A DNA stretch of 64,000 bases, from contig CAZUNO010000002.1 in NCBI GenBank assembly GCA_964621445.1, positions 32,001 to 96,000 of the forward strand. The letters run 5' to 3'. Shown here in pieces: positions 1-64,000 of this stretch (position 1 is its first letter; the number at the start of each line of letters is the position of its first letter). The translations under genes were made by a program, and so were the position numbers. The stretch comes from Candidatus Hadarchaeota archaeon. Its GTDB lineage: Archaea; CAYQAE01; CAYVLA01. The notes under the pieces were generated by a model. That model made no database searches. It saw only the letters and a list, made by a program, of their open reading frames with translations, and was not told the origin of the DNA.

Positions 1-779
1 CCCTCATGCTCACAAAAGTCCACGTCAGAGTTATTGATGTTAACCGCGTTCTCTATCTTCTCCCTCAACCCAGATGATAGAGAGGAATTTGCTATCCTCT
101 TATCACCGGGTGAAGGTGATAGAAACGGGCCAAGGGAGCTCTCCTCCCAGCTGCTGAGATCCCTGGATCGAATGACGTGAGGCTCATATCTTGGACCTGG
201 TTTTGACTCAAGGTATACCATGTAATAATTTTCATCAAAGAAGCGCAAGGCCGGGCAGGCAGTATACTTTTCTCTCGAAAACACATGATTAAATGGCATC
301 ATCTCCCATTCGCGGAGATTCTGTGACTGGGCAAAGAAGATGGTGAATCTCGATCCCACCAATTCTGCCGGCCCTCCCAGCTCCAAAGCCATCACATACC
401 TATTCCCTGACTTGCATACCGATGTATTATAGACCTCCTTATCCCCCAGCTCGAGAGCCGTGACCGAATCCCATTTCGATAGATCCCTGCTCCAAAACAC
501 CCGGATCTCCGAACCGCCGGGCTCATTTGTGCCATAGGCAAACAGCATCGGTCCTTCCACAAATGCGCAGCCAAAATGATAGCCGGGCGCAAATCGTGTC
601 AAGACCTCTCCCGAAGCTGGATCAAGGAATCGGAAATATGATCGTCCGGTGTGGTTTCCGTAATAATTCTCCCTGACGTATTCAAATCGAATTAGACGCT
701 CCTTGTACACCACGGGCGTGGTCTCCACCATATCGCAGTCTATGGTACCCTTCTTGACGATTTCTGGCTTCAAGCCCAT
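1..779 (-). CDS. Beta-propeller glycoside-hydrolase-like protein (partial, runs off the left edge)
   Basis: Not in the ORF track; translated by hand from ATG at 779 (MGLKPEIVKKGTIDCDMVETTPVV...) with no stop before position 1. Repeated S-x-[DN]-L-x-x-W blade motifs (SRDLSKW, SQNLREW, SRDLSSW). Confidence 0.7.
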   Translation of the reverse strand, partial: MGLKPEIVKKGTIDCDMVETTPVVYKERLIRFEYVRENYYGNHTGRSYFRFLDPASGEVLTRFAPGYHFGCAFVEGPMLFAYGTNEPGGSEIRVFWSRDLSKWDSVTALELGDKEVYNTSVCKSGNRYVMALELGGPAELVGSRFTIFFAQSQNLREWEMMPFNHVFSREKYTACPALRFFDENYYMVYLESKPGPRYEPHVIRSRDLSSWEESSLGPFLSPSPGDKRIANSSLSSGLREKIENAVNINNSDVDFCEHE

Positions 780-888
780 GCATCAACTTCTGGAAATTAA
801 CTAATAAAGCCATTGCTTCTCAAAAAGGCAAGCCAAATCATTATTCAGCGTTGATCTGGTTTCAAAGCTACTCAAGGAGGACACGGAA

Positions 889-2061
889 ATGGGAATTAGC
901 ATAGGCGTGGTTGGCCTGGGTTCTTTCGGCTCCAGCTTTGCCCCGCTTTTCAAAAACCACCCGCTGGTTGATAGAATAGCTCTCTGCGACCGGGAGCCGG
1001 AAAGAGTCAAGGCCTTTTCAGAAAGGAATTCATTCCAGGATAAATTCGACCCCTCAGATGCATATTACTCACTTGATGATATAGTGAAGAGCGATCTCGA
1101 CGCCATAGCCCTGATTACCCAGCCATGGCTTCACGCTCCTCAGGCGGTTAAGGTAATGGAATCCGGAAAAAGTGTCTACAGCGCCGTCCCTATCATATCC
1201 TTGCCGTCGGGCAAGGAGATACTCAATTGGTGCGACAGGATCATAAAGACCTGTATAGAAACGGATATGTATTACATGCTGGGAGAGACCACCTACTACA
1301 GACCACAGGCCATGTACTGCCGAAAGCGACGCGAACAGGGGGACTTCGGGGATTTCGTGTATGCTGAAGGTGAATATCTCCACGACATCGATAGCCCAAC
1401 CAGCAGCTTGAGGAAGGTTAGAGCGAGTCGTTTGGCCTCAGCGGCTGGTAGAGAATGGATTCAGACCGAAAAGGAGTATGAAGAGCGGGGAGCGATAACC
1501 GGTCCCATGCACTATCCCACCCACTCCACATCCGGCCCCGTTTCCGTGATGAATGCTCACGCCACCAGGGTTTCAGCCCTGGCATATTATAGCAAACGCG
1601 AGGACGAGTATTTTGGCGGCTCTCCCAGTAACGAGACTGCGCTATTCAAGATGTCCAACGGGGCCCATGTACGTATCTGTGAATACAGGGAGATAGGCCT
1701 TCAGAATCGAGAGATCTTTCGCGTATATGGAAACGAGGGCAGCTTCGAAAATGATACCTGGTGTGACAAGCATTCGTGTACCACTCTGAGCACGGAGGAG
1801 ATGAGGGACCCTCTTCCCCAGGATGTATATGATGCCTTTGCCAGGTACAAACCGGATGACATATACGGCGGTCATGGGGGTTCACACGCCTACTTGGTAA
1901 ACGAGTTCGTCGAGGCCGTACATCAGGACCGCCAGCCGGCCATAAATGCCTGGGAAGCGACAAGATATATGGCCATGGGGGTCATGGCCCATCAATCGGC
2001 ATTGAAGGACGGAAGGGTCTTGGATGTTCCGGACTGGGGAGATGCACCGGCAACCAGCTGA
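889..2061 (+). CDS. Gfo/Idh/MocA-family NAD(P)-dependent oxidoreductase
   Basis: N-terminal Rossmann motif GVVGLGSFG; ITQPWLHAPQ...GKSVYSAVP; AEGEYLH; RBS AAGGAGG upstream. Confidence 0.85.
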   Translation: MGISIGVVGLGSFGSSFAPLFKNHPLVDRIALCDREPERVKAFSERNSFQDKFDPSDAYYSLDDIVKSDLDAIALITQPWLHAPQAVKVMESGKSVYSAVPIISLPSGKEILNWCDRIIKTCIETDMYYMLGETTYYRPQAMYCRKRREQGDFGDFVYAEGEYLHDIDSPTSSLRKVRASRLASAAGREWIQTEKEYEERGAITGPMHYPTHSTSGPVSVMNAHATRVSALAYYSKREDEYFGGSPSNETALFKMSNGAHVRICEYREIGLQNREIFRVYGNEGSFENDTWCDKHSCTTLSTEEMRDPLPQDVYDAFARYKPDDIYGGHGGSHAYLVNEFVEAVHQDRQPAINAWEATRYMAMGVMAHQSALKDGRVLDVPDWGDAPATS

Positions 2062-2104
2062 TAGTTAAGAGTCGCCCGGATGAAGCCATCTAGAGAAGAT
2101 TCCA

Positions 2105-2542
2105 ATGAAGGACTGCATATTTTGCAGGATCGTCGATGGCCAGCAGGAGAGCGAAAGGGTCCTCGAAACGAAACAGGCCCTGGCCTTCCTGGACATAAAT
2201 CCCAGAGCACCGGGCCACACCCTTATAATACCCAAGGATCACGCTCGGACGCTCACCGATCTTGATCCTGACCCCGCCGCCGGGGTCTTCCTTACCACGA
2301 GGCGAATCTGCACCATGATCGAGGACGCCCTAAATCCGGAAGGATTTACCATAGGGATCAATGACGGACCTGAGGCGGGACAGGAAATACCGCATCTACA
2401 CGTGAATGTGATTCCTCGATTTAAGGGAGACGGCGGTACCTCGGTTCACTCCGTTGTCCAAAACCCCCCTGTCAAAGACCTATCAGAGATCGCGGAAAAG
2501 ATAAGAGATGCCGGTTTGTCAGATATAAGTTCCCGGCCCTAA
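2105..2542 (+). CDS. HIT-family nucleotide hydrolase
   Basis: DCIFCRIV start, FLDINPRAPGHTLIIPK, AGQEIPHLHVNVIPR (third histidine of the triad is Asn). Confidence 0.9.
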   Translation: MKDCIFCRIVDGQQESERVLETKQALAFLDINPRAPGHTLIIPKDHARTLTDLDPDPAAGVFLTTRRICTMIEDALNPEGFTIGINDGPEAGQEIPHLHVNVIPRFKGDGGTSVHSVVQNPPVKDLSEIAEKIRDAGLSDISSRP

Positions 2543-2583
2543 ACCGAAAAGATACTTCAGTTCAACCTACTGATAGGAACTCA

Positions 2584-2874
2584 ATGAGTAGCCAGAAGAC
2601 ACTCCTGCTGGACGAGATGTACACTGGCTTCAAGGAATATTTCGAGATAATGGAATGGGAAGTGGTCACCCTGGATGATCTGGACCTCCAGGGAGCCGAT
2701 GATAAAGAAGTAGTGAGATGCGCAAAAGAGAAGGACCTCCTGCTCGTTACCCAGGATCAGAAACCGGCAGAACTAGCTGAAATCACCGGTGTCCCCTTCG
2801 TTTTAATCTCAAAACGTTTGGTGGCGGAATTGATCGATTCCGAGATTCGAAGGAAGTACCCGAATCTGAAATAA
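2584..2874 (+). CDS. DUF5615/Mut7-C-like PIN-domain protein
   Basis: LLLDEM, GADDKEV and LLVTQD motifs of the PIN-like family. Confidence 0.7.
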   Translation: MSSQKTLLLDEMYTGFKEYFEIMEWEVVTLDDLDLQGADDKEVVRCAKEKDLLLVTQDQKPAELAEITGVPFVLISKRLVAELIDSEIRRKYPNLK

Positions 2875-2935
2875 GCTATCCCCGCCTACGGTAGCAGTAG
2901 GTAGATCGATTACCACTTTTTCCCAACCATAAGAG

Positions 2936-5182
2936 ATGCAGATTAAGATGAAAGAAAAGGTAAAACTACTAATTAGCGGATTGCCTGAGAACTCAGGCCC
3001 AGGGGACCTACTCGGTGCTATGGCCAACGATACACGAATCGACGGCAAAGAGGTCGGCAGAATAGATATCAAAGGGTCCGTAGCCACCCTCTCGATTCCC
3101 TCGGGGGCCGCGGACAGCGTGATTGCCAATCTGGATGAGGTCTCCGGAAGACCAGTCACCGTGGCCAGGGCACGATCAAAAAATCTCAAGTCCCATCTCC
3201 TTGGCCTAGCAAGACTGGTGGAGATGGAAAGAGAGGAAGAAATGCGAAGGCACGAAAGGGAAATTCGAAATCTAACTGGTTTTCAGAGGGAAAAAGAGGG
3301 CCGTGCAATTCTCCATCTAAAGGGCAAGGACAAGGGAACCGGCCTGGGTGGGAAATATCTAATCAAGTTCGTCCGCCAGAGGCCCGGTGAGCAGCTTCCG
3401 GATACGGAGATAACCGTAGGTGATCTGGTCATGTTATCCAGAGGGAATCCACTGAAGGCAAATAATCCAACTGGAACCGTTTCCAGCAAGACCAACTATT
3501 CCTTAACCATCGCCTTTGACCGTAAACCTCGCCGTTTCCTCTTTGGAAAGGGGCTAAGGTGCGATCTTTACGTAAACGACATAACCTATCAGCGCCAGCT
3601 TGAGGCCCTTAAGGAGGTTACTTCAAGGGATCAGAGTCGAGACCTGGCCAGCAAGGCTCTGGGACAGGACGGGCTGGAATTCGAGGATCAAGGGAACCTT
3701 CAAATCCTCAACAAGAATCTCAATACTTCGCAAATCGAGGCCGTCCGGAAGGCGCTAGCCGCCAACGACTTCTACCTGATACATGGTCCTCCCGGAACCG
3801 GGAAGACGGTGACCTGCATCGAGGCCGCACGCCAGCTAATCAGGCGAGGAGAGAAAGTTCTATGCACGGCGGACTCAAACACCGCCGTCGATAATCTGGT
3901 TGAACGCCTCGCTGACTGGGGAGAAAACGTGGTTCGGGTTGGTCACCCAGCCCGAGTCACCCCGAACTTGAGGAGCCACACCTTGGATGAGATAATTCAA
4001 AATGACCCCAGCTATATCCAAAGCCAGGAAGCTCGGGAGGCCGCACTAAAGCTCGTCGATGAACAGGGCAAACTGACCCATCCCGGCGGCAGATGGCGCC
4101 GTGGAATGAGCAATGGAAAGATCCTTGCCCTGGCCCGTAGAGGTAAGGGCTCAAGGGGTGTTCCCCCTTCGAGAATTAAGGAGATGGCCAAGTGGATCCA
4201 TCTCAAATCCAAGATAGATGACCTGTTTAACAAGGCGCAGAGGCTTGAGGAGGAAGCAATATCACACGTATTGGAATGGGCGGATGTGATCTGCGCCACG
4301 AACTCCGGTTCAGGCTCCGAATTGATGTCTGACCGGGAATTTAACACCGTGATAATTGACGAGGCAACCCAGGCCACCGAACCCAGCTGTTGGATACCTA
4401 TGGTACGTGCAAATAAAGTGGTGATGGCTGGCGACCATAAGCAGCTACCCCCTACAATACTGAGCCCCGACGCCGAGGGCCTGAGCAAGACCCTTTTTGA
4501 GTCCTTGGTCGAGGTGCACGGAAACCGATGCAGATCCATGCTCAAGATTCAGTACAGGATGCACGAGAAGATCATGCAATTCTCCAACCAGCAGTTCTAC
4601 GATGACCTGCTAGAGGCCGACGAATCCGTCGCCTCCCATACTATCCTTGACCTCCTCCCTGATTCCAAAGTAAGATCTCCAAGTGATTCCCTTGAGAGCC
4701 CGTTGGTCTTTGTGGATACTCGGCATATTGATGGGAACGAGAGGACAAGAACTGGCTCCACATCTAAGGAAAACCCGGTAGAAGCGGAAATAGTTGATTT
4801 CATAACCAGCCAGATTCTCGATCTGGGGATTCTCCAGAGAGATATCGCCGTCATCTCCCCCTATGACGATCAGGTGGATCTTCTGAGAAGACTTATTGGA
4901 ATGGAGGAAATTGAAATAGACACCGTGGATGGATTCCAAGGTAGGGAAAAGGAAGTGGTAATCGTCTCACTTGTCCGGAGCAATTCGCGAAACAGCATCG
5001 GTTTTCTGAATGATATTCGCCGTCTTAATGTTGCGCTCACCAGAGCCAAGAGAAAGCTGATTATCATAGGTGATAGTTCAACCATTACCTCCCACCAAAC
5101 CTACGAACATCTCTTGGAGTATGTCCGTTCCACAGGAAAGGTAATCTCACTCGAAGAGCCCCCAAAGGCTTCAGCGCGGTAA
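2936..5182 (+). CDS. IGHMBP2/Upf1-like SF1 helicase with an N-terminal DbpA-type RNA-binding domain
   Basis: GPPGTGKT, SNTAVDNL, IIDEATQ, GDHKQLPP, QYRM, TVDGFQGREK, RRLNVALTRAK. The N-terminal PGDLLGAMAND...EVGRIDI segment resembles the DbpA RBD. Confidence 0.9.
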   Translation: MQIKMKEKVKLLISGLPENSGPGDLLGAMANDTRIDGKEVGRIDIKGSVATLSIPSGAADSVIANLDEVSGRPVTVARARSKNLKSHLLGLARLVEMEREEEMRRHEREIRNLTGFQREKEGRAILHLKGKDKGTGLGGKYLIKFVRQRPGEQLPDTEITVGDLVMLSRGNPLKANNPTGTVSSKTNYSLTIAFDRKPRRFLFGKGLRCDLYVNDITYQRQLEALKEVTSRDQSRDLASKALGQDGLEFEDQGNLQILNKNLNTSQIEAVRKALAANDFYLIHGPPGTGKTVTCIEAARQLIRRGEKVLCTADSNTAVDNLVERLADWGENVVRVGHPARVTPNLRSHTLDEIIQNDPSYIQSQEAREAALKLVDEQGKLTHPGGRWRRGMSNGKILALARRGKGSRGVPPSRIKEMAKWIHLKSKIDDLFNKAQRLEEEAISHVLEWADVICATNSGSGSELMSDREFNTVIIDEATQATEPSCWIPMVRANKVVMAGDHKQLPPTILSPDAEGLSKTLFESLVEVHGNRCRSMLKIQYRMHEKIMQFSNQQFYDDLLEADESVASHTILDLLPDSKVRSPSDSLESPLVFVDTRHIDGNERTRTGSTSKENPVEAEIVDFITSQILDLGILQRDIAVISPYDDQVDLLRRLIGMEEIEIDTVDGFQGREKEVVIVSLVRSNSRNSIGFLNDIRRLNVALTRAKRKLIIIGDSSTITSHQTYEHLLEYVRSTGKVISLEEPPKASAR

Positions 5183-5239
5183 GTACTGCCCCATCGGTAA
5201 TCGCAAAGCTTATTACCGGTGTAGGTATTTCCCTATGCG

Positions 5240-7555
5240 TTGCCCAGGCCATTCATCCTGAGTTTCCAGGTATTTATCCTAAGTCTGATTTTTGCCAGTG
5301 TATTTCTAGGTACCGGGTTTGGGAAACCCTTTGAGGCAACTCTGGTTCTGGAAACAAAGAACATCTCCATTGGCACCAGGATCGGGAATCCAAATCTTAC
5401 CTTCGCCCTGGAGAATGAATTTGGAGAGGACGTCCAGGGAGCCGCCGGATATCTGACCATGCTGGCAGAAAATAAGACCCTATATGAGAATAATGGATCC
5501 TATTATGCGAATTTAACCGATGTCAGCGCCGGCACCTATGACATAGTTGTCAGACTCCAGAAGGAGGGCTATCATATCCCAGAACTCCGGACCACCTTCT
5601 ACCTGGAATATGAAAGAATCTACCAGGGCTACACAAACCTTACGAGGCTTTCCGGTCTATCATTTACCACCGATCGCCCCGAGGTTTGCACGGCGTCTTT
5701 CAACCAGGAACTGGTGGAAATATCTGTCGTCTACGACAAGTCCAGGATCCCCGTCGTCCACTTCCATCTTGTATTCCCGGAACCCCTGGACCTCTCCCGA
5801 TTCGATCTTGTACGGATCAATATATCCCACCAAAACTGTCCCTCGCTACAAATCGGCCTTCAGGATGACGAGGGCTCAAAGACCATGTTAACCCTGGATA
5901 CGGACGGGGATATGGATGTGAAATGGAAATATCGCGAGGCGACTGACTGGGTTAACTTCAAATCCATCAGCAAACTGGTTTTCCAGACCATGCAGCGGAG
6001 GGATGGAAAGAATCACAGGATTGCCTTGGAAAGCCTGGAATGGGTCAGGAACCCACGGTATATCCACCAATGTCCTCCCACCTTGAAGGATGCCCTCCAA
6101 AACACCCTTTCCCATAGAGCCGATCCGATCTTCGTGCATGGCCCCACCGGCCTACCCTTTGAATTCATCAACCTTTACGAGTACACGGTGCCCTCGGTCA
6201 GCGAGCTTGACATGACCATCGGGAATAATGAGATAGGGGAGGGATTGACCTCTTTCTGGATGTATTACCTGGGCTCGGGAGAGAAATGGGTAGAGGAATT
6301 CCTTCGACAGGCCGCAGTTGCCGAGGCGCGCTACCTGGACCCGGGCGATGGTCTTATCGGTCTCCATCATTATTACAGAAGAACCGGAGAGCTAGACGAT
6401 GACACCCACAATCTAAGGGGATGCAAGTTTCGGGGTGGGCCCGCGGGGGAGAGTTCTGCCCAACATGGTGCAGAGGAGGCCATGTACATGATGTTACCAG
6501 CGGCCTGGATCCTGGGTGAGGAGGAGGCATTGCACGCCCTGGAAAGATATAGCGAAACACTCCTCCAGCTAAATTCTGAACCTGATTTCCTCCATCTTCA
6601 CCTCTACGTGAAGAAGTGTAATGGTGAATGGTATGTCGGGGACTGGAACGGAATGCACGACCAGAAGATGGAAGTCGTTGATCCTGACCCCTCGGCCTTC
6701 ACGGATCTATCCGAGTTCTGGTGGATAACACCCATGCTGGGAACGGCCATTCTGACCGAGAACCAGACGCTGAGAACGCGAATAATCGATCGCTGCCGTC
6801 CAATCCTGGATAACGTTATCCAATACCAGGCGGTTAATGGAGAAATCCCCTTTGTATATACCCTAGACGGATCAAGGGCAATTTTTAACGCCACCGCAAA
6901 GGGCTGGAGCGGGTATAATGTCAACAGCTTCTACGCACGTTCGGCTTACCTCATGCATAACCTGACGGGGGATGAGAAATACCTGCATTCGCTTGAGAGG
7001 ATGTACGACTTCTTCCTTCAGGATGGAACACCGGGCAGTTATCGATTCGCCCCCCAGATTATATTCCATTCCCTGTACACCGGAAATGAGACATTGGCAA
7101 GCCGCCTGGTCCAGGATATAAGATCGCGGTATACTTTGGATAGAATAGAGCATTCCATATTGGATTGTACGTGGCGCCTTTTGCCCTGGATTTTTACCGG
7201 TAACTTAACCGATCTTCAGATCGCGCTCCGGGGGGAAAGCAGATTCAGGACCGAGAACTGGCTAGAGATACCGGGAGGTTCCGGAAGATACCACTACTAT
7301 CCACCCTATGTAGTGGACACCATAGTGGAATGGGGTTGGTGCCCCCTCGATAAATTCGGGAGTGGGATCGAGGATTTCTACGCACTATCTCAATTAGGCC
7401 CCTCTTCGATGGGACTGGTGGAGCGCGACCTATTGACCATGGGTTTTCTGGCCAGGATACCTGATTGTCCGGTCATCTCGTTGGCCCTCCTTGCAATCCT
7501 GGGCGCGTTGCTCAATAGAAATCGATCTAGCGGAAAATTCCGGGGAAAACCATAG
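5240..7555 (+). CDS. Secreted, probably carbohydrate-active surface protein with a C-terminal sorting-like tail
   Basis: Signal peptide, many N-x-S/T sequons, a beta-rich N-terminal part, a helical part with (alpha/alpha)-barrel-like repeats (AYLMHNLTGDEKYL, YTGNETL), and the tail IPDCP-hydrophobic-RNRSSGKFRGK. Confidence 0.6.
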   Translation: MPRPFILSFQVFILSLIFASVFLGTGFGKPFEATLVLETKNISIGTRIGNPNLTFALENEFGEDVQGAAGYLTMLAENKTLYENNGSYYANLTDVSAGTYDIVVRLQKEGYHIPELRTTFYLEYERIYQGYTNLTRLSGLSFTTDRPEVCTASFNQELVEISVVYDKSRIPVVHFHLVFPEPLDLSRFDLVRINISHQNCPSLQIGLQDDEGSKTMLTLDTDGDMDVKWKYREATDWVNFKSISKLVFQTMQRRDGKNHRIALESLEWVRNPRYIHQCPPTLKDALQNTLSHRADPIFVHGPTGLPFEFINLYEYTVPSVSELDMTIGNNEIGEGLTSFWMYYLGSGEKWVEEFLRQAAVAEARYLDPGDGLIGLHHYYRRTGELDDDTHNLRGCKFRGGPAGESSAQHGAEEAMYMMLPAAWILGEEEALHALERYSETLLQLNSEPDFLHLHLYVKKCNGEWYVGDWNGMHDQKMEVVDPDPSAFTDLSEFWWITPMLGTAILTENQTLRTRIIDRCRPILDNVIQYQAVNGEIPFVYTLDGSRAIFNATAKGWSGYNVNSFYARSAYLMHNLTGDEKYLHSLERMYDFFLQDGTPGSYRFAPQIIFHSLYTGNETLASRLVQDIRSRYTLDRIEHSILDCTWRLLPWIFTGNLTDLQIALRGESRFRTENWLEIPGGSGRYHYYPPYVVDTIVEWGWCPLDKFGSGIEDFYALSQLGPSSMGLVERDLLTMGFLARIPDCPVISLALLAILGALLNRNRSSGKFRGKP

Positions 7556-7625
7556 TAACCAACTTTCCAGACCTTCTCGAGTCGTGGTTACATTATTCTT
7601 GAAAGGTCAAGGGGCATAAAAGGGA

Positions 7626-7997
7626 ATGAATCTCACCGATGAGGATATCGAAGAAGCACGGGTCTATCTCGTTAACGAAATGGTGGAGGAAGAATTCCAG
7701 GAAATACTTTACCAAACGGATCTCACTTGTCGTCTCTGTACCCGATGCTGCATAGACTATGGAATCCCTGAGATCTCAAAGCCGGCAGGTGTAAGATGCC
7801 CCTATCTAACCGAGGAGGGATTGTGTGAAATATACCAGGACCGGCCACGGCGCTGCAGGGATTTCCCCCACCTCAAGAATCTAAACTACGTGAAGGCCAA
7901 TAGCCGGTCAATCTTTCACGTGAAGAGCAGCTGTCCAGTTATCACTGAATTCATCGAGAATATTCTGGAAAGGATCAGGGAAATCAAAAAATGCTGA
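7626..7997 (+). CDS. YkgJ-family Cys-cluster (Zn/Fe-chelating) protein
   Basis: CRLCTRCC, CPYL...CEIYQDRPRRCRDFP. Confidence 0.85.
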   Translation: MNLTDEDIEEARVYLVNEMVEEEFQEILYQTDLTCRLCTRCCIDYGIPEISKPAGVRCPYLTEEGLCEIYQDRPRRCRDFPHLKNLNYVKANSRSIFHVKSSCPVITEFIENILERIREIKKC

Positions 7998-8863
7998 GCA
8001 GCCGTTTACCACTCCCGAATGTGATTCGAATGATGGGTAAGGATATTCTTGATCATTTCCTCTCCAGATCTGACTGGGTTGATGGAGAGAATACAGTTGA
8101 CCGGGTAATAGTTGGCGATCCCGAACTCGATTCATCCTCCTGCCTGGTAACCTGGATGCCCTCACTTTCCGCACTCCGCACCATGCATGGAAAGGGCATC
8201 CCCCTCATGATTTGTCATGAACCGGTATTCTGGAATCACCACGATCAGAGCCCCGGTTCCAGCCCCCAATCATCACGAAAATTGAACTACATCCAGGACC
8301 GCGAGCTAACAATAGTGAGGATTCATGATTGCTGGGATAGATGGCCGGAAGCCGGAATTCCCTTTGCATGGGCTCGATTCCTGGGTATTGGAACCAAGCC
8401 AGCGAAGATTGGAGCCAACGGCTATCAGCATAGATATGATATCAAGGGGATAGGACTCCGCGAGTTCGCGCTCAAGGTCGCAGATAGGTGCTCAACTATC
8501 GGTGAACCGGTCATCCAAGTAACGGGGGATCCGGGAACCGAAATATCCCGGGTGGGTATAGGGACGGGATGTGCATGTGATATCAATATCTATCTGGAAA
8601 TGGGTTGTGACTGCTCCGTGGTTTGTGACGACGGGTCCTCCTACTGGGCAGGAATCCAGATGGCCAAGGACATGGAACACCCAGTAATTCGAGTGAATCA
8701 TGGAACATCAGAGGAGCCAGGGATGATCTCCCTTACCGGTTATGTAAATGAGAACCTGGAGGGCCTAAACGCGATCCACCTTCCCCATGGCTCGAGCTAC
8801 CGGCCAATGGGATTACTCGAGTCAGGAGCCCACCAAAATTCACGAAGGTTCCCAGGTCCGTGA
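7991..8863 (+). CDS. NIF3-like dinuclear metal-centre protein
   Basis: ICHEPVFW, RIHDCWD and NHGTSEEPG motifs. Confidence 0.75.
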   Translation: MLSSRLPLPNVIRMMGKDILDHFLSRSDWVDGENTVDRVIVGDPELDSSSCLVTWMPSLSALRTMHGKGIPLMICHEPVFWNHHDQSPGSSPQSSRKLNYIQDRELTIVRIHDCWDRWPEAGIPFAWARFLGIGTKPAKIGANGYQHRYDIKGIGLREFALKVADRCSTIGEPVIQVTGDPGTEISRVGIGTGCACDINIYLEMGCDCSVVCDDGSSYWAGIQMAKDMEHPVIRVNHGTSEEPGMISLTGYVNENLEGLNAIHLPHGSSYRPMGLLESGAHQNSRRFPGP

Positions 8864-10027
8864 ATGCTTACCCAGGAATAGGAATATCGATAGGCAAATG
8901 ATCAACGGCAAATAGGGCAACTCCCCAATGATCCCCACATCATCACCATAGGATGCCACGAAAAGTTCGGTGGATCGGGACCCACAGCCGATAAACTCCC
9001 CGGTCCAGGAGGGGCTGACGTCGTATGCGATATCTATATTGGTAGGCACGAAGTCCAACTCCCATAGTAAATCCCCGTTTTTGTCCACTTTGAGAAAATG
9101 GGCCAGCATGGGATAAAGACCAGTAATGCCTCCGGCCACGTAACCTCCTTCCACCTCGGTAACTGAATTAGCCTCATCCCTTTCGGGGGTTCCATATGCC
9201 TTCTCCCAGATCTTATTGCCTTCCTGGTCTATCTTAAGTAGGTAGAAATCCCTTCCTCCTTCCCCAAAAGATTCGGTGAATCCGGCCATGAGATAGCCAC
9301 CATCCTCGGTTGCAATTATGCTATCGGCAACTTCAAAATCATCCCCGCCTTGGCTCTTTTCCCATAGGACCTCCCCTTCCTCATCTATCTTAAACACGTA
9401 GGCATCCCCACCTTTGAAGCCCGCGACAAGGTAGCCAGAGTCCCTGGCGGTGACGATGGAGTTGGCCTGACCCGTGCCATAGGTTCTGTTCCAGACAATT
9501 TCCCCGGCCGAATTCAGCTTTAACAGGTATATATCCACATTAAGCCTCTGATAGAGCGAATAACCGGCCAGAATGAAACCACCGTCCCCGGTCTGTACGA
9601 TGGACCTCCCATACTCCTCATTCTCCCGCTCGATTACCCTCTGCCAAATCATCTCTCCCGATTCATCGGTTCTTACCACGGAGATATCTAAACGATCATC
9701 GTCCACGCCACTACCGGCCGAGATCCCACACATGATATACCCGTCCTCCAATGGCAATAAGTCAAAGGCGGAATTCTTTTTTTCCTCAACCGGATAGTAG
9801 CTTCTATTCCATATCACGTTTCCCATTTCGTCCAACTTGACCAGGATATATTCTTTATCTGATCCAGTGCCCGCGAAAACGTAGCCATTATCAATGGCCC
9901 TGGTAATTGACCTGGCCTCAGAGCCATTCAAAGAGATATTCCATAGCTGCTGTGGCAGCCCCATTGCCGGGATGCAGAGCATTACCATAAACGACAGCGC
10001 TAGTATTCCTTTCTTAAAGAAAGACAT
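8840..10027 (-). CDS. Secreted beta-propeller repeat protein with a C-terminal sorting-like tail
   Basis: Probable start MSFFKKGILALSF (signal peptide). About 7 repeats of SI..T.DGGY..AG...D.YLLK.D..G...W. Tail IGELP-hydrophobic-GKHSR. Confidence 0.75.
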   Translation of the reverse strand: MSFFKKGILALSFMVMLCIPAMGLPQQLWNISLNGSEARSITRAIDNGYVFAGTGSDKEYILVKLDEMGNVIWNRSYYPVEEKKNSAFDLLPLEDGYIMCGISAGSGVDDDRLDISVVRTDESGEMIWQRVIERENEEYGRSIVQTGDGGFILAGYSLYQRLNVDIYLLKLNSAGEIVWNRTYGTGQANSIVTARDSGYLVAGFKGGDAYVFKIDEEGEVLWEKSQGGDDFEVADSIIATEDGGYLMAGFTESFGEGGRDFYLLKIDQEGNKIWEKAYGTPERDEANSVTEVEGGYVAGGITGLYPMLAHFLKVDKNGDLLWELDFVPTNIDIAYDVSPSWTGEFIGCGSRSTELFVASYGDDVGIIGELPYLPLIICLSIFLFLGKHSRTWEPS

Positions 10028-10052
10028 GCCTCTGGCCGTCTGGCAATTATTT

Positions 10053-10955
10053 TTATCTCTTTCCCCCCGGAAGTCCGACTTCATCCACATAATGCCTCCT
10101 TAAATTGGTCAAGGTTCCTGGTACCACCTCGTATTTCTCCTTTAACTCTCCCAGGTATCCGATTAGGTCCAGCAATGTTCTCGTATGGTCCGTATCCTCC
10201 CTGTCATACCGGTAACAATTATGGGTAAACAGGCATAGGCATTGGAAATCGGCGGACCTATCCTCCATTTCTCTCAGTGCCCGATTTACTATCGGCAGAT
10301 GCCATACATCGAACTCTCCGTGTTCTATTCGCAGCTCGTAAGGAAAGCCATTTGGATGGTGCCTGCTGGGGTCCGTGGTAACTGGAACTTCCAAGAAAGG
10401 CAGACCTCCCGCTTCCAGCCGGTTCTCCTCGTTGGTCCAGTGAGGATGACGGGAAGTATCCTTCCACTCGGCCGCAAAACATGGGACCTCCCTTCCCGGA
10501 TCCGAAACCGATCCTTGCTCAAATCCCAGGGAATAAAGAACGGGAAATGTATTGTCGTCGGCTGAGAAATTCCCGGGTCTAAAGGACTTCGGGGCCTTCC
10601 CAATTGCCTCCTGGAAAATCCTGCTGCCCTCCCCGATTATTTCCTTCTGGCCATGGTAATCATATTGACCTAGATAATTGGAATATTGGCCATTTCCCAT
10701 CGTCTGTGGGTGTATATGCAAACCCATCTCAACCCCCAGTTTTGAGAGTTCACGGAATAGCTCTGCCTGTCTCTGGGCACACTCCGGCGTTAAGAAAAGG
10801 GTGGGCGGAATCCCGGAATCAAGAAGTCGTTTGGAAAAGCCGTATATGGCCTTTTCGCTCCTATCCCAGCTTTCTGGTCCTCCGAGTTCATTGGGGAACT
10901 CCCCAACGCTTCGTTCACAGTCCATAGTGAACGCTATGTATAGCCTTGGAGCCAT
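10053..10955 (-). CDS. Polysaccharide deacetylase (NodB/CE4-like)
   Basis: AFTMDCE, EMGLHIHP, SFRPGNF, LEVPVT, FTHN. Confidence 0.8.
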   Translation of the reverse strand: MAPRLYIAFTMDCERSVGEFPNELGGPESWDRSEKAIYGFSKRLLDSGIPPTLFLTPECAQRQAELFRELSKLGVEMGLHIHPQTMGNGQYSNYLGQYDYHGQKEIIGEGSRIFQEAIGKAPKSFRPGNFSADDNTFPVLYSLGFEQGSVSDPGREVPCFAAEWKDTSRHPHWTNEENRLEAGGLPFLEVPVTTDPSRHHPNGFPYELRIEHGEFDVWHLPIVNRALREMEDRSADFQCLCLFTHNCYRYDREDTDHTRTLLDLIGYLGELKEKYEVVPGTLTNLRRHYVDEVGLPGGKR

Positions 10956-12278
10956 TCAAGCCCCCTCTTGGCAGTCATTACCGAAAAATATCTCACTTGA
11001 ATCAGCCTTTTCGGCAGTAATCCCACGCAGATGCCGGAAGTTTTTCCTCCTTGCGGCCTCTGCTCCATAGCTATATTTGGGAGGCTCCCGGGCCCGAGAT
11101 TCCCTTTCACAGGATATATTGGGGGAGCAATAATCAAATTCGTTATCCGATATCCAAATTTGTCTAGCCTCTGATTCAACTAAAATTCCTGTCTCATCGC
11201 CGCCAGCCATCCCGGAAATGGAGTTTTCCTGGATAGCGATATCATGGGCGGGTCCACATATCTGGATCTGGCTATCCCCTGACTTGAAGGAATTTCCCTC
11301 GATTTGGCACCTTCTCACAAGACAGGCATGCATTTCAACTGGTCTCTCCGTTTTTCGGAATATTATCCCTGGACCTCCGTTGCTTCCGATACTACAATTT
11401 TCGATCAGGTTATAGCAATCTCTGGTGCCAATGGATATGCCGGAGGAGAGATTACCTGTAAATTCACAATCCCGGACGGTGATATGATTGGCACGCACGC
11501 AGAAGAATAATCCATTTAAGTCATTATCTCTGGCCTTGCATTTCTCGAATAGCATCCCTGTACTCCCTGCACCTGGGTGGTAACCATTTCCAGCATTTTT
11601 TTCCAGGAGACAGTCACTTACCCTAACCCTGCTACACATCTGGAAACCAAATCCTTCCCCCTCAAATGCCCTTTCCTCGACTTTCTGAACTTCGATTTGA
11701 TGGCTTCGGAGGAAATAGACCGCGGCACCTCTACATGGACCTATCCCTGCTGGTTGTTCTTCCCTGTTTCCATCGATCACTAGATCGCTGACCTTGGCGT
11801 TTTCTATATCCAAACCATAGATGAGAGGGAATGCGGTCACCAATACTGGATTGAATCTTTTCTGATAGTCAGCATGCAGACCAGTGTCAATACCTATCCA
11901 ATTATCATCAACCCACGTAATGCGGCCGAAGGTCTCGTAAAAGCCCCGATGTTCATCGTCCCCTATAGTCACCGTCATACCAGGCTCAAGGCCTTTGGCA
12001 TCGATTAGAGGAACATCAAGCATTCCATAATTATGATACCCGGAGAGGGGATATATGGATCCTGGTGATTTCCTTAGAACCGTCTTTTTACCCTGACCCT
12101 GCAGAGTGGTGTTGGAACGCAATTCTATTCCCCTGTCGATTTCAAGATCCATCTCCGGCAAGATAACACGGCCTCCGGCCGGAGATATGCCATCGATTTC
12201 CTTTTGAATATCGGTTGCGGAGGTTACGTCCGATTTCCTTAACCTGACGGAATGCATTGGGTTACCCTCACACCTCAT
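10956..12278 (-). CDS. Right-handed parallel beta-helix (pectate-lyase-like) protein
   Basis: IQKEID...GGRVILP...LRSNTTLQGQG, DLVIDGNR and repeated C...N...G rungs. Confidence 0.8.
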   Translation of the reverse strand: MRCEGNPMHSVRLRKSDVTSATDIQKEIDGISPAGGRVILPEMDLEIDRGIELRSNTTLQGQGKKTVLRKSPGSIYPLSGYHNYGMLDVPLIDAKGLEPGMTVTIGDDEHRGFYETFGRITWVDDNWIGIDTGLHADYQKRFNPVLVTAFPLIYGLDIENAKVSDLVIDGNREEQPAGIGPCRGAAVYFLRSHQIEVQKVEERAFEGEGFGFQMCSRVRVSDCLLEKNAGNGYHPGAGSTGMLFEKCKARDNDLNGLFFCVRANHITVRDCEFTGNLSSGISIGTRDCYNLIENCSIGSNGGPGIIFRKTERPVEMHACLVRRCQIEGNSFKSGDSQIQICGPAHDIAIQENSISGMAGGDETGILVESEARQIWISDNEFDYCSPNISCERESRAREPPKYSYGAEAARRKNFRHLRGITAEKADSSEIFFGNDCQEGA

Positions 12279-12389
12279 CCCCCTTCCAACAAAAAGGTGT
12301 ATTCGACAATACGTCTCCTCTCCGATATTCAGAGGCAGATGGAATAGCGGTCAAACAAGGCAAACACTATATAGACTGGCATTACCGAA

Positions 12390-14291
12390 TTGAGATCGAT
12401 GGATATGATATTTCTCATTGAGGCCGGAATCCATTTTGCATCTGCCTCGTCTATTTTGTGGCTGCTTCCGTTCATTGTCCTCGCCCTTCATGATGCTTCC
12501 GCTGGTGTTCCATGGAACTCGATAAGTAAATGGAAAATAAGATTGACCGGAAATCCAACAGCTAGCGAGCAGTATGCTGCCATTGAGCTACAGCGCTTTC
12601 TGAATGAAGCAGGCCAGGTAAAGCTCCAAATACAAAATGAGCTCTCGGAGAAGGGCCCTGCCATATTCATAGGGCCTGATGCCGTATCCATGGCTGAAGA
12701 TATGGAGTTCAATATGGAGGATTTGGGCCCTGAGGATTTTCAGATCTCGGTTGATGAGACCGGGATCTTCATTGCTGGGGGCAGGCCCCGTGGCACGCTA
12801 TATGGAGTATATGCCTTTCTTGAGGATGCGCTTGGAATCCGTTTTCTTACCCCGGACCACACCTTTATTCCCCATATGGATAATCAAAAAGCGATTCCCC
12901 ATATGGATAAAAAGTTCTCACCGCCTTTCTCCTTCCGATGGAGCAGATTTGGCGAAATCCTGGAAGACCACCTCTTCGCTACCAGAATGCGCACCAATAC
13001 CGTTCAGGAAGAGGAAAAGCTTGGAGGCAAAACCCCGGTAAAACTGATTAACCACACATTTGGACAACTAATGCCCTGGTCTGAATACGGGGACGAGCAT
13101 CCCGAATATTACAACGAAATTGATGGTAAGCGGCCTAAAAATATCTGGCATGATCAATATGACCCGGGAGTCCAGCTCTGCACCACGAATCCTGATGTCA
13201 TCCGTATTGTCACGGAAAAGGTATTGCGGAAATTGGAAGAAACCCCTGACCTGGCCAACATCTCAGTTTCCCAAAATGACAACGGCCAATACTGTCAATG
13301 TGACCGATGTCGGGCCATAGATGAGAGAGAGGGATCCCATATGGGGTCCCTTCTGACCTTAGTGAATGTCGTTGCCGACGAGGTGGCAAAACGATATCCC
13401 GGTGTAATGGTGGGCACCCTGGCATATGCCTACTCAAGAAAGCCGCCCAAGAATATCAAGCCCAGACCCAACGTCCAAATCCAGCTCTGCAGTATAGAAT
13501 GCTGCCAAACCCATGCAATTGATGACCCGGACTGCCCCAAGAATCCTCCATTTTGCAAAGACCTAAAGAACTGGGGAAAGATCTGCGATAACGTATATGT
13601 CTGGGACTACGTGACCAACTTCCACAACTACCTTCTCCCCTGTCCAAATCTTCGTACATTGGGTAACAACGTGAGGTTCTTCCACCAGAACGGGGTTAGA
13701 GGATTGCACATGCAAGGGCCGGGGCCGGGAGCAGAGATGGGCGGACTTCGTAATTATATAATTAGCAATTTGATATGGGACCCATCTAAAGATGACGGAG
13801 TTCTTATGGATGAGTTCCTAAGGCTCCATTACGGCAAGGCCGCTGGTTTGGTAATGGATTATATTGATCTCATACACGACGCAGCGGAGGAGAACACCCA
13901 GCACCGTAACTGTTTCGGATCCGCATCAGAACATGGTTTGAACGCTGATCTGGGATGGAAAGGCCTGACTATTTTCCGGAAAGCGATTGATGAGGCGGAT
14001 TCAAGGGCTATCCAGGAAAGGCTGGAAAAGGCGTCCATTGGCTGTCACGCACTTATCGTGGAAAGCGTAGTGAGTCAGGCTTTCCAGAAGATACGAAGTC
14101 GAAAGAAAAATAGGGACAAAACGCCTTTTGTTCTTGATGTTCAAGCCAGGAAGATCCGTCCCTATTTGGGGCCGTTTTTCGATCTTTGTCGAAAGCACGA
14201 TATACCAAAGATGGGTGAATGGGCGACTTTGGACGAAGTTGAAGAGGTTGTCAGGGAGGGGTATAAAATGGAAGAGGGAGAATCATTCTAG
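12390..14291 (+). CDS. DUF4838-domain protein (GH20/GH67-like N-terminal domain)
   Basis: EQYAAIELQRFL, IAGGRPRGTLYGVYAFLE..LGIRFLTP, HPEYY, QLCTTNP, SVSQND...CQCDRC, TLAYAYSRKPP. Confidence 0.85.
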   Translation: MRSMDMIFLIEAGIHFASASSILWLLPFIVLALHDASAGVPWNSISKWKIRLTGNPTASEQYAAIELQRFLNEAGQVKLQIQNELSEKGPAIFIGPDAVSMAEDMEFNMEDLGPEDFQISVDETGIFIAGGRPRGTLYGVYAFLEDALGIRFLTPDHTFIPHMDNQKAIPHMDKKFSPPFSFRWSRFGEILEDHLFATRMRTNTVQEEEKLGGKTPVKLINHTFGQLMPWSEYGDEHPEYYNEIDGKRPKNIWHDQYDPGVQLCTTNPDVIRIVTEKVLRKLEETPDLANISVSQNDNGQYCQCDRCRAIDEREGSHMGSLLTLVNVVADEVAKRYPGVMVGTLAYAYSRKPPKNIKPRPNVQIQLCSIECCQTHAIDDPDCPKNPPFCKDLKNWGKICDNVYVWDYVTNFHNYLLPCPNLRTLGNNVRFFHQNGVRGLHMQGPGPGAEMGGLRNYIISNLIWDPSKDDGVLMDEFLRLHYGKAAGLVMDYIDLIHDAAEENTQHRNCFGSASEHGLNADLGWKGLTIFRKAIDEADSRAIQERLEKASIGCHALIVESVVSQAFQKIRSRKKNRDKTPFVLDVQARKIRPYLGPFFDLCRKHDIPKMGEWATLDEVEEVVREGYKMEEGESF

Positions 14292-14379
14292 ATACCGGGC
14301 TTACTTATCAGGCAAAAAATTGATCCTGCCAATTTATAGCACTAAAGTCCCCTCCACCTAGGTAGTTTTATGGAGTTCC

Positions 14380-15129
14380 GTGAAGTACATACCGATGTTA
14401 AGAGAAATCAGGCCTCTGCTCGGTTTCAGCGTTGAGGCCATGGATGGAGATATCGGGAGTGTAAGAGATTTTCTTTTCCAAGCTAATAATTGGGAGGTGA
14501 GATACCTCGTTGTTGATACGGGGAATTTCCTCTCCGGCCGCAATGTACTCATAATTCCCGAGGCCCTTGGAAAGCCCCAGGAGGATTCAGAGGTGTTCCC
14601 GGTCCAATTGACCAGGGAACAGATAGAGAACAGCCCCGATATGGATTGGGCAGAACCCGTATCCAAAGAGATGGAGGAGAATTTACGGCTCTATTTTGGC
14701 TTAAGGTTCTATTCAATCCCCCGGCAGGCCGAAGTCGCATTATTTCCAAAATCAATATCCGAGCAGGAAGAGGCACAGGAGAAACCGGATAGTGATGAAT
14801 CTAACATTCGGAGTCTGGACGAGGTGGAGGAATATTCCATACATGCCACCGATGGTAAAGTGGGCCATGTTGATGATTTCCTCGTGGATGATGATGCGTG
14901 GATGATCCGATATATGACCGTTGAAACGGGTAATTGGTTATCGGGTAAGACGGTGCTGATCTCCCCTAAATGGATAGATGGGGTAAGTTGGGTGAGGCGA
15001 GAGATCGATGTGGAACTTTCCCGTGAGGCGATTGAAAACAGTCCAGAATATGACCCGTCAAGCCCGGTGGATAGGGAATACGAAGCCAGGCTCCACGAGC
15101 ATTATGGAGTTCCAAAATATTGGTCCTAG
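14380..15129 (+). CDS. Tandem PRC-barrel-domain protein
   Basis: Two units of A.DG.IG.V.DF...W.VRY.VVDTG.WL.G..VLI.P ending in ENSP. Confidence 0.85.
   Translation: MKYIPMLREIRPLLGFSVEAMDGDIGSVRDFLFQANNWEVRYLVVDTGNFLSGRNVLIIPEALGKPQEDSEVFPVQLTREQIENSPDMDWAEPVSKEMEENLRLYFGLRFYSIPRQAEVALFPKSISEQEEAQEKPDSDESNIRSLDEVEEYSIHATDGKVGHVDDFLVDDDAWMIRYMTVETGNWLSGKTVLISPKWIDGVSWVRREIDVELSREAIENSPEYDPSSPVDREYEARLHEHYGVPKYWS
14617..14681 (+). repeat. 65-bp perfect direct repeat, copy 1 (copy 2 at 15499-15563)
   Basis: GAACAGATAGAGAACAGCCCCGATATGGATTGGGCAGAACCCGTATCCAAAGAGATGGAGGAGAA is identical in both PRC paralogs. Confidence 0.9.
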
Positions 15130-15276
15130 CCTCCAAGAATAGCGGAATGATTTACTGGAACTTCCGCATTGAATCCAGCAAATACATATTTGCCCTGCTC
15201 CTTTGGCCCGACAGGTCACTACATTCCCTTGGCTTCTCCGGATCCATTTTAAGAATAATCCAACATTTAGCAACTG

Positions 15277-16016
15277 ATGTTACAAAAAATCAAAGACCTA
15301 CGTCGATTTACGATTGAGGCAAAGGATGGTGAAATAGGGAGCATTCACGACTTCCTTTTTCAAGAGAATAACTGGTCCGTAAGATATGTGGTTGTGGATC
15401 CTAGAAAATACTTGCCGGGAAGAAAGGTTCTAATTATACCGGAGGCCCTGGGAAAGCCCGGTGTCAACCTTGAGGTCTTTCCGGTCATGTTGACCAATGA
15501 ACAGATAGAGAACAGCCCCGATATGGATTGGGCAGAACCCGTATCCAAAGAGATGGAGGAGAAGCTTCATACTTTTTTCGGTTGGCCGCCGTACTGGATT
15601 CCTGAGGAATCAGGAACCGCCGTTTTCCCCAAATCGGATTCCGGTGATAAGAAGAGAGAGGTTAGGGAGAAACCCGGAGAAGGAGAATCGAATCTCAGAA
15701 GCCTAAACGAAGTCGGTGATTACTCGTTCAACGCGATAGATGGAGATATAGGGGAAGTGAGCGACTTCGTGGTGGATGATGATGACTGGAAAATACGTTA
15801 TATGGTGGTCGACACCAGTGAATGGCTTCCGGGAGGGAGGTTATTATCTCGCCGGACTGGATCGATAGCATCAATTGGGCCGATAACAAGGTAGATGTCG
15901 ATCTAAGCCGTGAAGCGGTGAAGCAAAGCCCAGAATTTGACCCTGAAAAGCCCATAGGCAGAGAATATGAGGTTAAGCTCTACGAGCACTACAGAGAGCC
16001 CAAGTACTGGGTCTAG
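15277..16016 (+). pseudogene. Second PRC-barrel paralog split by a 1-nt frameshift near 15832 (pseudogene or sequencing error)
   Basis: ORF 15277-15894 matches the first paralog up to ...EWLPG. Homology (REVIISPDWID...PKYWV) continues in ORF 15822-16016. The sequence CCG GG AGG GAG GTT is one base short. Confidence 0.8.
15499..15563 (+). repeat. 65-bp perfect direct repeat, copy 2
   Basis: Identical to 14617-14681. Confidence 0.9.
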
Positions 16017-16081
16017 ACCCGGGGATCAAAAAAAGTAATGGCGGGAATCCAGTTATCAGCCCAGGCCAGGATGGTAAATCA

Positions 16082-17056
16082 ATGGCCTATTCGAACCTAC
16101 ATATCGAACATATCCAGAAGGTCTTCGATGACGGAAACCACAACGCCTTTACCGACCTCTGTAATTTCAAGGGTGACTACTACCTGACCTTCCGCAGTTG
16201 CCCGGATGGACACGGCGTTAACTCGACCTCAAGGATAATCATAATGTCCAGCAAAGAGGGTGAATCATGGAAGGAATCGTGCAGTTTCAAGGTCAACGAT
16301 CGCGATACACGTGATCCCCACTTCCTTTCCTTCAGGGACCATCTTTTCGTGTATACCGGTTGCTGGCAGGAACCCAAACCGGATGGTCAGCCCGATCTAA
16401 ACGATCAGCTAGGGTTTGCCGTCCATACCTCCGACGGCCGTATATGGAAGGGCCCGACCCTGCTGGAAGGAACCTACGGGCACTACATCTGGCGCGCGGC
16501 CAAATTTCATGGTAAGGCCTATCTTTGTGCCAGGAGAAAGAAAAAATTCGCGCCCTCTTTCCGTAGGGGAGAATCGCCGGAGGAAGTCCAGGCCACCTAT
16601 CTTGAAAGTAATAATGGACTGGTTTGGTCCTTTGGTGGCTATTTCGCCAAAACTATGGGTAACGAGACCGCCTTCCTTTTCGAGGAGGATGGATCCATGC
16701 TGGCCCTGGTTCGGGGCAGAGGAGATTTCCCGGCACGTATCTGCCGTTCGAATCCCCCTTATACCGAATGGACCAGGAAGGAACTTGAACAGAACGTCGG
16801 TGGCCCACTACTTGTCAGATGGGGCAATGAATATCTGGTCGGCGGGCGAAACACCACCGAACCAGGGAACCCAAAAACCACTCTTTATTGGCTGGTGGGA
16901 GAACACCTGGAGGAAGCCTTGGAACTCCCAAGCGCTGGAGACAACTCATATCCTGGATTTGTCTCCCTGGGCAAAGATAGCGCATTAATATCCTATTACT
17001 CGGCCCACGAGAACCGACAACCCTCAATTTATCTTGCCAAGGTTGTGAGGGGATAG
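16082..17056 (+). CDS. Sialidase-like (BNR/Asp-box) beta-propeller protein
   Basis: HNAFTDL, DTRDP, Asp-box-like SKEGESW / TSDGRIW / SNNGLVW, GDNSYPG, ISYYS. Confidence 0.7.
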   Translation: MAYSNLHIEHIQKVFDDGNHNAFTDLCNFKGDYYLTFRSCPDGHGVNSTSRIIIMSSKEGESWKESCSFKVNDRDTRDPHFLSFRDHLFVYTGCWQEPKPDGQPDLNDQLGFAVHTSDGRIWKGPTLLEGTYGHYIWRAAKFHGKAYLCARRKKKFAPSFRRGESPEEVQATYLESNNGLVWSFGGYFAKTMGNETAFLFEEDGSMLALVRGRGDFPARICRSNPPYTEWTRKELEQNVGGPLLVRWGNEYLVGGRNTTEPGNPKTTLYWLVGEHLEEALELPSAGDNSYPGFVSLGKDSALISYYSAHENRQPSIYLAKVVRG

Positions 17057-17173
17057 GGAAAGTTTTCTTAGTTTGGTTATGGTTCCCTAATAGGACTAGA
17101 TGGTTTACGTCTTCACCCAAAAATAACTGGGCGAAAACCCAGCTTGCAGGGATTCTAAGGAGGAACCAGCAGG

Positions 17174-18796
17174 ATGAGTAACGATAAAAAAACTAATTTT
17201 CTGTGGATATCATTTGAGGATACCAACCCCTTCTACGGTTGTTACGGTGACCACATCGCCCGCACTCCAAATCTTGATCGTCTTGCAGACGAGGGCTGCA
17301 TATGGACCAACGCATTCTCCACCGCGGGCGTTTGTGCACCCGCCCGCTCGGCCATAATAACCGGAATGTACCCCACCTCCATGGGCACTCATCACATGCG
17401 AACTACACATACCAACGAATTCGCTCCCGAATTACCCACCCCATACTCAGCCGTAGTTCCCCATTACGTAACCTGTTTCACCGAGTACCTGCGTGCAGCC
17501 GGTTACTACTGCACAAATAACGTTAAAACCGATTACCAGTTCGATCCCCCCTTAACGGCCTGGGATGAATTGAGCAAAAACGGACACTGGCGTAATCGTC
17601 CAGATACCGAGCAACCTTTTTTCTCGGTATTCAACCTGGGACGCACCCATGAAAGTGGCATGTGGCCAGAGAAATGCCCCGAAATAGCTTTTGACCCCGA
17701 TAAAATGGAATTGCCACCATATTTCCCGGACACGCCTAAGGTCCGCAGGGCCATGGCCCGAATGTATACCAACATCGAGCAGAACGACCGGGTTCTCGGG
17801 GATCTACTAGAACAACTTGAGGAAGACGGTCTGGCCGAGAATACGATAGTGTTTCACTGGAGCGATCACGGACCTCTGCCACGAGGCAAACGCTGGCCCT
17901 ATGATTCCGGTATCCGCATTCCAATGATAATCCGCTGGCCAGGTAGACTGGAACCCGGAAGCGTGAATGAGAATCTGGTTAGCACCATTGACCTCGGTCC
18001 CACTGTACTATCACTCGCCGAAATCGATATACCCTGGCATATGCAGGGGAAAGCATTTCTGGGATCACAAACCGGACCTAGCCGGGACTACATCTTTGCC
18101 AGCCGCGACCGGTATGACGAGTCCTATGACATGGTACGGGCCGTCCGGGACAAGCGCTTCAAGTACATCCGGAACTACTATCCTAACAAACCATACCTGC
18201 TCTGGATACCATACAGGAACAGGCATCCCATAGTACAGGAAATGTGGCGTTTGCACCTTGAGGACAAGCTAGAAGGAGCACAACGCCTGATGTTTCGGTC
18301 CCGGCCAGTAGAGGAACTCTATGATACACGACAGGATCCTCATGAAATTCATAATCTGGCGGATAACCCTGAATACCAACCGGAACTCAGGAGACTTCGT
18401 GAAGCCCTGGATGCTTGGATAAATGAGGTAGGGGACATGGGAGAAATCCCGGAAGAGGAGATGATACGCCGTTGGTACCCGACTGGGGAAAAACCACGCA
18501 CCGCGCCACCATTATTTATTCCTATCACTAAGGATAACCCAGGGAAGGACCCAGCCCCACGTGGGGGAGAATATCAAGGGCCTTTTCTCATTCAGATCTA
18601 TTGTGCCACGCAGGGGGCCTCTATCGCCTATACATTTGATCAGGATGATAACCCCCATTGGCTGCTCTATACAAAACCAATTCGATTACCAGAGGGCGAG
18701 AACAGGCTGAGAGCTAAAGCAATTCGAATTGGGTACACAGAAAGCACGGAAAGAGCGGCAACCTTTTCCGTATCTAACCACGGATTGCCAGCTTAA
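17174..18796 (+). CDS. Cys-type (formylglycine) sulfatase with a C-terminal chitobiase/Fn3-associated domain
   Basis: TPNLDRLA, CAPARSAIITG (CxPxR), SDHG, EELYD..DPHE..NLA; C-terminal TQGASIAYT...LRAKAIRIGY. Confidence 0.92.
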   Translation: MSNDKKTNFLWISFEDTNPFYGCYGDHIARTPNLDRLADEGCIWTNAFSTAGVCAPARSAIITGMYPTSMGTHHMRTTHTNEFAPELPTPYSAVVPHYVTCFTEYLRAAGYYCTNNVKTDYQFDPPLTAWDELSKNGHWRNRPDTEQPFFSVFNLGRTHESGMWPEKCPEIAFDPDKMELPPYFPDTPKVRRAMARMYTNIEQNDRVLGDLLEQLEEDGLAENTIVFHWSDHGPLPRGKRWPYDSGIRIPMIIRWPGRLEPGSVNENLVSTIDLGPTVLSLAEIDIPWHMQGKAFLGSQTGPSRDYIFASRDRYDESYDMVRAVRDKRFKYIRNYYPNKPYLLWIPYRNRHPIVQEMWRLHLEDKLEGAQRLMFRSRPVEELYDTRQDPHEIHNLADNPEYQPELRRLREALDAWINEVGDMGEIPEEEMIRRWYPTGEKPRTAPPLFIPITKDNPGKDPAPRGGEYQGPFLIQIYCATQGASIAYTFDQDDNPHWLLYTKPIRLPEGENRLRAKAIRIGYTESTERAATFSVSNHGLPA

Positions 18797-21216
18797 AGAT
18801 CCTCGATTATCAGGGGATGAGCTGGGTCAGTGATTAACCACTGGGGCAATCCCTTGTCAAGTGTAATGATCTCATAATTATCGGATTTATGCATCAGTAT
18901 CTTCCAGAACCCCGGTTTGGATTCCCCCCGCGAAATAAGGATATGGGAAGATGACCCATGAACCTTGGGATTTTCCAAGCACCCCATATGCTCCTCATCC
19001 GGGGAAAAGACATCGGCTTTAGCTCCACTCTTGCCAAGAATCAGGTTGAAGCTCTCCGTCCCTTCCGGTACGTGGAAATATAGGGGCAAATCTTCATCAA
19101 GGCACCTCCCATCCAGATCCAAGCCGTGAGGTGGAACATGGAAAGCCATCCAAGCACCGTTAACCCTCATTTTCTCCAAGGCTGCCATACGGTACGGAGC
19201 TCTAAGAAAATAGACCTTGTTTGCCTTTCCCTGGAAGGTAATTGACCTTCCTTCGGCCACCATCCCGGTGTCAATCGATTTGCCCTTTTCATCTGTCAAC
19301 ACGTATTGTATAAATTCGGCCCTTCTATGGAATCTCTCAATTTTGATCTTGACTGCTCCTTCGGACGAGCTGTATAGAAGCAAATCAATTCCACCCCTGC
19401 CCACTGGTACCAGGCAGTCCCTTGGACCTGTCTCACCCCCTATGGGCGGACTCTCCGTCACCGCCAACTCAGGGGGTTGAAAATCGATCTTTCTGGTTAT
19501 CCTACATCCCTCTCGCTGATTTGCAAGAAGCTCATCGATCTCATCCTCATCGAGGGTCAAAGGTGATTGGTAATCTGGCGGCAGGAAGCCGTAATCACGG
19601 AGGTTCCATTGGAGAAGTGACAAAACATGGCCAAAGATATCCAGCCTTTTTTGTTGACTTGCCTTCTTCTCCACGGATAAGGCATCGAGATAGCAGCTCT
19701 CGATCTCTGGATAGAGGGGGGCATATAACTCCTCCAAATGCCTCTCGGTGAGCAGGTATTTTGCACCTGAATTGCGGTTATAGAACCGAGAAAAGGCCCT
19801 ATCGAGGAGACCGAAGAGTCTCTCCACGGATTTCCCTGCTTCATAACCATAGGCCTTCAGGTAATATTCGTGGAGTATCTCCCTCGCATCCTGGTCCGGG
19901 TTCCATAGCAGTCTGGCAATGGTATAGTTACCGGGACCAGAAACGGGCCAGACTGGGTTACCGTAGATATATCCTCCCTTGAAGCCATATTTAGACATAT
20001 TTGAGAAGGTCGACTTCAGAAGCTCCGGTGACGGGGGGCATATTATCCCATTTGGTTGCACCAGGGTCGTCGGCAGATCATAGTAGTAGATATCGAAGCC
20101 GTGTTTTCTTGATAGTTCACTCCAATCTCCCCATATGGATTCGTCCCATCTTTGCTTGACCGAAGGACGATAGAGCCTGAAACCATAGGCAGGGCTATTG
20201 GGGATCACAAAGGCCAAGTTGGATTCAATATCCATTTCCTCGGAAGGCGGGTAACGATAATTCGCATACAGGTAACCCCCCAGCATGTGCTTCGGGAACT
20301 CCTTCTCCACAATCCGGGCCACATCGTTATAGAATTTCAAAACCAAAGGAGTAACCGAAATTTCACCATGGGGGTCAATTTCCTTAAGTGCCCCCGACTC
20401 CGGACTCTCGCTCCATGCCCCACCGTCGGCCGGTGATAGCGAGTACCACCGCCTTTTTGGATCCTCTCGAAATGCCTTGATGATTTTTTCGGCGAAATAT
20501 TGGACCATCTCCTGGTTCGTGGTCTCCAGCTTGTAGTATCGACCTATGGGCGGAACCCGATTTCCATCCCTCATGGCAAACCAGTCTGGGTGTTCATCGT
20601 AAAGAGAGGGAGGAACCGTCCTTATCCAACTATGATTATGCTCGATTGGGCAGACCTGGTGCAATTTCATGCGCTTATCCCATTCGTCCTCCAGAGGGGC
20701 TTTGTCTCTAAACGAAATAACGCGGTAATCAAAGGGTGGATGGTCTTCCCGGTCCATTTCGGGAATCACCAAATCTCCCATTTCCGTATATTCCTCCCCC
20801 ATCTCACCCGGCATTAGCCATCGGACTTCTAGATATTCCTCAATGAATGAATACACTCCATTGGAAGTACCATGATTCACTCCTCCCTTGTCGTTAAGCT
20901 CCCCATCTGGCGTGTCGGGACCTAGAATGAAGAGATTGGAATCGAGAGCTACAATTCTGTAGCCATCAATGGGAATCTCCGAAGGGTCCAGCCCCTCTTC
21001 CCTGGCTGCGGCAGTGTAACCCAAACTGATATACGGATTGGAAGGTGGCTGCTCGGTGGATATAACCTCGGGTAAAGCTCCAGTCACCTTTCCAAAATAA
21101 TTCCTTAGGTCCTTAGCCGCATTCCTTACGGATTCAGGAGCGGTTGGATCCAGGTAAATTGAATAATTGGTCTTTCTGTTCCGGACAATCGGGATTGATC
21201 CTCTTCCGGACTTCAA
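18793..21216 (-). CDS. DUF4838-domain protein with a C-terminal extension
   Basis: AAKDLRNYF.KVTG, GTSNGVYSFIEEYLEVRWLMPG, HPDWFA, SLSPADG, ARLLWNP; TTG start with AGGTG RBS. Confidence 0.8.
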   Translation of the reverse strand: MKSGRGSIPIVRNRKTNYSIYLDPTAPESVRNAAKDLRNYFGKVTGALPEVISTEQPPSNPYISLGYTAAAREEGLDPSEIPIDGYRIVALDSNLFILGPDTPDGELNDKGGVNHGTSNGVYSFIEEYLEVRWLMPGEMGEEYTEMGDLVIPEMDREDHPPFDYRVISFRDKAPLEDEWDKRMKLHQVCPIEHNHSWIRTVPPSLYDEHPDWFAMRDGNRVPPIGRYYKLETTNQEMVQYFAEKIIKAFREDPKRRWYSLSPADGGAWSESPESGALKEIDPHGEISVTPLVLKFYNDVARIVEKEFPKHMLGGYLYANYRYPPSEEMDIESNLAFVIPNSPAYGFRLYRPSVKQRWDESIWGDWSELSRKHGFDIYYYDLPTTLVQPNGIICPPSPELLKSTFSNMSKYGFKGGYIYGNPVWPVSGPGNYTIARLLWNPDQDAREILHEYYLKAYGYEAGKSVERLFGLLDRAFSRFYNRNSGAKYLLTERHLEELYAPLYPEIESCYLDALSVEKKASQQKRLDIFGHVLSLLQWNLRDYGFLPPDYQSPLTLDEDEIDELLANQREGCRITRKIDFQPPELAVTESPPIGGETGPRDCLVPVGRGGIDLLLYSSSEGAVKIKIERFHRRAEFIQYVLTDEKGKSIDTGMVAEGRSITFQGKANKVYFLRAPYRMAALEKMRVNGAWMAFHVPPHGLDLDGRCLDEDLPLYFHVPEGTESFNLILGKSGAKADVFSPDEEHMGCLENPKVHGSSSHILISRGESKPGFWKILMHKSDNYEIITLDKGLPQWLITDPAHPLIIEDL

Positions 21217-21321
21217 GGTTCACACCTGCGTTAAATGCATGGGGCTGAAATACAAAGACTCCTATTTTCATACATTATACATCGATTAAAATCAAATGGA
21301 GAAAAATCCAGCGGGAATAAG

Positions 21322-21460
21322 CGCTGGGGAGGGGATTTGAACCCCTGAAGCCTTTCGGCAACTGACTAGCTGCTCCGATCTGGATTAGCAGGCATACGCT
21401 GCTAAGCATCAGCGCCCTTCCAGATTGCCCGTGGATTTCTCCACACTAGGCGACCCCAGC
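21322..21460 (-). tRNA. tRNA-Ser(GCT) with three introns: 21425-21445 (position 15/16), 21394-21409 (29/30) and 21368-21385 (37/38); CCA not encoded
   Basis: The spliced 84-nt product is GCTGGGG TC GCCTAG^TCTGGAA GGGC G CTG^GC CTGCTA^A GTCAG TTGCCGAAAGGCTTC AGGGG TTCAAAT CCCCT CCCCAGC G. It has a 7-bp acceptor stem, a T-arm, a long variable arm and G73. Each intron folds into a BHB or BHL motif. Confidence 0.92.
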
Positions 21461-21485
21461 TCCAAGAGTGTGGACTTACACGGGG

Positions 21486-21500
21486 AAATAAATCTTTTCG
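21486..21500 (-). promoter_or_regulatory. BRE/TATA promoter of the tRNA-Ser gene
   Basis: Minus strand reads CGAAAAG-ATTTATTT, with the TATA ~26-33 nt upstream of G1. Confidence 0.65.
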
Positions 21501-21532
21501 ACAGAAGCGGCTCTCAATTTATCTGCGGCGAA

Positions 21533-23227
21533 TTAAACTGAATCCCCTACAAGAGATGTTGACAAATCTGAGGTTCCCTGTTTATCGTAGGGTAGAACCA
21601 GCATGAATTTCGTCCCCTTTCTAGTTTTTCTCCGGACATCGATGGTTCCGCCATGACCTTCCGCAATTTTCCTGCAAACGCACAGTCCGAACCCCTGCCC
21701 CTGTGCCTTCGTTGTAAACATGGGTTCGAAAATTCTATCCATATCCTCTTCGGGAATCCCTTCACCGGTATCACTAACGCTCATCTTAACGTTTCTGCCG
21801 TCAAAGGACGTGGATATGACGAGTTCTCCCCCATTGGGCATGGCCTGAAATGCGTTGGTTATGAGGTTAATGAGAACCCTTCTTATGAGATGAGGGTCCA
21901 CCTCGAATCCCTCCGGAGTGGGATCAATATCGGTTTGCACCGTCACATTATCAGGAACATCTACGGAATCGAGGACCTTCATAATGAAATCATGAACATC
22001 CACCGACTGAAGCTCAGGTCTTATGGGCCTAGCATAATCCTGAAGGTCGGAGACTATCTTGTTCATGTAACCGGCCCGCTTTTCAATCGTATCCAGCCGA
22101 TCCTTAACCTCCCTTAACGATCCCTTATCAAGTTCATTCTTAGCAAGATATAGGTTATTCACTATAACCTGCAGTGGATTCCGGAGGTCATGGCCAACCA
22201 TGGCCGTGGTCTCGCCGATAGCAGCCATTCGCTCCCTTTCCTTCAACTGCTTGGTCCTCTCCTCCACGAGCTGCTCCAAATGCTGCGAGTACTTCCTCAC
22301 CTTCTCTTCGGCCTCTTTCCTATCCGTTATATCCATTATTACTCCACGAAGCCCACTAAAATTTCCCTCATTCCATATGGGAATTGCACGCAATAAGACG
22401 GGGAAGGTGGAGCCATCTTTTCTTATTGCCGTAAACTCCCCTGGACCGATTTCTTGTTCCTCCACTAGTTTTCCTAATTCATTCTTCGCCTTCCCCCGAT
22501 CCTTCGGGGCCAACATATTAAACCCGTTTAGTCCGCGTTTAAGGTCTTCCTCACTGTAACCGAACATATTAAGAGCATTTTGATTCGTATAGGTCAAGTT
22601 TAGCTCCTCATCCGTTTCAAATATCGCCCCGGGCATCATATCGGCGACATTCCTGAAACGCTTCTCGCTTACCCTGCGACCCCACGAGGCCTCCTCCAAA
22701 CTTCTTGCAGAAAGCCACGCAACGGTCGCCAAAATAAAAAAACCAATCATGGCCATCACATTGGGGAATCTTTGACCAGCGGGTCCTAACCCCACAATGG
22801 TAATCGTTATGCTACATATGATGGCGAAAACAAAACTTGCCCATCGCCTCAATATGAAACTTGACAGTACTATAGGGATGGAGAAGAAGAAAACATTACG
22901 CCCGTCTGCAACTTCAACCGGGGAGTCGGAGAGAACGATGGCAATAATAAAGAGAAATAGTAATGCGAATGCCGCCGCTTCAACTGACCAATACCGGTAG
23001 AAGGCATATGTAAGCCCAATCGCCACGGTAATGATCCCAATCCCGATAAAAAGACTGCGTGTCTCCTTAGGCGAACCTACTTCCCCAAAGGATACCGCAA
23101 ATAACGTTATGATAAGGCCGACAATTAGGGCCATTGCCAGCGCTTCTAAAAAAAGCCGGACCAATCCCCTTCGCCGCTCACCTGGCATTTCGGATGAGAG
23201 ATTGCCTTGATTACTCAATCCATTCAC
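21533..23227 (-). CDS. Membrane-bound PAS sensor histidine kinase
   Basis: About 6 N-terminal TM helices, a PAS domain ending DITDRK, H-box VGHDLRNPLQ, N-box NLITNAFQAM, DTGEGI, FTTK, GFGL. Confidence 0.92.
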   Translation of the reverse strand: MNGLSNQGNLSSEMPGERRRGLVRLFLEALAMALIVGLIITLFAVSFGEVGSPKETRSLFIGIGIITVAIGLTYAFYRYWSVEAAAFALLFLFIIAIVLSDSPVEVADGRNVFFFSIPIVLSSFILRRWASFVFAIICSITITIVGLGPAGQRFPNVMAMIGFFILATVAWLSARSLEEASWGRRVSEKRFRNVADMMPGAIFETDEELNLTYTNQNALNMFGYSEEDLKRGLNGFNMLAPKDRGKAKNELGKLVEEQEIGPGEFTAIRKDGSTFPVLLRAIPIWNEGNFSGLRGVIMDITDRKEAEEKVRKYSQHLEQLVEERTKQLKERERMAAIGETTAMVGHDLRNPLQVIVNNLYLAKNELDKGSLREVKDRLDTIEKRAGYMNKIVSDLQDYARPIRPELQSVDVHDFIMKVLDSVDVPDNVTVQTDIDPTPEGFEVDPHLIRRVLINLITNAFQAMPNGGELVISTSFDGRNVKMSVSDTGEGIPEEDMDRIFEPMFTTKAQGQGFGLCVCRKIAEGHGGTIDVRRKTRKGTKFMLVLPYDKQGTSDLSTSLVGDSV

Positions 23228-24056
23228 TTCCAGAAATGGCCTCCTTCAGTCAATATTGGCGGGGCCTCCTTCTTTCACATTCATGGAAAAACAACGAAGG
23301 AAGTTGGTTTGCCAGGATCCGAGAGGGTCTTCAATCATTAAAGCCCAGATGAACTAAAGAATCACTCTGAGATTAATAATTAGATTATGTAAAAATCGCA
23401 AATCGTGTGGACCGACAGATGTATCTTGATTAATTCAGTTCTACGTAATTTTACAAAACAACGTCAATAAATGATGAAAATTTATTTGTAAAAGAGGCTC
23501 TTTGCTTCTAAATCGGCTCCAAATGCCCCAAATGTGACAAGAATAGCGAAAACCGCTCCTGGTTATAGGTATTATAGCAAAAGGAGTAATCCTAATGCGC
23601 CGATATTACCTTTAAGACCAGAAAGGGCCAAGTTTAAGAATAGAAATAACCAATAATTAAACATGGGGAAGGGGAAAAACGAGGACAATCTTCCAAAACT
23701 GCGTTTTATCCTGAGAGAACGTAGCATGGCCTGGGCTGCAGTAAAATTTGAACGGGAAGAAAAGAAATTGGAGATTGAGAAACCTGGGAGTCCATTAAGC
23801 TTGCTGAAATCCGACCGATTTGGTAGATCAGCCAAGAATTCGGTGCCCAATCACTTGGAATAGAATTCTTGATTGGCGTGGCTGATGGATGAAAAGGCCC
23901 GGCTCGGACTCTACAAGTGTCTGGAATATGAGGGAAAAATGGAGTTTAGGTAGGAATCTTGTTGAGGAGCCTACTTTATCATCCTGAAAATTGAGAATAG
24001 AGCTGGCAGCTCTCTTGCTATGATATTAATATGCGGATCATCCAATTAACTGAGAA

Positions 24057-24548
24057 ATGGAAAGAAGTGAGGTTTTAAGGCTCTGTGGAGCAAAGGGAAA
24101 AACCATTCTGGATATCGGGGCTGGTCCCCTGGCAAGGATCGCTGCAAAAAAGTTCAATTGTCGTGTTACCAGTATCGATATCGATGAATCAAAACTGAAA
24201 AGAGAAAAAGATCAGGTGGAAAGAGAAGAATTACAACATCAAATAGAACTGCGTAAAATGGATGCGGCTAATCTCCACCTTGAGGATAATTCGTACCAGA
24301 TTATTATCAGCTATGGTGCCCTTCACCACATTCCGTCGGAGGATCGGGAAAAATTCCTCTCTCACGCATTCCGGGTGGCGTCTGAGAAGCTGTGCATCGC
24401 TGATTTCAGACCTTCGGAATTTCCGCATTCCAAAGAGGAATACCTACCGGTCGACTTAAAGTGGTTGGGCTCCGCGCTTACCAAGCTGGGTCCAACTGAA
24501 AAACGTGTTGGGCGTCGTATGAATCTCTACATATGTTCCATCACATAG
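24057..24548 (+). CDS. Class I SAM-dependent methyltransferase
   Basis: ILDIGAGP, SIDID, MDAANL, YGALHHI. Confidence 0.85.
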   Translation: MERSEVLRLCGAKGKTILDIGAGPLARIAAKKFNCRVTSIDIDESKLKREKDQVEREELQHQIELRKMDAANLHLEDNSYQIIISYGALHHIPSEDREKFLSHAFRVASEKLCIADFRPSEFPHSKEEYLPVDLKWLGSALTKLGPTEKRVGRRMNLYICSIT

Positions 24549-24583
24549 AAAATATTAGTGGCATACCTCGGTTTTCTAGCATT

Positions 24584-25108
24584 ATGAAAGGAGCCGTAGT
24601 CGGCAGCACCAATCCCGTTAAGATCAATGCCGTCCGTGAAATCCTCGATTCTATTTTTGGAGATGTTCACGTTGAGGGCATATACGTCCCTTCTGGCATT
24701 TCAAGAATGCCGACCTCCCCAAAAGAGGCGATAAAAGGGGCCGAAAATAGGGCCCTGAAAGCCATGGAAAAGGGAGACTATGATATGGCATTTGGAATAG
24801 AGGGATTTACCCAGGAACTAGAACAGGGAATGTTCCTTTCCAGATGGTCTGTGGCAATGGATAGAGAGGGTAAGATGGGTTATGGGTGCAGCCATAAGTT
24901 TCAGCTGCCGAGTAAGATAGCCAAATCCATTAGAGCGGGGAGTGAGCTTGGCCCAATCATGGATGTTTTGACCGGTGAAGAGGGCGTTAGCAGGGAAAGG
25001 GGCGCCATCGGCGTCTTTACCAGGGGAACGGTAACCAGAAATGAAGCGGCCAAACAAAGCGTAATATGCTCACTGACCAGGTTCCTATCACCGGAACTAT
25101 ACCAATAG
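24584..25108 (+). CDS. yjjX: Inosine/xanthosine triphosphatase (YjjX family)
   Basis: VVGSTNPVKINAV, GAENRA, GIEG, ELGPIMD, GAIGVFT; start taken at the ATG at 24584. Confidence 0.85.
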   Translation: MKGAVVGSTNPVKINAVREILDSIFGDVHVEGIYVPSGISRMPTSPKEAIKGAENRALKAMEKGDYDMAFGIEGFTQELEQGMFLSRWSVAMDREGKMGYGCSHKFQLPSKIAKSIRAGSELGPIMDVLTGEEGVSRERGAIGVFTRGTVTRNEAAKQSVICSLTRFLSPELYQ

Positions 25109-25114
25109 GACGAA

Positions 25115-26881
25115 TCAGGCGAATTCGATATCCACTATCTGGCCCTGTTCATTGAACGTCGCTCTGAAAATGGCCACATCGCTCGAGAGCTCCTCTCTGT
25201 ATTCCTCCGCATCCCCCTGCAGAATCTTCCATAATACCTTCACTGATGTCTCTATCCCCCTACGCCCCAGTCCCCCGACCGCCAGCCGCTGGCCCTTTCC
25301 GTGCTCGGTGTAAAGGCATAGGTAACCCCAGCTGGAGGCATTACCTCCCAACTTTGGAATGCCGGTCTTAATCTCCTCAAGGGAGGCTTCCCTCCCCGGC
25401 GACATGGCTCTAAAGCGAAGCCGGCCAGAAGATTCGGATATTTCTAGACGACCCTCCTGTGATATATAGCCGGAAACGAAGTTTGCATCAGGCCCTCCCA
25501 TCCCTATCACATCACGGTACGTGTGCTGGGAATCCAGGGTGTATCTACCACCTGTTTTTGATGCCACTTGGCTATGGTTAAGAACTCGCACTTCAATGCC
25601 CTGGTCGCTAATTATATCACTGGTTTCATTCCCCCAGATCTCCAGCTCGGATGCAGAGACAATACCCGTCGTATTACCACCATAGGTAATCTCCGTTACA
25701 TTGCCCAAAAGGTTCCCGAGATGAAACAGGTCAACATCAAATTCCAGGTTTACCGAGCGCAATACCTGCCTCTTGCTTTCATTCGCAACCCAATACTCCG
25801 CGGCGAGAACGATACTTTCGGAACCCTCTGGTGAGATTTCAGCAACGGCCTCAAGCTCCCTCAGTTCACCTGGCCCCAGACTATCAACGGTGATGTTGCC
25901 GGATAACAATTGGGCGCCACCACTTTGCTTGTATAGGTTGATATTTGACACCGAACCCGTTCCTTGATTCCATATCCCAATCGGTATGGCGGCGGTATAG
26001 TTACCATTCGGGGAGGGATGGACCTTTGGGGAGGTATCCAAAGCTAGCGCCTGTAGTTCCGCCTGCACTATATCCCCTGATACCCAGCGCACCATGTTTA
26101 GCAAAAATTGGTTATTATCAAACGAGTTTAAAAATCGGCTGCTCCAGAGATCATTGTCACCTATACAAGCTATCCTTCCCTTTCCGTAGGTCGAGATGGC
26201 GGCTATGGTCTTTTTTCCCGTATCCTCGTCATCGTCAAGTTCCAGATCACCATCGGTGTCCGCCCATGATTCCTCTGAAGTCCAGGCCACGGGAGAAGCA
26301 TTTCCGGAGGTCTGCAATGAACATCCCGCGTGATAACTGATACGATCCAAACCATCGGTCACCTCATCTCCGGAGAATGCATCTATCATTGGCCAATGTG
26401 CATATCTGGAATCCGAGATAAAGGGATTATTCGGGTCGCAAATGGTATTTCTCTCAAAAATTATACCAAACTCCGAGGTTATCTCGTTCACCCTTTCACG
26501 GGCCCATGGCTGATACTTTGAGCTCGAACCCTGACCAGCGATAATCATGCCGTTTCCCTCGGACACGTAATCCAGAAGCATATCGATGTCATTGGACAGG
26601 CTACCACCATCCCTTGGCGTTATTAACAGTACGGAGACCAGATCCGTCAGGTTATCCGGATGAAGTTTTTGCACGCCGGTATAGGGACTTAGCAAGTGGG
26701 CCCTGAAGCCTATTTTATCAAATGATACCGCGGCATGCCAGTAATCATAAATGCTGAGCTGTTCCTCCATATGAGTCTCTATAAAGGCAGCAGTTGGTTT
26801 TTCAACCGAGGAAATTGGCACAGCCGAGAATATAATAACCAGCAAGATCAGGCCGGAAATCATCCGCCTCCTCCAAATCAC
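25115..26881 (-). CDS. Secreted multidomain protein (DUF4350/GATase-like domain plus Ig/CARDB-like domain)
   Basis: Signal peptide (WRRRMISGLILLVII), YGKGRIACIGDNDLWS...NNQFLLNMVRW, IWNQGTGSVSNI; probable GTG start just past the ileS stop. Confidence 0.65.
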   Translation of the reverse strand: MIWRRRMISGLILLVIIFSAVPISSVEKPTAAFIETHMEEQLSIYDYWHAAVSFDKIGFRAHLLSPYTGVQKLHPDNLTDLVSVLLITPRDGGSLSNDIDMLLDYVSEGNGMIIAGQGSSSKYQPWARERVNEITSEFGIIFERNTICDPNNPFISDSRYAHWPMIDAFSGDEVTDGLDRISYHAGCSLQTSGNASPVAWTSEESWADTDGDLELDDDEDTGKKTIAAISTYGKGRIACIGDNDLWSSRFLNSFDNNQFLLNMVRWVSGDIVQAELQALALDTSPKVHPSPNGNYTAAIPIGIWNQGTGSVSNINLYKQSGGAQLLSGNITVDSLGPGELRELEAVAEISPEGSESIVLAAEYWVANESKRQVLRSVNLEFDVDLFHLGNLLGNVTEITYGGNTTGIVSASELEIWGNETSDIISDQGIEVRVLNHSQVASKTGGRYTLDSQHTYRDVIGMGGPDANFVSGYISQEGRLEISESSGRLRFRAMSPGREASLEEIKTGIPKLGGNASSWGYLCLYTEHGKGQRLAVGGLGRRGIETSVKVLWKILQGDAEEYREELSSDVAIFRATFNEQGQIVDIEFA

Positions 26882-26882
26882 T

Positions 26883-29800
26883 CTAGGGAGCCCTGATAGA
26901 GATACGATATTCATCACCCTCCAATTGCCAGCTCTTTTGATATGACTCCTCCAATCCACGTCCAAAACTCAGCGATTTAGCCCTTGTCTCGGTGGATATA
27001 TAATCCTCATAATCGGCAAGCCTATCCAGGCCAGGACCATCCACTGCCACCTCGATGAAGTCGTCAACATCAAGATCCATATCCTTTCTCATATCCTGGA
27101 CTCGCCTCACTATCTCCTTGGCCATGCCCTCGCGTTTTAAATCCTTGCTGAGCCTGCAATCAACGACCACGGTTCCAGAGGCGAATTCGGAATCCGAATA
27201 GTACTCAGGCATCTCCTTTTCAAAGGATACATGTTCAGGGCGCACCCGGAAATCCCTCTTTTCGGTGTGCAAGATGAAATAATCCTGTTCGTCAAAGGCC
27301 TCCTTCACTTCCTTAGGATCCGAATTCAGCAGCCCATCAATTACCCGGTTTGCATCGGATCTAAACTCCCTCCCAATACTTGGGAGCTCTGGTTTTATCT
27401 CCAGCACGGATTCCACTTCATCCACACACTCAACCGACTTGCAGTTCGTCTGCTCCGTAAATACCCTATCCAGGTCCCGAAGGGCTTGCTTTACCTCCTG
27501 ATCCTCGGTTTTCACCATTATCCTGCCCACCGGCTGTCTGAGCTTTATCCCTGCCCTCTGCCTAGCCGCCAGGGAGGATTCGACCAGTGATCTAACGATC
27601 GCCATGGAACCTTCGAGACTTGAATCGGTCAGGCCCTCATCGGCAGCTGGCCAGCCCTGGAGATGAACGCTATCCGGCGTCGAGGAGCTCCTAACCAGCT
27701 TCTGGAAGATCTCTTCCGTTATATGTGGGGTTATGGGTGCCATGAGTCTCAGGAGGCGTTCGATTGCATAGTGGAGGCTGAAATAGCAGGCCAGCTTGTC
27801 AGGATCCTCGGACTCTATCCAGGTTCTATCCCTGGCCAGTCTGACGTACCACCTGCTGAGGTCGTCCAGGATGAATTTCTGGAGATCCCTGGTGGCATGC
27901 AGAAAATTCATCCCATCCAGGGACTCGGTCGTGCTCTCTATGAGCGAGTTAACCCTCGATATGAGCCAACGGTCCTCCGGTCTCAGGTGGCCCTCGACCC
28001 GCGAGGCTTCAAAATTCCGGGGGAATTCATCCAGCTCCATGTAGGTGGAAGCAAAGACGCAAACGTTCCAGAAGACGTTGATCATGCGCTGTATGGTGGT
28101 GAGTTCGTCGAAATTAAACTTCAGGTCCTCCCAGGGAAGGGTAGCCCATAGCAGGTAGTACCTGAACACATCTGCGCCAAACCTATCCACCACATCGTCG
28201 GGGTCAACTGCATTTCCCAGAGATTTGGACATCTTCCTGCCCTCGGCATTGAGGGAGAATCCGTGCATCAACACCTTTCTATAGCAGGATTCATCGAAGG
28301 TTATCACGCTCGCCGCCTGAAGGGAATAGAACCACTTGCCTACCTGATCTGACCCCTCCATGATGAGATCAGCCGGCCATATGGACAGGGCATCTGGATC
28401 TGAAGGGTAGCCAAGGGAACTCCAGGACGCTATCCCCGAATCGAACCACACATCTATTATGTCTGGGATCCTTGTCATCCTCCCTCCACATTCGCATTCC
28501 AGTTCTATTCTATCTACGCTGGGCCTGTGAGGATCGAAATTATCGGGATCTATCTCCGACGTGGAGAGCGAAGCCAGCTCCGTATATGACCCCACCACGG
28601 TCATCTTCCCGCAATCGCCACATATCCAGATTGGCATTGGTATTCCCCAATACCTGTTTCTGGAAAGACACCAGTCCCCTGCATATTCCACGCCGTTCTC
28701 ATATCTCTCGGACACCCAATCGGGTACCCAATCTACATCCCCATTCTCCTCGATTATCCTGTCCTTTATCTTGCTTATCTCCAGGAACCATTGTTCCCTG
28801 GCCATGAAAAGCAGGGGCGTCTTGCATCGCCAACAGTGAGGATAGCTATGTTTAATTATTCCCTCGTGGACGTAATAACCGCTTGACTTAAGGTCCTCTA
28901 TCACCAGGGGGTCGGCATCCTTTACGTACATGCCGTTGTACTTGCCGCCCTCTTCGGTGAATCTACCGCCGGCGTCCAGGGGCGAAAAGATCGGTGCCCC
29001 TACCTCGCGGCCTACCTCAAAGTCCTCCTCACCATGTCCAGGTGAGGTATGAACACAGCCGGTTCCCTCCTCGAGATCGACGTATTCCGCCAGGACCAGT
29101 CGGTGAAATTCATCCGCCCACTCCCCTTGCTTCGGGACCTGCTCCAGAAGCGGGTGTTCATATTGGAGACCCTCCAGTTCCGTTCCCGGCATGGTCTCCA
29201 AAATCTGGTAATCTTCTATCCCCGTCTGCTCCATAACCCTTTCCACGAGCTCGGAGGCCATTATCCACTTCTCATCCCCCACCAATACCCTGGCATACTC
29301 GAAATCGGGCTTTACCATAACCAATAGGTTTGAGGGAAGTGTCCATGGAGTAGTGGTCCACACCAGGACGTATTGGTCTGTAGCGTCCCTAATCTTGAAT
29401 TTGATATAGATGGATGGATCCTCTCGGTCTTCATAAGCCCCCCTGACCTCATGTTCAGCTAGAGCCGTCTCACAGCGAGGGCACCAGTGCACTACTCTTA
29501 CATCCTGAACCAGCAGGCCCTTTTCATAGGCCTTCTTTATGGTGTCCCAGCCGGCCTCCATGTACTTGGAATTGAATGTGACGTAGGGATCGTCCCAATC
29601 CATCCACACGCCAAGCCTCTTAAACTGATCGGTCATGGTCTTCAAGTGGCTCTGGGCATAACTCTTGCAGGCATCGATGAACTTTTCGACCCCAACCACG
29701 TCCTCGATATCCTTCTTGCTTTTCAGATCGAGTTCCTTCTCCACCTTAACCTCGATGGGAAGTCCATGGGAGTCCCATCCAGGCTGCCTCCTCACGTTCT

Positions 29801-30032
29801 TCCCCTTCATTGATAGATATCTGAGCACCGCTCCCTTGATGATCTTATTCCATGCCGTCCCGATGTGTATTCTACCACTACAATAGGGGGGCCCGTCAAG
29901 GAAGTAAAAGACGGGTTTGTCGGAGTTTCTCTCCTTGGATCTGGGGTATATACGGTTCTCTACCCACCAGGACTGGACGTCTTCCTCCAGCCCCTTCAGA
30001 TCCAGCTTCTTCTGAAGAGCTTCTACAGCCAT
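26883..30032 (-). CDS. ileS: Isoleucine--tRNA ligase
   Basis: FLDGPPY...HIGTAWNK, GWDSHGLPIE, WTTTPWTLPSN, WCLSRNRYWG, KMSKSLGN; start taken at MAVEAL (the ORF extends to 30059). Confidence 0.97.
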   Translation of the reverse strand: MAVEALQKKLDLKGLEEDVQSWWVENRIYPRSKERNSDKPVFYFLDGPPYCSGRIHIGTAWNKIIKGAVLRYLSMKGKNVRRQPGWDSHGLPIEVKVEKELDLKSKKDIEDVVGVEKFIDACKSYAQSHLKTMTDQFKRLGVWMDWDDPYVTFNSKYMEAGWDTIKKAYEKGLLVQDVRVVHWCPRCETALAEHEVRGAYEDREDPSIYIKFKIRDATDQYVLVWTTTPWTLPSNLLVMVKPDFEYARVLVGDEKWIMASELVERVMEQTGIEDYQILETMPGTELEGLQYEHPLLEQVPKQGEWADEFHRLVLAEYVDLEEGTGCVHTSPGHGEEDFEVGREVGAPIFSPLDAGGRFTEEGGKYNGMYVKDADPLVIEDLKSSGYYVHEGIIKHSYPHCWRCKTPLLFMAREQWFLEISKIKDRIIEENGDVDWVPDWVSERYENGVEYAGDWCLSRNRYWGIPMPIWICGDCGKMTVVGSYTELASLSTSEIDPDNFDPHRPSVDRIELECECGGRMTRIPDIIDVWFDSGIASWSSLGYPSDPDALSIWPADLIMEGSDQVGKWFYSLQAASVITFDESCYRKVLMHGFSLNAEGRKMSKSLGNAVDPDDVVDRFGADVFRYYLLWATLPWEDLKFNFDELTTIQRMINVFWNVCVFASTYMELDEFPRNFEASRVEGHLRPEDRWLISRVNSLIESTTESLDGMNFLHATRDLQKFILDDLSRWYVRLARDRTWIESEDPDKLACYFSLHYAIERLLRLMAPITPHITEEIFQKLVRSSSTPDSVHLQGWPAADEGLTDSSLEGSMAIVRSLVESSLAARQRAGIKLRQPVGRIMVKTEDQEVKQALRDLDRVFTEQTNCKSVECVDEVESVLEIKPELPSIGREFRSDANRVIDGLLNSDPKEVKEAFDEQDYFILHTEKRDFRVRPEHVSFEKEMPEYYSDSEFASGTVVVDCRLSKDLKREGMAKEIVRRVQDMRKDMDLDVDDFIEVAVDGPGLDRLADYEDYISTETRAKSLSFGRGLEESYQKSWQLEGDEYRISIRAP

Positions 30033-30158
30033 TTTGTAGCCCGTCCGGCGGGCTTCCATCGTTCAGCAGTTAATTAAGTGTTTCTCGTCAGAAAATTAAC
30101 CCGCATGGTGCCCGACAACATTTAAGATAACTACACACGGTGCCTTCCCAAGCTAGGT

Positions 30159-31619
30159 GTGTCCTTGGAACCGTTCGAAATGAATGCCCATGATGCAGTA
30201 GAGGCAATTCGAGGCGGTGAGCTTACCTCGGTTGAAGTTACTAGTTCCGTACTTTCCAGAATAGGTGATGTCGACGGCGATGTTCGTGCATATATATCCG
30301 TGGACCGGGAAGGGGCCCTGAAGCGGGCGGCACAAATCGATAAACAGCTCTCGGATGGCAAATCGCCGGGCCTCCTGGCCGGTGTTCCGGTGGCCGTAAA
30401 GGACAGCATAGTGACCAAGGACCTTCGCACGACATGTGGTTCCCGGATGCTGGAGAATTTTTCTCCCCCCTATTCAGCCACCTCGGTCAGCAGGCTATTG
30501 GAGCAAGGAGCGGTCGTAGTTGGCAAGACCAACTGTGACGAGTTCTGCATGGGAACCACGACGGAGACGAGTTACTTCGGGCCAACACATAATCCCTGGG
30601 ACCTGGACCGGGTTCCAGGAGGTTCCTCGGGCGGTAGCGCTGCCTGCATAGCGGCGGACGAAGCACTTACCTCCCTGGGTACGGACACCGGGGGTTCCAT
30701 TCGCTGTCCGGCAGCCTTCTGCGGAACTATTGGATTGAAGCCAACATACGGCAGGGTCAGTAGGTATGGCCTCATAGCTTATGCAAGCAGCCTCGACCAA
30801 ATTGGGACCTTGACCAAGGACGTTCAGGACTCCGCACTTCTCCTATCTTCCCTGGCTGGAAAGGACGAGATGGATTCGACCAGTATTGACAAACCAGTGG
30901 AGGATTATCTTGGTTACCTGGATCAGGGCATAGAAGGAGACCGCTTTGCGGTGCCCGGAGAATTCATATCCGACGCCACCGATGAATCGGTTGGGAAGGC
31001 CACCTGGAAGATTTCCGATGTACTCGAAAATCAGGGAGCCGAGAGGGTGGATGTGTCCCTTCCCTCCCTGGATTATTCTCTGCCCACCTATTACATCCTG
31101 GCCATGTGTGAGGCGAGCTCCAACCTGGCCCGTTATGACGGGGTCAGGTACGGATATTCAGTCGAATCAAAGGCCGACTGGATCCAGGCATTCTCAAAGA
31201 CCCGGGGTAGGGGTTTTGGCCCCGAGGTACGAAGACGAATCATTCTTGGAACCTATGCCCTCTCGGCCGGGTATTATGACGCCTATTACAGCAAGGCATT
31301 AAAGATTCGGACCTTGATCAAGCGGGATTTTGAAAAGGCCTACGAGAAGGTGGATTACCTGGTCACCCCTACAATGCCCGTTCCTCCCTGGAAAATAGGG
31401 GAAATGGCAGATCCGTTGACCATGTATCTGCAGGACATAGACACCGTTCCGGTCAACCTTATTGGTGCACCGGCACTTTCCTACCCCTCAGGACTGTCCG
31501 ATGGACTGCCCATAGGAGTGCAGCTAATCGGTAGGTATTTCGAGGAAGGCACCATACTCAGGGCTGCCCGGGCCCTGGAAAAGAAAATGCCCTTCCAAAA
31601 TCGGCCTCCTATACGATAA
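30159..31619 (+). CDS. gatA: Asp-tRNA(Asn)/Glu-tRNA(Gln) amidotransferase subunit A
   Basis: Amidase signature PGGSSGGSAA, GTDTGGSIRCPA, SSNLARYDGVRYG, RRIILGTYALSAGYYDAYY. Confidence 0.96.
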   Translation: MSLEPFEMNAHDAVEAIRGGELTSVEVTSSVLSRIGDVDGDVRAYISVDREGALKRAAQIDKQLSDGKSPGLLAGVPVAVKDSIVTKDLRTTCGSRMLENFSPPYSATSVSRLLEQGAVVVGKTNCDEFCMGTTTETSYFGPTHNPWDLDRVPGGSSGGSAACIAADEALTSLGTDTGGSIRCPAAFCGTIGLKPTYGRVSRYGLIAYASSLDQIGTLTKDVQDSALLLSSLAGKDEMDSTSIDKPVEDYLGYLDQGIEGDRFAVPGEFISDATDESVGKATWKISDVLENQGAERVDVSLPSLDYSLPTYYILAMCEASSNLARYDGVRYGYSVESKADWIQAFSKTRGRGFGPEVRRRIILGTYALSAGYYDAYYSKALKIRTLIKRDFEKAYEKVDYLVTPTMPVPPWKIGEMADPLTMYLQDIDTVPVNLIGAPALSYPSGLSDGLPIGVQLIGRYFEEGTILRAARALEKKMPFQNRPPIR

Positions 31620-31650
31620 ACCATTTTTCAGCAAGGAAACTCAACCCTGG

Positions 31651-31893
31651 ATGAGAATTAAAATGGCCATAAATTGGGTTCGACTGGCATGGACCTTGGG
31701 TTTCGCGGTGCTTGGGCTTACAGCCATCTTCATCTACATAGGATATATGCAAAAATACAACAGGAATTCGCAACTGGTGGAAAAGGAGATCCAATCATCA
31801 CCCCTTTCAAAGAGACCGGAACCAAAATCCTCATCCAAGAAAAGGAGAACTCCGAGACCCAGGGAAAGCAGAAGGTACAGGCGCAAGAAGTAA
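31651..31893 (+). CDS. Small single-pass membrane protein with a basic tail
   Basis: One TM helix followed by a K/R-rich C-terminus; fills the gatA-radA gap. Confidence 0.5.
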   Translation: MRIKMAINWVRLAWTLGFAVLGLTAIFIYIGYMQKYNRNSQLVEKEIQSSPLSKRPEPKSSSKKRRTPRPRESRRYRRKK

Positions 31894-31925
31894 TCTAAGG
31901 ATCGTCTCTGGGGCCAGGACATAAT

Positions 31926-32885
31926 CTAATCGGTGACCCCACCCTCGCCTATGGAAAACACGGTCTCCCCCTCCGCCAGATAGGGGCTGTCCACAAGCCT
32001 AGCGATCCTCTTATTTCCCTTGGCCTTTCTTAAAAATACCCGGTGGGTGCACTGGTGGGCAACTATATTCCCCCCTACGGGGGCTACCTGATCACCCAGA
32101 AGCATATCCACCTTGGCAAGTACCTGATTGGTCACCAAAACGGCAAGGTTGTGCATGTCCGCCAGTTTCTGTAGTTCGTGTACGTGCCGGTTCAGTTTTT
32201 GTTGTCTCTCGGCCAGCAGAGCCCTTCCCGCATATTCCGACCTGAAATATGAGGTGAGGGAGTCAACGATCAGGATCCGGACATTCCAATCATCGGCGAT
32301 ATTCTCCACCTCGCGAACCAATTCCATCTGATGGTCCGAGCTCTTCGCCTTTCCCACCTTGATATTGGTCAGGATATCCGAGCCGTCCTTATCCAGGTAT
32401 TCGGCCATCTGGATTATTCTCTCCGGCCTAAAGGTATTTTCGGTATCGATATACACCACCCTTCCACCAATGCCTCCCTTTTCCTCTGGAAGCTGTACCA
32501 TTACCGCGGCCTGGTGGGCTATCTGGGTCTTGCCGGAGGCAAACTCGCCGTACAGTTCCGTAATGGCCTGTGTCTCGATCCCGCCTCCCAGAAGGGTGTC
32601 CAGACGCTCGCTTCCGGTGGGTACCTTGCGCACCTGTCCCCTCTTTTCAAGAATGATATCGGCGGTCTCGAAACCCATGTTCATTACCGATCTCGCCGAT
32701 CTGATTATCCTCTCCGCCGTATCCTCTGAAATGGAAAGGTCCCCCGACAGTACTACCGGGGATTGTACGGCCAGGTTTCGTATGGTACTGTAACCAGCCT
32801 CCCGCAATTTCTTGGCCGTGGACGGTCCCACTGAATCCAGGGACTCGATATCATCGGCCTCTTGCTCCGGGCTAGTAGCGGCCAT
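31926..32885 (-). CDS. radA: DNA repair and recombination protein RadA
   Basis: N-terminal HhH (VGPSTAKKLREAGY), GGGIETQAITELYGEFASGKTQ, YIDTENTFRPERI, LAERQQKLN, RLVDSP. Confidence 0.97.
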   Translation of the reverse strand: MAATSPEQEADDIESLDSVGPSTAKKLREAGYSTIRNLAVQSPVVLSGDLSISEDTAERIIRSARSVMNMGFETADIILEKRGQVRKVPTGSERLDTLLGGGIETQAITELYGEFASGKTQIAHQAAVMVQLPEEKGGIGGRVVYIDTENTFRPERIIQMAEYLDKDGSDILTNIKVGKAKSSDHQMELVREVENIADDWNVRILIVDSLTSYFRSEYAGRALLAERQQKLNRHVHELQKLADMHNLAVLVTNQVLAKVDMLLGDQVAPVGGNIVAHQCTHRVFLRKAKGNKRIARLVDSPYLAEGETVFSIGEGGVTD

Positions 32886-34726
32886 TAATTATCACCCGAT
32901 AATTCCTCCACCATGGAGACTACCTCTTTCCTCGGGTCCGGTACCTCAACCTCTCCAACTCTAAGACATTCGTTGAGTAAAACCCCGGTGAACAGGAACT
33001 CCAATCCCTTTCGAAAACGGGACCTCATATCGTGAACGGGGCCATCATCGTTGAACAGGGGATCTGATCCCTTTCCGAAGATCGTGCATCGAACCTGGCC
33101 TGAGCCATCATCCAAAAGGCAGGAACAGATGGGTATTTCTTCGCCAAAAGAGGACGTGGTCCTGGCGTCAGTTAAAGCCACGGCTGCTGCGCGTATCTCT
33201 GACCTAACGGCGGGCTCCAGGTCCCTGATGGTGGTCCGGGAAGGGCTCCCCTCCGGGGGCTTTGGTACCTCCTCCTGCAGGTTATTAACCTGGCCCTGGG
33301 ACGAGACATGGACTTCTCCCAGATCATTGACCTTGACACCGGTCAACTTGATTGTGGCCCCCGGCTCCATATCCTTAACACTTTCCACGTGGCCATTCCA
33401 AAACACGGTGGTGGTTCTCCCGGTAACGTCTCCTACCACCGTCCGTACCAGCTTTGAATCCTCGAACTCCTCGGGAAGCCCCACCTCAATCATACGAACA
33501 TCAAGATCGACATTGGACATTCCGGGCTGCAGGTCGCAAATCAAAGGCTCGAAATCCTCAACTTCGATCACCACACGGCCTCTCCAGCCCACGTGAATCT
33601 CAAGTTCATCGTTTCTACCCTTCTTGGTGTATGCGTTTTCAACCGTGACCTCCGAGCCCTCGACCAGGTTATCGGCCATATCCGCGGCCTCCCCCCAGAG
33701 AACGAGTCTGATCTCTCCTGTATCATCGCTAATTATTAGGTTGGCTACCTTACCTTCCTCACCATTTATGCGACTGAAGCTCCTCTTGCCAAAATTCCTC
33801 TCCACCCTGCCACGGACATCCACATCCCTCATCGAATCGGTTACCTTGGAAATGGGGGTCAGGTTTGATTCAATCTCCGGGAGATCGCCTCCGCTTTCCT
33901 CTTTTACCTCAATTTCCGAGGAGGAGGAACAGTGTATCTCCACGGCATCGTTAAAACCCTCCTTGGTATATGCCCCGGTTATCCTTACGACGCTCCCCTT
34001 TCTTAGCCTCCGTATACCTTCAGTTTTTTCATTCCAGAGGGAAACTCGGATCTCCCCAGTTTCGTCCCGGAGGAAAACAGACACAACCCTGCCCTCCCTA
34101 CCATCGGCTCTATTGAAGGTGTTCACGCTGGACACGGAGGACACCACCCCCTCTATGGTCACGTCCCTCATGCCATTCTCGACGTCCCCCACCTTGACCT
34201 CGGTTTCCTCTAACTCGGGCATCGATTCCGATATGGCCGGATTCACCACCAGCCTGCCCCGACGACCTATATGGACTTCCACGTCTCCCGACAGCCCGGT
34301 CCTGGTATAACCCGACCTTACCTGAACAACATCTCCCCGTTTCACTCTCTTCTTCTCAACGGGCTTGGTCTTCTCCCCCCAAAGAACCAAACGAACGTCC
34401 CCCGTCTCATCCATGATCCTTAGATTGGCTACCTTACCTGAACCGTCATCCCGTTCAAATTCACGTACACCGTAGACCCTAAGCACCCGACCCGCAATGT
34501 CCACGCTGCTCATTCCCGGGCTAAGGTTCTTGATCTTGAAGCTGACTTCGGGCGCCTTGAACTTGGCTCCCATCTCCCTGGCCAGTAGCTTAGCCGCTCC
34601 TACCTCGCTCAGAAGTCCATAGTGTTCCTTAACCTTGTCCTGGATCCTGGACCTGAACTCCTCCAAAGTAACTCGGTCACTAACCTTCTCGTATACGTCC
34701 TTGATTGCTTGGAGGTCGTCTGACAT
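32885..34726 (-). CDS. rpa: Replication protein A (multi-OB-fold ssDNA-binding protein)
   Basis: About 5 OB repeats (D[ED]TG.[VI]R..LW); TAATG stop/start overlap with radA; TATATAA box at ~34770-34777 on the minus strand. Confidence 0.9.
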   Translation of the reverse strand: MSDDLQAIKDVYEKVSDRVTLEEFRSRIQDKVKEHYGLLSEVGAAKLLAREMGAKFKAPEVSFKIKNLSPGMSSVDIAGRVLRVYGVREFERDDGSGKVANLRIMDETGDVRLVLWGEKTKPVEKKRVKRGDVVQVRSGYTRTGLSGDVEVHIGRRGRLVVNPAISESMPELEETEVKVGDVENGMRDVTIEGVVSSVSSVNTFNRADGREGRVVSVFLRDETGEIRVSLWNEKTEGIRRLRKGSVVRITGAYTKEGFNDAVEIHCSSSSEIEVKEESGGDLPEIESNLTPISKVTDSMRDVDVRGRVERNFGKRSFSRINGEEGKVANLIISDDTGEIRLVLWGEAADMADNLVEGSEVTVENAYTKKGRNDELEIHVGWRGRVVIEVEDFEPLICDLQPGMSNVDLDVRMIEVGLPEEFEDSKLVRTVVGDVTGRTTTVFWNGHVESVKDMEPGATIKLTGVKVNDLGEVHVSSQGQVNNLQEEVPKPPEGSPSRTTIRDLEPAVRSEIRAAAVALTDARTTSSFGEEIPICSCLLDDGSGQVRCTIFGKGSDPLFNDDGPVHDMRSRFRKGLEFLFTGVLLNECLRVGEVEVPDPRKEVVSMVEELSGDN

Positions 34727-34815
34727 TGGTATCCTCGCAGATCCCCATCACCCCAAACAGCATTTAGTCTTATATAGTTTACCGGAGGGGAATCTGAAAT
34801 TTCCTGAAACAAGGT

Positions 34816-35127
34816 CTACTTATTGAAATCCAGGTCAACACCACAATCCGGGCATTGCCCTCCGTAAGAGCCAAAACAAATCTTGCAGAGGATCTTGCCG
34901 CACTCCGGACATGTGAAGTACCCCCTCTTCATGGAGGTCGTTCCACAAACCGCGCAGGAAATGGTCTCCTTCTCGAAATGTTCAAGATCAATGCCGCAAT
35001 CGGGGCAATTCAGATCGTTCTCCTTTGCACACTTCTCGCAAAGCATCTTCCGGCAATATGGACAGCGATAATAACCGGTCTCTGGTAAGGGGGTCTCACA
35101 AAGGGCACATACTCTTTCTTTGGCCAA
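34816..35127 (-). CDS. Small protein with two tandem C4C4 (RING-like) zinc fingers
   Basis: Two copies of C-x2-C-x11-C-x2-C-x4-C-x2-C-x7-C-x2-C; TTG start at 35127 with AGGTGA RBS. Confidence 0.75.
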   Translation of the reverse strand: MAKERVCALCETPLPETGYYRCPYCRKMLCEKCAKENDLNCPDCGIDLEHFEKETISCAVCGTTSMKRGYFTCPECGKILCKICFGSYGGQCPDCGVDLDFNK

Positions 35128-35258
35128 TGGTTTCACCTGGGCTAGAGATATTATTGTCACCGGATCCCTCTCCTGACTTAATAATATATCCGTAACCATT
35201 CAAAACGGGCCGCCCGGGAGGGAAAACCTTTTTCCCAAAATAATCCCCACCAATATGG

Positions 35259-35990
35259 ATGAAGAGAAGATTCAGGGTGATGCCCGCGGTCGACATTAAG
35301 GAAGGGAAGTGCGTGACCTTGGTGGGGGGAGACCCATCCAAGCGGATTTCCGAGCTCGAGGACCCACTCCTGCAGGCCAGGAGATGGGAGAGATGTGGGT
35401 CAAGCATACTACACGTCATAGACCTGGATGGCGCATTGGGGGGACTTCCCGCCAACCTCGACCTAGTCAAGGATATAGCCCGTAAACTGGATATACCGGT
35501 TCAGTTTGGAGGGGGCATTAGAAGCTTGGAAGCAGCGGAGAAGATATTGAATTCGGGCATTTGGAGGATAATTCTTGGAACCCTGGCCCTACATGAGCCA
35601 TCGGTAATAGGGGACCTCTCATCAAGGTTTGACCCGGAGAGGATAATGGTCGCCCTTGATTTCAAGGAAGACAGGGTATTGACCCATGGCTGGAAATCCC
35701 GGTCGGATATTGACCCCTTTACTGCTGCCCAAAGATTCGAAAAATTGGGCGCGGGAAGCGTGCTATTCACAAACGTTGAAGTTGAGGGTAGGATGAAGGG
35801 GCTCCCTATGAAACCCATAAGGAAGATGGTTCGATCAGTTGATATGGAGGTCATTGCCAGCGGGGGCGTTTCCTCGATCGAGGACATAATCTCCATTAAG
35901 AGGGCAGGAGCACAAGGGGCGGTGGTGGGTGCCGCAATATACACGGAAAGAATTAATCTGCGGGAAGCAATAGACCGAGCAGAGAGATAG
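35259..35990 (+). CDS. hisA: ProFAR isomerase HisA
   Basis: PAVDIKEGKCV.L..GD, LHVIDLDGA, QFGGGIRS, IASGGVSS. Confidence 0.93.
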   Translation: MKRRFRVMPAVDIKEGKCVTLVGGDPSKRISELEDPLLQARRWERCGSSILHVIDLDGALGGLPANLDLVKDIARKLDIPVQFGGGIRSLEAAEKILNSGIWRIILGTLALHEPSVIGDLSSRFDPERIMVALDFKEDRVLTHGWKSRSDIDPFTAAQRFEKLGAGSVLFTNVEVEGRMKGLPMKPIRKMVRSVDMEVIASGGVSSIEDIISIKRAGAQGAVVGAAIYTERINLREAIDRAER

Positions 35991-36587
35991 GTGAAGATAA
36001 TGCTTAAGATAGAGAGGCAAAGGGAGACGAAGGAGACGGATGTATCCATTACCATGGATTTTGATGGATCCGGAAAATCCTCGATAAGTACCGGACTACC
36101 CTTCTTCGACCACATGTTAACCTCCATGGCCAGACATGGAAGGATAGACACCGAGATAGATGTTGAGGGGGATCTTGATGTAGACGACCATCACGTTACC
36201 GAGGACGTGGGAATAGTTCTCGGCGAGGTGATCCTGCAGGCCCAAAAGGAAAGACCCTCGATCCGACGCTTTGGGAGCGCCATAATACCCATGGATGATG
36301 CGCTTATACTCATGGCCATTGACCTTGGGGGCCGGACCTACGTGGATCTAAAGGTCGACTTCAAGAAGGAGTATGTCGGAAGCTTCGTCCTGGATAACAT
36401 CAAGCACTTCATGAGATCGATGGCCGATACCGCCTACATGAATCTCCATGCACACAAGTTATCGGGCAGCGACGATCACCACCTGGCGGAGGCACTATTC
36501 AAGAGCCTGGGAATAAGCCTCTCCCAAGCCCTGAAAAAGGATCCCTCACTCTCCGGAGAGATTCCCAGCACCAAGGGCAGGATCTAG
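35991..36587 (+). CDS. hisB: Imidazoleglycerol-phosphate dehydratase
   Basis: RETKETD, FFDHML, DDHHVTED, PMDDAL, DHHLAEALFK, PSTKG. Confidence 0.95.
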   Translation: MKIMLKIERQRETKETDVSITMDFDGSGKSSISTGLPFFDHMLTSMARHGRIDTEIDVEGDLDVDDHHVTEDVGIVLGEVILQAQKERPSIRRFGSAIIPMDDALILMAIDLGGRTYVDLKVDFKKEYVGSFVLDNIKHFMRSMADTAYMNLHAHKLSGSDDHHLAEALFKSLGISLSQALKKDPSLSGEIPSTKGRI

Positions 36588-37249
36588 GACGCTTCATTTC
36601 TTAGGGCTTTTAGGATAAGGAAAATGGCCACCCTTATCCCGCACCACACGGTAACCCCCCGCACGTACTTTTCATACTTTACCGGTACCTCCTTTACCCG
36701 TAGACCCTTGCGCCTCGCCTCGTACAGCAGCTCCGACTCTATCTCGTACTGGTTGGCGGTTAGGTCCATTCCTTCAAGAGCCGAGGCTCGTATGGCCTTC
36801 AACCCGCTCTGGCTATCCCTGACTGGGTTTCGAGTAATCGCATTGGTCAGCTTGGTAAGTCCCCAGTTCCCGATCCTCATGATAAGGGGCGCCGAATCGA
36901 AATAATTGACCCGGTTTCCCAGAACTATGTCCGCCTCGTCATTGAGGATGGGCTCCACCAGGTTGGGGATGTCACTCGGGTAGTGCTCGCCATCACCGTC
37001 AAGCCTTAGAATGATCTCGGCGTCGTATTCCTCCGCTTTCTCCAGCCCTTTCCTGTATGCTGATCCAACTCCCTGGTTCCTATCGATCTTGAACACCTTA
37101 GCCCCTCCCGCAGTCGCCTCCTGGGAGGATAGATCGGTGCTCCCATCATCGATCACTATAACGTTGTCCACATACTTTGAGGCCTCACGGGCTATTTCCT
37201 GAATGGTTTTCTCCTCGTTGTGGACCGGGATCACGCAAATGGTCTTCAA
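36584..37249 (-). CDS. GT2 polyprenol-phosphate glycosyltransferase (DPM1/ArnC-like)
   Basis: VIPVHNEEKTI, VIDDGSTD, NQGVGSA, LDGDGEH.P, DIVLGNR, DSQSGLKA. Confidence 0.9.
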   Translation of the reverse strand: MKTICVIPVHNEEKTIQEIAREASKYVDNVIVIDDGSTDLSSQEATAGGAKVFKIDRNQGVGSAYRKGLEKAEEYDAEIILRLDGDGEHYPSDIPNLVEPILNDEADIVLGNRVNYFDSAPLIMRIGNWGLTKLTNAITRNPVRDSQSGLKAIRASALEGMDLTANQYEIESELLYEARRKGLRVKEVPVKYEKYVRGVTVWCGIRVAIFLILKALRNEAS

Positions 37250-37297
37250 GTATAATCCCTTACCGTTTGGCTTGAAAGATATCCCGAAAATGCCACC

Positions 37298-37999
37298 TCA
37301 TTTTCTACTCCAGGCAGCGTCTGGTCCCTCATCCACTATCTTTCCATCAACTATGACCAAACCTCTCTTGCAATGCTTAAGAAAGTTGGGATCATGGCTT
37401 ACCGTGATAATGGTTACCCCCAGGTCCTCGTTTACCCTTCCCAGCAGCTCGTAAACCCTTTCCGATGACCTCGAGTCCAGATTTCCGGTCGGCTCGTCCG
37501 CCAGAAGTATTTTTGGATTATTCGCCAGTGCCCGGGCTATGGCAATTCTCTGTTGTTCCCCACCGGATAGCTGATCAGGCTTATTTAAAGCCCTCTGCTT
37601 GAGCCCGATCAACCCAAGCAATTCGCTGGATCTACTGCTCCTGGACTGGCTATCCTTACCTGATAGGACCATGGGGAATTCGATGTTTTCAACCGCGGTT
37701 AGGGTTGGTATGAGATTATATGACTGGAATACAAATCCAATGGTGTGCAGTCTAAGATCCGATAACTCGTCATCGGAAAGCTGTGAGGTATCGCGTCCGA
37801 ATATCTCTACCAGTCCCGAATTTGGTCTATCCAGACAACCCAAAACGTTCAGAAGGGTCGTTTTTCCGGACCCGGAAGGGCCGGAGACTAACACGAAATC
37901 AGCTTCATCTACACTCAAGCTTACTTCTAGGAGCGCTTCCACCTCGATTTCGCCCGCTTTGTAGATTTTTCGCACTTTACGAGTCTCTACTGCCTTCAA
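37298..37999 (-). CDS. ABC ATPase of the LolD/MacB type
   Basis: GPSGSGKTT, IGFVFQSYNLIP.LTA.EN, LSGGEQQR, LADEPTGNLD. Confidence 0.93.
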   Translation of the reverse strand: MKAVETRKVRKIYKAGEIEVEALLEVSLSVDEADFVLVSGPSGSGKTTLLNVLGCLDRPNSGLVEIFGRDTSQLSDDELSDLRLHTIGFVFQSYNLIPTLTAVENIEFPMVLSGKDSQSRSSRSSELLGLIGLKQRALNKPDQLSGGEQQRIAIARALANNPKILLADEPTGNLDSRSSERVYELLGRVNEDLGVTIITVSHDPNFLKHCKRGLVIVDGKIVDEGPDAAWSRK

Positions 38000-38020
38000 T
38001 TTGGCCCCTCAGGGAGCTGG

Positions 38021-38050
38021 GAAACCCTTTAAAAGTATTCTGATAAATAT
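38021..38050. promoter_or_regulatory. Overlapping divergent promoters between the ABC ATPase and the permease operon
   Basis: Plus strand GAAACCC-TTTAAAA (38021-38034), ~22 nt before ATG 38056. Minus strand ATATTTATC (38042-38050) upstream of the GAGGGG RBS and TTG 37999. Confidence 0.5.
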
Positions 38051-38055
38051 TCCCC

Positions 38056-39207
38056 ATGGCCGAGGCCCAATCGATCTGGAAGATGGCCTTTAGGAACCTC
38101 TCGAATCAGAACAAGACCACTATACTAACAGTGGCGGCCATAGCAGTCTGTGTGATGACCTTTGTCTCCATCTTCTCAATCCTCGACGGCCTCCAGTTGT
38201 CCGTTGAGAAGGTAATTAGAGGCTTCTACGGGGAGGAAGGTAGAAGTGCATATGTACTTCCCGCTTCGGATGAAATCGAACAGGGACTTATACCCCGTGC
38301 GGTGGCCGAGGAATATAGAGGACTTGATGATGTATACGGCCTTTCCGAGGAGGATGTGGTGAATTCTTACTACCAGGGAAGAGAGGTGGACCTTCTCGGA
38401 GTTAATCTGGATGACCTTGACGCCACCCACGGATTCCAGGGAATTGATGGCAGGAGCATGGAGAAGGGACCGGAATGCATGGTGGGCTCCACGGCCGCCG
38501 AAATACTTGGCATAGATGTCGACCAAGAGATATCATTGGAACTGGATGACAGCACCGTCGACCTTTTGGTTACGGGAATATACGAGGCCAAGACGTCCCT
38601 CAATGCGAATATCCTGGTGAATAACGAATTCCTTTCCTCCAGAATTCCCCGGTTTAAGGTCAATACCTCCATGCTGCGTATTAAGCTCAAGACGGGAAAC
38701 CTGGAATCGGTAGCCGAATTCACCGAGGAAAACCACCCCGAACTCAGAATCAAGGAATCTGTTCAGGTGAGCAAGTTCTTCCAGAAATCCATCATAAACA
38801 TCTCCCGCCTTCTCAGCACCATCATTATTTTCGTTATACTGCTGATGGTCCTTGGTATATACAATTCAATGAACATGGTGGTTTCGGAGCGAAAAAGGGA
38901 AATTGGGATAATAAGGGCTATGGGAGCCAGGAGGTCCTTCATAGTCAAACTGTTCATGGCCGAAAGTACTATGCTTTCACTTCTAGGGGGCTTATTCGGG
39001 GTCGGGTTGGGAATAGCCATGTCGCATGGAATCACATCGATCTTTTCCATCTTCGTTGCCGGTTCCTCATCTGTCGCTCCCCTCACCAAGCTCACCACCA
39101 TTGGCTGGGCCATGTTTGCCTCCCTGTCGATAGGGCTAATTGGAGGAATTTCCCCGGCAAGTAATGCCTCCAAGGTGGAAATCTCAAGAGCCCTCACGGA
39201 GGTGTGA
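38056..39207 (+). CDS. FtsX/LolE-type ABC permease with a MacB-like extracellular domain
   Basis: MAFRNL...TILT.AAIA, ECMVGSTAA..LG, VSERKREIGIIRAMGA, PASNASK. Confidence 0.92.
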   Translation: MAEAQSIWKMAFRNLSNQNKTTILTVAAIAVCVMTFVSIFSILDGLQLSVEKVIRGFYGEEGRSAYVLPASDEIEQGLIPRAVAEEYRGLDDVYGLSEEDVVNSYYQGREVDLLGVNLDDLDATHGFQGIDGRSMEKGPECMVGSTAAEILGIDVDQEISLELDDSTVDLLVTGIYEAKTSLNANILVNNEFLSSRIPRFKVNTSMLRIKLKTGNLESVAEFTEENHPELRIKESVQVSKFFQKSIINISRLLSTIIIFVILLMVLGIYNSMNMVVSERKREIGIIRAMGARRSFIVKLFMAESTMLSLLGGLFGVGLGIAMSHGITSIFSIFVAGSSSVAPLTKLTTIGWAMFASLSIGLIGGISPASNASKVEISRALTEV

Positions 39208-42200
39208 ACATAGAGAGCCGTCTTCTCCATGCCATGAAGATATTTCCTCGTCACAGAATGTGGCTATCCTTAGCCGGGATAATGGTATGCGCCATTCTCT
39301 TCTTCGGGGTGCTCTCCGTGGTTCACTGGCTTAGCTATTCCTCAACCTCCTACTTCGGAGAGCAAGAGGGCATATACGTACTGGCGCAGGAGGAGGCGGC
39401 CACCGTCAAACAATCACAAGTTCCCCTCGCCCTGGCTCCGGCACTAACCAGGATGAATGGAATCCAGGTGGTTTGCCCCGAACTCTTCATATATGGGGTG
39501 TTAAATGATAAGGCTGTCATAATCCGTGGGATATTCCCATCGGATTTCCAATCACTTGAACCGGTCACCCTGATTCAAGGGCGGTGGCTCAGGGACGACG
39601 ATATCAAGGCCGCCGTGGCTGGCCAGAATCTAGCCCGAAAACTGGATCTGAAGGTGAACGATACCTACCTGCTTTCAGGATCCGAGGTTGATGACTTCGT
39701 CAGGATCAGGATCGTGGGCATCTTCAAGGGAGGGGGAATGATTGATGACGACCTACTCATGAACATACACTACGCCAGGTATCTCCAACAGGAAACACAA
39801 CCCGGTTATGCCTCAATAATCCGGGCCAAGGTCAACACCACCATCTGGCCCAGCGTAGAAAGCATCTGGCAATCGGTCAGCGGACTTCCCAATATAACGC
39901 CGCTCCAATATGAACCAACTGCTCCCAACAACACCCAGAGACTGCATTTCACCTGCAATGCCACAGCTCATACCGAAGTGGGCTCGGTCATACTCTACTA
40001 CAAAAAGCAGGGTCTCCATCGCACAATCCAAAAGACCATGATAAAGGGAAATTCAAGTCAGTTTAGGACCCAGATCGGCCCTGTGAAGGACTCCTCATGG
40101 GTACTTTGTTGGGCCAACGCCACTGATATTTTGGGCCACGATCGACGGACGCCTGAGGTTAACATCTCAATAACAGATGCCCTGGGACCGGACATATTCG
40201 ATCTGACAATTGAACCGCCCCCGCCCCAGACAAAGGATCACCTGGTAAACGTCTCCTTCAAGGTATTCGATACAAGCGAAATGGTCAGGAACGTAACCGT
40301 CCACACATATAATGTTGGACTTAATCGTACATTCCACGGAAAGGACTCCACGGGGCGGGCTTACGAGCTAACCCTGGGAAGGTTTGAACCGGGACCATTG
40401 ACCCTTTGGATATCCGCCCGGGATAGATTCGGCAATCTGGCACGAACGGCTCGATACAGGTACAGGATCCTCAATAGGACCGATCAATCCCCTCCCGAAA
40501 TAGGTGAGATGGTATTCGAGCCTGACCCCCCGAATGACAACTCCACCCTGACCGTGAACGTTCCAATGTTCGATGACTCAGAGATCGTTACCGCCGACCT
40601 TATCTATGACTATCAGGTCAAGGGCATTCACTACAATGGGACCCTTAAGATGAATAGAAGCCAGGCCCAGGAGGGCCTTTGGGAAGCGGTAACCGGTTCC
40701 TTTCCGGGTGCCACAACGATTCATTTCAGGATATTCGCCAGGGACCAATTCGGGAACGCCGTATACTCGGAGACCAGGGATGTATTCGTGAGATACTCGG
40801 AGCCACCGGAGGAGCTCCAGGTCTACAGATTCCCCCAATATTCCACTCCCGGCCTCAATAATCTGGTATTCGCCGTTCTCTACGACGCGGCGGAGATCCA
40901 GGAGGTCAACTTCACCTTCGTGGAAGCGGGTAGATGGACCAACCTCTCCATACCCGTGGGGATAACTACCTTTAGGGAACCCTTTCTCCTGGGGCGCCTA
41001 TCAACCGGGTTCAAGGAATATAATCTCTCCATGGAGGACAGGCGGGAAGAGGTGACCAGATATCCAGGACAGGGACTGGAAGGGTTCCTTGTTCAGCGAA
41101 AAAGACCCCACATAGAGGATATACAGTATTCCTCGACTGTAAGGAAGGGCTTTCCCCTAATGGTGACCTTCAGGGCAGTCGGCGTCTTCCCACTAAGCGA
41201 GGTATATACCACCGACTCCAGAGGGGTAGTGGAAAAATGCGAAAGGATTGAGGGTGAATATACCGCGATCCTGGGTCCATACTCCAAGCCGGGTGACTAC
41301 TCCTTCAGTATAACTACCCAGGACTGGGCGGGCAATACACGGACCATTGAAGACCGGGAATTCACCGTAGAGGAGGAATCGATAACCGATATCGACTTCA
41401 CGCCAAAACCGCCCATTCTGGGAGAGGAGCTAACCGTGACCTGTAGGGTGATCGGGGACTCTCCCCGCAAGAAGGTCCGGCTCATAGCACCTGTGGGCGG
41501 CAAGTACGTGTTGACTCCAATGGAATTGGAGGAGGGGAGGAGATTCGCGTCCATACCCATCGATAGCCCTGGTATTCTACCCTTCTCGGTACAGGTCGAG
41601 GATGGAGAGGATCTGATACGCTCAAAAACCGTACGGCTTAACGTCGGTTCCAACCACTCATCATTGTACCTGGCTCACAGCCCACCCCATCCTCTGAGTA
41701 CCCAGAATATAACAATCTCCATCTTTGCCAGGTCGGGTCATAACCTGAAATCGCTGGAACTGGAATGGAAAAATGGATCCCACGAGATTCCACATCGCAA
41801 GGTCTGGAGGCTAGAGGGGACGGAAACGAGATTAGACTTCAAACCGGGAAGGCAAATAGAGGGGACCCTTCTTTACAGGGCAATTCTTACCACTGAAATG
41901 GGTAGCCTTACCTATCCCCTGACGGAGGACGAGTGGCTCGGGATCTCCATCACCAAAAACCTGTTTACCCCCCCGGAAATTGGAAGATTATCCCTATCCC
42001 CCCAGACTTACGTGGGACTGGATGGGAACAGGGGACAGGATTTCCTTGTTGAGGTCGGTTGCCCAATTTCCTTTGACCAGGGTATATCCTCGGTTGAGAT
42101 AGATTACGTGGTAGACCAGAGAACCTATAACGAGCCACTCCTACCGGTTTCCCGGAAATACGGGCTCTCCTCAAGGTTTTATTCAGCCTATCTCGGTCCC

Positions 42201-45200
42201 TTCCCCACCAACGAGACCATAAGTTGTCAGGTCACTGCCAGAAGCATCTCGGGATTGGAATCCTCCACCCCGGAGGTGAGCTATGTCCTCCGGGATACGG
42301 AACCTCCGGAGATACAGGATATATATCACGACCCCCTACACCCTGAACCCAAAAAGGAAATAACCATTGGGTGCGAGGTAACCGATGACTCGGGTGTCAA
42401 GGACGTTTTGCTGCTGTACGGCGGCAATGGCACCCAAAATGCAGAGCGCATGATGCGGTACGGAAATACCTACACTCTGGACCTTCTCTCCCCGCCCGCG
42501 GGCGAATCCCTCACCTATGCAATACAGGCCACGGATAACTACGGCAACAGCAACCAGTCCTTGCCGGGTACCGTTACCTCTAGGGACGAAACCCCACCCG
42601 ATATATGGGAGGTCACCCATGACCCGCTGGAACCAACGGATAATGACAGCGTCAACATAACCGTCCGACTCATCGATCGGCAGGATGAAATCGAAAACGT
42701 GACCCTACTCTGGTACCAGTACACCTGGAAGAACCAGACCAAGAAGGGGGGCAGCGGGTACATTACCAGGGTATTCCAGATCGATGCCTCTGAGTTTGAC
42801 CCGGGAATGAACGTACGGTACAAGATCGAGGCCTTTGACCGTTCGGGAAACAAGGCGGTCTACCCCAACGTAGAGCAGGGAGAAACGCCTCCTTCTCCAC
42901 TTCTCTATGGCGATAATCCTAATTCCCTGAGACAGGAAGCATGGGAACCCTATCTCACCTTCCGGGTTGTCGACAGATCCCCTCCCGTTCTCACCCTTGA
43001 TGCCCAGCCCGAAAGTCCAAATGAACTTGAAACCGTTACCTTCGAGGTGTCAGCGGAGGACAATCACCTTCTCAGGAACTACACGCTTCACCTATGGGTG
43101 TCAGGGGTTTACAGGCCTTTCAGCGAGCAGGTAGGTCGTCCTAGCTTCAGGGACGAGTTCTCCTCCGGTCCCCTAGAACCGGCATCCACCATAGTTTGCT
43201 ATCTTGAGGCATACGACAGGTCCGGTAATTATGCCCGGTTTCCGGCTCGCTCCAACCTTACCATAGATGTGGAGAGGTTCGAATGGGGAGGCGAGATGGC
43301 CGCCGTCGATCCCAGGGTTGACCTTGAAGTCGCCGGCCCGGCCGGTTTTTCTCAGGGAATGGCCAGACAGGGAGCGGGAAAGATAATCGCCAGCATAAAT
43401 GGCATCCTTTTCATGACCTTTCTGGCCACCGTGGCCGGCATCGGCAATATAGTCTACACCTCGGTTTTCAAATCGAAGAGGGAAATAGGCCTGGTCCGAA
43501 CATTAGGGGGGAGCAAGAAATTCGTCACCCTTCTGGTGGCCTCGGTTACCGTCCTGCTGGGCCTGACCGCTGCCTTGATCGGGTGTGTAATTGCCTACCT
43601 GCTGATAACGGTGTTTTCTAACCTAGGAGCCTCCCTTGCCTGGGTCACCTTGAAGCCCACATTCAATATCCTTATTCTGGCAGCGACTTCAGCGGCCGCG
43701 GTGACCATTAGCCTCTTCGGTGGAATGGTAGCCCTTACCAGGCTTTTTTCATATACCCCTGTGGAATCGATAAGGACGGTGACCGCGCCCCAAGCGAAGA
43801 GGGAGCATCCAACCTACATCGAGAATACAAGGCGTTTCCCCGCAAAGACCATCGCCGTTTTACTCCTCATCACCATTAGTGCCGCTGCCATGATGCGCCT
43901 ATATCCTACATATATCTCCGAGCAGCCCTTCGATCCCGATTCCTGGTTGCACCTAACCGCTGCATCCGATATGCGGGAGACCGGCCATCTGAGACTCGAT
44001 TACGCTTCCCGGGAAATGCAGGCGGTCAGCGCCCTCCCTGGCCTCAACATCCTGCTGGTCGTATCCCAGGTATTGACCGGGAGCGAGATGATCCCAGCGA
44101 GGATCATAACCCCCATCATATCATCACTTGGCTTGATCCTGGCCTTTGTACTGGCCAGGAAACTCTCCAGGAGCGATATCGTGGCAGGAATGACCGCGAT
44201 CATACTGGCAGTGGTTGGCTTTTATGCCAACCGAACGGCAGCGCTTACCAAGGAGGCCCTCGCACTCCAGATGCTCCTACTCTGCCTCTACATGTTATAC
44301 CTAAGCCACATCTCCAGAAGCACCAAGCACAAGACTCTGCTAGTTGCCATTTCCGTTGCCCTGATGCTGACCCATCACCTAACGGCCATCTATTTCATGC
44401 TGATTTTTGTGGGATACATCTTTCTGAGAATCTTCCACAAGTATTCCCAGGGTGTCATCGACCCCCTGGAGGTCAAGCAGGATGCCCTAACCGGTCTTGG
44501 GGTCCTAACCAGCTATCTTATCATCAGCTTCACCCTGGGCAAGTACGAAACTCCGATACCATTCCAGGACTCCCTTCTGATAATATCCCTGTTCTTCGTG
44601 ACCATCGGATTCGGAAGAATTTTGCTTTCGTCATCATTCTTGGGCCAGCACCGGAGATCTATATCCCTGGTCGCAGCCCTGGGTACGGTTACCTTCCCCT
44701 TCATCGCCTACCGCGCCGGGCTCTTCTCCTACGCACCATGGGAACAGGTCCTCCCCATGATAGCCCCCCACTTGTCCCTTCTGGCCATAGCGATCCTGGC
44801 CCTGTTCCCGGTCTCCCTGCTCTCAGAAAATCGAAAGTCCTTCATCTTGGCCTGGGCCTCTGCCGTGATTCCCTTCCTATTATTTGGACTTGTCAAAAGG
44901 GATATCTTCGGCTACATACTGCTCTTCAGGAACATCTCATACGGTTATCAACTATCGGCCATATTGGTAGGCATCGCCTTCGTCTATGCCTACAAGCGTT
45001 TCGAGGCCGGAGGTCAGGATGGAATCCGCACCGGGCTGGTTGCCATAGCCGCGGTGCTCCTCATGACCAACCTTCTATTCGCCTCCCACATGGGTTTTCT
45101 GTCCCGCCCTTATGAGAAGAAGGACCTATACACGACCACGGAGTTCAACGCGGCCTTGAAGGTGAACCAATCAACCCTAAGAGGTCAGCTGGTAGGGTCG

Positions 45201-45500
45201 GACGAACGTGGTCGCCGGCTTCTATTGTACGTAACTGGGGAGGATGGAGACCAGATCACGACCTACGTCTATATGATCAGGATGGAAAAATGGTTAATAA
45301 ACAGGCTTAACGAACAGGTCAACTTGACCGAGAAGCCGCTGACCCATATCCTCACCTATGACGAGATGTTTGAGGTCGGTTTCGTGGATCAGGTACTGTT
45401 CAAGGATGTGGAAAGGCTAGAGCTCAATCGATATGAGGACGTCATTCTGGACAACGGCGGTGAACACCTCATTTACGTGGCCAGGAAGGAATGGCCGTAG
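39204..45500 (+). CDS. 2098-aa fusion: TM + MacB head + ~11 Ig-like repeats + FtsX permease + GT-C-like membrane glycosyltransferase
   Basis: QGRWL...VAGQNLARKL; repeats D..PP.I...P..P...V.D...A.D..GN (~39890-43290); KREIGLVRTLGG (~43476); DPDSWLH...ETGH (~43932), KEALAL, LTHHLT and more than 10 further TM segments. Confidence 0.85.
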   Translation: MNIESRLLHAMKIFPRHRMWLSLAGIMVCAILFFGVLSVVHWLSYSSTSYFGEQEGIYVLAQEEAATVKQSQVPLALAPALTRMNGIQVVCPELFIYGVLNDKAVIIRGIFPSDFQSLEPVTLIQGRWLRDDDIKAAVAGQNLARKLDLKVNDTYLLSGSEVDDFVRIRIVGIFKGGGMIDDDLLMNIHYARYLQQETQPGYASIIRAKVNTTIWPSVESIWQSVSGLPNITPLQYEPTAPNNTQRLHFTCNATAHTEVGSVILYYKKQGLHRTIQKTMIKGNSSQFRTQIGPVKDSSWVLCWANATDILGHDRRTPEVNISITDALGPDIFDLTIEPPPPQTKDHLVNVSFKVFDTSEMVRNVTVHTYNVGLNRTFHGKDSTGRAYELTLGRFEPGPLTLWISARDRFGNLARTARYRYRILNRTDQSPPEIGEMVFEPDPPNDNSTLTVNVPMFDDSEIVTADLIYDYQVKGIHYNGTLKMNRSQAQEGLWEAVTGSFPGATTIHFRIFARDQFGNAVYSETRDVFVRYSEPPEELQVYRFPQYSTPGLNNLVFAVLYDAAEIQEVNFTFVEAGRWTNLSIPVGITTFREPFLLGRLSTGFKEYNLSMEDRREEVTRYPGQGLEGFLVQRKRPHIEDIQYSSTVRKGFPLMVTFRAVGVFPLSEVYTTDSRGVVEKCERIEGEYTAILGPYSKPGDYSFSITTQDWAGNTRTIEDREFTVEEESITDIDFTPKPPILGEELTVTCRVIGDSPRKKVRLIAPVGGKYVLTPMELEEGRRFASIPIDSPGILPFSVQVEDGEDLIRSKTVRLNVGSNHSSLYLAHSPPHPLSTQNITISIFARSGHNLKSLELEWKNGSHEIPHRKVWRLEGTETRLDFKPGRQIEGTLLYRAILTTEMGSLTYPLTEDEWLGISITKNLFTPPEIGRLSLSPQTYVGLDGNRGQDFLVEVGCPISFDQGISSVEIDYVVDQRTYNEPLLPVSRKYGLSSRFYSAYLGPFPTNETISCQVTARSISGLESSTPEVSYVLRDTEPPEIQDIYHDPLHPEPKKEITIGCEVTDDSGVKDVLLLYGGNGTQNAERMMRYGNTYTLDLLSPPAGESLTYAIQATDNYGNSNQSLPGTVTSRDETPPDIWEVTHDPLEPTDNDSVNITVRLIDRQDEIENVTLLWYQYTWKNQTKKGGSGYITRVFQIDASEFDPGMNVRYKIEAFDRSGNKAVYPNVEQGETPPSPLLYGDNPNSLRQEAWEPYLTFRVVDRSPPVLTLDAQPESPNELETVTFEVSAEDNHLLRNYTLHLWVSGVYRPFSEQVGRPSFRDEFSSGPLEPASTIVCYLEAYDRSGNYARFPARSNLTIDVERFEWGGEMAAVDPRVDLEVAGPAGFSQGMARQGAGKIIASINGILFMTFLATVAGIGNIVYTSVFKSKREIGLVRTLGGSKKFVTLLVASVTVLLGLTAALIGCVIAYLLITVFSNLGASLAWVTLKPTFNILILAATSAAAVTISLFGGMVALTRLFSYTPVESIRTVTAPQAKREHPTYIENTRRFPAKTIAVLLLITISAAAMMRLYPTYISEQPFDPDSWLHLTAASDMRETGHLRLDYASREMQAVSALPGLNILLVVSQVLTGSEMIPARIITPIISSLGLILAFVLARKLSRSDIVAGMTAIILAVVGFYANRTAALTKEALALQMLLLCLYMLYLSHISRSTKHKTLLVAISVALMLTHHLTAIYFMLIFVGYIFLRIFHKYSQGVIDPLEVKQDALTGLGVLTSYLIISFTLGKYETPIPFQDSLLIISLFFVTIGFGRILLSSSFLGQHRRSISLVAALGTVTFPFIAYRAGLFSYAPWEQVLPMIAPHLSLLAIAILALFPVSLLSENRKSFILAWASAVIPFLLFGLVKRDIFGYILLFRNISYGYQLSAILVGIAFVYAYKRFEAGGQDGIRTGLVAIAAVLLMTNLLFASHMGFLSRPYEKKDLYTTTEFNAALKVNQSTLRGQLVGSDERGRRLLLYVTGEDGDQITTYVYMIRMEKWLINRLNEQVNLTEKPLTHILTYDEMFEVGFVDQVLFKDVERLELNRYEDVILDNGGEHLIYVARKEWP

Positions 45501-46310
45501 GTGCTTGTCTTGGAGAGATCTTTGGCCATCAGAGTAGACATCGACACCATCAAGGGGCTCTTGGATGGGGTCCCCATTCTACTGGACATGTTCGACGACC
45601 TGGGAATCCAGGCCACGTTTTTCGGCTGTGTGGGGCCGGATAAGACCTCGAGAAGTTTCCTGCAAGCTCCGCGAATCGCCAGGCATGTTTCCGTAAATCC
45701 CCTGAAAAAATTCGGGCTCCGTGAAATCATGGGTTCCATTAAAGGCCTTGATTTCCGCAAGCATGACGGGGAACTGAGGGAGATCCAGGAAAGGGGCCAC
45801 GAACTACAGCTCCACGCCTTCGATCATCTGGATTGGATAAAAAGGGTGGAGAACCTTGACCTATCGGGGACCAGGTCACTTATCGAGAGGGGCATACGTA
45901 GCTTTGAGGCAATCACCGGCAGGAAACCCCGGGGTTTCGCATGTCCAGCCTTCAGGGTTACGGAGAATGTCCTGCTGGCTGAACAGGAGCTGGGATTCGA
46001 CTATGCAAGCGATTATCATGATCTTCTGAGGACTGTTCCCTTCAAGCCGCAGGAATCATCGGTTCTACAGATACCGGTGAACGCTCCTCTGATAGAAGAT
46101 ATGGTAGCAAAGGGTTTGAGCGATGCGCAAATACTATCCAGGCTCAAAAACATTGTAGATCAAACCCCGCTGACCGTGTTTTATCTACATCCCTGCTATG
46201 AGCCTCGGCTAAAAGGGGACCTACTGAGGGATTTCATAGAACAGGCCCTGGAAAAGGCCCGTCATGTGAAATTTTGGGAGGTGTGGAAAAGCTGGAGTCA
46301 TTGCGCATAG
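45501..46310 (+). CDS. ArnD-family lipid-linked amino-sugar deformylase/deacetylase
   Basis: IRVDIDT..G...GVP.LL, VGPD, HELQLHAFDH..W, QIPV..P and F.LH...E match the ArnD motif order (RIDVDT, VGPD, HEVGLHAWDH, QIPVTLP). Confidence 0.85.
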   Translation: MLVLERSLAIRVDIDTIKGLLDGVPILLDMFDDLGIQATFFGCVGPDKTSRSFLQAPRIARHVSVNPLKKFGLREIMGSIKGLDFRKHDGELREIQERGHELQLHAFDHLDWIKRVENLDLSGTRSLIERGIRSFEAITGRKPRGFACPAFRVTENVLLAEQELGFDYASDYHDLLRTVPFKPQESSVLQIPVNAPLIEDMVAKGLSDAQILSRLKNIVDQTPLTVFYLHPCYEPRLKGDLLRDFIEQALEKARHVKFWEVWKSWSHCA

Positions 46311-47464
46311 TGATGATCTACGAGCTGGGACCTAAGGACGACGGTTCATTTCTCGGTGGCATAGAGTCCCACATACTGGGTCTTGCCAAGGAGCTAGCTC
46401 ATGACCATCAGGTAACCATTCTAACCGGCGCCATACCGGGGGAGAGAGATAAAACTGATCTCGATGGGCTGAATGTCATTAGATCCGATATCATGGGAAT
46501 GGTTTCTCGATCCTGGAACCCCACCAACCTTACAACGAGGCGACAGATCTTCTCCACCCCCGCCTTTCTAAGGACGGGAATCGACCTGGATGCCGACATT
46601 TACCACGGACATATTTACACCTCGGGGATTTCAGCTCTGGGCCTGGCATCGCTTGGTTCCGGTGGTTCGGTTAACACCATACACGGGTCCTACTATGACC
46701 ACTGGGAATCAATTACCAACTCGAGCCTCAAACCCCATGCCTACAGAGTGGCCGAGAGATTATTGGCAACGTTCCTAGCTCGCAATTGCGATAGACAGAT
46801 ACACACGGCAACCGATTTCGCGGTTAAGGTCAGGCAGTGGGGGGCACCGCAAGAAAAGGTCCAGGTAATACTCAACGGGGTTGATACCGATAGATTCTCA
46901 CCTCAGGTAAATCCCCGCGAACAATCGGACATACCAATAGTGATGACGGTTCGTCGGTTGGTACCCAAGAACGGGGTCCACCATTTCATCCAGGCCTGCA
47001 GCCATTTGGAGAGGGAATCTAGATTCGTTATAGTTGGCGATGGTCCTTCCAGACCGGGTCTAGAGTCGCTGGCGAGGAGGATAGGGGTGGACGACCGGGT
47101 TGAATTCCGTGGCGCAATTCCCAACAACCAGATGCCAGGAATCATCGCCGGTGCCGACGTGTTAGTTATCCCCAGTTTGGTCGAGGCCTCCAGCATATCC
47201 CTATTGGAGGCAATGGCCATGGCAAAGCCAACGGTGGTCACCAACATACCGGGCATCGACGAGGTAGCAAGTCCGGAGAGAAGCATCATGGTTCCACCCG
47301 GGAACCCCGAGGCCATCGCAACGGGCATTGATCACCTTCTATCCGATAGGAAGAAAGCGAGGGAACTTGGAAGAAAAGGACGAGAATACGTGGTCGCTAA
47401 TCGATCCATCAAGAAGATGACGGAGAAAACAATGATCATCTACCGCCAGGCACTCGAGTCCTAG
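46301..47464 (+). CDS. GT4 glycosyltransferase
   Basis: GGIESHI, NGVDTDRF, RRLVPKNG, PSLVEASSISLLEAMA; TTG start with GGAG RBS. Confidence 0.92.
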   Translation: MRIVMIYELGPKDDGSFLGGIESHILGLAKELAHDHQVTILTGAIPGERDKTDLDGLNVIRSDIMGMVSRSWNPTNLTTRRQIFSTPAFLRTGIDLDADIYHGHIYTSGISALGLASLGSGGSVNTIHGSYYDHWESITNSSLKPHAYRVAERLLATFLARNCDRQIHTATDFAVKVRQWGAPQEKVQVILNGVDTDRFSPQVNPREQSDIPIVMTVRRLVPKNGVHHFIQACSHLERESRFVIVGDGPSRPGLESLARRIGVDDRVEFRGAIPNNQMPGIIAGADVLVIPSLVEASSISLLEAMAMAKPTVVTNIPGIDEVASPERSIMVPPGNPEAIATGIDHLLSDRKKARELGRKGREYVVANRSIKKMTEKTMIIYRQALES

Positions 47465-47838
47465 ACCCTGGACAGCAGGATCAAGGCCAGTATACCACAC
47501 CCGATCCCTGCCGCTATCCTCAGATCTACCTCCTCGCCCAGCAATACAACGCATAGAACCGCGAACAGGACGTTTCCCAGGACAATAACCAGGTTCAAGC
47601 CCAGTACGGCAGGTACATCGTTTGACAGGAAAGCCAGATCCACCGCCAAAACCACCAGGCCCATCAGAAGAACAAGGTAGACATATGGATTTCTAGCCAG
47701 GGAGAAAAGAAAGGATGGGCTCAGGACCTGGGATAGCGAGGTTTCGTCGAGCTTATCCGCTGCAACCTTGTGAAAAAAGAGATTAAGACCACTAAGCACT
47801 CCAGCAACTATGGCGAATAATAGGATCTTACCCTGCAA
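47461..47838 (-). CDS. EamA/SMR-like 4-TM protein (ArnE/ArnF-like flippase candidate)
   Basis: 125 aa, 4 TM helices, ending VLLGEEVDLRIAAGIGCGILALILL (EamA-type end). Confidence 0.7.
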   Translation of the reverse strand: MQGKILLFAIVAGVLSGLNLFFHKVAADKLDETSLSQVLSPSFLFSLARNPYVYLVLLMGLVVLAVDLAFLSNDVPAVLGLNLVIVLGNVLFAVLCVVLLGEEVDLRIAAGIGCGILALILLSRV

Positions 47839-47840
47839 GT

Positions 47841-48656
47841 TTAGCCCCCCGAGGCTTCAGCCGCCCTCTCCTGGCTGGACTCCACCCTCCTAAACACGAA
47901 GAACCAGAAAACGAAGATCCAACCTATAAAGAACACGAAACCAAAATAGTCATGGAAGGTCTTCATGGCCTCAAACCCTATATAATAGGTTATGAGAGAA
48001 AGAACCACTATCCTCACTATATTGGCCGAGTAGGTCCCGGCCGCCCCCACAAGGAAGTAAACGCTACCCATCTTCTTGTCCATCCTATCCCTGAGATCAA
48101 CCAGCATCATGGCGAAGAAAGCCAGGAACAGGAAGGAGGAATGGATCCCCGAACAGGCCTCAGTAACCAGAAGGGTCACCGGCCGAGAGTGGTCGGGGGC
48201 TGAAAGAACTATCTCGTTTCCTGCTCCCGAAAAGGGAATACCCATCATGCTCAGCACCGCCCTGGAAAAATACATCACGTTTCCAAGCCAGGCCCTGCCG
48301 AAAGAGGTCTCCAGTATGTACTTATCGAATCCAATGGTTATCAAGAAATAAAAAACCAGAACCGGGGTAACGAAGAAGTAAAGCAAAGTCCGATAACGTA
48401 GCAGAAAATCGTACTCCCGCGACAGATAGCGATAGGCCAGGAACAAGGAACCGATCCCCACAAAAACCAAGCCGGACGCAACAGCCAGATCAGAGGAACG
48501 AACACGCTGGAAAAGGACGTATGAAACAAGCGCAAAAGCCAGGTACCCATAACCGAGGATCGAAACCTGAGAGAACGACACATTCTCCTTTATGGCGGAG
48601 ACCGGCCTCATAGAGATGAAGGACAGCGTATATCTAATAAATGGCTTGCGAATCAC
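47841..48656 (-). CDS. Archaeosortase/exosortase-family transpeptidase
   Basis: Polytopic protein with the triad motifs VTEACSG (Cys), ANIVRI (Arg) and FHDYFG (His). Confidence 0.9.
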   Translation of the reverse strand: MIRKPFIRYTLSFISMRPVSAIKENVSFSQVSILGYGYLAFALVSYVLFQRVRSSDLAVASGLVFVGIGSLFLAYRYLSREYDFLLRYRTLLYFFVTPVLVFYFLITIGFDKYILETSFGRAWLGNVMYFSRAVLSMMGIPFSGAGNEIVLSAPDHSRPVTLLVTEACSGIHSSFLFLAFFAMMLVDLRDRMDKKMGSVYFLVGAAGTYSANIVRIVVLSLITYYIGFEAMKTFHDYFGFVFFIGWIFVFWFFVFRRVESSQERAAEASGG

Positions 48657-48662
48657 TTTGGT

Positions 48663-49520
48663 TTATAAATCCAACCAGGGCCGGAGTAGAAATGTGCAAA
48701 ACAGCAGACAGCCAAGAGGAATTGCTATCACTATTACCAGGGGCAGGTCTCTCTGGGGCAGGGTACCTGCCTTGATTATCTTGATCGCTTCTGGGTCAGT
48801 AACCCCCTTCTCCTGCATTTTTTCTAGCAAAGCGGTGAGTTGCCAATAGTACGAGGTGAAACTCACAAATGCCGTAAACTCGCTCTCGACCCCTTCTGGA
48901 GGGCTATCCAGCTTGACCGCTTCCCGGTAAGCATCTCTAATGGCCATTGCCTTCTCCCGGTTTTTGCCTATCACGGTTTCATAACTGGGATAATCAAACA
49001 CCGTATTCCCCACCACCATGTACGAATCGCCCTGGATAACTATGGTTTTGCTAGGCATGAAATTGTATTGAGAACCAGAAACTGCAGATCTCACACCCAC
49101 CAGGCAGAGCATCACTATTGAGAAATATACCAGATCACGCCAGGCCGCATTCCAGCCCTTTCTCGAGGGGCACCTAAGGTAGATCAAGGCGATGACGCAC
49201 ACTAATAGTGCCAAAGCAGAAACGGTCACCGGGGGGTCCAGCAGGCCATTGCCGAGGCGGAACTTCTGGCCCAAGAGGTTCAGAACATCGTGGAAAAAAA
49301 ATAGATTGAGCAACGGCCCGGTGTCCAATTTCCCGTCTCCGTAAAGCCGAGTTATTTGTGGAAATACCGCCAGGGACCCCAGTGTGGACACGACTACTGC
49401 CACTCGGTAGGAACTGATCTCGGGGTTATCCTCCTCCCTCCTCTTTGGAATAGAAATTCCAAAGATGATCAAGCAACACCCCACGATCGCGCCGAAAAAG
49501 AAATGCGCGAGAGGATTCAT
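48663..49520 (-). CDS. Membrane protein, N-terminus resembling membrane metal-dependent hydrolases (degenerate)
   Basis: LAHFFFGA, LAVFPQ and NLFFFHDVL; several TM helices, a soluble loop and a C-terminal TM. Confidence 0.5.
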   Translation of the reverse strand: MNPLAHFFFGAIVGCCLIIFGISIPKRREEDNPEISSYRVAVVVSTLGSLAVFPQITRLYGDGKLDTGPLLNLFFFHDVLNLLGQKFRLGNGLLDPPVTVSALALLVCVIALIYLRCPSRKGWNAAWRDLVYFSIVMLCLVGVRSAVSGSQYNFMPSKTIVIQGDSYMVVGNTVFDYPSYETVIGKNREKAMAIRDAYREAVKLDSPPEGVESEFTAFVSFTSYYWQLTALLEKMQEKGVTDPEAIKIIKAGTLPQRDLPLVIVIAIPLGCLLFCTFLLRPWLDL

Positions 49521-49631
49521 TGAAATGAAGCAGCCGACTGGGCTGATTAATATTTCACCGGCATTAAATCAAAGGTAATAGCTTCAAATCCACGGGCTCT
49601 CGATACATTTAAGAGATAAATCGAGCCCCGT

Positions 49632-50897
49632 TTGCCTGGGATGGGCCGCAAGAAAATAATCATTCTAGGTATGGGTAGGATAGGGCTACCCACTGCTGCA
49701 TGTCTAGCCAACGCTGGTCACCAGGTACTTGGAGTCGATATAGATCAACGAAAGGTTGCCGATATCCGCGAGGGGAGGATAGATGGCAAGGAACCTGGAT
49801 TATCCGAAATGGTACTATCGGCCATGGAGTCGGGGACCCTCCGCATTTCAACGGAGCCGGTCCGGGGCGACGTATTCCTGCTTTGCCTGCCCACCCTGCT
49901 CAAGGAGGATAGGACATGTGATCTATCGGCCATTTCCTCCGCGATGGACTCCATATCAAATGTCATCTCGCCGGGCAATCTGATTATCCTGGAATCCACC
50001 GTGCCGGTACATACCACCCGGGATTTCCTGATACCTGGGCTGGAAAAGAGAGGAGTGGACACCTGTAAGGTGCTCTTCGCTTATGCCCCGGAGAGAATAA
50101 TGTCGGGAAGAATGCTGGAAGAGATAAGGAAGGATGACCGGATAATCGGTGTCACAAGTGAAAAGGCTGCAAAACTAGCCAGAGAGGTGTACGAGAGCTT
50201 CGTTGAGGGGGACATTTTCATTACCGATACCTCCACGGCCGAATTGGTGAAGCTCGCGGAAAACACCTACAGAGACATAAACATAGCTTACGCCAACGAG
50301 GTCGCCCTCTTCTGTCAGCGGGAAGGGATCGATGCCCGACGTGCAATAGAGCTGGCCAATAGGCATCCCCGGGTTGAGATACATCGCCCAGGACCCGGAG
50401 TTGGAGGCCACTGCATACCCGTGGTCCCTCATTTCCTGGCCCAGAATAATAGCTACGATATGATGATAAAAGCGGCGAGAAAAGTAAACGAATCCATGCC
50501 GAGATATATAGCCAACATGATAACCAGGACCATAAGCGGAGCGGAGCAACCAAAGGTCTCCCTTATGGGCATGGCCTATAAGTCCGGCTCAGGGGACACC
50601 GTAAACAGCCCGGGATTACAGATTCTGGAGCATCTCCAGGGTGAGAGGATGGAAATTCTCCTATGCGACCCACTTGTAAGAAACCAGGAAATGGACCTTG
50701 TGGAAATGGAGGAGGCCCTTTCATCGGACTGCATCGTCTTTCTAGTCGCCCATCAGCAATTCAAGGAAATTGATCCACCCAAACCCAAGAAGGCCATGGC
50801 GACCGTCATAGATACCGCAAACTGCATAGAGCCGCGGAAATGGATCCGGCAAGGCTGGAAAATTAAACGTTTCGCATCCAAGAATCCTAAGGCTTAA
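49632..50897 (+). CDS. Nucleotide-sugar dehydrogenase (UDP-HexNAc 6-dehydrogenase, WecC/WbpA-like)
   Basis: GMGRIGLP, ESTVP, APER, KLAENTYRDINIA.ANE, PGPGVGGHCIP. Confidence 0.9.
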   Translation: MPGMGRKKIIILGMGRIGLPTAACLANAGHQVLGVDIDQRKVADIREGRIDGKEPGLSEMVLSAMESGTLRISTEPVRGDVFLLCLPTLLKEDRTCDLSAISSAMDSISNVISPGNLIILESTVPVHTTRDFLIPGLEKRGVDTCKVLFAYAPERIMSGRMLEEIRKDDRIIGVTSEKAAKLAREVYESFVEGDIFITDTSTAELVKLAENTYRDINIAYANEVALFCQREGIDARRAIELANRHPRVEIHRPGPGVGGHCIPVVPHFLAQNNSYDMMIKAARKVNESMPRYIANMITRTISGAEQPKVSLMGMAYKSGSGDTVNSPGLQILEHLQGERMEILLCDPLVRNQEMDLVEMEEALSSDCIVFLVAHQQFKEIDPPKPKKAMATVIDTANCIEPRKWIRQGWKIKRFASKNPKA

Positions 50898-52008
50898 CCC
50901 GGGCAAAGCTCAGCATCAAGGTCAAATCCCTATCGACATCAACCTGAGCCACCACGAACTTCTTCTTTACGCTGGCCGCCAACCTGCCCGCTCGAACGAT
51001 CTCCGTTGGCGTGATGTTGGCATCCTTGGGGAACACGTGGATCATAAAGGGGGCGTGGTCGATGCCGGGGCCGTATTCATATACCGCAAAATCCACTCCG
51101 AATTTCATTCCGGATTTTACGATCATTCCCGAGTCCTTCAATCCCTTATAAACCTGGTATCTCTCTCTGAAGTTCTTCTCCCTTGAACCTCTATCCATTA
51201 GATCCTGAGGACTCAGCTCCCTTTCCCCCTCCTTCAACTCCACCCTTCCCTTCTCGGTCAGGTAAAGGGCCTCGATGAATGATAATGTGATGGGCCTTTC
51301 AAAGGTCATGGACTTGGGTTTCCTGAGGCCTATCGGCTTTCCGAAATATCCTTCCTTGTAAAGACTGAGAGCCCCCGTGTGATCCCAAACCACCATCATG
51401 GGCCCCACCAGATCCGCGGAGTCACTCCTATCGGACGGTTCCTCCTCCATAGAGTTGGCATCGAATCTCCTGATTTCGTAGTAGGAGACCTCTCCCTCCT
51501 CATCAACCAGGGCCAGGTAAACTCCCTTTTTGTACCTTGCGCTCAATGATAGCAGTTTCTGAAGCTCGTCGAGGGGTATTCTCTTCTTGCGGGAGAATGA
51601 GGCAACAATATGAGAACAGGGCCTGGAGGGTTTCTCGTAGAAGAAAAGGTAAGGCATGTCATGCATTCCGGCCCGGACCTTTCTACCTTTACTCCTCAGA
51701 TCTCTGTATACCAGATATTTTAGGAATAACATGGGGTCGGATTGCCGCCCTCCGTGGAGCAATTCCTGAAAACTTACCTCTTTTCCCTCCTCAAGGACCT
51801 CGATGATACCCCGGCTTTGAAGATTTAGGGCTGCCACCTTTGGAAGAAGCACCCCTCCTCTTTCGGAGAAACCATATCCCATTTCCCTAAGAGGTGCTCC
51901 GTCCTCCACGAAGACCCCATCTGCCTCCATATTGGCCACAAAAACCTCTTGCTCCTGGGAACCCTCTTCGCCGATCTCTTCATCTACGTCTTCGCGCAAT
52001 GGATACAC
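50887..52008 (-). CDS. endA: tRNA-splicing endonuclease, fused structural + catalytic units
   Basis: N-unit YLVYRDLRSKG...LALVDEEGEVSYY; C-unit KSGMKFGVDFAVY..GPGIDHAP, RAGRLAASVKK (Tyr/His/Lys triad); insert GYFGKPIGLRKPK. Confidence 0.93.
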   Translation of the reverse strand: MYPLREDVDEEIGEEGSQEQEVFVANMEADGVFVEDGAPLREMGYGFSERGGVLLPKVAALNLQSRGIIEVLEEGKEVSFQELLHGGRQSDPMLFLKYLVYRDLRSKGRKVRAGMHDMPYLFFYEKPSRPCSHIVASFSRKKRIPLDELQKLLSLSARYKKGVYLALVDEEGEVSYYEIRRFDANSMEEEPSDRSDSADLVGPMMVVWDHTGALSLYKEGYFGKPIGLRKPKSMTFERPITLSFIEALYLTEKGRVELKEGERELSPQDLMDRGSREKNFRERYQVYKGLKDSGMIVKSGMKFGVDFAVYEYGPGIDHAPFMIHVFPKDANITPTEIVRAGRLAASVKKKFVVAQVDVDRDLTLMLSFARVKP

Positions 52009-52171
52009 CCTGGTGTGAGGATGACTAAAACTCGAATTCCGGGCTAGAAGTCATGCTGAACAATGCCCAGACGTTTCATGGAGCCCAAATCGGGTATTAA
52101 ATCTTTTCAGCTGCCAGAATTTGGCATCGATTTGGAGAGATATTTCAACCGTATTCTTAAGGCGGTTCCAG

Positions 52172-53962
52172 ATGAGGATAGCCATAGTCGATCCCGAAAG
52201 ATGCAAGGGCGACAAGGATTGTCCATACCTCTGTCTCAAATTCTGCCCTGGCGTAAGAATGGGCGACGAGACCATAATTATCGATGAAGATACGAAAAAA
52301 CCAGTTATTAGTGAGAGTCTTTGCTCCGGGTGTGGCATCTGTGTAAATAAATGCCAGTTCGACGCCATAAACATCATAAACCTTCTTGAACCCCCGGAGG
52401 AGGGCGAGGTCCACCGCTATGGAAGGAACGCCTTCAGGTTATTCGGCCTCCCACTTCCAAGGGAGGGTAAGGTGGTCGGGGTAATCGGCCAGAACGGGAT
52501 CGGGAAGACAACCGCCATAAAGATTCTGTCAGGGGAGATGAAACCCAATCTTGGTGACTTTGATGGAGGCGAGAAGAACTGGGAAGATGTTTCTCGCTTC
52601 TTCAAAGGCTCCGAACTACAGAGCCATTTCGAATCCCTTTCCAAGGATGGTCTGAAACAGGCAATGAAACCCCAGTATGTGGGACAGATACCCAAGATTG
52701 CCCAAGGCACCGCAGGTGATCTGCTTGAGGATGCCGATGAGAGGGGAGTTTTCGATGAAATCGTGGAGGGACTGGATTTCGAGGAGGCACTGGAAAAGGA
52801 CGTGGCTAGTCTCAGTGGTGGTGAACTCCAGCGACTTGCCATAGGAGCCGTTCTCGGTAAGGCGGCCGACATATTCTTTTTTGATGAACCAACCTCCTAC
52901 CTCGATATCTATCAACGGCTGAATACGTCCAAGATGATCAGAGGTCTGGCCGAAGAGGGAAGATCGGTGCTGCTGATAGAGCATGATATGACCTCGCTGG
53001 ACTACATGAGTGATTACGTCCACCTTCTGGTAGGAGAGCCGGGCGCATATGGACTCGTCTCTGATATCAGGTCGGTGGGCGTGGGTATCAATACCTACCT
53101 GGATGGATTTCTTTCCCAGGAGAACCTGAGAATTCGTGAAAAGGCCATTAGATTCAAAATTCATTCCCCCATTGCCTTTCAAGAGGGGAAGCTGTTGACA
53201 TCATTTTCCGACCTTCAAAAGGACTTCGGCGATCAGTTCTCCCTGAAGGTACATGGGGCCGATATACACAAGAGCTCAGTGATAGGAGTTCTAGGTCCCA
53301 ATGCCATAGGCAAATCCACCTTCATAAAGATGCTCGCTGGTGAGGTTAAGCCCGACCAGGGTAAGGTCGACAGAACACTCAAAATAAGCTACAAACCACA
53401 GTACCTAACCGTGGAGAAGGAGGAAAGGGTCAGAGACCTACTTTGTCGGGTGGGGAAGGAAAGGTTTGATACCTCAATCTACAAGACCCGAATTCTTCGT
53501 CCCCTTGGAATAGATAGGATGCTGGACCTCATGCTCCCAAACCTCAGCGGGGGCGAGCTACAGAAGGTCGCTGTTACCGAGGCCTTGACCAGGGAGTCGG
53601 ACCTGATGGTACTGGACGAACCAACGGCTCATATCGATGTCGAGGACAGGCTTACCCTATCCAAGGTCATCCGAAACTTGGTGGAGCGTGAGGCCAGAGG
53701 GTGCATAGTTGTGGATCACGATACGCAGTTTCTTGATGTGGTCTCCGATAGTCTAATGATATTCGAGGGCATTCCTGGACTGAAAGGCACGGGCAAAGGG
53801 CCTTTTAACAAACGAGAAGGCATGAACAAGTTTCTGAAGGAGATGGAGATAACCTACAGAAGGGATTATCGCACCGGGAGACCCCGGATAAACAAGGAAG
53901 GAAGCAAGTTGGACAAGGAACAGAAACGAAAGGGCGAGTATTATTACCTACCAGGCGGCTAG
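52172..53962 (+). CDS. rli: Ribosome-recycling ATPase ABCE1/RLI
   Basis: MRIAIVD..RC...C...C..FCP and C.GCGICV.KC.F FeS domain, two ABC domains, ITYRRD..TGRPRINK.GS.LD.EQK..GEYYY. Confidence 0.96.
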   Translation: MRIAIVDPERCKGDKDCPYLCLKFCPGVRMGDETIIIDEDTKKPVISESLCSGCGICVNKCQFDAINIINLLEPPEEGEVHRYGRNAFRLFGLPLPREGKVVGVIGQNGIGKTTAIKILSGEMKPNLGDFDGGEKNWEDVSRFFKGSELQSHFESLSKDGLKQAMKPQYVGQIPKIAQGTAGDLLEDADERGVFDEIVEGLDFEEALEKDVASLSGGELQRLAIGAVLGKAADIFFFDEPTSYLDIYQRLNTSKMIRGLAEEGRSVLLIEHDMTSLDYMSDYVHLLVGEPGAYGLVSDIRSVGVGINTYLDGFLSQENLRIREKAIRFKIHSPIAFQEGKLLTSFSDLQKDFGDQFSLKVHGADIHKSSVIGVLGPNAIGKSTFIKMLAGEVKPDQGKVDRTLKISYKPQYLTVEKEERVRDLLCRVGKERFDTSIYKTRILRPLGIDRMLDLMLPNLSGGELQKVAVTEALTRESDLMVLDEPTAHIDVEDRLTLSKVIRNLVEREARGCIVVDHDTQFLDVVSDSLMIFEGIPGLKGTGKGPFNKREGMNKFLKEMEITYRRDYRTGRPRINKEGSKLDKEQKRKGEYYYLPGG

Positions 53963-54492
53963 TCCAGGCCCAAAACTGCAGCAACTTCCGAGAGCGAAAA
54001 GAAGTAATTGGAATCCTTATTCAAGTTGTAATCGGTTCTCAGCAGATAGGAATCAATACCTAGCTCCTTGCTGGGCAGTATATCCCTCTCATAGCTGTCG
54101 CCGACCATTATTACGTCCTTGTTACTGGCCCCCAGTTTAAACATGGCGTACTTGATCGGGGTTAGATCCTCCTTCTTCGCCTGTACAAGGGATGAGGTAA
54201 CCACCACATCCATGTATTCATCTATATTCAGATGCTCAATTATACCGGCGAGGCATTCCTGTATATGGTTGCAAACGACGCCCACCTTGATGTCATTTGC
54301 CTTGAGCTTCTTGAGGAGGGGTATGAGCTTAGGGTTAAGCCGCAGCTCCTCATCGACATATTTCTTCACCTCAGACATGTCCCCGTTGACCAGGTAGAGG
54401 TCAATCACCTTATTACGCACGATATCCGGGTGAAGTCCACTGGCAGAGTTCCACAACGTCCCGCCTGCATCAAAGAAAACGGCCTTTGTCAT
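53959..54492 (-). CDS. HAD-superfamily hydrolase
   Basis: AVFFDAGGTL, VVCN, MVGDSYERDI. Confidence 0.85.
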   Translation of the reverse strand: MTKAVFFDAGGTLWNSASGLHPDIVRNKVIDLYLVNGDMSEVKKYVDEELRLNPKLIPLLKKLKANDIKVGVVCNHIQECLAGIIEHLNIDEYMDVVVTSSLVQAKKEDLTPIKYAMFKLGASNKDVIMVGDSYERDILPSKELGIDSYLLRTDYNLNKDSNYFFSLSEVAAVLGLD

Positions 54493-54537
54493 CCCGAGGT
54501 TAACTAGATTGAAGGTGCAGAAAAATATTTTGATGTC

Positions 54538-54960
54538 TTAGCCGATGGAGAACTCTATTTCCCGCCCCAGGCGATCATATGCCTTCACATCCTTCCTGGA
54601 GTATGGATTTGCCATTATGAAATGAACCAATCCCCTTTTCTCGAAGAAATGAACATCGGCTCTCGACGGGTAGGGGTTCGACCCGGGATGACTGTGAGCG
54701 GAACCAATGGTTTCGATCATCGGCGGGAGCATCCCGATTTTCATGAGGACGTTGTCCTTTCCCAGATAGGCTCGAGGTAACACGAATCCCTCCACTCTCA
54801 GAACCTCTTGCTCGAGACCTCCCTCAAGAAGGGCTGCGAATTCACGGGGATGGGCCTTTTTTGCACCGCCCAAAAGGTCATCCAACACCTCGTGTTCAAT
54901 GACCACCCTTACGGTAGGTCCCTTCTCTCCTCCGAACAACCTATCCAGGAACCCTAGCAT
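54538..54960 (-). CDS. JAMM/MPN+ metalloprotease
   Basis: HPREF and GSAHSHP...PSRAD (E-x-HxH-x7-S-x2-D). Confidence 0.9.
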   Translation of the reverse strand: MLGFLDRLFGGEKGPTVRVVIEHEVLDDLLGGAKKAHPREFAALLEGGLEQEVLRVEGFVLPRAYLGKDNVLMKIGMLPPMIETIGSAHSHPGSNPYPSRADVHFFEKRGLVHFIMANPYSRKDVKAYDRLGREIEFSIG

Positions 54961-55010
54961 TTGTGAATGGGAGGGTACTCCAGCTTAAATATTGGATAGA
55001 TCAGGCCCCT

Positions 55011-56699
55011 TTACCCATTCTCTGTTTCATAGGGCCAGGCCAATAATCCACCCTCCATGACCTTTACATTTTCGAACCCTGCGCCATGAAGGATCCTGGC
55101 CGCCTCGTATCCTCTCAGGCTGATCTTGCACATAGTCACCAAATCCTTATCCCTTGGGAGCTCGTCCAACCTATCCCTCAACTCGCCCAGTGGTATAAGG
55201 GTGGAGCCCGGTATTTGGGATGTCTCATATTCGCCCTTGCTCCTAACGTCCAATAGGAGAAAGTCCTCCCCAGCATCAAACTTTTCCTTTACTTCGAGCA
55301 CCGATATTCCATCAAAGAGCCCATCGATCTTATTACGGGCCACATTGGCCAGAGTAATCAGGGGATCCATCGCCGAGGAATAGGGTGGTGCGTAACCCAG
55401 ATCCAGATTTGCCACCTCGTCGATGGTCATATCATTCATTATTGCAGCCGCGGCGACATCCATCCTCTTTACCACGCCTCCGGCACCGATTCCCTGTACC
55501 CCCAGAAGTCGTCTGGTCTTGGTCTCCACTATGGCCTTCAGTATTATGGGCTTGGCCGTCGGGAAGTAGTGGGCCCGATCCGGGGAGGCAATTACCGCCG
55601 TCGTAGTGTTTAGGCCCAGCTCCTCGCATCCGCGGGTGGTGAGCCCGCTTCTGCCCACGTTTTGGTTAAACACATTCAGGACATTTGTTCCTACAATGCC
55701 CCTGAAGATCTCCTCCCCCCCAGCAACATTAGTTCCGGCTACCCTGCCCTCCTTATTGGCCACGGACCCCATGGGCCAGAGCATGAGCTCACATACGAAT
55801 GAGGCCAGGTGTTCAACACAGTCCCCAGCCGCGTATATGTCCGGGTCCGAGGTCTGCATATGGGAGTTTACCCTAATCCCTCCACTCTCACCTATTTCCA
55901 GGCCAGCATCCCTGGCCAGGCCCACCACGGGCCTCACCCCGACGGCAACAAGCACGAATTCGGTGTCAATCTCCTTCCCGTCATCGGTTACCACCTTGCG
56001 GACGCGGCCATTATCATTGCCAAGGAACTTCTCTACCTTACTATTGGTGTGTATGGTTATGCCTTCCTCCCTCAGTGATTTTTCAAGTTGAAGGGTTAGG
56101 TCAGCATCCAGTAGACCAGGAAGCAGATGTGGCTGCATCTCGACAATTGTCACGTGCTTACCACATTCGCGGACTGCTTCCGTCATTTCACAGCCTATTA
56201 GGCCTCCTCCGACGATGGTAACCCTGTGGCAGGCCTTGGAAAAGGCCTCGTGAAGGGCGGCCGCGTCGTCGGGGTCCTTGAGTTGGGTCACGTTTTTCAG
56301 GTTAGCCCCATCAATTTTGAGTTCTATCGGTTCCGACCCGGTAGCTATTACCAGTTTGTCGTAGGGCACCTCGGACTTATTTCCGTCCCCGACGTTCTCG
56401 CAGTAAATAACCTTTTTCTCACGGTCGATTTCCAGCGCTTTTGTCCGGTTAAGAGCCTTTATGTCCTTAGCCTTGGCAAAGAATTTAGGGTCTCTCATCA
56501 CGCCAATTGGTGTTGAGATAAGCTCCTTCTTGTCCTTTACCACTCCAGAAATCCAATAGGGAAGTCCACATCCAGCATAGGAAAGTATCTCCTCCTTCTC
56601 TATGATGGTGATATCGGCTTCCGGATCCACTCTGCGCGCGCGAGCCGCGGCCTTTGGTCCAGCCGCAACTCCACCGATTACTACAATCTTATTTGGCAT
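55011..56699 (-). CDS. CoA-disulfide/persulfide reductase with a C-terminal rhodanese domain (CoADR-RHD/Npsr-like)
   Basis: GGVAAG, SYAGCGLPY, GGGLIG.E, YAAGDC, YAPPYS, rhodanese LDVR...CKISLRG...GGLLAW. Confidence 0.9.
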   Translation of the reverse strand: MPNKIVVIGGVAAGPKAAARARRVDPEADITIIEKEEILSYAGCGLPYWISGVVKDKKELISTPIGVMRDPKFFAKAKDIKALNRTKALEIDREKKVIYCENVGDGNKSEVPYDKLVIATGSEPIELKIDGANLKNVTQLKDPDDAAALHEAFSKACHRVTIVGGGLIGCEMTEAVRECGKHVTIVEMQPHLLPGLLDADLTLQLEKSLREEGITIHTNSKVEKFLGNDNGRVRKVVTDDGKEIDTEFVLVAVGVRPVVGLARDAGLEIGESGGIRVNSHMQTSDPDIYAAGDCVEHLASFVCELMLWPMGSVANKEGRVAGTNVAGGEEIFRGIVGTNVLNVFNQNVGRSGLTTRGCEELGLNTTTAVIASPDRAHYFPTAKPIILKAIVETKTRRLLGVQGIGAGGVVKRMDVAAAAIMNDMTIDEVANLDLGYAPPYSSAMDPLITLANVARNKIDGLFDGISVLEVKEKFDAGEDFLLLDVRSKGEYETSQIPGSTLIPLGELRDRLDELPRDKDLVTMCKISLRGYEAARILHGAGFENVKVMEGGLLAWPYETENG

Positions 56700-56755
56700 G
56701 CTCGAGATCACTCTTCTACTAAACGCCTAGGCTGTCAAATTCGCTTAAAACGATT

Positions 56756-57556
56756 GTGGTGCTTGGTAAGAGATTTCAGATGAGTTATATAGAAACCTCT
56801 ATGGACCCGAGAATCGAGAGACATGTCCGCGAAATAAACCGGTGTAACCAGAGAGGAGGTCGCATGCTGTCCATCCTGGACCTATTGGACGCGGGTACAC
56901 TGGATCGGGATATGGCGACATCCCTAATTGCTATGATGCTCGATGGCAAGTCCTTCCTGGTGGGAGCAAGGCCGGGAGGTGCGGGTAAGACCACGGTGAT
57001 GGGTGCGTTTCTAAATTTTATACCTGACATAGAGATCGTCCCCACTGAGAATAGCCAGGTGATCGAGCAAGGTCTGGATGATTCTCAAAGGAAATGCTAT
57101 GTGGCGCACGAGATAGGATCGGGTAGCTGGTATGCCTACATATGGGGTCAAGACGTGTCAAATTTCCTGGAACTGGCAGATACCCACATGATTGCCGGAA
57201 ATCTACATGCCGACACCGTCGAAGATGTATTAACGGCGTCCGGTATCAGACAGGACAATATTACACAACTTGAGCTGCTCATATTCCTCAAGATGGAAAG
57301 GGGATTTGGGTCCACGATAAGAAGGATAAATACGATTTACGAGAATATGGGAAGAGATGGTCCCGATGCCTTCAAGCCAATCTACACCTGGAGGGAGGAA
57401 GATGATGATTTCGAGAAGATCGGGGACCCCTCCATGGTGGAAACCTCTGAACTTCGATCCGCAGAGGAATTGCTTGATAGAATCGTTGGAAATGAACTAC
57501 GTAAAATAGAGGAGGTTCGGGCTCTGGCCCTCGAATACCTCGATGAGGAGAAATAG
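56756..57556 (+). CDS. P-loop ATPase related to the VirB11/CpaF C-terminal domain
   Basis: LSILDLLDAGTLD, GARPGGAGKTT, AHEIG, GNLHAD, RRIN.I.E. Confidence 0.65.
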   Translation: MVLGKRFQMSYIETSMDPRIERHVREINRCNQRGGRMLSILDLLDAGTLDRDMATSLIAMMLDGKSFLVGARPGGAGKTTVMGAFLNFIPDIEIVPTENSQVIEQGLDDSQRKCYVAHEIGSGSWYAYIWGQDVSNFLELADTHMIAGNLHADTVEDVLTASGIRQDNITQLELLIFLKMERGFGSTIRRINTIYENMGRDGPDAFKPIYTWREEDDDFEKIGDPSMVETSELRSAEELLDRIVGNELRKIEEVRALALEYLDEEK

Positions 57557-57561
57557 GGTTA

Positions 57562-59457
57562 TCACTTACCCTTTAACTGATCGGCGACGTACTCCAACCC
57601 CAGGTCCCTCAGTTTTCCAAAGGTTGGAACGCCATCTCCATCCCATCCGCACAGCTCATAGTACTCATCCAGCATCTCATCGAGTCTCACCACCATGCCC
57701 TCACAGGGCCCGCTCCTATGCGGTTCCTCCAAACAACGGGCAGGAAGGGAGTCATCCGCCCTACCAAATCCCTCTCGAACGTTGAATGCCCTGGTGAGGT
57801 TATCTATTCTCTCCCCTATCTCCAGGAATTTCCCCATGCTATATCCAAATCCGGTGGCTGCATTTACCATTTTCAAAACCGTATTTTCATCGTAGGCAAA
57901 GGAGGAGAAAAGGCATAGACCGGTGGAGTCCCAAACCACAGCTATATTTTCAGTCCCCGCCCTTACTTCCTGTGCTTTTCCCTCAGTGGTCTTGGGGTCC
58001 ATAGGGTCCCAACCCATCAGCTCCCTTCCCGCGGTCCAAGGGCGGAGGTGACAGGCACCCCTGTCGGATCTTGCATATGACAGGCCCATCCCCTGGGCTG
58101 CTCTGGGCATATATGCAGGGAACTCAAGCCCCTTTGTGTGCATTGCAAAGCGCTCGGAGTCCCCGCCGATCTCCTCTGCCGCTCTCTTAACGCCATTTCC
58201 AACCAGTTTACCCAATTTGCCTATTAGGGTTCCCGCCCTATTCACGGCTTCCAGAAGGGCCCCGCAGTCACCGAATTTCAGGTCCACGCCGTCTATATCT
58301 TCAGGCGAGATCAACCCCTTCTCTCGGCATTCCATGAGGAAGCCGATCGTATTTCCAACCGAGATGGTATCCATCCCGTAGTAATCCGAAAGGTAATCCC
58401 CTCTTGCTATGGTCTCCCGATCAGCGATCCCACACTGGGGGCCAAATGCCCAAACCGTCTCGTATTCCGGGCCTTCAGTCACAGTTCCGGCCATCGGACC
58501 TTCTGACACCACCCCGACATGGGCACACTGGATGGGGCAATTCCAGCAGGGACGGCTGCCGGGTGCCTCCCTCGGCACCCAGAGCTTCTTGGAAAAGGAT
58601 TCCCCGCTGACTGCCTCAACCTCTTCGAAACTGCCCTCTTGAAAATTCCTGGTCGGCCACCCTCCGGCCTCATTTATACCATGGATTATATTACAGGTCC
58701 CCCTGATCACAAGGGCCCCTTCCTTCGACCTGCTAGTTCTGAAATCCTCGGCTATCTTCCTATGGGCCTCCTTCACCGCCTCCAGGAAATTCTCCTCGTC
58801 CTTGACCAGATCTCCAGGTCCTTTAACATTACCACTCACAACTATGGCCTTTAGCCCCTTGGAGCCCATTACCGCCCCTGCTCCCCCACGGCCTGCCGCC
58901 CTCACCTCGGAAAGTATGCTTGCCAGCAATGCGCCACGCTCGCCGGCGGGGCCTATCTCAAGGACCTTTGAGCGCCGTTTTCCGGAGTGTTTATCCTTTA
59001 GAAACCGCTCAGTGGTGAAGGTATCCGCACCCCAGAGCCAACTTGCATCCTCCAATTCGCAACCATGTTCGTCTATTGCCAGGTACTTTGGATCCTCAGA
59101 CATTCCCTCGACAATAATTCCATCAAATCCAGACCACTTCAATTCTGGACCCCAAGACCCTCCACAATGGGAATCAAGCCATGTGCCGGTCAGAGGTGAT
59201 TTAGTGCAGATGCAGAAACGGTTACCTGTAGGGGCCCGGGTCCCAGTTAAGGGACCGGTCATGAACATGATTTTATTTTCCTCTCCAAGGGGATCAACGC
59301 CCCTTTTCATCTCCTGGAAAAGGGTTCCGGCGCAGTAACCCTTTCCTCCCAGAAGTGAATTTGTCATCTCACGGCTTGTTTCCTCCTCTTCCACAGTATC
59401 AGAGGATAGGTTAACTCTCAACATCTTTCCATTGAACCCAGACCAATCGGACGACAT
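57562..59457 (-). CDS. aor: Tungsten aldehyde:ferredoxin oxidoreductase family protein
   Basis: LRVNLS, KSPLTG, IGPAGE, AGRGGAGAVMGSKGLKAI, CWNCPIQC, GPEYET, GMDTIS, RGACH, DSTGLC. Confidence 0.93.
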   Translation of the reverse strand: MSSDWSGFNGKMLRVNLSSDTVEEEETSREMTNSLLGGKGYCAGTLFQEMKRGVDPLGEENKIMFMTGPLTGTRAPTGNRFCICTKSPLTGTWLDSHCGGSWGPELKWSGFDGIIVEGMSEDPKYLAIDEHGCELEDASWLWGADTFTTERFLKDKHSGKRRSKVLEIGPAGERGALLASILSEVRAAGRGGAGAVMGSKGLKAIVVSGNVKGPGDLVKDEENFLEAVKEAHRKIAEDFRTSRSKEGALVIRGTCNIIHGINEAGGWPTRNFQEGSFEEVEAVSGESFSKKLWVPREAPGSRPCWNCPIQCAHVGVVSEGPMAGTVTEGPEYETVWAFGPQCGIADRETIARGDYLSDYYGMDTISVGNTIGFLMECREKGLISPEDIDGVDLKFGDCGALLEAVNRAGTLIGKLGKLVGNGVKRAAEEIGGDSERFAMHTKGLEFPAYMPRAAQGMGLSYARSDRGACHLRPWTAGRELMGWDPMDPKTTEGKAQEVRAGTENIAVVWDSTGLCLFSSFAYDENTVLKMVNAATGFGYSMGKFLEIGERIDNLTRAFNVREGFGRADDSLPARCLEEPHRSGPCEGMVVRLDEMLDEYYELCGWDGDGVPTFGKLRDLGLEYVADQLKGK

Positions 59458-59500
59458 GAAGGGTGTAACCTCCCTTATCTCATTTAACTATTGGCAGTGA

Positions 59501-60274
59501 TTAGTAGGTTGGAGATTCCTCATACATTATGAGGAAAAGCTTCACCACCATGGCAACCAGGCCAAATATAATTCCAGCTATGATTACCATCATTAGAGGC
59601 CCGATTTTATCCCTTGAGCCGAACTCTACATAAACCCTGGCCTGTTCAGCACTCCTTTCGGTGAATACCCAGGTTATGGTCTGGGCGTCCTCGGTGAAGG
59701 GCAGCACGGTTACATTTTCCGTGGGAAGGAAATTTGACACAACCTCCCCAGGGGGCAGGTGGACGAGGACTTTGGTTTTGTTCGATACAAGATTGCATTC
59801 TGCAGTTACCATCGAGAATCTCTTACGGCTTCCTCCTCCTACCAGAAATGGATTCGCGTAATGCCTTACATCCTCCACTACATCCAGAAGCTTTATCTCG
59901 GTGTTAATCCAGGCCATCTCATCACATTGGGAAAGATCGAGGAACAGCTCCGTCCTATCCTTTGCGAATTGTGGATCCTGAACTGCCTTGCATCCCCCCA
60001 GTGTAACCTTGAACCTATCCTCGGGAGTTAGGATCTCCCCCGGTCCCTCGAATATATGGTCGATGCCAAAGGGATAGGTTATCTTCACCTGTCCATTCCA
60101 GTTCTTTACTCCCTCAATTGACATATGGTGTTCTAGATTGACCTCTCCATCCTTTTCAAACTGAATTTCAAACTGCTGAAAGGAAATCAAAGGCTTAGTA
60201 TACTCCCCACCGACATTAACGGAAACAAGTAATAATGACAGAAGGAGCCCCAGCCTCACCGGTTTCCCGCTCAT
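59501..60274 (-). CDS. Exported, C-terminally membrane-anchored protein of unknown function
   Basis: Signal peptide, beta-rich body, C-terminal TM helix. Confidence 0.6.
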   Translation of the reverse strand: MSGKPVRLGLLLSLLLVSVNVGGEYTKPLISFQQFEIQFEKDGEVNLEHHMSIEGVKNWNGQVKITYPFGIDHIFEGPGEILTPEDRFKVTLGGCKAVQDPQFAKDRTELFLDLSQCDEMAWINTEIKLLDVVEDVRHYANPFLVGGGSRKRFSMVTAECNLVSNKTKVLVHLPPGEVVSNFLPTENVTVLPFTEDAQTITWVFTERSAEQARVYVEFGSRDKIGPLMMVIIAGIIFGLVAMVVKLFLIMYEESPTY

Positions 60275-60334
60275 GTTTCCAGCCCACCCATTTCTAGAAT
60301 GCTTTTCACATTGAAATAGTAGGCCATCGACCTC

Positions 60335-60859
60335 CTAAATCTTGTTGGATAGCTTCCTAACAGCCTCTATCAAAGCTCCTTCCTCAAAAAGCAAGGCCAC
60401 CACGGGAATCCTCACCACCTTCTCAAGCGTATTTGCGGCGATCGGTCCACAGATTATCCCCTTCATCTTCTCCCTTTCAGCCCGTATACCCTGAATGATC
60501 TCCTCCTCTATAGTCATTGCCGGATATTCTCGGATGGCTATGGGCTTCGATTTGCCTTCCAGGGAAACAGTCCGCCTTAAGGTATCCAGAGCCCCTCTTG
60601 CGGTTATCACGCCTATAGTCAGCTCCACCTCGGCACGGTCTATTTTTCTCATGGACCTAACCAACTTCCTGAGACTGGAAAGCATGAAGTCCTCCCTCGT
60701 TCCGGCCAATATCTTGTATAGTGTGTTCTTGGGAATGACCTCCGTCCTATCACAGAACTCCTTGGCGGATAGATTCCTCTCCGCCAGGAATGTCTTTATT
60801 GCCTCCACTAGCTCGTCCGTCGATTCAATTGAGGCCATCAGCACATCGTCAGCATCCAT
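60335..60859 (-). CDS. Archaeal HTH transcriptional regulator
   Basis: IPKNTLYKIL.G.R HTH followed by IGVITARGALD...IREYPA.TIEEEI...GIICGPI; divergent from the ABC operon. Confidence 0.75.
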   Translation of the reverse strand: MDADDVLMASIESTDELVEAIKTFLAERNLSAKEFCDRTEVIPKNTLYKILAGTREDFMLSSLRKLVRSMRKIDRAEVELTIGVITARGALDTLRRTVSLEGKSKPIAIREYPAMTIEEEIIQGIRAEREKMKGIICGPIAANTLEKVVRIPVVALLFEEGALIEAVRKLSNKI

Positions 60860-60893
60860 TTATTTTCCTCCCAGGAAAAATTGATCGAATATA

Positions 60894-60952
60894 CTATTAA
60901 GCTTTTTCCTATTAAGGTTAATTATATTCCTCATACAGAAAAAGCTTTTAAG
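60894..60952. promoter_or_regulatory. Back-to-back BRE/TATA promoters (regulator versus ABC operon)
   Basis: Plus strand GAAAAAGC-TTTTAAG (60938-60952); minus strand GGAAAAAGC-TTAATAG (60894-60909). Confidence 0.65.
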
Positions 60953-60974
60953 ATAGTCTCATGCCCGGTTTCCG

Positions 60975-61964
60975 GTGACAATGTTGAATATCCGAAGCCT
61001 TGGGGCCATTATCGTGACAACCGCCCTGGTGACCCTAGCAGCAGCTTGCATAATGACGCCGGAGGAGGCCCACATTAGATATGGTGGTCAGTACTATCCG
61101 GGGGAGTTCCTACTTTACGGTTTAGGGGAGGAATTCTGGAATGAATACGACCTTAACGTAAGCCATATCATCTTCAGCTCGGCCGGAGAAAGTAACCAAG
61201 CCCTCATATCGGGTGATATCGACATTAACTGTGGAGCCGATAGTAGAACCGTTGCCCTGTTCAATGCCATACCGGACCAAGCTCTGGTCATAGGTACCGT
61301 TCAGAGAGGGAACAGGTACTCCACTGTAGTTAGAAAGGATAGTGAATATCAAAATTGGAACGACCTGAAGGGAGAAAAGATAGGATTAAAACTCGGGACT
61401 GGAGCGGAGGGCGTACTCCGCAAGTATTTCGACCAGGAAGGTCTGGGCTGGAATGACTACGAATGGATCAATCTGAATGTGGAGGACATGATCGCCAACC
61501 TCGAGCAAGGCACGATAGAGGCATTTCACGCCTGGGAATTCACACCTTCGATTGCTGAGGCAAAGGGCGTGGGCGTTGTAATGAGAACCTATGGAGACGT
61601 GGCCCTGGTACCGGCATCTATCCACACTACTAAGGAGTTCGCCAAGAATAACCGGGATGCAGTGGTTCGATTTCTAGCCGCACACCTTGAGAAGGCGGAT
61701 ATGATCGCAAATGATCCCCAAAATGCAGCCGGGATAGCCTCCGCGGCGGCGGACGAAATGGGCCTTGATGTATCAGAGGACGCATTCATTAGGGTCTTTG
61801 GAAGGATCAACTTCCAGATAGAGTTCAACGAGACGGTCATAGACGCCATTAGATCAACAGCTCAGTTCCTTGAATCCGAGGGCAAGATCGAGGAAGCCCC
61901 CGAAATAGTTGCAGATTCGAGTTATCTCGAGGAAGCCAAGGAACTCTACGAAAGCAGGAAATAG
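60975..61964 (+). CDS. NitT/TauT-family ABC substrate-binding protein
   Basis: Signal/anchor, ALISGDID, DLKGEKIG, AFHAWE. Confidence 0.85.
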   Translation: MTMLNIRSLGAIIVTTALVTLAAACIMTPEEAHIRYGGQYYPGEFLLYGLGEEFWNEYDLNVSHIIFSSAGESNQALISGDIDINCGADSRTVALFNAIPDQALVIGTVQRGNRYSTVVRKDSEYQNWNDLKGEKIGLKLGTGAEGVLRKYFDQEGLGWNDYEWINLNVEDMIANLEQGTIEAFHAWEFTPSIAEAKGVGVVMRTYGDVALVPASIHTTKEFAKNNRDAVVRFLAAHLEKADMIANDPQNAAGIASAAADEMGLDVSEDAFIRVFGRINFQIEFNETVIDAIRSTAQFLESEGKIEEAPEIVADSSYLEEAKELYESRK

Positions 61965-61978
61965 GTTTGTGAAAGAGA

Positions 61979-62785
61979 ATGCAGGAGAGCGGATTTAAGA
62001 AACACATCTATGAGTTTCTCTCCTTCGTCCTCCCTCTCCTGATATTTGCTGCAGCATGGGAATCCATATCTCGATCTGGCTTCATTAAACCCATATTATT
62101 GCCACCGCCCTCGGATATTCTGAATCGAATCTACCTGGAGGCCACCAAGGGAGCCGGGGAGATCGGTGTTTTTGACCACGTCTTCAACAGCCTTTATCGA
62201 TTGGTCCTCGGCTTCACAACCGGAGCATCGGTTGGCGCCCTCACTGGATTGGCGATGGGGACCAACAAGGCCATATACAGGTATCTTAATCCAATAGTAA
62301 GCGTCCTCATGCCGGTTCCGGGGATCACCTGGACCCCCATATTGGTCCTGGTTCTTGGATTTGGCGACCCAACCCTGATCACCATCACCTTCATAGCCTC
62401 CTTTTTCCCGGTCGTCTATAATACGGCTAGCGGTGTCCGCAGTGTTAACCGCGATTTCCTTCGAGCTGGGAGCATAATGGGTGCGAGAAGGACCGATACC
62501 TTCTTTCGCATACTTGTTCCTGCCAGCGCCGCCTACATCATTACTGGCCTCAAACTCGGGCTCGCCCGGGGCTGGAGAACACTCATAGCGTGCGAAATGA
62601 TCGCTGCTGCCCTCAAAGGTCTCGGCTACTGGATATTCGACGCAAAGGAATACCTGAGGACCGATATCATATATGGCGGCATACTGGTGATGGCGGTGAT
62701 ATTCGTCCTTGTGGACAGGATAGGATTTGCCTTCCTGGAAAGAAGAACCATAGAAAAATGGGGGATGGCAACTGAAATCTCTTAA
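61979..62785 (+). CDS. NitT/TauT-family ABC permease
   Basis: LLPPPS, SLYRL, NTASGVRSV...MGA, WRTLIACEM. Confidence 0.9.
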   Translation: MQESGFKKHIYEFLSFVLPLLIFAAAWESISRSGFIKPILLPPPSDILNRIYLEATKGAGEIGVFDHVFNSLYRLVLGFTTGASVGALTGLAMGTNKAIYRYLNPIVSVLMPVPGITWTPILVLVLGFGDPTLITITFIASFFPVVYNTASGVRSVNRDFLRAGSIMGARRTDTFFRILVPASAAYIITGLKLGLARGWRTLIACEMIAAALKGLGYWIFDAKEYLRTDIIYGGILVMAVIFVLVDRIGFAFLERRTIEKWGMATEIS

Positions 62786-62828
62786 CGGGACACGGAAGCT
62801 GAAGGATTTCACGATCTTCCTCCTCCCC

Positions 62829-63548
62829 ATGGCCTCCTTGGTAGCGATTTGGTGGGTCACATATCATCTTGACATAATACGAGTTCTGCCCTCGCCAGCC
62901 GAAGTTGCCTCCACATTGGTTGGCGAATGGTCAATGCTGGCCTCAGATTTGGCCACTAGCGCCTTTAGAATCGCTATCGGGTTCTCCATCGCCATGATCA
63001 TGGGCATACCAATCGGTCTGCTGATGGGCACCAACCGATATGCTTACTTCCTCCTAAGACCCGTCTTCGCGCTACTACTTCCAGTTCCAACCCTGGCCTG
63101 GGTTCCAATCCTACTTATTTTGTGGGGCATAGGCAATCAGACCATCATCTTTGCCATATTCCTTGGAGGATTCTTCAGCATTACCTACAATACGGCCACT
63201 GGCGTACGCAGTATAGATAAGGACCTGATTCTAGCCGCCAAGGTAATGGGGGCCTCAAGATGGGGCCTTCTCAAGAAGGTTCTGCTTCCGGGGTCAATGG
63301 TTTCCATGTTGGCCGGGCTCAGGCTGGCGGTGGGTTATTCCTGGAGAGCCTTGGTTGGGGCTGAGATGCTAGCTGCGGCCAATGCAGGGTTGGGGTTTAG
63401 AGTTTTCAATGCCCGGAGGTTTATGGCAGTTGACGTAATGTTTGCCAGTTTAGTAATAATCATGATCGCAGGATTCTTCATGGAGCGTTTCCTAATAGCT
63501 CCCCTTGAGGAGAGGACGGTGAAGAGATGGGGAATGCTGAGGATATAG
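62829..63548 (+). CDS. NitT/TauT-family ABC permease (start may lie upstream at 62772)
   Basis: LPSPAEV, NTATGVRSI...VMGA, WRALVGAEML. Confidence 0.9.
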   Translation: MASLVAIWWVTYHLDIIRVLPSPAEVASTLVGEWSMLASDLATSAFRIAIGFSIAMIMGIPIGLLMGTNRYAYFLLRPVFALLLPVPTLAWVPILLILWGIGNQTIIFAIFLGGFFSITYNTATGVRSIDKDLILAAKVMGASRWGLLKKVLLPGSMVSMLAGLRLAVGYSWRALVGAEMLAAANAGLGFRVFNARRFMAVDVMFASLVIIMIAGFFMERFLIAPLEERTVKRWGMLRI

Positions 63549-64000
63549 TTCGCTCCAGCAAATACAAACTGGAAGCCAGAAATATCCGCAAGGAGTTCAA
63601 TGACGGCGAATCAAGCGTCGTGGCCATCGAAGATCTCAACCTTTCGGTCGATCAAAGCGAGTTCTGCGTACTTGTCGGGCCTTCAGGATGCGGTAAATCC
63701 ACTTTTCTATATCTTGCCGCCGGCTTCGAAAAGCCCACCTCGGGTGAAATACTTCTGAATGGGACACCGATTGATGGCCCTGGTCCCGATCGCGGATTTG
63801 TTTTCCAGGAATTCGCCCTCTACCCCTGGAAGACAGTGCTATCAAACGTGAGTTTCGGTCTGGAGATTCAGGGAATGGACAAGACAGAAGCAAGGAAAAG
63901 GGCCGAGAAGTACATAAGGACAATAGGTTTAGAGGGCTTCGAAAACTCCTATCCCCATACTCTATCCGGGGGAATGAAGCAGCGCGTTGGCATTGCTCGG
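63527..64000 (+). CDS. NitT/TauT-family ABC ATPase (partial, runs off the right edge)
   Basis: Translated by hand: MGNAEDIV...VGPSGCGKST...FVFQEFALYPWKTV...YPHTLSGGMKQRVGIAR. Confidence 0.9.
   Translation, partial: MGNAEDIVRSSKYKLEARNIRKEFNDGESSVVAIEDLNLSVDQSEFCVLVGPSGCGKSTFLYLAAGFEKPTSGEILLNGTPIDGPGPDRGFVFQEFALYPWKTVLSNVSFGLEIQGMDKTEARKRAEKYIRTIGLEGFENSYPHTLSGGMKQRVGIAR

Follow-up and report, generated by a model that had tools for sequence, protein, structure and literature searches.

Does a serine tRNA gene that is divided by three introns serve as the working decoder of AGC and AGU codons in its host? This question is raised by a 139-nt locus within a 64,000-nt stretch of DNA (the window) from a Candidatus Hadarchaeota archaeon, for which an initial annotation had proposed a tRNA-Ser(GCU) gene interrupted at tRNA positions 15/16, 29/30 and 37/38. 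The analysis described here indicates that the locus is very probably the organism's working tRNA-Ser(GCU) gene, with three introns predicted to be spliced by endonuclease, because it is conserved among relatives, has a promoter-like element upstream, is the only Ser(GCU) gene that the searches turned up, and lies in a genome that encodes suitable enzymes. AGC and AGU together account for 8,932 of the 31,012 serine codons (28.8%) in 745 open reading frames of at least 400 codons. Since standard scanners miss the gene, an annotation that relied on them would leave this genome seemingly without a decoder for 29% of its serine codons.

Structure of the gene and its spliced product

The gene occupies positions 21322..21460 of the window on the minus strand, a detail of orientation that was absent from the initial annotation (the reverse complement of 21322-21460 is the 139-nt gene); it encodes no CCA, has G73 as the discriminator, and has full-length orthologs in all three of the other genomes of its family. 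Its parts, all on the minus strand and given from 5' to 3', are exon 1 (21446..21460; 15 nt, tRNA positions 1-15), intron 1 (21425..21445; 21 nt, at 15/16), exon 2 (21410..21424; 15 nt, positions 16-29), intron 2 (21394..21409; 16 nt, at 29/30), an 8-nt micro-exon 3 that contains the anticodon GCU (21386..21393; positions 30-37), intron 3 (21368..21385; 18 nt, at the canonical site 37/38), and exon 4 (21322..21367; 46 nt, positions 38-73), which holds the extra arm, the T arm and the 3' acceptor strand.

Each intron has a central helix in which 4/4 pairs form, and the splice sites lie within 3-nt bulges. In intron 1 the helix is GCCU/GGGC, the 5' bulge is AG^U and the inner hairpin is GUGGA-GAAA-UCCAC, and the 3' site, AA^U, has no closing outer helix, which makes this a relaxed HBh' (BHL) motif. 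Intron 2 forms a BHB motif from the helix GCGC/GCGU, the bulges UG^A and AU^G, the inner UGC-UUA-GCA and a short outer helix, GG/CC, and intron 3 forms another from the helix CUGC/GCAG, the bulges UA^A and CU^A and the inner UCC-AGAUC-GGA. Every motif quoted in the initial annotation was located in the sequence, together with the intron lengths of 21, 16 and 18 nt at the three sites, and the exon coordinates match the 8 nt it had given for exon 3.

When the four exons are joined by coordinate with a script, the result is an 84-nt class-II tRNA with a standard cloverleaf. It contains a 7-bp acceptor stem, U8, A14, G18G19, a 5-bp anticodon stem, the anticodon loop CUGCUAA with anticodon GCU, a 15-nt extra arm with a 3-bp stem, the T-loop UUCAAAU and G73; SerRS identifies its tRNAs by the long extra arm and G73. 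The earlier prediction that removal of all three introns would give a normal 84-nt serine tRNA holds in that ARAGORN calls the joined exons tRNA-Ser(gct) [1,84], and it makes no call on the unspliced 139 nt. At the level of sequence, the locus has every feature by which archaeal BHB-intron tRNA genes are defined.

The genes on either side of the locus, both on the minus strand, encode an 807-aa DUF4838 protein (18793-21216) and a 564-aa PAS/HisKA/HATPase histidine kinase (21533-23227), neither of which has an evident connection to the tRNA gene. A run of five T's lies 3' of the Ser(GCU) gene in the window's genome only.

Scanner behavior and the choice among excision schemes

Conventional searches pass over the locus. 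ARAGORN found no tRNA in the whole window, Rfam returned no match at gathering score, and in E-value mode the top tRNA-like candidate at the locus was tRNA-Sec, whose 14.8 bits fall short of the gathering score of 47. The initial annotation had described multi-intron tRNAs as rare, best known from Thermoproteales and easily missed by scanners, a description that agrees with the cited passages of three published accounts (PMC8450103, PMC4033280, PMC4090602); the host of the present three-intron gene is not a member of the Thermoproteales.

Acceptance of the spliced product by ARAGORN is weak evidence when taken alone, because the program also accepts 779 of 5758 alternative excision schemes for the Ser(GCU) locus. 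As a judge of such schemes it was rejected as too permissive (a single 54-nt excision, for example, is read as 'Ser(gga)'), and it was replaced for ranking by a custom structural score. Across all excision schemes, the one with introns at 15/16, 29/30 and 37/38 had the top score, 24, tied with one alternative that differs in intron 1.

In a rival reading that takes in this alternative, the D-loop would be processed otherwise: either intron 1 would consist of precursor positions 24-42, leaving an 11-nt D-loop, AGUGUGGAGAA, or the hairpin would be retained as an enlarged D-arm and the gene would have two introns. The 24-42 scheme equals the three-intron scheme at a score of 24, and intron 1, which lacks an outer helix, is the weakest of the three motifs. 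However, the alternative helix, UGGA/UCUG, contains two G-U pairs, and the stretch that would become part of the D-loop varies among orthologs (GAAA, GCAA, UCUUC), unlike a D-loop. The junction AG|UCUGG, by comparison, creates the D-loop AGUCUGGAA, which matches the AGCCUGG of the Ser(GCU) gene in the one genome of the sister family (G004) and of Ser genes in Nitrosocosmicus and Thermofilum, and Ser(GGA) genes of Bathyarchaeia and the Arg(UCU) gene of G004 likewise combine a GCCU/GGGM helix with the 3' site AA^U.

Natural forms of the gene that lack one or more of the introns bear directly on this choice. The G004 Ser(GCU) gene (L228, G004:C2:5155-5254, minus strand) is 100 nt long and has a single intron, 16 nt at 29/30; its D-loop, AGCCUGGUA (with AGCCUGG unbroken), and its anticodon loop, CUGCUAA, are uninterrupted, so introns 1 and 3 are missing. 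The Ser(GCU) gene of a named Hecatellales MAG has the 15/16 intron only and is without introns 2 and 3. Together these forms fix all three junctions, and they also favor the intron-1 boundaries given above over the 24-42 alternative. A different processing of the D-loop is accordingly judged improbable, and excision of three introns at 15/16, 29/30 and 37/38 is the scheme adopted below.

Conservation among relatives

The collection searched holds five species genomes of this phylum, with microbial-mat and hypersaline-lake metagenomes as sources. When 61 genomes were searched at the DNA level, the whole gene (1-139, at 88-89% identity) was matched only in the window's genome and in 3/3 other genomes of its family, which are 91-100% complete and all of which have the three introns. 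By aligning the four genes, it was found that only 4/85 exon columns vary versus 23/58 intron columns (Fisher p 3e-7, for kin that are not independent), and that within the introns 6/34 paired columns vary versus 17/24 unpaired ones. The proposed pairs hold in 98.1% of 160 cells versus 40-49% when the partners are slid by 1-3 columns; as a point against the reading, the intron-1 helix of the G002 ortholog has 3/4 pairs. Changes on both sides of a pair occur in 1/40 pairs, and 250/500 shuffles reach the observed score in this set of only four close relatives. In these four genes the helices persist because their columns stay constant, without formal covariation support.

The flanks of the four genes are unalike except for one upstream element, and 1/24 of the columns immediately upstream is invariant. 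The element, GAAAAGATTTATTT, lies at 21486..21498 on the minus strand, 26-38 nt upstream of the mature 5' end. The form RAAAGATTTAWYT is found in 4/4 orthologs at 26-38 nt upstream of position 1, within 2 nt. It looks like an archaeal BRE plus TATA box, and is thus a putative promoter.

Sequencing runs provided additional copies of the locus. A 501-nt stretch recurs letter for letter in contigs from two runs, both of which belong to one study and may be the source of the window's DNA. A relative from a run of a second study (X4) has diverged over 472 nt by 4 indels and 35 listed substitutions, of which three fall within the gene, all of them intronic and none exonic: 21377 and 21381, in the loop of intron 3, and 21394, in the 3' bulge of intron 2; the upstream element is unchanged. 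Among the DNA contigs of the runs examined, none joins across an intron, and of the runs recorded as carrying the window's DNA none is of RNA.

These copies also bear on whether the locus could be a chance resemblance or an artefact of assembly. The permissiveness of ARAGORN toward artificial schemes is the one result that speaks for such an explanation. Against it stand the identical 501-nt stretch in two runs, even if these gave rise to the assembled DNA, the diverged copy in a run of the second study, and the orthologs in three other genomes. The probability that a 4/4 helix (G-U allowed) arises at a fixed pair of sites was put at p ~0.02 by the author's arithmetic, without a tool, and the corresponding arithmetic for three such helices at the exact sites that restore a cloverleaf gives p ~8e-6. 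Chance resemblance is excluded by this value, and conservation across genomes adds to the case, so that chance or artefact is hardly conceivable as an explanation of the locus.

An additional regularity involves the anticodon itself. At the canonical intron, anticodon position 35 faces an intron base that is G in the four Ser(GCU) genes, which have C35, and U or C in two Ser(GGA) genes of Bathyarchaeia, which have G35. The intron base at the canonical site thus tracks the anticodon, and this covariation was counted in favor of a working gene.

The search for another Ser(GCU) gene

The initial annotation had named the existence of another Ser(GCU) gene as a point to check, and four routes through the assembly of the window's genome (3.2 Mb in 89 contigs, 96.2% complete) failed to find one. 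ARAGORN with introns allowed (-i) made 42 calls over the whole assembly, 0 of them gct; RF00005 at E <=0.01 gave 38 matches with no further Ser(GCU); and BLAST of the joined exons returned no match longer than 21 nt outside the locus. A relaxed scan for T arms and acceptor stems, which requires a standard T arm and an intact acceptor stem and lets genes disrupted there escape, added 232 candidates, among which 20 strings with YTGCTR were present and none was tRNA-like by eye.

Several individual calls were considered and set aside along the way. Two low-scoring 'GCT' solutions of the scan proved to be a Ser(CGA) gene with a canonical intron (C9:91782) and a sequence without a tRNA-like D arm (C20:27104). 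In addition, three ARAGORN calls were reassigned by eye, 'Ser(tga)' on C3 to Thr(UGU), 'Ser(gga)' on C7 to Arg(UCU), and 'Leu(gag)' on C6:118610 to Ser(UGA).

The outcome of these searches can be used to weigh the possibility that the interrupted gene is decaying or silent, with insertions that are never removed, and that the Ser(GCU) gene in use is missing from the assembly. The assembly does leave room for a missing gene, at 96.2% completeness and in 89 contigs. On the other hand, a silent gene fits poorly with exons that are near-invariant and motif helices that persist in five lineages whose flanks have diverged without constraint, or with the conservation of the promoter-like element; no other candidate emerged by any of the four routes, and the same arrangement is present in 3/3 sister genomes of 91-100% completeness. 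A decayed or silent locus is therefore considered very improbable, and the gene is treated in what follows as the probable working Ser(GCU) gene.

Other tRNA genes of the same genome

A strict version of the T-arm and acceptor scan identified 42 loci, ~35 of which are convincing tRNAs. By heuristic means and by eye, without a dedicated program, ~12 of these were assigned no intron, ~17 one, five two, and Ser(GCU) alone three; the two-intron genes under the same assignment are Ser(GGA), Tyr(GUA), Glu(UUC), Lys(CUU) and Leu(UAG). Several of the introns interrupt the D-loop or the variable region or are placed at 29/30 or 30/31, and the Arg(UCU) gene, parsed by eye, has a 16-nt intron at 29/30.

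Two other tRNA genes of this genome have unusual features of their own. Intron-less class-II genes at G000:C15:2241-2324 (plus strand; L199:1001-1084) and G000:C45:5941-6025 (plus strand; L198:1001-1085) combine a serine-like body (long extra arm, G73, 3-bp D-stem) with the loop UUGAAAA and the anticodon GAA, which corresponds to Phe codons, and score 44.8 and 55.1 bits, respectively, against RF00005 with the GAA loop register. It is possible that they accept serine and read Phe codons. The genome also has a class-I Phe(GAA) gene of the normal kind, with its intron at the canonical site (C19:16867-16957). A DNA search did not find the C15 and C45 genes in the other four genomes of the phylum (G001-G004), and their exact 19-letter anticodon arm has matches elsewhere at 9 bacterial loci, where ARAGORN makes no tRNA call. 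Nearby are an integrase-core open reading frame, at 1 kb from the C45 copy, and a PIN-domain open reading frame, which adjoins the C15 copy. A further 78-nt tRNA-like sequence (G000:C85:173-250, minus strand) has a serine-like acceptor stem and T arm, scores 41.4 bits against RF00005 and is called 'Pro(agg)' by ARAGORN; it contains a 5-bp hairpin with a tetraloop, and a regular anticodon arm could not be drawn for it.

The same three intron sites in other genomes

The combination of introns at 15/16, 29/30 and 37/38 also occurs in other tRNA genes. A covariance-model search recovered mostly ordinary class-II tRNAs of 45-59 bits, and among its matches of at least 130 nt the one on G004:C6 was examined. 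The Arg(UCU) gene of G004 (L227, G004:C6:6221-6370, minus strand) has introns of 26, 17 and 32 nt at these three sites, each with a 4/4 helix. In named Bathyarchaeia MAGs, two Ser(GGA) genes of 151 nt (L032:475-625 and L059:3549-3699, both on the minus strand) have introns at the same sites; once joined, their exons are called Ser(gga), and before splicing the genes go unrecognized. The L032 gene and that of the window are identical from the 3' end of intron 2 into the start of exon 3 (CAGCGTAT^GCCTG). In a search of contigs with GGCGC..CAGCGTATGCCTG, L032 was the only relevant one among the matches listed, which included chance bacterial ones.

The distribution of introns between two of these tRNAs is reversed across the families, as Ser(GCU) has three in the window's family and one in G004, and for Arg(UCU) the counts are one for the window's genome and three for G004. 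Ser(GCU), Arg(UCU) and Ser(GGA) have in common the D-stem GCCU/GGGC, which the 3' end of intron 1 mimics. Movement of introns between similar tRNA genes has been proposed for the Thermoproteales, as cited in PMC4090602. The pattern of sites described here fits such movement between similar tRNA genes, and it fits reciprocal loss equally.

These observations permit a tentative, broader proposal, which is rather less likely to be right than wrong as a whole: that a pair of EndA enzymes accompanied a build-up of introns in this family, that 15/16, 29/30 and 37/38 form a transferable set, and that introns moved between tRNAs sharing the GCCU/GGGC D-stem, or else were lost reciprocally. If true, these genomes would serve as a natural setting in which to test whether introns transpose and whether EndA co-evolves with its substrates. 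The reversed intron counts of Ser(GCU) and Arg(UCU), along with the 8-nt micro-exon that carries the anticodon, also raise questions about how introns spread and in what order they are removed.

Candidate splicing enzymes

The window itself encodes an α'-type, two-unit EndA (50887..52008, minus strand), listed as a 373-aa open reading frame, with a true start that may be internal to it. The Pfam N and C domains each appear twice in this single frame, the second unit is catalytic, and residues 38-354 can be aligned to 1R0V and 3P1Y, which are chains of the A. fulgidus type. The catalytic unit is closest to the A. pernix EndA (3P1Z, E 3.9e-43), with an alignment that is gap-free through the Crenarchaea-specific loop and has Lys at the K44 and R46 positions; K44 of the A. 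pernix enzyme is described as conferring broad specificity in the cited portion of PMC3241643. In the related genome G001, an α'-type EndA homologue lies ~32 kb from Ser(GCU) on one contig, as in the window.

A second EndA, of the ε-type, is encoded elsewhere in the window's genome (G000:C9:28620-29768, plus strand; L075:1129-2280) and is a three-unit, ARMAN-2-like protein. Residues 125-507 align over the full length of the ARMAN-2 structure (residues 13-387 of 4FZ2, E 4.6e-74), with the same three-unit protomer, αN-α-βC, and in this alignment the catalytic residues Y236/H251/K282 and the specificity-loop K161 are all identical (ARMAN-2 EndA numbering as given in the passages cited from PMC3488258 and PMC6379350). 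The genome also encodes RtcB (609 bits). By homology, both EndA proteins are of the broad-specificity type, each with a specificity loop and its Lys, and are candidates for acting on relaxed motifs, and an RtcB is present.

The distribution of the ε-type enzyme is patchy. It is found in 3/3 family genomes, and in G004 a query with the C9 protein did not find it, the only match being a 190-aa single-unit protein. At E <=1e-30 it occurs in 21/301 archaeal genomes, consisting of 4 of this family (2.4-4.0 Mb) and 17 of 0.7-1.1 Mb; a search for related loci with the ε-type EndA gave one relative, of the same family. A 2018 paper (PMC5829648) gave Micrarchaeum and a close relative as the only known holders of ε-type EndA. 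Its presence in a 3.2-Mb genome, as seen from these sequences, suggests transfer or patchy retention, and adds a large-genome archaeon to the hosts of this enzyme type.

Folding of the precursor and a proposed splicing pathway

The three bulge-helix motifs can coexist in one structure, which has a free energy of -50.5 kcal/mol with standard pairs only and with the GG/CC outer helix of intron 2 left open. The minimum free energy (MFE) of the 139-nt precursor is -61.3 kcal/mol (z -3.38; 0/200 shuffles fold as well), and this fold includes the helix and hairpin of intron 1, yet it pairs the D-loop with intron 3. The three-motif fold thus lies 10.8 kcal/mol above the MFE, which counts against the proposed structure.

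The competing interaction in the MFE structure pairs the D-loop AUCUGGA (precursor 36-42) with the start of intron 3, UCCAGAU (77-83), over 7 bp. The A-to-G change at precursor position 80 in relatives retains a U-G pair within it. As a feature of a predicted fold, this pairing could be accidental, or it could delay formation of the D-arm until splicing.

The anatomy and conservation of the gene and the presence of the enzymes are direct observations; transcription, cleavage, the order of removal and charging are steps that we infer, in the following form. Transcription would begin a few bases before position 1 from the BRE/TATA-type promoter, and the precursor would fold so that each intron presents both splice sites in 3-nt bulges flanking a 4-bp helix. 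Splicing endonuclease would then cut at six sites, with the ε-type EndA and the α'-type EndA with its Crenarchaea-type loop as candidates, and RtcB would ligate the four exons. The product would undergo CCA addition, and SerRS would charge it by way of the long extra arm and G73.

The micro-exon places a constraint on the order of these events. After cuts at both of the flanking introns, exon 3 would be held by two base pairs only, and two helices, the outer one of intron 2 and the central one of intron 3, compete for C32. Because of these two features, the introns are probably removed stepwise, by cutting and rejoining at one intron before the next.

Comparison with known systems

In archaea, tRNA genes that carry as many as three BHB-type introns have been on record, chiefly in Thermoproteales, since 2007-2008, according to the cited passages of PMC4033280, PMC8450103 and PMC4090602; in Pyrobaculum islandicum tRNA-Pro(UGG), for example, the same sources place the introns at 25/26, 37/38 and 56/57 (PMC4090602, PMC4033280, PMC8450103). 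The gene in the window resembles the Thermoproteales multi-intron genes, as these are described there, in having three short introns (the known maximum), one canonical and two not, in combining BHB with relaxed HBh' motifs, and in being missed by ordinary scanners. Of its non-canonical sites, 29/30 is a listed one, and 15/16 is absent from the site list quoted from PMC4090602, which ends 'etc.'. Unlike the Thermoproteales genes, it comes from a sparsely sampled phylum, in a genome whose enzymes are of the ε- and α'-types, not (α-β)2. The full-text literature searched yielded no description of this gene or of three-intron tRNAs in Hadarchaeota-labelled or Bathyarchaeia genomes, and supplements to published surveys may list the 15/16 site or this lineage.

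Other multi-intron systems lie at a greater distance. Intron-rich tRNA sets are reported, in the text cited, for the Asgard Atabeyarchaeia and Freyarchaeia (PMC11291895), which are likewise outside the Thermoproteales but belong to a different phylum. In the red alga Cyanidioschyzon merolae, the nuclear tRNA-Ile(UAU) is described as having three introns (PMC9602550); like the gene studied here, it has introns in the D arm and the anticodon arm and BHB-dependent removal, but it is eukaryotic and its third intron is in the T arm.

The enzymes can be placed in a similar way. The C9 protein has ~40% identity to the ε2 EndA of ARMAN-2 (Candidatus Micrarchaeum acidiphilum; 4FZ2) over a full-length alignment, and the relaxed, non-canonical introns in the window's genome are as expected for an ε-type enzyme from what is stated in the cited parts of PMC3488258 and PMC6379350; the differences from ARMAN-2 are a host genome of 3.2 Mb and the occurrence of the ε-type enzyme alongside a second EndA. 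That second EndA is two-unit like the A. fulgidus enzyme and has Lys at the K44 position like the A. pernix (α-β)2 EndA. As predicted from its sequence, it would be the natural counterpart of the engineered A. fulgidus α'2 chimera with a Crenarchaea loop (3P1Y), as that construct is presented in PMC3241643.

The kind of gene analyzed here is thus already known, and its interest lies mainly in the lineage that carries it, in the two endonucleases found alongside and in the three intron sites that recur together. In this way, the locus adds a conserved three-intron tRNA gene outside the Thermoproteales.

What the first reader, a model, noticed from the sequence alone, without database searches (positions are those of the whole stretch)
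36584..50897. Candidate new archaeal envelope system: Arn-like lipid-carrier amino-sugar pathway + type VII ABC transporter + archaeosortase
Seen: ten contiguous genes between hisB and endA, in tightly coupled units: GT2 (ArnC/DPM1-like), LolD-like ATPase, FtsX permease, giant permease-GT-C fusion, ArnD-family deacylase, GT4, 4-TM EamA/SMR protein, archaeosortase, a membrane protein and a UDP-HexNAc dehydrogenase. Established: in bacteria ArnC loads an N-acyl sugar on polyprenol-P, ArnD deacylates it, ArnE/F flip it and the GT-C ArnT transfers it to lipid A. LolCDE-type ABCs extract lipid-anchored cargo. Archaeosortases swap C-terminal tails for lipid anchors. Archaea have no lipid A and ArnA/ArnB are absent here, so both donor and acceptor must differ. 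Inference: the locus makes a free-amine sugar or glycolipid, transfers it outside the membrane onto a lipid or sortase-processed surface protein, and couples this to ATP-driven handling. I know of no described system with this combination.
Basis: partly seen in the sequence, partly recalled or inferred. Interest (0 to 1): 0.92.

Follow-up and report, generated by a model that had tools for sequence, protein, structure and literature searches.

The report
Archaeal envelope locus: ABC transporter–glycosyltransferase fusion
A Hadarchaeota archaeon has a real ten-gene cell-surface locus that joins an ATP-driven membrane transporter fused to a sugar-transferring enzyme with a sugar-deacetylase, glycosyltransferase and protein-anchoring (sortase) gene set; these parts also occur separately in other archaea, and their biochemistry is untested.

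Summary
All ten genes are there, and the family calls are right.

The interpretation of one integrated Arn-like machine is only partly supported. The full cluster recurs only in the same Hadarchaeota family, where the housekeeping flanks are syntenic too. Elsewhere it splits into modules:
- Module A: two FtsX permeases, a LolD-like ATPase and this GT-C family, found as adjacent or fused genes in five loci outside the family.
- Module B: an ArnD-like CE4 deacetylase overlapping an orthologous GT4 in three distant genomes, two of them with an archaeosortase.
- A third pairing: an AglJ/PpgS-like GT2 with this GT-C family.

The GT-C is nearest in fold to oligosaccharyltransferases but lacks WWDYG and any STT3 or PMT Pfam match. 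The genome has two canonical AglB genes elsewhere.

Best reading: a composite surface-glycoconjugate and protein-anchoring locus. A lipid-linked sugar is deacetylated to a free amine, and glycosyl transfer outside the membrane is coupled to a type VII ABC motor. The sortase link follows a published T9SS Wbp/Vim analogy and is inferred. The ABC–GT-C pairing looks undescribed. Interest is moderate to high.

The parts
36584..37249 (-). g1: GT2 polyprenyl-phosphate sugar synthase-like protein (AglJ/PpgS/DPM1 type), 221 aa, with one C-terminal TM
   Evidence: Pfam Glycos_transf_2 E 3e-25. NCBIfam AglJ 120 bits, PpgS 92, Dol-P-hexose transferase 72, ArnC 33.6, all below equivalog cut-offs. TM at 195-213.
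37298..37999 (-). g2: LolD/MacB-type ABC ATPase, 233 aa
   Evidence: ABC_tran E 5e-31. LolD 229 bits, MacB 227, FtsE 209.5.
38056..39207 (+). g3: FtsX-type permease with a MacB periplasmic core domain, 383 aa
   Evidence: MacB_PCD 22-214 and FtsX 255-375. TM1 followed by C-terminal TMs.
39204..39893 (+). g4 residues 1-230: TM1 and the MacB-type extracytoplasmic core domain
   Evidence: MacB_PCD 20-198, E 8e-13. TM at 22-40.
39894..43343 (+). g4 residues 231-1380: large extracellular insert, with no significant Pfam domain but rich in N-glycosylation sequons
   Evidence: Only Big_7 at E 0.075-0.13. 27 N-x-S/T sequons against about 8 expected. 50-60% identity in relatives, plus weak internal similarity between residues ~1034-1342 and the first ~300 residues of the insert in orthologues. 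The G153 homologue has a sub-threshold Big_13 hit.
43344..43805 (+). g4 residues 1381-1534: FtsX TM2-TM4 and a basic cytoplasmic linker
   Evidence: FtsX 1401-1518, E 9e-9. TMs at 1394-1412, 1450-1468 and 1487-1505.
43806..45500 (+). g4 residues 1535-2098: GT-C glycosyltransferase domain, OST-like fold, with EL1 motif P-F-D-P-D-S-W (D1577, D1579), followed by the stop codon
   Evidence: AF2 pLDDT 84.7, pTM 0.88. All 25 Foldseek matches with E <= 0.001 are OST/AglB/PglB, DPY19, ArnT or ALG12 entries. VIA: AglB Z 28.2, STT3B 27.7, PglB 23.4, ArnT 19.8. Family invariants P41, D45, P78, K149, R375. No Pfam hit at E <= 10.
45501..46310 (+). g5: ArnD-like CE4 deacetylase or deformylase, 269 aa, with no TM
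   Evidence: Polysacc_deac_1 E 1e-11. ArnD model 102 bits, E 3e-29, against a cut-off of 382. ArnD structure 8t0j E 7e-18 over residues 8-246.
46274..47464 (+). g6: GT4 glycosyltransferase, 396 aa, overlapping the g5 end by 37 nt
   Evidence: Glycos_transf_1 E 3e-33. Best NCBIfam hit is the PEP-CTERM/XrtA-system GT stp2, 113 bits, below its cut-off. Orthologues (phmmer E 4e-80 to 4e-93) sit next to ArnD-like genes in G235, G005 and G245.
47461..47838 (-). g7: small membrane protein of about 4 TM, a possible SMR/EamA-like flippase
   Evidence: No Pfam or NCBIfam hit at 0.01. SMR models E 0.016-0.3 in some of 5 orthologues. Atlas feature neighbours EamA/SMR at 0.95. 62-74% identity in relatives.
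47841..48656 (-). g8: archaeosortase of an unclassified subfamily
   Evidence: PF09721 63 bits and TIGR04178 57 bits, both above their cut-offs; ArtC 60.5, below 100. C168-S-G, N212, R215 and H235 are present; G170, N212, R215 and H235 are invariant in 7 sortases.
48663..49520 (-). g9: conserved membrane protein of unknown family, with an invariant A-G-T-L-P...P stretch before a C-terminal TM
   Evidence: No family found. 42-46% identity in 5 orthologues with 57 invariant columns. The AF2 model is unusable, pLDDT 53.6.
49632..50897 (+). g10: UDP-HexNAc (ManNAc-type) 6-dehydrogenase
   Evidence: All three UDPG_MGDP_dh domains are present. TIGR03026 369 bits, above its cut-off; UDP-ManNAc dehydrogenase models 332 and 321 bits, below their equivalog cut-offs.

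Best explanation
This is a real cell-envelope locus of a Hadarchaeota archaeon, assembled from modules that are conserved separately.

Module A is a type VII (MacB/LolCDE-like) ABC transporter made of ATPase g2 and permeases g3 and g4. The g4 subunit carries an extracellular insert of about 1,150 residues that is rich in glycosylation sequons. It ends in a GT-C glycosyltransferase whose catalytic loop faces outward. g1, an AglJ/PpgS/DPM1-type GT2, most likely loads a sugar on dolichyl phosphate as the donor for that GT-C.

Module B is the ArnD-like deacetylase g5, translationally coupled to the GT4 g6. It includes the UDP-HexNAc dehydrogenase g10, the small SMR-like protein g7, the archaeosortase g8 and the unknown membrane protein g9.

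The most likely mechanism runs as follows:
1. A HexNAc or HexNAc-uronic sugar is put on a lipid carrier or lipid-linked glycan at the cytoplasmic face.
2. g5 removes the N-acyl group to expose a free amine.
3. The intermediate is flipped.
4. The GT-C domain transfers sugar to an acceptor outside the membrane, while the ATP-driven permease holds or extracts the lipid-linked acceptor or product.
5. The archaeosortase cleaves C-terminal (I/V)(P/S)E-x / TM / basic tails of surface enzymes and joins them to an amine-bearing lipid or glycolipid.

Shown here: gene content, folds, topology logic and module conservation. Inferred: all substrates, the order of steps, and the link between the free amine and the sortase.
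For: Families and coupling.

GT-C fold:
- The model has pLDDT 84.7.
- The Foldseek and VIA lists are led only by GT-C enzymes. AglB gives Z 28.2 at rmsd 3.9 over 441 residues; ArnT gives Z 19.8.
- An invariant Asp lies in the first outside loop. It aligns with the own AglB 'DD', although weakly (hhalign probability 36.5%).

Module A outside the family:
- Adjacent genes for FtsX permease(s), ATPase and an A1-family GT-C occur in G153/L042, G337/L037, G329/L036 and G297/L039. L015 has an ATPase, a permease and an 816-aa permease-GT-C fusion.
- The fusion proteins P0005 and P0059 have the same architecture.
- The same GT-C family is fused to a GT2 (P0099) and to a MatE/flippase-like domain (P0104).
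- It sits near g1-like GT2 genes in L044, L045 and L046.

Module B outside the family:
- A CE4 overlapped by an orthologous GT4 occurs in G235/L051, G005/L054 and G245/L060, with an archaeosortase adjacent in L051 and L060.
- 6 of 12 non-family genomes with the ArnD-like gene also have a g8-like sortase, against 31 of 397 overall. Fisher p is 9e-5, and kin are not independent.

Candidate sortase substrates:
- 12 of 97 ORFs with a C-terminal TM and basic tail carry [PS]E[PGFALS] just before the TM, against a 3.1% background. The motif was chosen post hoc.
- Of 10 candidates scanned (8 of those 12 plus 2 look-alikes), the clear Pfam hits are extracellular-type domains: CARDB, pectate lyase, GH32/130, C25 peptidase, and weak BNR.

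Precedents:
- ArtA is modelled as resolving a thioester with a lipid amine, and artA is syntenic with pssA/pssD in Methanosarcina (PMC7157517, passages).
- T9SS cargo is linked through an amine on a sugar made by WbpA-type dehydrogenases, the putative CE4 VimE, and VimA; VimF is an A-LPS-specific glycosyltransferase. The same is speculated there for exosortase loci (PMC7468200, passages and section 20).
Against: - The complete ten-gene set was found only in the window's own family (3 of 3 family genomes plus metagenome contigs at 63-72% identity). Housekeeping flanks are syntenic there as well.
- None of the five non-family ABC + GT-C loci has a g1-, g5-, g6- or g8-like gene within the fetched stretch, at most about 10 kb on a side and less for the 4.4-kb contig L015.
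- 13 of 15 non-family sortase loci examined have no ArnD-like gene.
- In one genome (G360/L058) the ArnD-like gene sits next to a g1-like GT2 instead of a GT4.
- The PssD test gave no clean complementarity. PssD was not found in 4 of 4 family genomes. It is present in 2 of 10 genomes with sortase and CE4, including G245, and in 2 of 5 sortase-only genomes.
- g7 is only marginally SMR-like, and g9 is unassigned.
- There is no expression or biochemical evidence, and no donor or acceptor is identified.
Confidence: 0.5

Rival explanations
1. This is the reader's model: one linear Arn-like pathway. g1 loads an N-acyl sugar on Dol-P, g5 deacylates it, g7 flips it, and the g4 GT-C transfers the amino sugar to a lipid or a sortase-processed protein. 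The ABC transporter and the sortase are obligatory parts of the same machine.
For: - All four Arn-analogous part types are present, and g5's best matches are ArnD itself.
- A g1-like GT2 is divergently adjacent to an ArnD-like gene in G360/L058.
- GT2, a small membrane protein and an A1-family GT-C are neighbours in L044 and L046.
- g5 directly follows g4 in all family members.
- The Arn steps are as in PMC7911091 (passages).
Against: - Outside the family the ArnD-like gene is paired with the orthologous GT4 in 3 loci, against 1 with a GT2. It is never beside an ABC + GT-C set.
- ABC + GT-C loci lack a GT2 and a CE4.
- g1 scores far better against AglJ and PpgS than against ArnC.
- g7's flippase identity is weak.
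Confidence: 0.22
2. This is an ordinary juxtaposition. A surface-glycan (N-glycan, S-layer glycan or exopolysaccharide) gene set, an unrelated MacB-type exporter and a sortase happen to be neighbours in this family. The modules do not work on a common substrate. The fused GT-C is just an OST-like paralogue that decorates proteins or the transporter's own glycosylated ectodomain.
For: - The full cluster is seen only where the flanks are syntenic too.
- The modules occur apart elsewhere.
- The genome has many other GT4, GT2 and FtsX genes and two canonical AglB genes.
- The ectodomain is rich in sequons.
Against: - g3-g4-g5-g6 are translationally abutted or overlapped, and this holds across genera at 47-65% protein identity.
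- The permease-GT-C link is a recurrent fusion or adjacency in distant lineages.
- The CE4-GT4-sortase run recurs in two distant genomes.
Confidence: 0.2
3. The ABC + GT-C module is a BceAB- or MacB-like defence or sensing pump that acts on polyprenyl-phosphate-bound antimicrobials or exports a peptide. The GT-C serves only as a lipid-carrier binding module.
For: The g2 ATPase scores nearly as well against bacteriocin, darobactin and MacB exporter models as against LolD. That type VII ABC transporters can act on lipid-carrier complexes is recalled, not tested here.
Against: - The GT-C family keeps invariant catalytic-type residues (D, K/E, HH, R) across 40 sequences.
- The family is also fused to a GT2 and to a flippase-like domain.
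- The neighbours here are glycan genes.
Confidence: 0.05

Closest known systems
Arn (PmrHFIJKLM) L-Ara4N lipid A modification pathway of Gram-negative bacteria
   Same: It has a GT2 that loads an N-acyl sugar on polyprenyl phosphate, an ArnD-type CE4 that frees the amine on the lipid-linked sugar, small 4-TM flippase subunits, and a GT-C that transfers the amino sugar outside the membrane (PMC7911091, passages). g5's best matches are ArnD.
   Different: The locus has no ArnA- or ArnB-type domains, and archaea have no lipid A. g1 resembles AglJ/PpgS far more than ArnC. The GT-C is OST-like rather than ArnT/PMT_2-like. A GT4, an ABC transporter and a sortase are added. Outside the family the CE4 travels with the GT4, not with a GT2 or GT-C.
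Bacterial HexN lipid-carrier systems without ArnA/B: Bordetella LgmABCD, Francisella/Acinetobacter FlmF2-NaxD-FlmK, Mycobacterium PpgS-Rv3779
   Same: The logic is the same: UDP-HexNAc goes to polyprenyl-P-HexNAc, is deacetylated, and a GT-C transfers HexN. This is recalled. Only NaxD-dependent galactosamine on lipid A was seen in PMC7911091. The PpgS model is g1's second-best hit.
   Different: The acceptors there are lipid A or arabinogalactan. None has a fused ABC permease or a sortase. The details of these systems are recalled and were not tested here.
T9SS Wbp/Vim linking-sugar pathway with the PorU sortase (Porphyromonas, Tannerella)
   Same: A UDP-HexNAc 6-dehydrogenase (WbpA), a putative CE4 deacetylase (VimE) and a glycosyltransferase (VimF; the GT4 class is recalled) contribute to a glycolipid-borne sugar. 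The amine of that sugar receives the cleaved C-terminus of surface proteins (PMC7468200, passages). g10, g5, g6 and g8 are the same part types.
   Different: The sortase family is different, and the anchor there is A-LPS in an outer membrane. VimA aminoacylation has no counterpart in this locus; FemAB-like genes lie elsewhere in the genome. The analogy is inferred here.
PEP-CTERM / exosortase XrtA exopolysaccharide loci of bacteria
   Same: An exosortase-family protease is clustered with a CE4 deacetylase and GT4 glycosyltransferases. NCBIfam has dedicated models, TIGR03006 and TIGR03088, which g5 and g6 hit. The arrangement is described in PMC7468200 section 20. The candidate C-terminal signals here have a P/S-E core followed by a TM and a basic tail.
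   Different: g5 and g6 score far below those models' cut-offs (30.8 against 276; 113 against 409). The organism is an archaeon with a single sortase-type gene here. No EpsI/asparagine synthase or FemAB-like gene is in the locus. The acceptor is unknown in those systems as well.
Archaeosortase A with PssA/PssD (Haloferax, Methanosarcina)
   Same: The sortase family is the same. In the published model a lipid-bound free amine resolves the acyl-enzyme, and artA is syntenic with the genes that make that amine lipid (PMC7157517, abstract and passages).
   Different: g8 is not ArtA, and ArtC is below its cut-off. The neighbours here make sugars, not ethanolamine lipid. PssD was not found in the 4 family genomes.
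Type VII ABC transporters (MacB, LolCDE, FtsEX); LptB2FG with the WaaL ligase as a functional analogue
   Same: There is a LolD-like ATPase and two FtsX permeases, each with a MacB-type outside domain. These transporters do mechanical work outside the membrane, such as extracting lipid-anchored cargo (recalled). A GT-C-type ligase acting just before ATP-driven extraction of a glycolipid is the WaaL-to-Lpt logic (recalled).
   Different: No known member is fused to, or operonic with, a GT-C in the papers searched. The ectodomain insert of about 1,150 residues is unusual.
Oligosaccharyltransferases AglB / STT3 / PglB
   Same: These are the best fold matches over both the TM core and the C-terminal globular domain. 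There is a D-x-D-like motif in the first outside loop.
   Different: There is no STT3 Pfam match at E <= 10. No WWDYG motif is seen in the sequence. Two canonical STT3 genes lie elsewhere in the genome.

Membership tests
GT-C fold glycosyltransferases | Multi-TM core whose fold matches solved GT-C enzymes | tested here: met
   AF2 pLDDT 84.7. All 25 Foldseek hits with E <= 0.001 are GT-C entries. The top 14 VIA rows are GT-C transferases, Z 28.2 to 15.6, and rows 15-20 are GT-C enzymes or GPI-transamidase complex entries, Z 15.2 to 12.4.
GT-C fold glycosyltransferases | Conserved acidic residue in the first extracytoplasmic loop after TM1 | tested here: met
   D45 of the domain (D1579 of g4, in P-F-D-P-D-S-W) is invariant in 40 family sequences. 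It lies after helix 13-38 of the model.
GT-C fold glycosyltransferases | Uses a polyprenyl-phosphate-linked sugar donor | not testable with these tools
   This is inferred only from the neighbouring AglJ/PpgS-like GT2 and from GT2 neighbours of family members in L044-L046.
Oligosaccharyltransferase STT3/AglB/PglB | Match to the STT3 family model | tested here: not met
   The domain has no Pfam family at E <= 10. The own AglB gives only hhalign probability 36.5% over 150 residues.
Oligosaccharyltransferase STT3/AglB/PglB | WWDYG motif in the C-terminal domain (motif recalled) | tested here: not met
   No WWD or WWDYG is seen on reading the g4 translation. D466 is the only near-invariant acidic residue in that region.
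ArnT / PMT_2 (GT83/GT39) | Match to the PMT_2 or PMT family models | tested here: not met
   g4 has none. Only 3 of 40 family members give a weak PMT_2 hit, best E 1.1e-4. ArnT fold Z 19.8 is below the OSTs.
ArnD (4-deoxy-4-formamido-L-arabinose-phosphoundecaprenol deformylase) | Reaches the NCBIfam equivalog cut-off | tested here: not met
   102 bits against a cut-off of 382. It is nevertheless the best hit, covering 250 of 269 residues, and ArnD structure 8t0j matches at E 7e-18.
CE4 / NodB polysaccharide deacetylases | Polysacc_deac_1 domain above the gathering score | tested here: met
   45.2 bits against 23.1.
ArnC | Reaches the NCBIfam equivalog cut-off | tested here: not met
   33.6 bits against 529. 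AglJ at 120.5 and PpgS at 92 score higher, but are also below their cut-offs.
Type VII ABC transporter (MacB/LolCDE type) | FtsX TM domain plus MacB_PCD in the permease, with a LolD/MacB-type ATPase encoded alongside | tested here: met
   Both domains are above the gathering scores in g3 and g4, and g2 scores 229 bits against LolD.
Exosortase/archaeosortase | Family model above its cut-off and the Cys/Arg/His catalytic residues (triad recalled) | tested here: met
   PF09721 63.4 against 25.7; TIGR04178 57 against 23. C168, R215 and H235 are present; R215 and H235 are invariant in 7 aligned sortases.
Archaeosortase C (ArtC) | Reaches the TIGR03762 cut-off | tested here: not met
   60.5 bits against 100.
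PEP-CTERM/XrtA system deacetylase and GT (TIGR03006, TIGR03088) | Reach the model cut-offs | tested here: not met
   g5 scores 30.8 against 276.2; g6 scores 113.2 against 409.
SMR/EamA (DMT) small transporters, incl. ArnE/ArnF | Significant match to a family model | tested here: inconclusive
   EamA E 0.22. SMR models E 0.016-0.3 in some of 5 orthologues. Atlas neighbours score 0.95. No PDB sequence match.
UDP-N-acetyl-D-mannosamine dehydrogenase | Reaches the equivalog cut-off | tested here: not met
   332 against 459 and 321 against 750. The subfamily model for NDP-sugar dehydrogenases is met, 369 against 190.

The most novel reading that the evidence does not exclude
Archaea possess a previously unrecognised machine for building a glycolipid anchor. 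A type VII ABC motor is coupled, by fusion or operon, to an OST-like GT-C that finishes or ligates a lipid-linked glycan outside the membrane. The motor extracts or hands on the product. In Hadarchaeota this machine is merged with a deacetylase/GT4 module that creates a free-amine sugar, which serves as the nucleophile for archaeosortase transpeptidation.

This would be a prokaryotic counterpart, part for part, of GPI anchoring and of T9SS A-LPS anchoring:
- GT4 plus de-N-acetylase
- Dol-P-sugar synthase plus GT-C
- a cysteine transpeptidase

It would also point to the long-unknown acceptor of exosortase and archaeosortase systems other than ArtA.
Probability: 0.15. Interest if true: 0.88.

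Novelty: new variant of a known kind. Interest (0 to 1): 0.6.

Why it matters
- If the ABC-GT-C pairing is a working unit, it adds ATP-driven mechanics to glycosyl transfer outside the membrane. That step is thought to need no energy beyond the lipid-linked donor.
- It defines an uncharacterised GT-C family, close to oligosaccharyltransferases in fold, that is spread across archaeal lineages.
- If the deacetylase/GT4 module feeds the sortase, it gives a testable candidate for the acceptor molecule of archaeosortase and exosortase systems. That acceptor is known, and only tentatively, for ArtA alone.
- It also gives first hints about the cell surface of Hadarchaeota. I know of no cultured member or envelope study (recalled); the one search made listed no Hadarchaeota paper among its eight rows.

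Tried and rejected
- Pfam on the g4 C-terminal domain and on ectodomain pieces at E <= 10 gave nothing significant.
- A sequence-profile search of PDB with the GT-C family gave only spurious hits with E >= 0.0066.
- A near-length homologue search gave five hits, three named 'hypothetical protein' and two unnamed.
- g9: no family was found. The Atlas neighbours were uninformative, at most 0.83. The idea that it is YdjM-like was rejected (hhalign probability 0.2%). The AF2 model has pLDDT 53.6 and was not searched.
- g7: there was no PDB sequence match and only marginal SMR hits.
- PssD complementarity did not hold. PssD was found in 2 of 10 CE4 + sortase genomes and in 2 of 5 sortase-only genomes.
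- A self-BLAST of the ectodomain gave no off-diagonal hit at E 1e-2, so the repeats are very divergent.
- Sequencing runs: no RNA holder is listed. Two DNA runs (X1, X2) hold more than 0.9 of the sampled words and may be the source sample. Nothing was laid.
- Complex prediction on the split G337 permease and GT-C pair: two submissions with alignments failed technically. A third, without alignments, returned 'no answer' with score 0.01.
- The search of earlier findings was not open.
- Haft et al. 2012 (PMC3256604) is not held, so what I say about the archaeosortase subfamilies and their signals is recalled.
- Paper searches for FtsX/MacB with GT-C or oligosaccharyltransferase in archaea found nothing relevant. 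The Hadarchaeota search listed no Hadarchaeota paper among its eight rows.
- Supplements, such as Fig. S7 of PMC7468200 with the exosortase locus maps, could not be seen.

Full report
**What is there**

The window is G000:C2:32001-96000 of a 3.2-Mb MAG that is 96% complete. Its closest named relative, locus L003, is titled Candidatus Hadarchaeota archaeon. Ten ORFs fill the space between hisA/hisB (35259-36587) and endA (50887-52008). They form four transcription-like units:
- g2-g1 on the minus strand;
- g3-g4-g5-g6 on the plus strand, with a 4-nt overlap, an abutting stop and start, and a 37-nt overlap;
- g9-g8-g7 on the minus strand, with gaps of 6 and 2 nt;
- g10 on the plus strand.

GC content is 0.51-0.54 across the region, like the rest of the window.

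- g1 is a GT2 that resembles AglJ, PpgS and Dol-P-hexose transferases much more than ArnC.
- g2 is a LolD/MacB-type ATPase.
- g3 and g4 are two MacB_PCD + FtsX permeases.
- g5 is a CE4 whose best model is ArnD. It also matches the ArnD crystal-structure sequence at E 7e-18.
- g6 is a GT4.
- g8 is an exosortase-family protein, above the family cut-offs but below the ArtC cut-off.
- g10 is an NDP-sugar dehydrogenase closest to UDP-ManNAc dehydrogenase.
- g7 (125 aa, about 4 TM) is only weakly SMR/EamA-like.
- g9 has no family.

**The giant protein**

g4 (2098 aa) has the following layout:
- TM1;
- a MacB-type outside domain (residues 20-198);
- an insert of about 1,150 residues with no significant Pfam domain but 27 N-x-S/T sequons against about 8 expected;
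- FtsX TM2-TM4 (residues 1394-1505);
- a basic linker of about 40 residues;
- a 564-residue multi-TM domain with no Pfam match at all.

An all-against-all HMMER search with that last domain found 107 proteins at E <= 1e-3. Most are stand-alone proteins of about 530 aa. With 40 of them as the alignment (A1), AlphaFold2 gave pLDDT 84.7 and pTM 0.88.

Fold searches agree:
- All 25 Foldseek matches with E <= 0.001 are oligosaccharyltransferase, AglB, PglB, DPY19, ArnT or ALG12 entries.
- The Foldseek-independent search puts AglB first (Z 28.2, rmsd 3.9 over 441 residues). It is followed by STT3B (27.7), PglB (23.4), ALG12 (22.2), Pmt1/2 (20.7) and ArnT (19.8). The C-terminal globular part resembles AglB's own (Z 8.4).

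The family keeps an invariant Asp in a P-F-D-P-D-S-W stretch right after TM1, plus invariant or near-invariant K/E, HH and R positions. The domain is not an OST in the strict sense:
- It has no STT3 model match.
- No WWDYG is seen in the sequence.
- It aligns only weakly with the genome's own AglB.
- Two canonical STT3 genes sit on another contig.

PMT_2 appears weakly in only 3 of 40 relatives.

**Is it one system?**

The GT-C domain as a query found matches only in the window's own family: 3 of 3 other family genomes, and 0 of 37 further archaeal genomes in that sample. One public genome locus (L003) and five metagenome contigs at 63-72% identity also matched.

In L003, L010, L012, L049 and L050, all genes the contig reaches are present in the same order. 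Protein identities run from 40% (g9) to 84%. In L003 the flanking hisB, endA, RLI and HAD genes are in place too. This conservation therefore reflects kinship and cannot prove a functional unit.

I then looked at distant archaea. Searches covered 401 genomes with a profile of the fused forms, with g5 and with g8. The regions were fetched and analysed by local tblastn, phmmer and HMM, and by Pfam.

**Module A**

Seven non-family loci were fetched for a match to the permease part (L036-L038, L040-L043).
- Three have an A1-family GT-C gene beside the permease and ATPase genes (L036, L037, L042).
- One more has a weak GT-C 8 kb away (L040).

Eight non-family loci were fetched for a match to the GT-C part (L036, L037, L039, L044-L048).
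- Three have the ABC genes adjacent (L036, L037, L039).
- Three others have a g1-like GT2 within 10 kb (L044, L045, L046). In L044 and L046 a 148-aa ORF lies between them, a multi-TM Sm_multidrug_ex protein in L044 and a one-TM protein without family in L046.

Individual loci add detail:
- G153/L042 mirrors the window exactly, except that the GT-C is a separate gene. It has a divergent ATPase, a 338-aa FtsX permease, a 1411-aa FtsX permease with a large insert, and then an overlapping 518-aa GT-C.
- Metagenome contig L015 and proteins P0005 (1121 aa) and P0059 (817 aa) are shorter fusions of the same kind.
- The GT-C family is also found fused to a GT2 (P0099) and to a MatE/flippase-like domain (P0104).

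None of the five non-family ABC + GT-C loci contains a g1-, g5-, g6- or g8-like gene in the fetched stretch.

**Module B**

An ArnD-like gene was found in 16 of 401 genomes, that is 12 of 397 outside the family. Eleven loci around it in ten of those genomes were examined (L051-L061); five of them are stretches under 11 kb.
- A strongly orthologous GT4 (E 4e-80 to 4e-93) directly follows or precedes the CE4 in three (G235/L051, G005/L054, G245/L060). In L051 and L054 it overlaps the CE4 end as in the window.
- An archaeosortase is adjacent in two (L051, L060).
- A g1-like GT2 is adjacent in one (G360/L058).
- In G138/L055 a FemAB-like acyltransferase sits next to the CE4.

Six of the 12 non-family genomes with the ArnD-like gene also have a g8-like sortase, against 31 of 397 overall. 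Fisher p is 9e-5, or 6e-4 with one same-genus pair collapsed, and kin are not independent.

Against this, 13 other non-family sortase loci (L067-L079) have no ArnD-like neighbour. Adjacency of all three genes is therefore seen in 2 of 15 non-family sortase loci examined.

**Sortase substrates**

In G000, 97 of 5,357 ORFs of at least 100 aa end in a hydrophobic stretch plus a basic tail. Twelve of these have [PS]E[PGFALS] just before that stretch, for example I-P-E-P or I-S-E-x, against 3.1% of random windows. The motif was chosen after looking at the list, so the p-value of 5e-5 is optimistic.

Ten candidates were scanned against Pfam: eight of those twelve plus two similar tails from the list. 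The clear hits are extracellular-type domains:
- purple acid phosphatase + CARDB;
- pectate lyase;
- GH32/GH130;
- a 1966-aa CARDB/Peptidase_C25/Big_7 protein, which lies near the genome's second archaeosortase on contig C19.

A fifth candidate has weak BNR hits.

**How it most likely works**

Established knowledge:
- Arn uses ArnC, ArnD, ArnE/F and ArnT in that order on a lipid carrier (PMC7911091, passages).
- ArtA is modelled as a thioester-forming transpeptidase resolved by a lipid amine, and artA is syntenic with pssA/pssD in Methanosarcina (PMC7157517, abstract and passages).
- T9SS cargo is joined to an amine on a 'linking sugar'. Its synthesis needs a WbpA-type dehydrogenase, the putative CE4 VimE and VimA; VimF is an A-LPS-specific glycosyltransferase. 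The authors speculate the same for exosortase loci that hold a deacetylase and glycosyltransferases (PMC7468200, passages and section 20).

Inference for this locus:
- g10 supplies a UDP-HexNAc-uronic acid.
- g6 and/or g1 put HexNAc-type sugars on a lipid or lipid-linked glycan.
- g5 frees an amine.
- g7, or the ABC transporter, moves the intermediate outward.
- The GT-C domain of g4 transfers a Dol-P-borne sugar (made by g1) to an acceptor outside the membrane, while the ATPase-driven permease pair holds or extracts the lipid-linked acceptor or product.
- g8 attaches cleaved surface proteins to an amine-bearing lipid or glycolipid.

The topology fits. The basic linker after FtsX TM4 is cytoplasmic, so the first loop of the GT-C domain, with its invariant Asp, faces out.

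I tested one prediction of the amine idea. A phosphatidylserine decarboxylase was not found in any of the 4 family genomes (91-100% complete) or in G235. However, it is present in G245 and G382, and in 2 of 5 sortase-only genomes. The test is therefore not discriminating.

**Comparison and novelty**

Each module has bacterial look-alikes:
- Arn;
- Lgm, NaxD/Flm and PpgS-type HexN systems (recalled);
- T9SS Wbp/Vim with the PorU sortase;
- PEP-CTERM/XrtA loci;
- LolCDE, MacB and Lpt/WaaL.

g5 and g6 hit the dedicated XrtA-system models only far below their cut-offs. The locus is thus a new variant built from known part types, not a categorically new kind.

The element I could not find described is the recurrent coupling, by fusion or operon, of a type VII ABC transporter with an OST-like GT-C family in archaea. 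Paper searches found nothing relevant. Subscription papers and supplements were not searchable.

**Limits**

- There is no expression data.
- There is no usable model for g9.
- The complex prediction gave no verdict.
- All substrates are inferred.

**Verdict**

- Interest is 0.6.

Noticed in passing
window 8840-21216: A run of secreted, polysaccharide-degradation-type genes. It includes a PQQ_2 beta-propeller with a C-terminal TM tail (8840-10090), a second CE4 deacetylase (10053-10955), a beta-helix/NosD protein (10956-12278), two DUF4838 proteins (12390-14291 and 18793-21216) and a sulfatase with a chitobiase C-terminal domain (17174-18796).
   Followed up: partly
G000:C19:27284-28000 and C19:33677-39577 (L080, L090): A second archaeosortase, matched by Pfam only and not similar to g8 by phmmer. 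It lies about 6 kb from a 1966-aa CARDB / Peptidase_C25 / Big_7 surface protein that ends in A-E-E-P, a TM and a basic tail.
   Followed up: partly
G000, 12 ORFs listed (e.g. C13:18074-21802, C22:27-1808, C4:50555-52837): A possible new C-terminal sorting signal, (I/V)(P/S)E-x followed by a TM and a basic tail. It is 4-fold enriched among ORFs with a C-terminal TM. The motif was defined post hoc.
   Followed up: partly
G000:C32:7184-9560 (L008, L009): Two canonical STT3/AglB genes lie side by side on opposite strands.
   Followed up: no
G000:C2:189579-191662 (outside the window): A second g3-like FtsX permease ORF converges on a g1-like GT2 ORF. Two weak GT-C family paralogues lie on contig C5, one of them beside GT4 genes.
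   Followed up: no
L051:8267-13271 (G235): An A24 prepilin-type peptidase and an Rce1-like CPBP protease directly precede the CE4-GT4-archaeosortase run. A 137-aa two-TM ORF, a YdjM-like protein and two sugar epimerases follow. This looks like a compact operon for surface-protein processing.
   Followed up: partly
L055:4560-6391 (G138): A FemAB/Acetyltransf_6 gene sits next to the ArnD-like CE4, a pair like VimA/VimE. Two GT4 genes and a partial GT-C family gene lie at the contig end.
   Followed up: partly
window 48663-49520 (g9): All six orthologues keep A-G-T-L-P-x4-P just before the C-terminal TM. They also keep H6, H77-D78 and several other charged residues in or near the TM segments. The protein could be a dedicated sortase partner or target, but this is unexplained.
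   Followed up: partly
window 39894-43343 (g4 insert): There are 27 N-glycosylation sequons in 1,150 residues, about three times the number expected from composition.
   Followed up: no

Follow-up and report, generated by a model that had tools for sequence, protein, structure and literature searches.

A single archaeal gene encodes a protein of 2098 aa in which a MacB-type ABC permease, about 11 Ig-like domains and a GT-C glycosyltransferase are joined in one chain. The gene lies in a 64,000-nt stretch of DNA, referred to here as the window, from a Candidatus Hadarchaeota archaeon (GCA_964621445.1 CAZUNO010000002.1:32001-96000), and all coordinates below are window positions. A literature search found no published description of such a fusion.

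Integrity and conservation of the fusion gene

The gene occupies 39204-45500 (+) as a single, stop-free frame, in agreement with the uninterrupted ORF of a preliminary description of this DNA. Its listed start, a GTG codon at 39204, gives a 4-nt overlap with the stop of the gene for a 383-aa permease; since the called starts of the orthologues correspond to Met11 of the 2098-aa protein (ATG 39234), the true start may be 39234. Eight other assemblies encode full-length orthologues of 2074-2109 aa, which argues that the fusion is not an assembly artefact. The nine proteins, the window's own included, come from records in four collections (ncbi, ena, jgi and lgn), and the fusion is found in four of the five genomes of the phylum examined. 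Their full-length alignment has a mean column identity of 72%, with the linker that precedes the glycosyltransferase and both domains flanking it conserved, while the GT-C part is 55-69% identical, with the family-conserved residues invariant. In the genomes G002 and G003 the open frames are 2099-2130 aa long. The junctions near 43290 and 43800, singled out earlier as points where reads should be checked, are both crossed by contigs of runs X1 and X2 with 0 differences (X1 contigs cover 41950-43617 and 43603-43941), at a contig depth of only ~5 and from runs that possibly represent the source sample. The idea that separate genes were joined artificially, through misassembly or loss of a stop codon, could appeal to this low depth, to the 89 contigs of the window's assembly and to a genome, G153, in which the giant permease and the GT-C enzyme are separate genes, but set against the full-length orthologues, the identical contigs and the conserved linker it has virtually no credibility.

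The permease part and its predicted partners

Residues 1-220 (39204-39863, +) comprise TM1, at ~22-40, and a MacB-like extracytoplasmic core domain, recognized by Pfam MacB_PCD at residues 20-198 (49.6 bits, gathering score 27). Residues ~1390-1518 (43371-43757, +) comprise TM2-TM4, recognized by Pfam FtsX at residues 1401-1518 (35.9 bits, gathering score 25.5), and the hydropathy profile correspondingly has one peak at ~22-40 followed by three segments at ~1394-1515. With both domains above their cut-offs, the earlier assignment of the protein to the MacB/FtsX-type (type VII) ABC permeases is well supported.

The 383-aa MacB/LolC-type permease encoded next to it (38056-39207, +; Pfam FtsX 3.8e-17, MacB_PCD 4.4e-11) is paralogous to both halves, BLASTP aligning its residues 24-206 with 21-214 of the fusion (E 3e-5) and its residues 256-365 with 1401-1508 (E 3e-7). 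The two proteins are collinear, sharing a topology of TM1, a large extracytoplasmic domain and TM2-4, and this paralogy places an insert of ~1130 aa after the extracytoplasmic domain and ahead of TM2, in line with the preliminary description. Because four permease TMs leave the far end of the domain inside, the Arg/Lys-rich linker at residues ~1519-1541 (43758-43826, +), which connects the permease to the GT-C domain, is predicted to be cytoplasmic, matching the N-in start of GT-C enzymes.

Among PDB sequences the 383-aa permease matches MacB, YtrF, LolF and LolC/E, and it is the probable heterodimer partner of the fusion. Divergent from the permease genes lies the gene for a 233-aa ABC ATPase of the LolD/MacB/FtsE type (37298-37999, -; Pfam ABC_tran 4.8e-31), whose translation contains Walker A, signature and Walker B motifs and whose NCBIfam matches to LolD (4.9e-68), the MacB NBD (4.8e-67) and FtsE (4.5e-62) are all under the equivalog cut-offs. 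An ATPase gene also adjoins the permease genes in loci L003, L009 and L020. Paralogy, the gene order kept in two other genomes of the family and the unfused operon of G153 suggest, indirectly, that the fusion pairs with the 383-aa permease and this ATPase.

A sequon-rich array of Ig-like domains

The insert consists of ~11 tandem Ig/FN3-like beta-sandwich domains spanning residues ~229-1356 (39888-43271, +). In an AlphaFold2 model of residues 200-1399 (pLDDT 73, pTM 0.45) the chain is all-beta from ~229 to 1356, and the best Foldseek matches are Ig/FN3-type arrays (E 2.6e-24 to 1e-13), including those of thick-filament proteins, GhpA, contactin, mastigoneme and alpha-2-macroglobulins, which bears out the ~11 Ig-like repeats first noticed in the sequence. 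The number of units (~11, of 90-108 aa each) and their boundaries are a reading of the strand pattern in this model, whose inter-domain geometry is unreliable at such a pTM, and correspond approximately to residues 229-324, 327-424, 434-531, 535-631, 635-724, 726-815, 818-919, 929-1029, 1035-1126, 1132-1221 and 1249-1356. Pfam returns a sub-threshold Big_13 match only (19.2 bits vs 27). Apart from one 21-nt pair, DNA-level repeats were not found, and self-BLASTP listed no repeat pair, which marks the domains as old and divergent.

N-x-S/T sequons are concentrated here: 28 of the 34 in the fusion fall within residues 221-1365, where shuffled sequences contain 7.9±2.5 (none of 2000 shuffles reaching 28), and each of the nine orthologues has 21-28 in its array region. 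The sequon richness claimed at the outset is thus real. The proposed long stalk able to reach the S-layer needs correction, however, for both ends of the array are held near the membrane, the first where the extracytoplasmic domain finishes and the second at the helix leading into TM2, an arrangement suggesting a loop or hairpin rather than a free rod.

A GT-C domain nearest to STT3 and AglB

Residues 1542-2098 (43827-45497, +) form a GT-C-fold glycosyltransferase domain belonging to a mostly archaeal, uncharacterised family. This is the polytopic domain of ~550 aa described earlier, with ~11-13 hydrophobic segments in residues 1549-1961, the DPDSWLH ... ETGH motifs at ~1577-1596 just after a TM helix, and a soluble C-terminal domain of about 120-130 aa. 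Its AlphaFold2 model (pLDDT 90.2, pTM 0.92) has 25 Foldseek matches at E<=0.001 (best E 7.6e-10), and the best 33 rows listed are all GT-C-fold proteins, mostly STT3/PglB/AglB, then DPY19, ArnT, AftA and ALG12. Superpositions by VIA range from Z 31.1 to 12.7 over STT3, AglB, PglB, ALG, Pmt, AftD, DPY19, ArnT and Emb structures, the highest being with yeast STT3 (Z 31.1, rmsd 4.3, 455 residues aligned), followed by AglB (29.4), PglB (24.7), Pmt (20.6), AftD (20.1) and ArnT (19.5); the STT3/AglB/PglB group as a whole lies at Z 31.1-23.6 with 437-475 residues aligned. The predicted structure therefore supports a GT-C fold nearest to STT3/AglB/PglB.

Among residues of catalytic type, an alignment of 68 family members conserves D1579, the acidic residue of the first external loop, in 65, K1683 in 62, E1684 in 57, H1724 in 66, H1725 in 61 and R1909 in 66; D2000 is also conserved, and a role for R1909 is presumed. 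With both the fold and the acidic residue present, the GT-C identity originally suggested holds. No existing family model identifies the domain. Neither Pfam (E<=10) nor NCBIfam (E<=1) matches the 560-aa C-terminal domain, Pfam STT3 (PF02516) leaves it unmatched while finding two genes elsewhere in the genome, and PMT_2 (PF13231) has no match on the fusion and sub-threshold matches only (18.7-23.6 bits vs 26.1) in four of the 27 relatives scanned. The family profile gave 14 weak matches among PDB sequences, with no GT-C chain among them. Two canonical AglB genes lie elsewhere in the genome, and hhalign links the domain to the 656-aa product of one of them (94.3%, E 1e-7, 152 columns), setting FDPDSW on MDPDAF and TKE on DKE, vs only 53.9% for the second.

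In oligosaccharyltransferases, the second acidic motif, after TM3-4, is D-x-D/E, and the soluble domain carries the motif WWDxG. The fusion has TKE at the position aligned to the former, where AglB has DKE, it lacks WWD, and WW[DE]xG occurs in none of the 68 aligned family members, so STT3-type catalysis cannot be assumed. Judged by the neighbouring genes for an AglJ/PpgS/ArnC-like GT2 and an ArnD-like enzyme, the donor may be a dolichyl-phosphate-linked sugar.

The conserved glycan-pathway neighbourhood

The best clues to the chemistry come from flanking genes that the preliminary description did not mention: an ArnC/AglJ-like, an ArnD-like and a small SMR-like one. Upstream, a GT2 glycosyltransferase of 221 aa (36584-37249, -; Pfam Glycos_transf_2 3.4e-25) is a probable polyprenyl/dolichyl-phosphate sugar synthase, matching the NCBIfam models for AglJ (8.5e-35), PpgS (3.1e-26), dolichyl-phosphate hexose transferase (3.5e-20) and ArnC (2e-8), all under equivalog cut-offs, and is 78-79% identical in L003 and L009. 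Directly downstream of the fusion, an ArnD-like enzyme of the polysaccharide-deacetylase family (269 aa; 45501-46310, +; Pfam Polysacc_deac_1 1.1e-11) aligns to positions 4-259 of the 294-position NCBIfam ArnD profile (3.2e-29, 102 bits vs a cut-off of 382) and is kept in both loci. It is followed by a syntenic GT4 glycosyltransferase of 396 aa (46274-47464, +; Pfam Glycos_transf_1 2.6e-33, Glyco_transf_4 6.4e-19) and, on the opposite strand, by a 4-TM SMR/EamA-like protein of 125 aa (47461-47838, -; Pfam EamA E 0.22), a candidate lipid-linked-sugar flippase that is 62-69% identical in L003 and L009 and for which ESM Atlas feature matches of 0.95 to SMR/EamA clusters, being language-model features, serve as a lead only.

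Further along are an archaeosortase/exosortase-family protein of 271 aa (47841-48656, -; Pfam Exosortase_EpsH 2.7e-17), with the NCBIfam exo_archaeo signature at 57 bits (cut-off 23) and ArtC at 60.5 bits, under its cut-off of 100, a syntenic membrane protein of 285 aa without a significant family (48663-49520, -; ~40% identity in L003 and L009), and a UDP-glucose/GDP-mannose dehydrogenase-family protein of 421 aa with three Pfam UDPG_MGDP_dh domains (49632-50897, +), whose gene is present in L003 and did not turn up in the part of L009 examined. Gene order is kept for 13 of 14 genes in L003 and 12 of 14 in L009. No ArnA- or ArnB-like gene was seen among the genes scanned between 32885 and 63548.

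Fused and unfused relatives

The association of permease and GT-C domain extends beyond this protein. There are shorter fusions of ~1106-1127 aa, including one whose record reads 'ABC transporter permease' from Theionarchaea, and in the tree the GT-C domains of the ~1120-aa fusions are sister to the 2098-aa clade (SH-aLRT 97). Another fusion, P0065, has 817 aa. The MacB_PCD and FtsX pair recurs in P0010, an orthologue, and in two of the shorter fusions, P0011 and P0065, the FtsX score of the last (23.8) being below the cut-off of 25.5. Judged from these sequences, the permease/GT-C link predates the 2098-aa family. An unfused counterpart is found in G153, where a divergent ATPase gene is followed by genes for two permeases, one of 338 aa and one of 1411 aa with a giant insert, and for a GT-C enzyme of 518 aa that belongs to this family (E 2.6e-101 to 3.1e-101 against the family profile), successive genes overlapping by 4 nt. 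In G217 and G297 a GT-C gene has an ABC ATPase gene on one side and, on the other, two genes whose products show a 1+3-TM, MacB-like topology.

The majority of the GT-C domain's relatives are standalone proteins of ~500-560 aa, and the 18 loci with strong family matches include only one with a permease (by the FtsX profile) and three with an ABC ATPase within ~8 kb. Most members of the family thus act independently of any ABC partner, and coupling to ATP is no inherent property of the enzyme. Conversely, G245 has a giant-insert MacB-type permease with no GT-C gene nearby. Other relatives are fused to a GT2 domain (P0104) or, in a different subclade, to a MatE-family transporter domain (P0110), and both fusions fit a lipid-linked-sugar pathway.

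Comparison with characterised systems

Two paralogous 1+3-TM permeases with an extracytoplasmic core domain and a LolD/MacB/FtsE-like ATPase recall LolCDE and the heterodimeric MacB-type (type VII) systems. Unlike LolCDE, one permease of the window bears an Ig-like insert of ~1130 aa and a C-terminal enzyme of the 13-TM class, the host is an archaeon without an outer membrane or Lol pathway, and all equivalog cut-offs are missed. The closest functional analogy is FtsEX (with EnvC, PcsB or RipC), a MacB-type motor that moves or controls external hydrolase activators rather than transporting, and so governs the activity of an enzyme outside the cell; there, the effector is a soluble peptidoglycan hydrolase on the extracytoplasmic domain, whereas the candidate effector here is a membrane glycosyltransferase fused covalently.

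The GT-C domain resembles AglB/STT3/PglB in its best structural matches, the acidic EL1 motif aligned by hhalign and the conserved Arg at 1909, and differs in lacking a Pfam STT3 match and WWDxG and in having a soluble domain of only ~120 aa. AftD and the Emb arabinosyltransferases likewise combine a GT-C membrane core with many extracytoplasmic beta-sandwich modules, but there the modules form part of the GT-C region of the polypeptide, while those of the fusion are inserted in the fused permease. As for pathway logic, the Arn, PpgS-Rv3779 and AglD-AglR-AglS modules make a lipid-linked sugar inside, flip it and transfer it outside, and the window's cluster parallels them with its GT2 synthase homologue, its ArnD-like, tentatively SMR-like and GT-C genes and, in the window and L003 but not in the part of L009 examined, a UDP-sugar dehydrogenase gene. 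It departs from them in a transferase with a built-in ABC motor and in the lack of ArnA/ArnB-like genes across the scanned region.

Proposed mechanism and alternatives

The reading we favour, to which we give about an even chance, is a LolCDE-like heterodimeric ABC machine with an Ig loop and an outward-facing GT-C domain that transfers a dolichyl-phosphate-linked sugar to a surface acceptor. The fusion would supply one permease subunit and the 383-aa protein the other, with two LolD-like ATPase subunits as the motor. The ~11-domain loop between the core domain and TM2 would be N-glycosylated, and the GT-C domain, a distant relative of AglB/STT3, would have its active-site loop facing outward because it is fused to the cytoplasmic C-terminus of the permease. 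The Arn pathway proceeds from ArnC through ArnD and ArnE/F to ArnT. The same logic, along with that of the schemes set out in PMC3871713 (AglD/AglR/AglS) and PMC9671496 (PpgS/Rv3779), would apply here. In the cytoplasm, the neighbouring GT2 enzyme would attach to dolichyl phosphate a sugar that is probably an N-acetylated amino sugar, and the ArnD-like enzyme would deacylate it. Movement to the outer leaflet would fall to the small SMR-like protein or perhaps to the ABC unit, and the fused GT-C would pass the sugar to a cell-surface acceptor, for instance an S-layer glycan or a different glycoconjugate of the envelope. ATP hydrolysis might then move the extracytoplasmic domain and the Ig array, positioning or releasing the acceptor or the lipid product, as in FtsEX. 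Of this picture, the architecture, the folds, the conserved fusion, the gene context and the unfused form are observed, while the pairing of subunits, the donor, the acceptor and any tie between ATP and transfer are proposed.

Alternatively, the ABC heterodimer could itself handle the donor, bringing the dolichyl-phosphate-sugar to the outer leaflet or extracting it there for the GT-C domain, with the Ig array serving only to bind the acceptor or as a shield; the unit may also remove spent dolichyl phosphate. Comparable clusters carry ArnE/F or GtrA-type flippase genes at the place held here by the ABC genes, LolCDE acts on lipid moieties in the outer leaflet, and P0110 shows that a transporter-GT-C fusion also arose in another subclade. 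We nevertheless consider this unlikely, since no MacB-type transporter is known to carry its substrate across the bilayer, the conserved 4-TM gene could already encode the flippase, and most GT-C family members have no ABC neighbour.

That last observation, together with the standalone size of most relatives and giant-insert permeases such as that of G245, is also compatible with a GT-C domain that is autonomous, or could even be catalytically inactive, and whose fusion merely ensures co-expression or co-localisation with an ABC system that has its own task, for instance export or protection from envelope-active compounds. Such a loose tie is quite improbable in view of the nine assemblies in which the fusion is full length with family-conserved residues invariant, the second fused lineage and three unfused adjacent arrangements, and the glycan-pathway genes that flank the ABC genes in conserved order.

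We think it very improbable that, as in LolCDE, the ABC unit pulls out a surface protein with a lipid anchor, which could be a substrate of the archaeosortase-like enzyme, for glycosylation by the GT-C domain with the Ig array as a docking platform. The archaeosortase-family gene within the conserved cluster, the LolC/E/D-like character of the transporter and the protein-glycosylating STT3/AglB/PglB relatives would suit it, but the family lacks the sequon-binding WWDxG motif (0 of 68), two canonical AglB genes are present elsewhere in the genome, and the archaeosortase match is under the ArtC cut-off.

Returning to the favoured machine, ABC/GT-C modules are fused in at least two lineages and encoded by adjacent genes in others. 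More tentatively, they may represent a recurrent archaeal module for ATP-powered external glycosylation, in which a MacB-type motor passes the energy of ATP to a GT-C enzyme and an Ig-like array that handles acceptors. If so, energy would reach a glycosylation step outside the cell, where nucleotide is absent, and the fusion suggests that cellular energy could be mechanically coupled to the decoration of the cell surface with sugars.

A MacB-type permease split by an Ig-like insert

The gene at 39204-45500 on the forward strand is a single uninterrupted frame of 2098 codons, as the preliminary description had read it. Its listed start, a GTG at 39204, creates a 4-base overlap with the stop of the preceding gene, which encodes a 383-aa permease, and the starts called for its orthologues correspond to Met11, i.e. 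the ATG at 39234, which may be the real start. Pfam places MacB_PCD at residues 20-198 and FtsX at residues 1401-1518, both above gathering scores, and in BLASTP residues 21-214 and 1401-1508 match residues 24-206 and 256-365 of the 383-aa permease, respectively. Both stretches are thus paralogous to the adjacent protein and collinear with it, which makes the fusion an ordinary MacB-type permease split by ~1130 residues, and the split, as the alignment places it, lies between the end of the extracytoplasmic core and the second transmembrane segment (TM2). The insertion within a MacB/FtsX permease that had been proposed is thus borne out by the Pfam pair and the collinear match. Hydropathy indicates one TM at ~22-40 and three at ~1394-1515 in the permease part, and ~11-13 hydrophobic segments over 1549-1961 in the C-terminal part, followed by a soluble tail of ~130 aa.

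The AlphaFold2 model of the insert (residues 200-1399, alignment of nine orthologues; mean pLDDT 73, pTM 0.45) is all-beta from ~229 to ~1356, and ~11 sandwich units of 90-108 residues each can be read from its strand pattern. Its best PDB matches in Foldseek are Ig/FN3-type array proteins, including a thick-filament chain (E 2.6e-24), with GhpA, contactin-2, a mastigoneme and alpha-2-macroglobulins among the further matches, in agreement with the ~11 Ig-like repeats described earlier. The insert carries 28 of the 34 N-x-S/T sequons of the fusion protein, the density that had been remarked upon; shuffles of the region yield 7.9±2.5, with 28 reached in 0 of 2000, and the same region in the nine orthologues holds 21-28, many at positions common to all nine. 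This excess fits an extracellular, N-glycosylated insert. A DNA repeat search detected nothing beyond one 21-nt pair and self-BLASTP of the insert gave no significant pairs, which argues that the array is old. The free long stalk of the preliminary description has to be given up, since both ends of the array appear to be anchored beside the membrane, and the array must therefore form a loop.

Authenticity and conservation of the fusion

Counting the one studied here, the ncbi, ena, jgi and lgn records contain nine proteins of 2074-2109 aa that combine MacB_PCD with FtsX. They share 55-69% identity over the GT-C part, and their full-length alignment has a mean column identity of 72%; positions that never vary are spread across the linker and the domains on either side of it. 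Of the five genomes of the phylum that were searched, four have the fusion, namely the source genome and all three others of its family; the same query did not detect it in G001, the single genome of another family (98% complete). The single-protein search for related loci returned one locus, L003, and one relative is labelled Candidatus Hadarchaeota. Contigs from two sequencing runs, X1 and X2, which may derive from the source sample, tile the gene with zero differences at a depth of ~5. The junctions near 43290 and 43800, where a misassembly had been considered, are both bridged without difference by X1 contigs (records 41950-43617 and 43603-43941), and misassembly as the origin of the fusion is excluded for practical purposes.

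The C-terminal GT-C domain

Residues 1538-2098 have no Pfam match at E<=10 and no NCBIfam match at E<=1. An exhaustive phmmer comparison with 1.84 billion representatives returned 106 matches at E<=0.001; 12 of them reach 1e-10 or below and 4 reach 1e-30 or below. Among the 27 of these 106 that were scanned with Pfam, 17 contain no Pfam family at all, four show a sub-threshold PMT_2, three carry MacB_PCD and FtsX (P0010, 2095 aa; P0011, 1121 aa; and P0065, 817 aa, with an FtsX score of 23.8 bits, below the 25.5 cut-off), and one each is fused to GT2, a MatE-family domain and DUF1616. The GT2 fusion is P0104 (1119 aa) and the MatE-family transporter fusion P0110 (1061 aa); these Rosetta-stone proteins hint at a role of the family in lipid-linked sugar pathways.

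Modelled with a 68-row alignment, the domain reaches a pLDDT of 90.2 and a pTM of 0.92. Foldseek against the PDB returned 25 matches at E<=0.001, and every match listed is a GT-C enzyme: STT3, PglB and AglB come first (E 7.6e-10 to ~5e-6, TM-score 0.49-0.59), then DPY19, ArnT, AftA and ALG12. A second structural aligner ranks yeast STT3 highest (Z 31.1; rmsd 4.3, 455 residues aligned), then A. fulgidus AglB (29.4), PglB (24.7), ALG12 (23.0), Pmt (20.6), AftD (20.1) and ArnT (19.5). Conserved residues across the alignment include D1579 (65/68), K1683 (62/68), E1684 (57/68), H1724 (66/68), H1725 (61/68), R1909 (66/68), D2000 (62/68) and G2059 (65/68), and the suggestion of a GT-C-like fold with acidic residues stands on the STT3 match and D1579.

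Although oligosaccharyltransferases are structurally nearest to the fused domain, a defining motif of theirs is missing from it: WW[DE]xG occurs in 0 of the 68 rows. The source genome has two canonical STT3/AglB genes, head to head on contig C32, a different contig from that of the fusion, and encoding proteins of 714 aa (locus L007, 1402-3546, forward strand) and 656 aa (L008, 847-2817, reverse strand). By hhalign, the GT-C family profile aligns confidently only with the latter (94.3% probability over 152 columns, against 53.9% for the 714-aa protein), pairing FDPDSW with its MDPDAF and TKE with its DKE. The missing motif and the separate canonical STT3 genes argue for a GT-C enzyme that, by defining motifs, is not an oligosaccharyltransferase. 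Against PDB sequences the family profile gave weak matches and no GT-C chain, the best being PAS domains (E 0.0034) that align to its soluble tail, and the neighbours in ESM Atlas features, a lead only, are archaeal clusters auto-named, for example, RgtA/B/C/D-like. Two weaker matches to the profile lie on contig C5 of the source genome, one in a 632-aa frame (119147-120226, forward; E 6.5e-17) and one short, with an in-frame TGA (154705-155094, reverse).

The linker between permease and GT-C domain is Arg/Lys-rich, and together with the four permease TMs this would make it cytoplasmic, so that the GT-C domain would start N-in with its first loop facing outward. A complex prediction of residues 1375-1545 (FtsX TM2-4) with 1546-2098 (GT-C) scored 0.01, with a mark of 0.32, and is uninformative either way.

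Shorter fusions and unfused arrangements

Five proteins represent a shorter fusion of ~1106-1127 aa with an insert of ~260 aa, one of them filed publicly as just 'ABC transporter permease [Theionarchaea archaeon]'. A quick IQ-TREE analysis, built on 40 GT-C domains, recovers these proteins as the sister group of the 11-domain clade (SH-aLRT 97), and the 817-aa form P0065 falls nearby with unresolved placement. In FastTree the fused forms all group as a single clade (supports 89 and 95), subject to a long-branch warning, and the AU test does not reject such a clade (p 0.297), which is no proof of one. Scans of metagenome contigs yielded no relatives of the ~1120-aa fusion. An 817-aa frame in genome G028, considered as a GT-C fusion, was rejected as a duplicated FtsX permease.

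Among 301 archaeal genomes, the ~1120-aa profile found mostly ordinary FtsX permeases, the exception being G153. In this genome a divergent ATPase gene is followed by three opposite-strand genes, successive ones overlapping by 4 nt, for a 338-aa permease, a 1411-aa giant-insert permease (FtsX 1273-1389; 57 sequons) and a 518-aa stand-alone GT-C protein of the same family as the fused domain (E 2.6e-101 to 3.1e-101 to the family profile). To judge from gene order, this is the arrangement described here with the last joint unfused. The G153 GT-C belongs to a different subclade from the fused domain, nearest to its relatives P0023 and P0046. A second giant-insert permease, of 1397 aa and MacB-like, is found in genome G245 (locus L022, contig C39, 4568-8761, reverse strand); its insert gives CarboxypepD_reg-like and bacterial alpha-2-macroglobulin MG3-like signals, and its neighbours are a 385-aa permease, a 923-aa protein that belongs to no family and a 559-aa GT2, while no GT-C lies close by. 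MacB-like permeases with giant inserts thus turned up in two other archaeal genomes, G153 and G245.

At a threshold of E<=1e-15, the GT-C family profile hits 45 of the 301 genomes. Neighbourhoods were checked at 18 of 51 listed places, namely the 17 next-best (rows 6-22) and G153, the lower 29 being left out. A home-made FtsX profile detected a permease in one of the 18 (G153), and three (G153, G217 and G297) have, within ~8 kb, an ABC ATPase that matches the one beside the fusion at E<=1e-20, which makes the ABC link recurrent and confined to part of the family. The majority of family members appear to be stand-alone. In G217 and G297 the ATPase gene lies on one side of the GT-C gene, and on the other side is a pair of genes, of 323-339 and 385-386 aa, that Pfam leaves unnamed; their products have a 1+3-TM topology, and the longer one weakly resembles the extracytoplasmic cores of P0001 (E 5.5e-5) and P0011 (1.65e-5). 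Upstream of these permease-like, GT-C and ATPase genes are DUF1616 genes (L023 in G217, 11747-13256; L024 in G297, 12366-13871), and P0105 joins a DUF1616 domain directly to a GT-C of this family, a hint that DUF1616 is a further conserved partner.

Gene neighbourhood

The cluster spans 36584-50897 and the genes beyond are housekeeping. On the reverse strand it begins with a GT2 (36584-37249; best NCBIfam matches AglJ, 8.5e-35, PpgS, 3.1e-26, dolichyl-phosphate hexose transferase and ArnC, 2e-8) and a LolD-like ABC ATPase (37298-37999). The forward-strand genes for the MacB/LolC-type 383-aa permease (38056-39207) and the fusion protein come next, followed by a polysaccharide-deacetylase-family enzyme (45501-46310; best match ArnD, 3.2e-29, over positions 4-259 of 294) and a GT4 (46274-47464). 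Three reverse-strand genes encode a 125-aa 4-TM protein (47461-47838), an archaeosortase/exosortase-family protein below the ArtC cut-off (47841-48656) and a 285-aa membrane protein that matches no known family (48663-49520; ~40% identity between genomes); the last two are syntenic with the cluster, which closes with a forward-strand UDP-glucose dehydrogenase family gene (49632-50897). All NCBIfam pathway matches in the cluster lie below equivalog cut-offs. The 125-aa protein is conserved, and language-model features group it with SMR/EamA half-transporters (Atlas 0.95; Pfam EamA at E 0.22 only), making it a candidate ArnE/F-like flippase. From HisA to the tRNA-splicing endonuclease, gene order is kept for 13 of 14 genes in L003 and for 12 of 14 in L009, the fetched part of which is without the UDP-glucose dehydrogenase and endonuclease.

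Proposed mechanism and alternatives

ArnC, ArnD, ArnE/F and ArnT constitute a scheme in which a sugar-lipid is made inside, flipped and used for transfer outside, and the context of the cluster, as we analyse it, matches such a scheme. Published accounts describe comparable pathways: AglD, AglR and AglS in Haloferax, where the sugar-lipid is made inside and flipped and the sugar transferred outside (PMC3871713), and PpgS with Rv3779, which modify arabinogalactan with galactosamine by way of a lipid-linked GalNAc that is flipped and deacetylated before its transfer by a GT-C (PMC9671496). In our best reading, the GT2 would load a sugar onto dolichyl phosphate, the ArnD-like enzyme would remove an acyl group from the lipid-linked sugar, the SMR-like protein would flip it and the fused GT-C would pass the sugar to a surface acceptor. 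The 383-aa permease, the permease part of the fusion and two ATPases would form a LolCDE-like motor that shifts the extracytoplasmic core and Ig loop, handling the acceptor or clearing the product in an FtsEX-like manner; FtsEX itself drives external enzymes. This reading as a whole has roughly an even chance of being right, and its core, a MacB-type ABC complex with a physically attached surface-glycan transferase that depends on dolichyl-phosphate-sugar, is probable.

Alternatively, the ABC unit may channel the donor to the GT-C, which we regard as unlikely, or permease and GT-C may be loosely associated with no coupling, which is rather improbable. Lol-like handling of a lipid-anchored protein has a slim chance. 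An artefactual fusion is scarcely credible in view of the eight further full-length proteins (2074-2109 aa) from ncbi, ena, jgi and lgn and the X1 contigs across both junctions.

Significance

GT-C enzymes act at the outer membrane face, with energy thought to come from the lipid-phosphate-sugar bond only, and MacB-type ABC systems are the known mechanical route for ATP energy to that face. Full-text literature, with subscription journals and supplements outside its scope, yielded nothing relevant among the entries listed on a published fusion of an FtsX/MacB-type ABC with a GT-C, on MacB mechanotransmission in archaea or on Hadarchaeota glycosyltransferases. The ABC permease and the GT-C part each belong to a known type; what is new to us is that they are combined and that the combination is conserved, together with the unnamed GT-C family and the proposal of ATP-coupled external glycosylation. 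For the idea that external glycosylation can be energy-coupled or gated, a conserved covalent ABC/GT-C fusion would offer a natural test, a case strengthened by the unfused operons, the adjacent Arn/Agl-like donor pathway and the giant, presumably glycosylated, Ig array. A mostly archaeal GT-C family, to which Pfam and NCBIfam gave no name in the members scanned, is now defined, and the cluster offers envelope-biogenesis candidates for an uncultured archaeal lineage.
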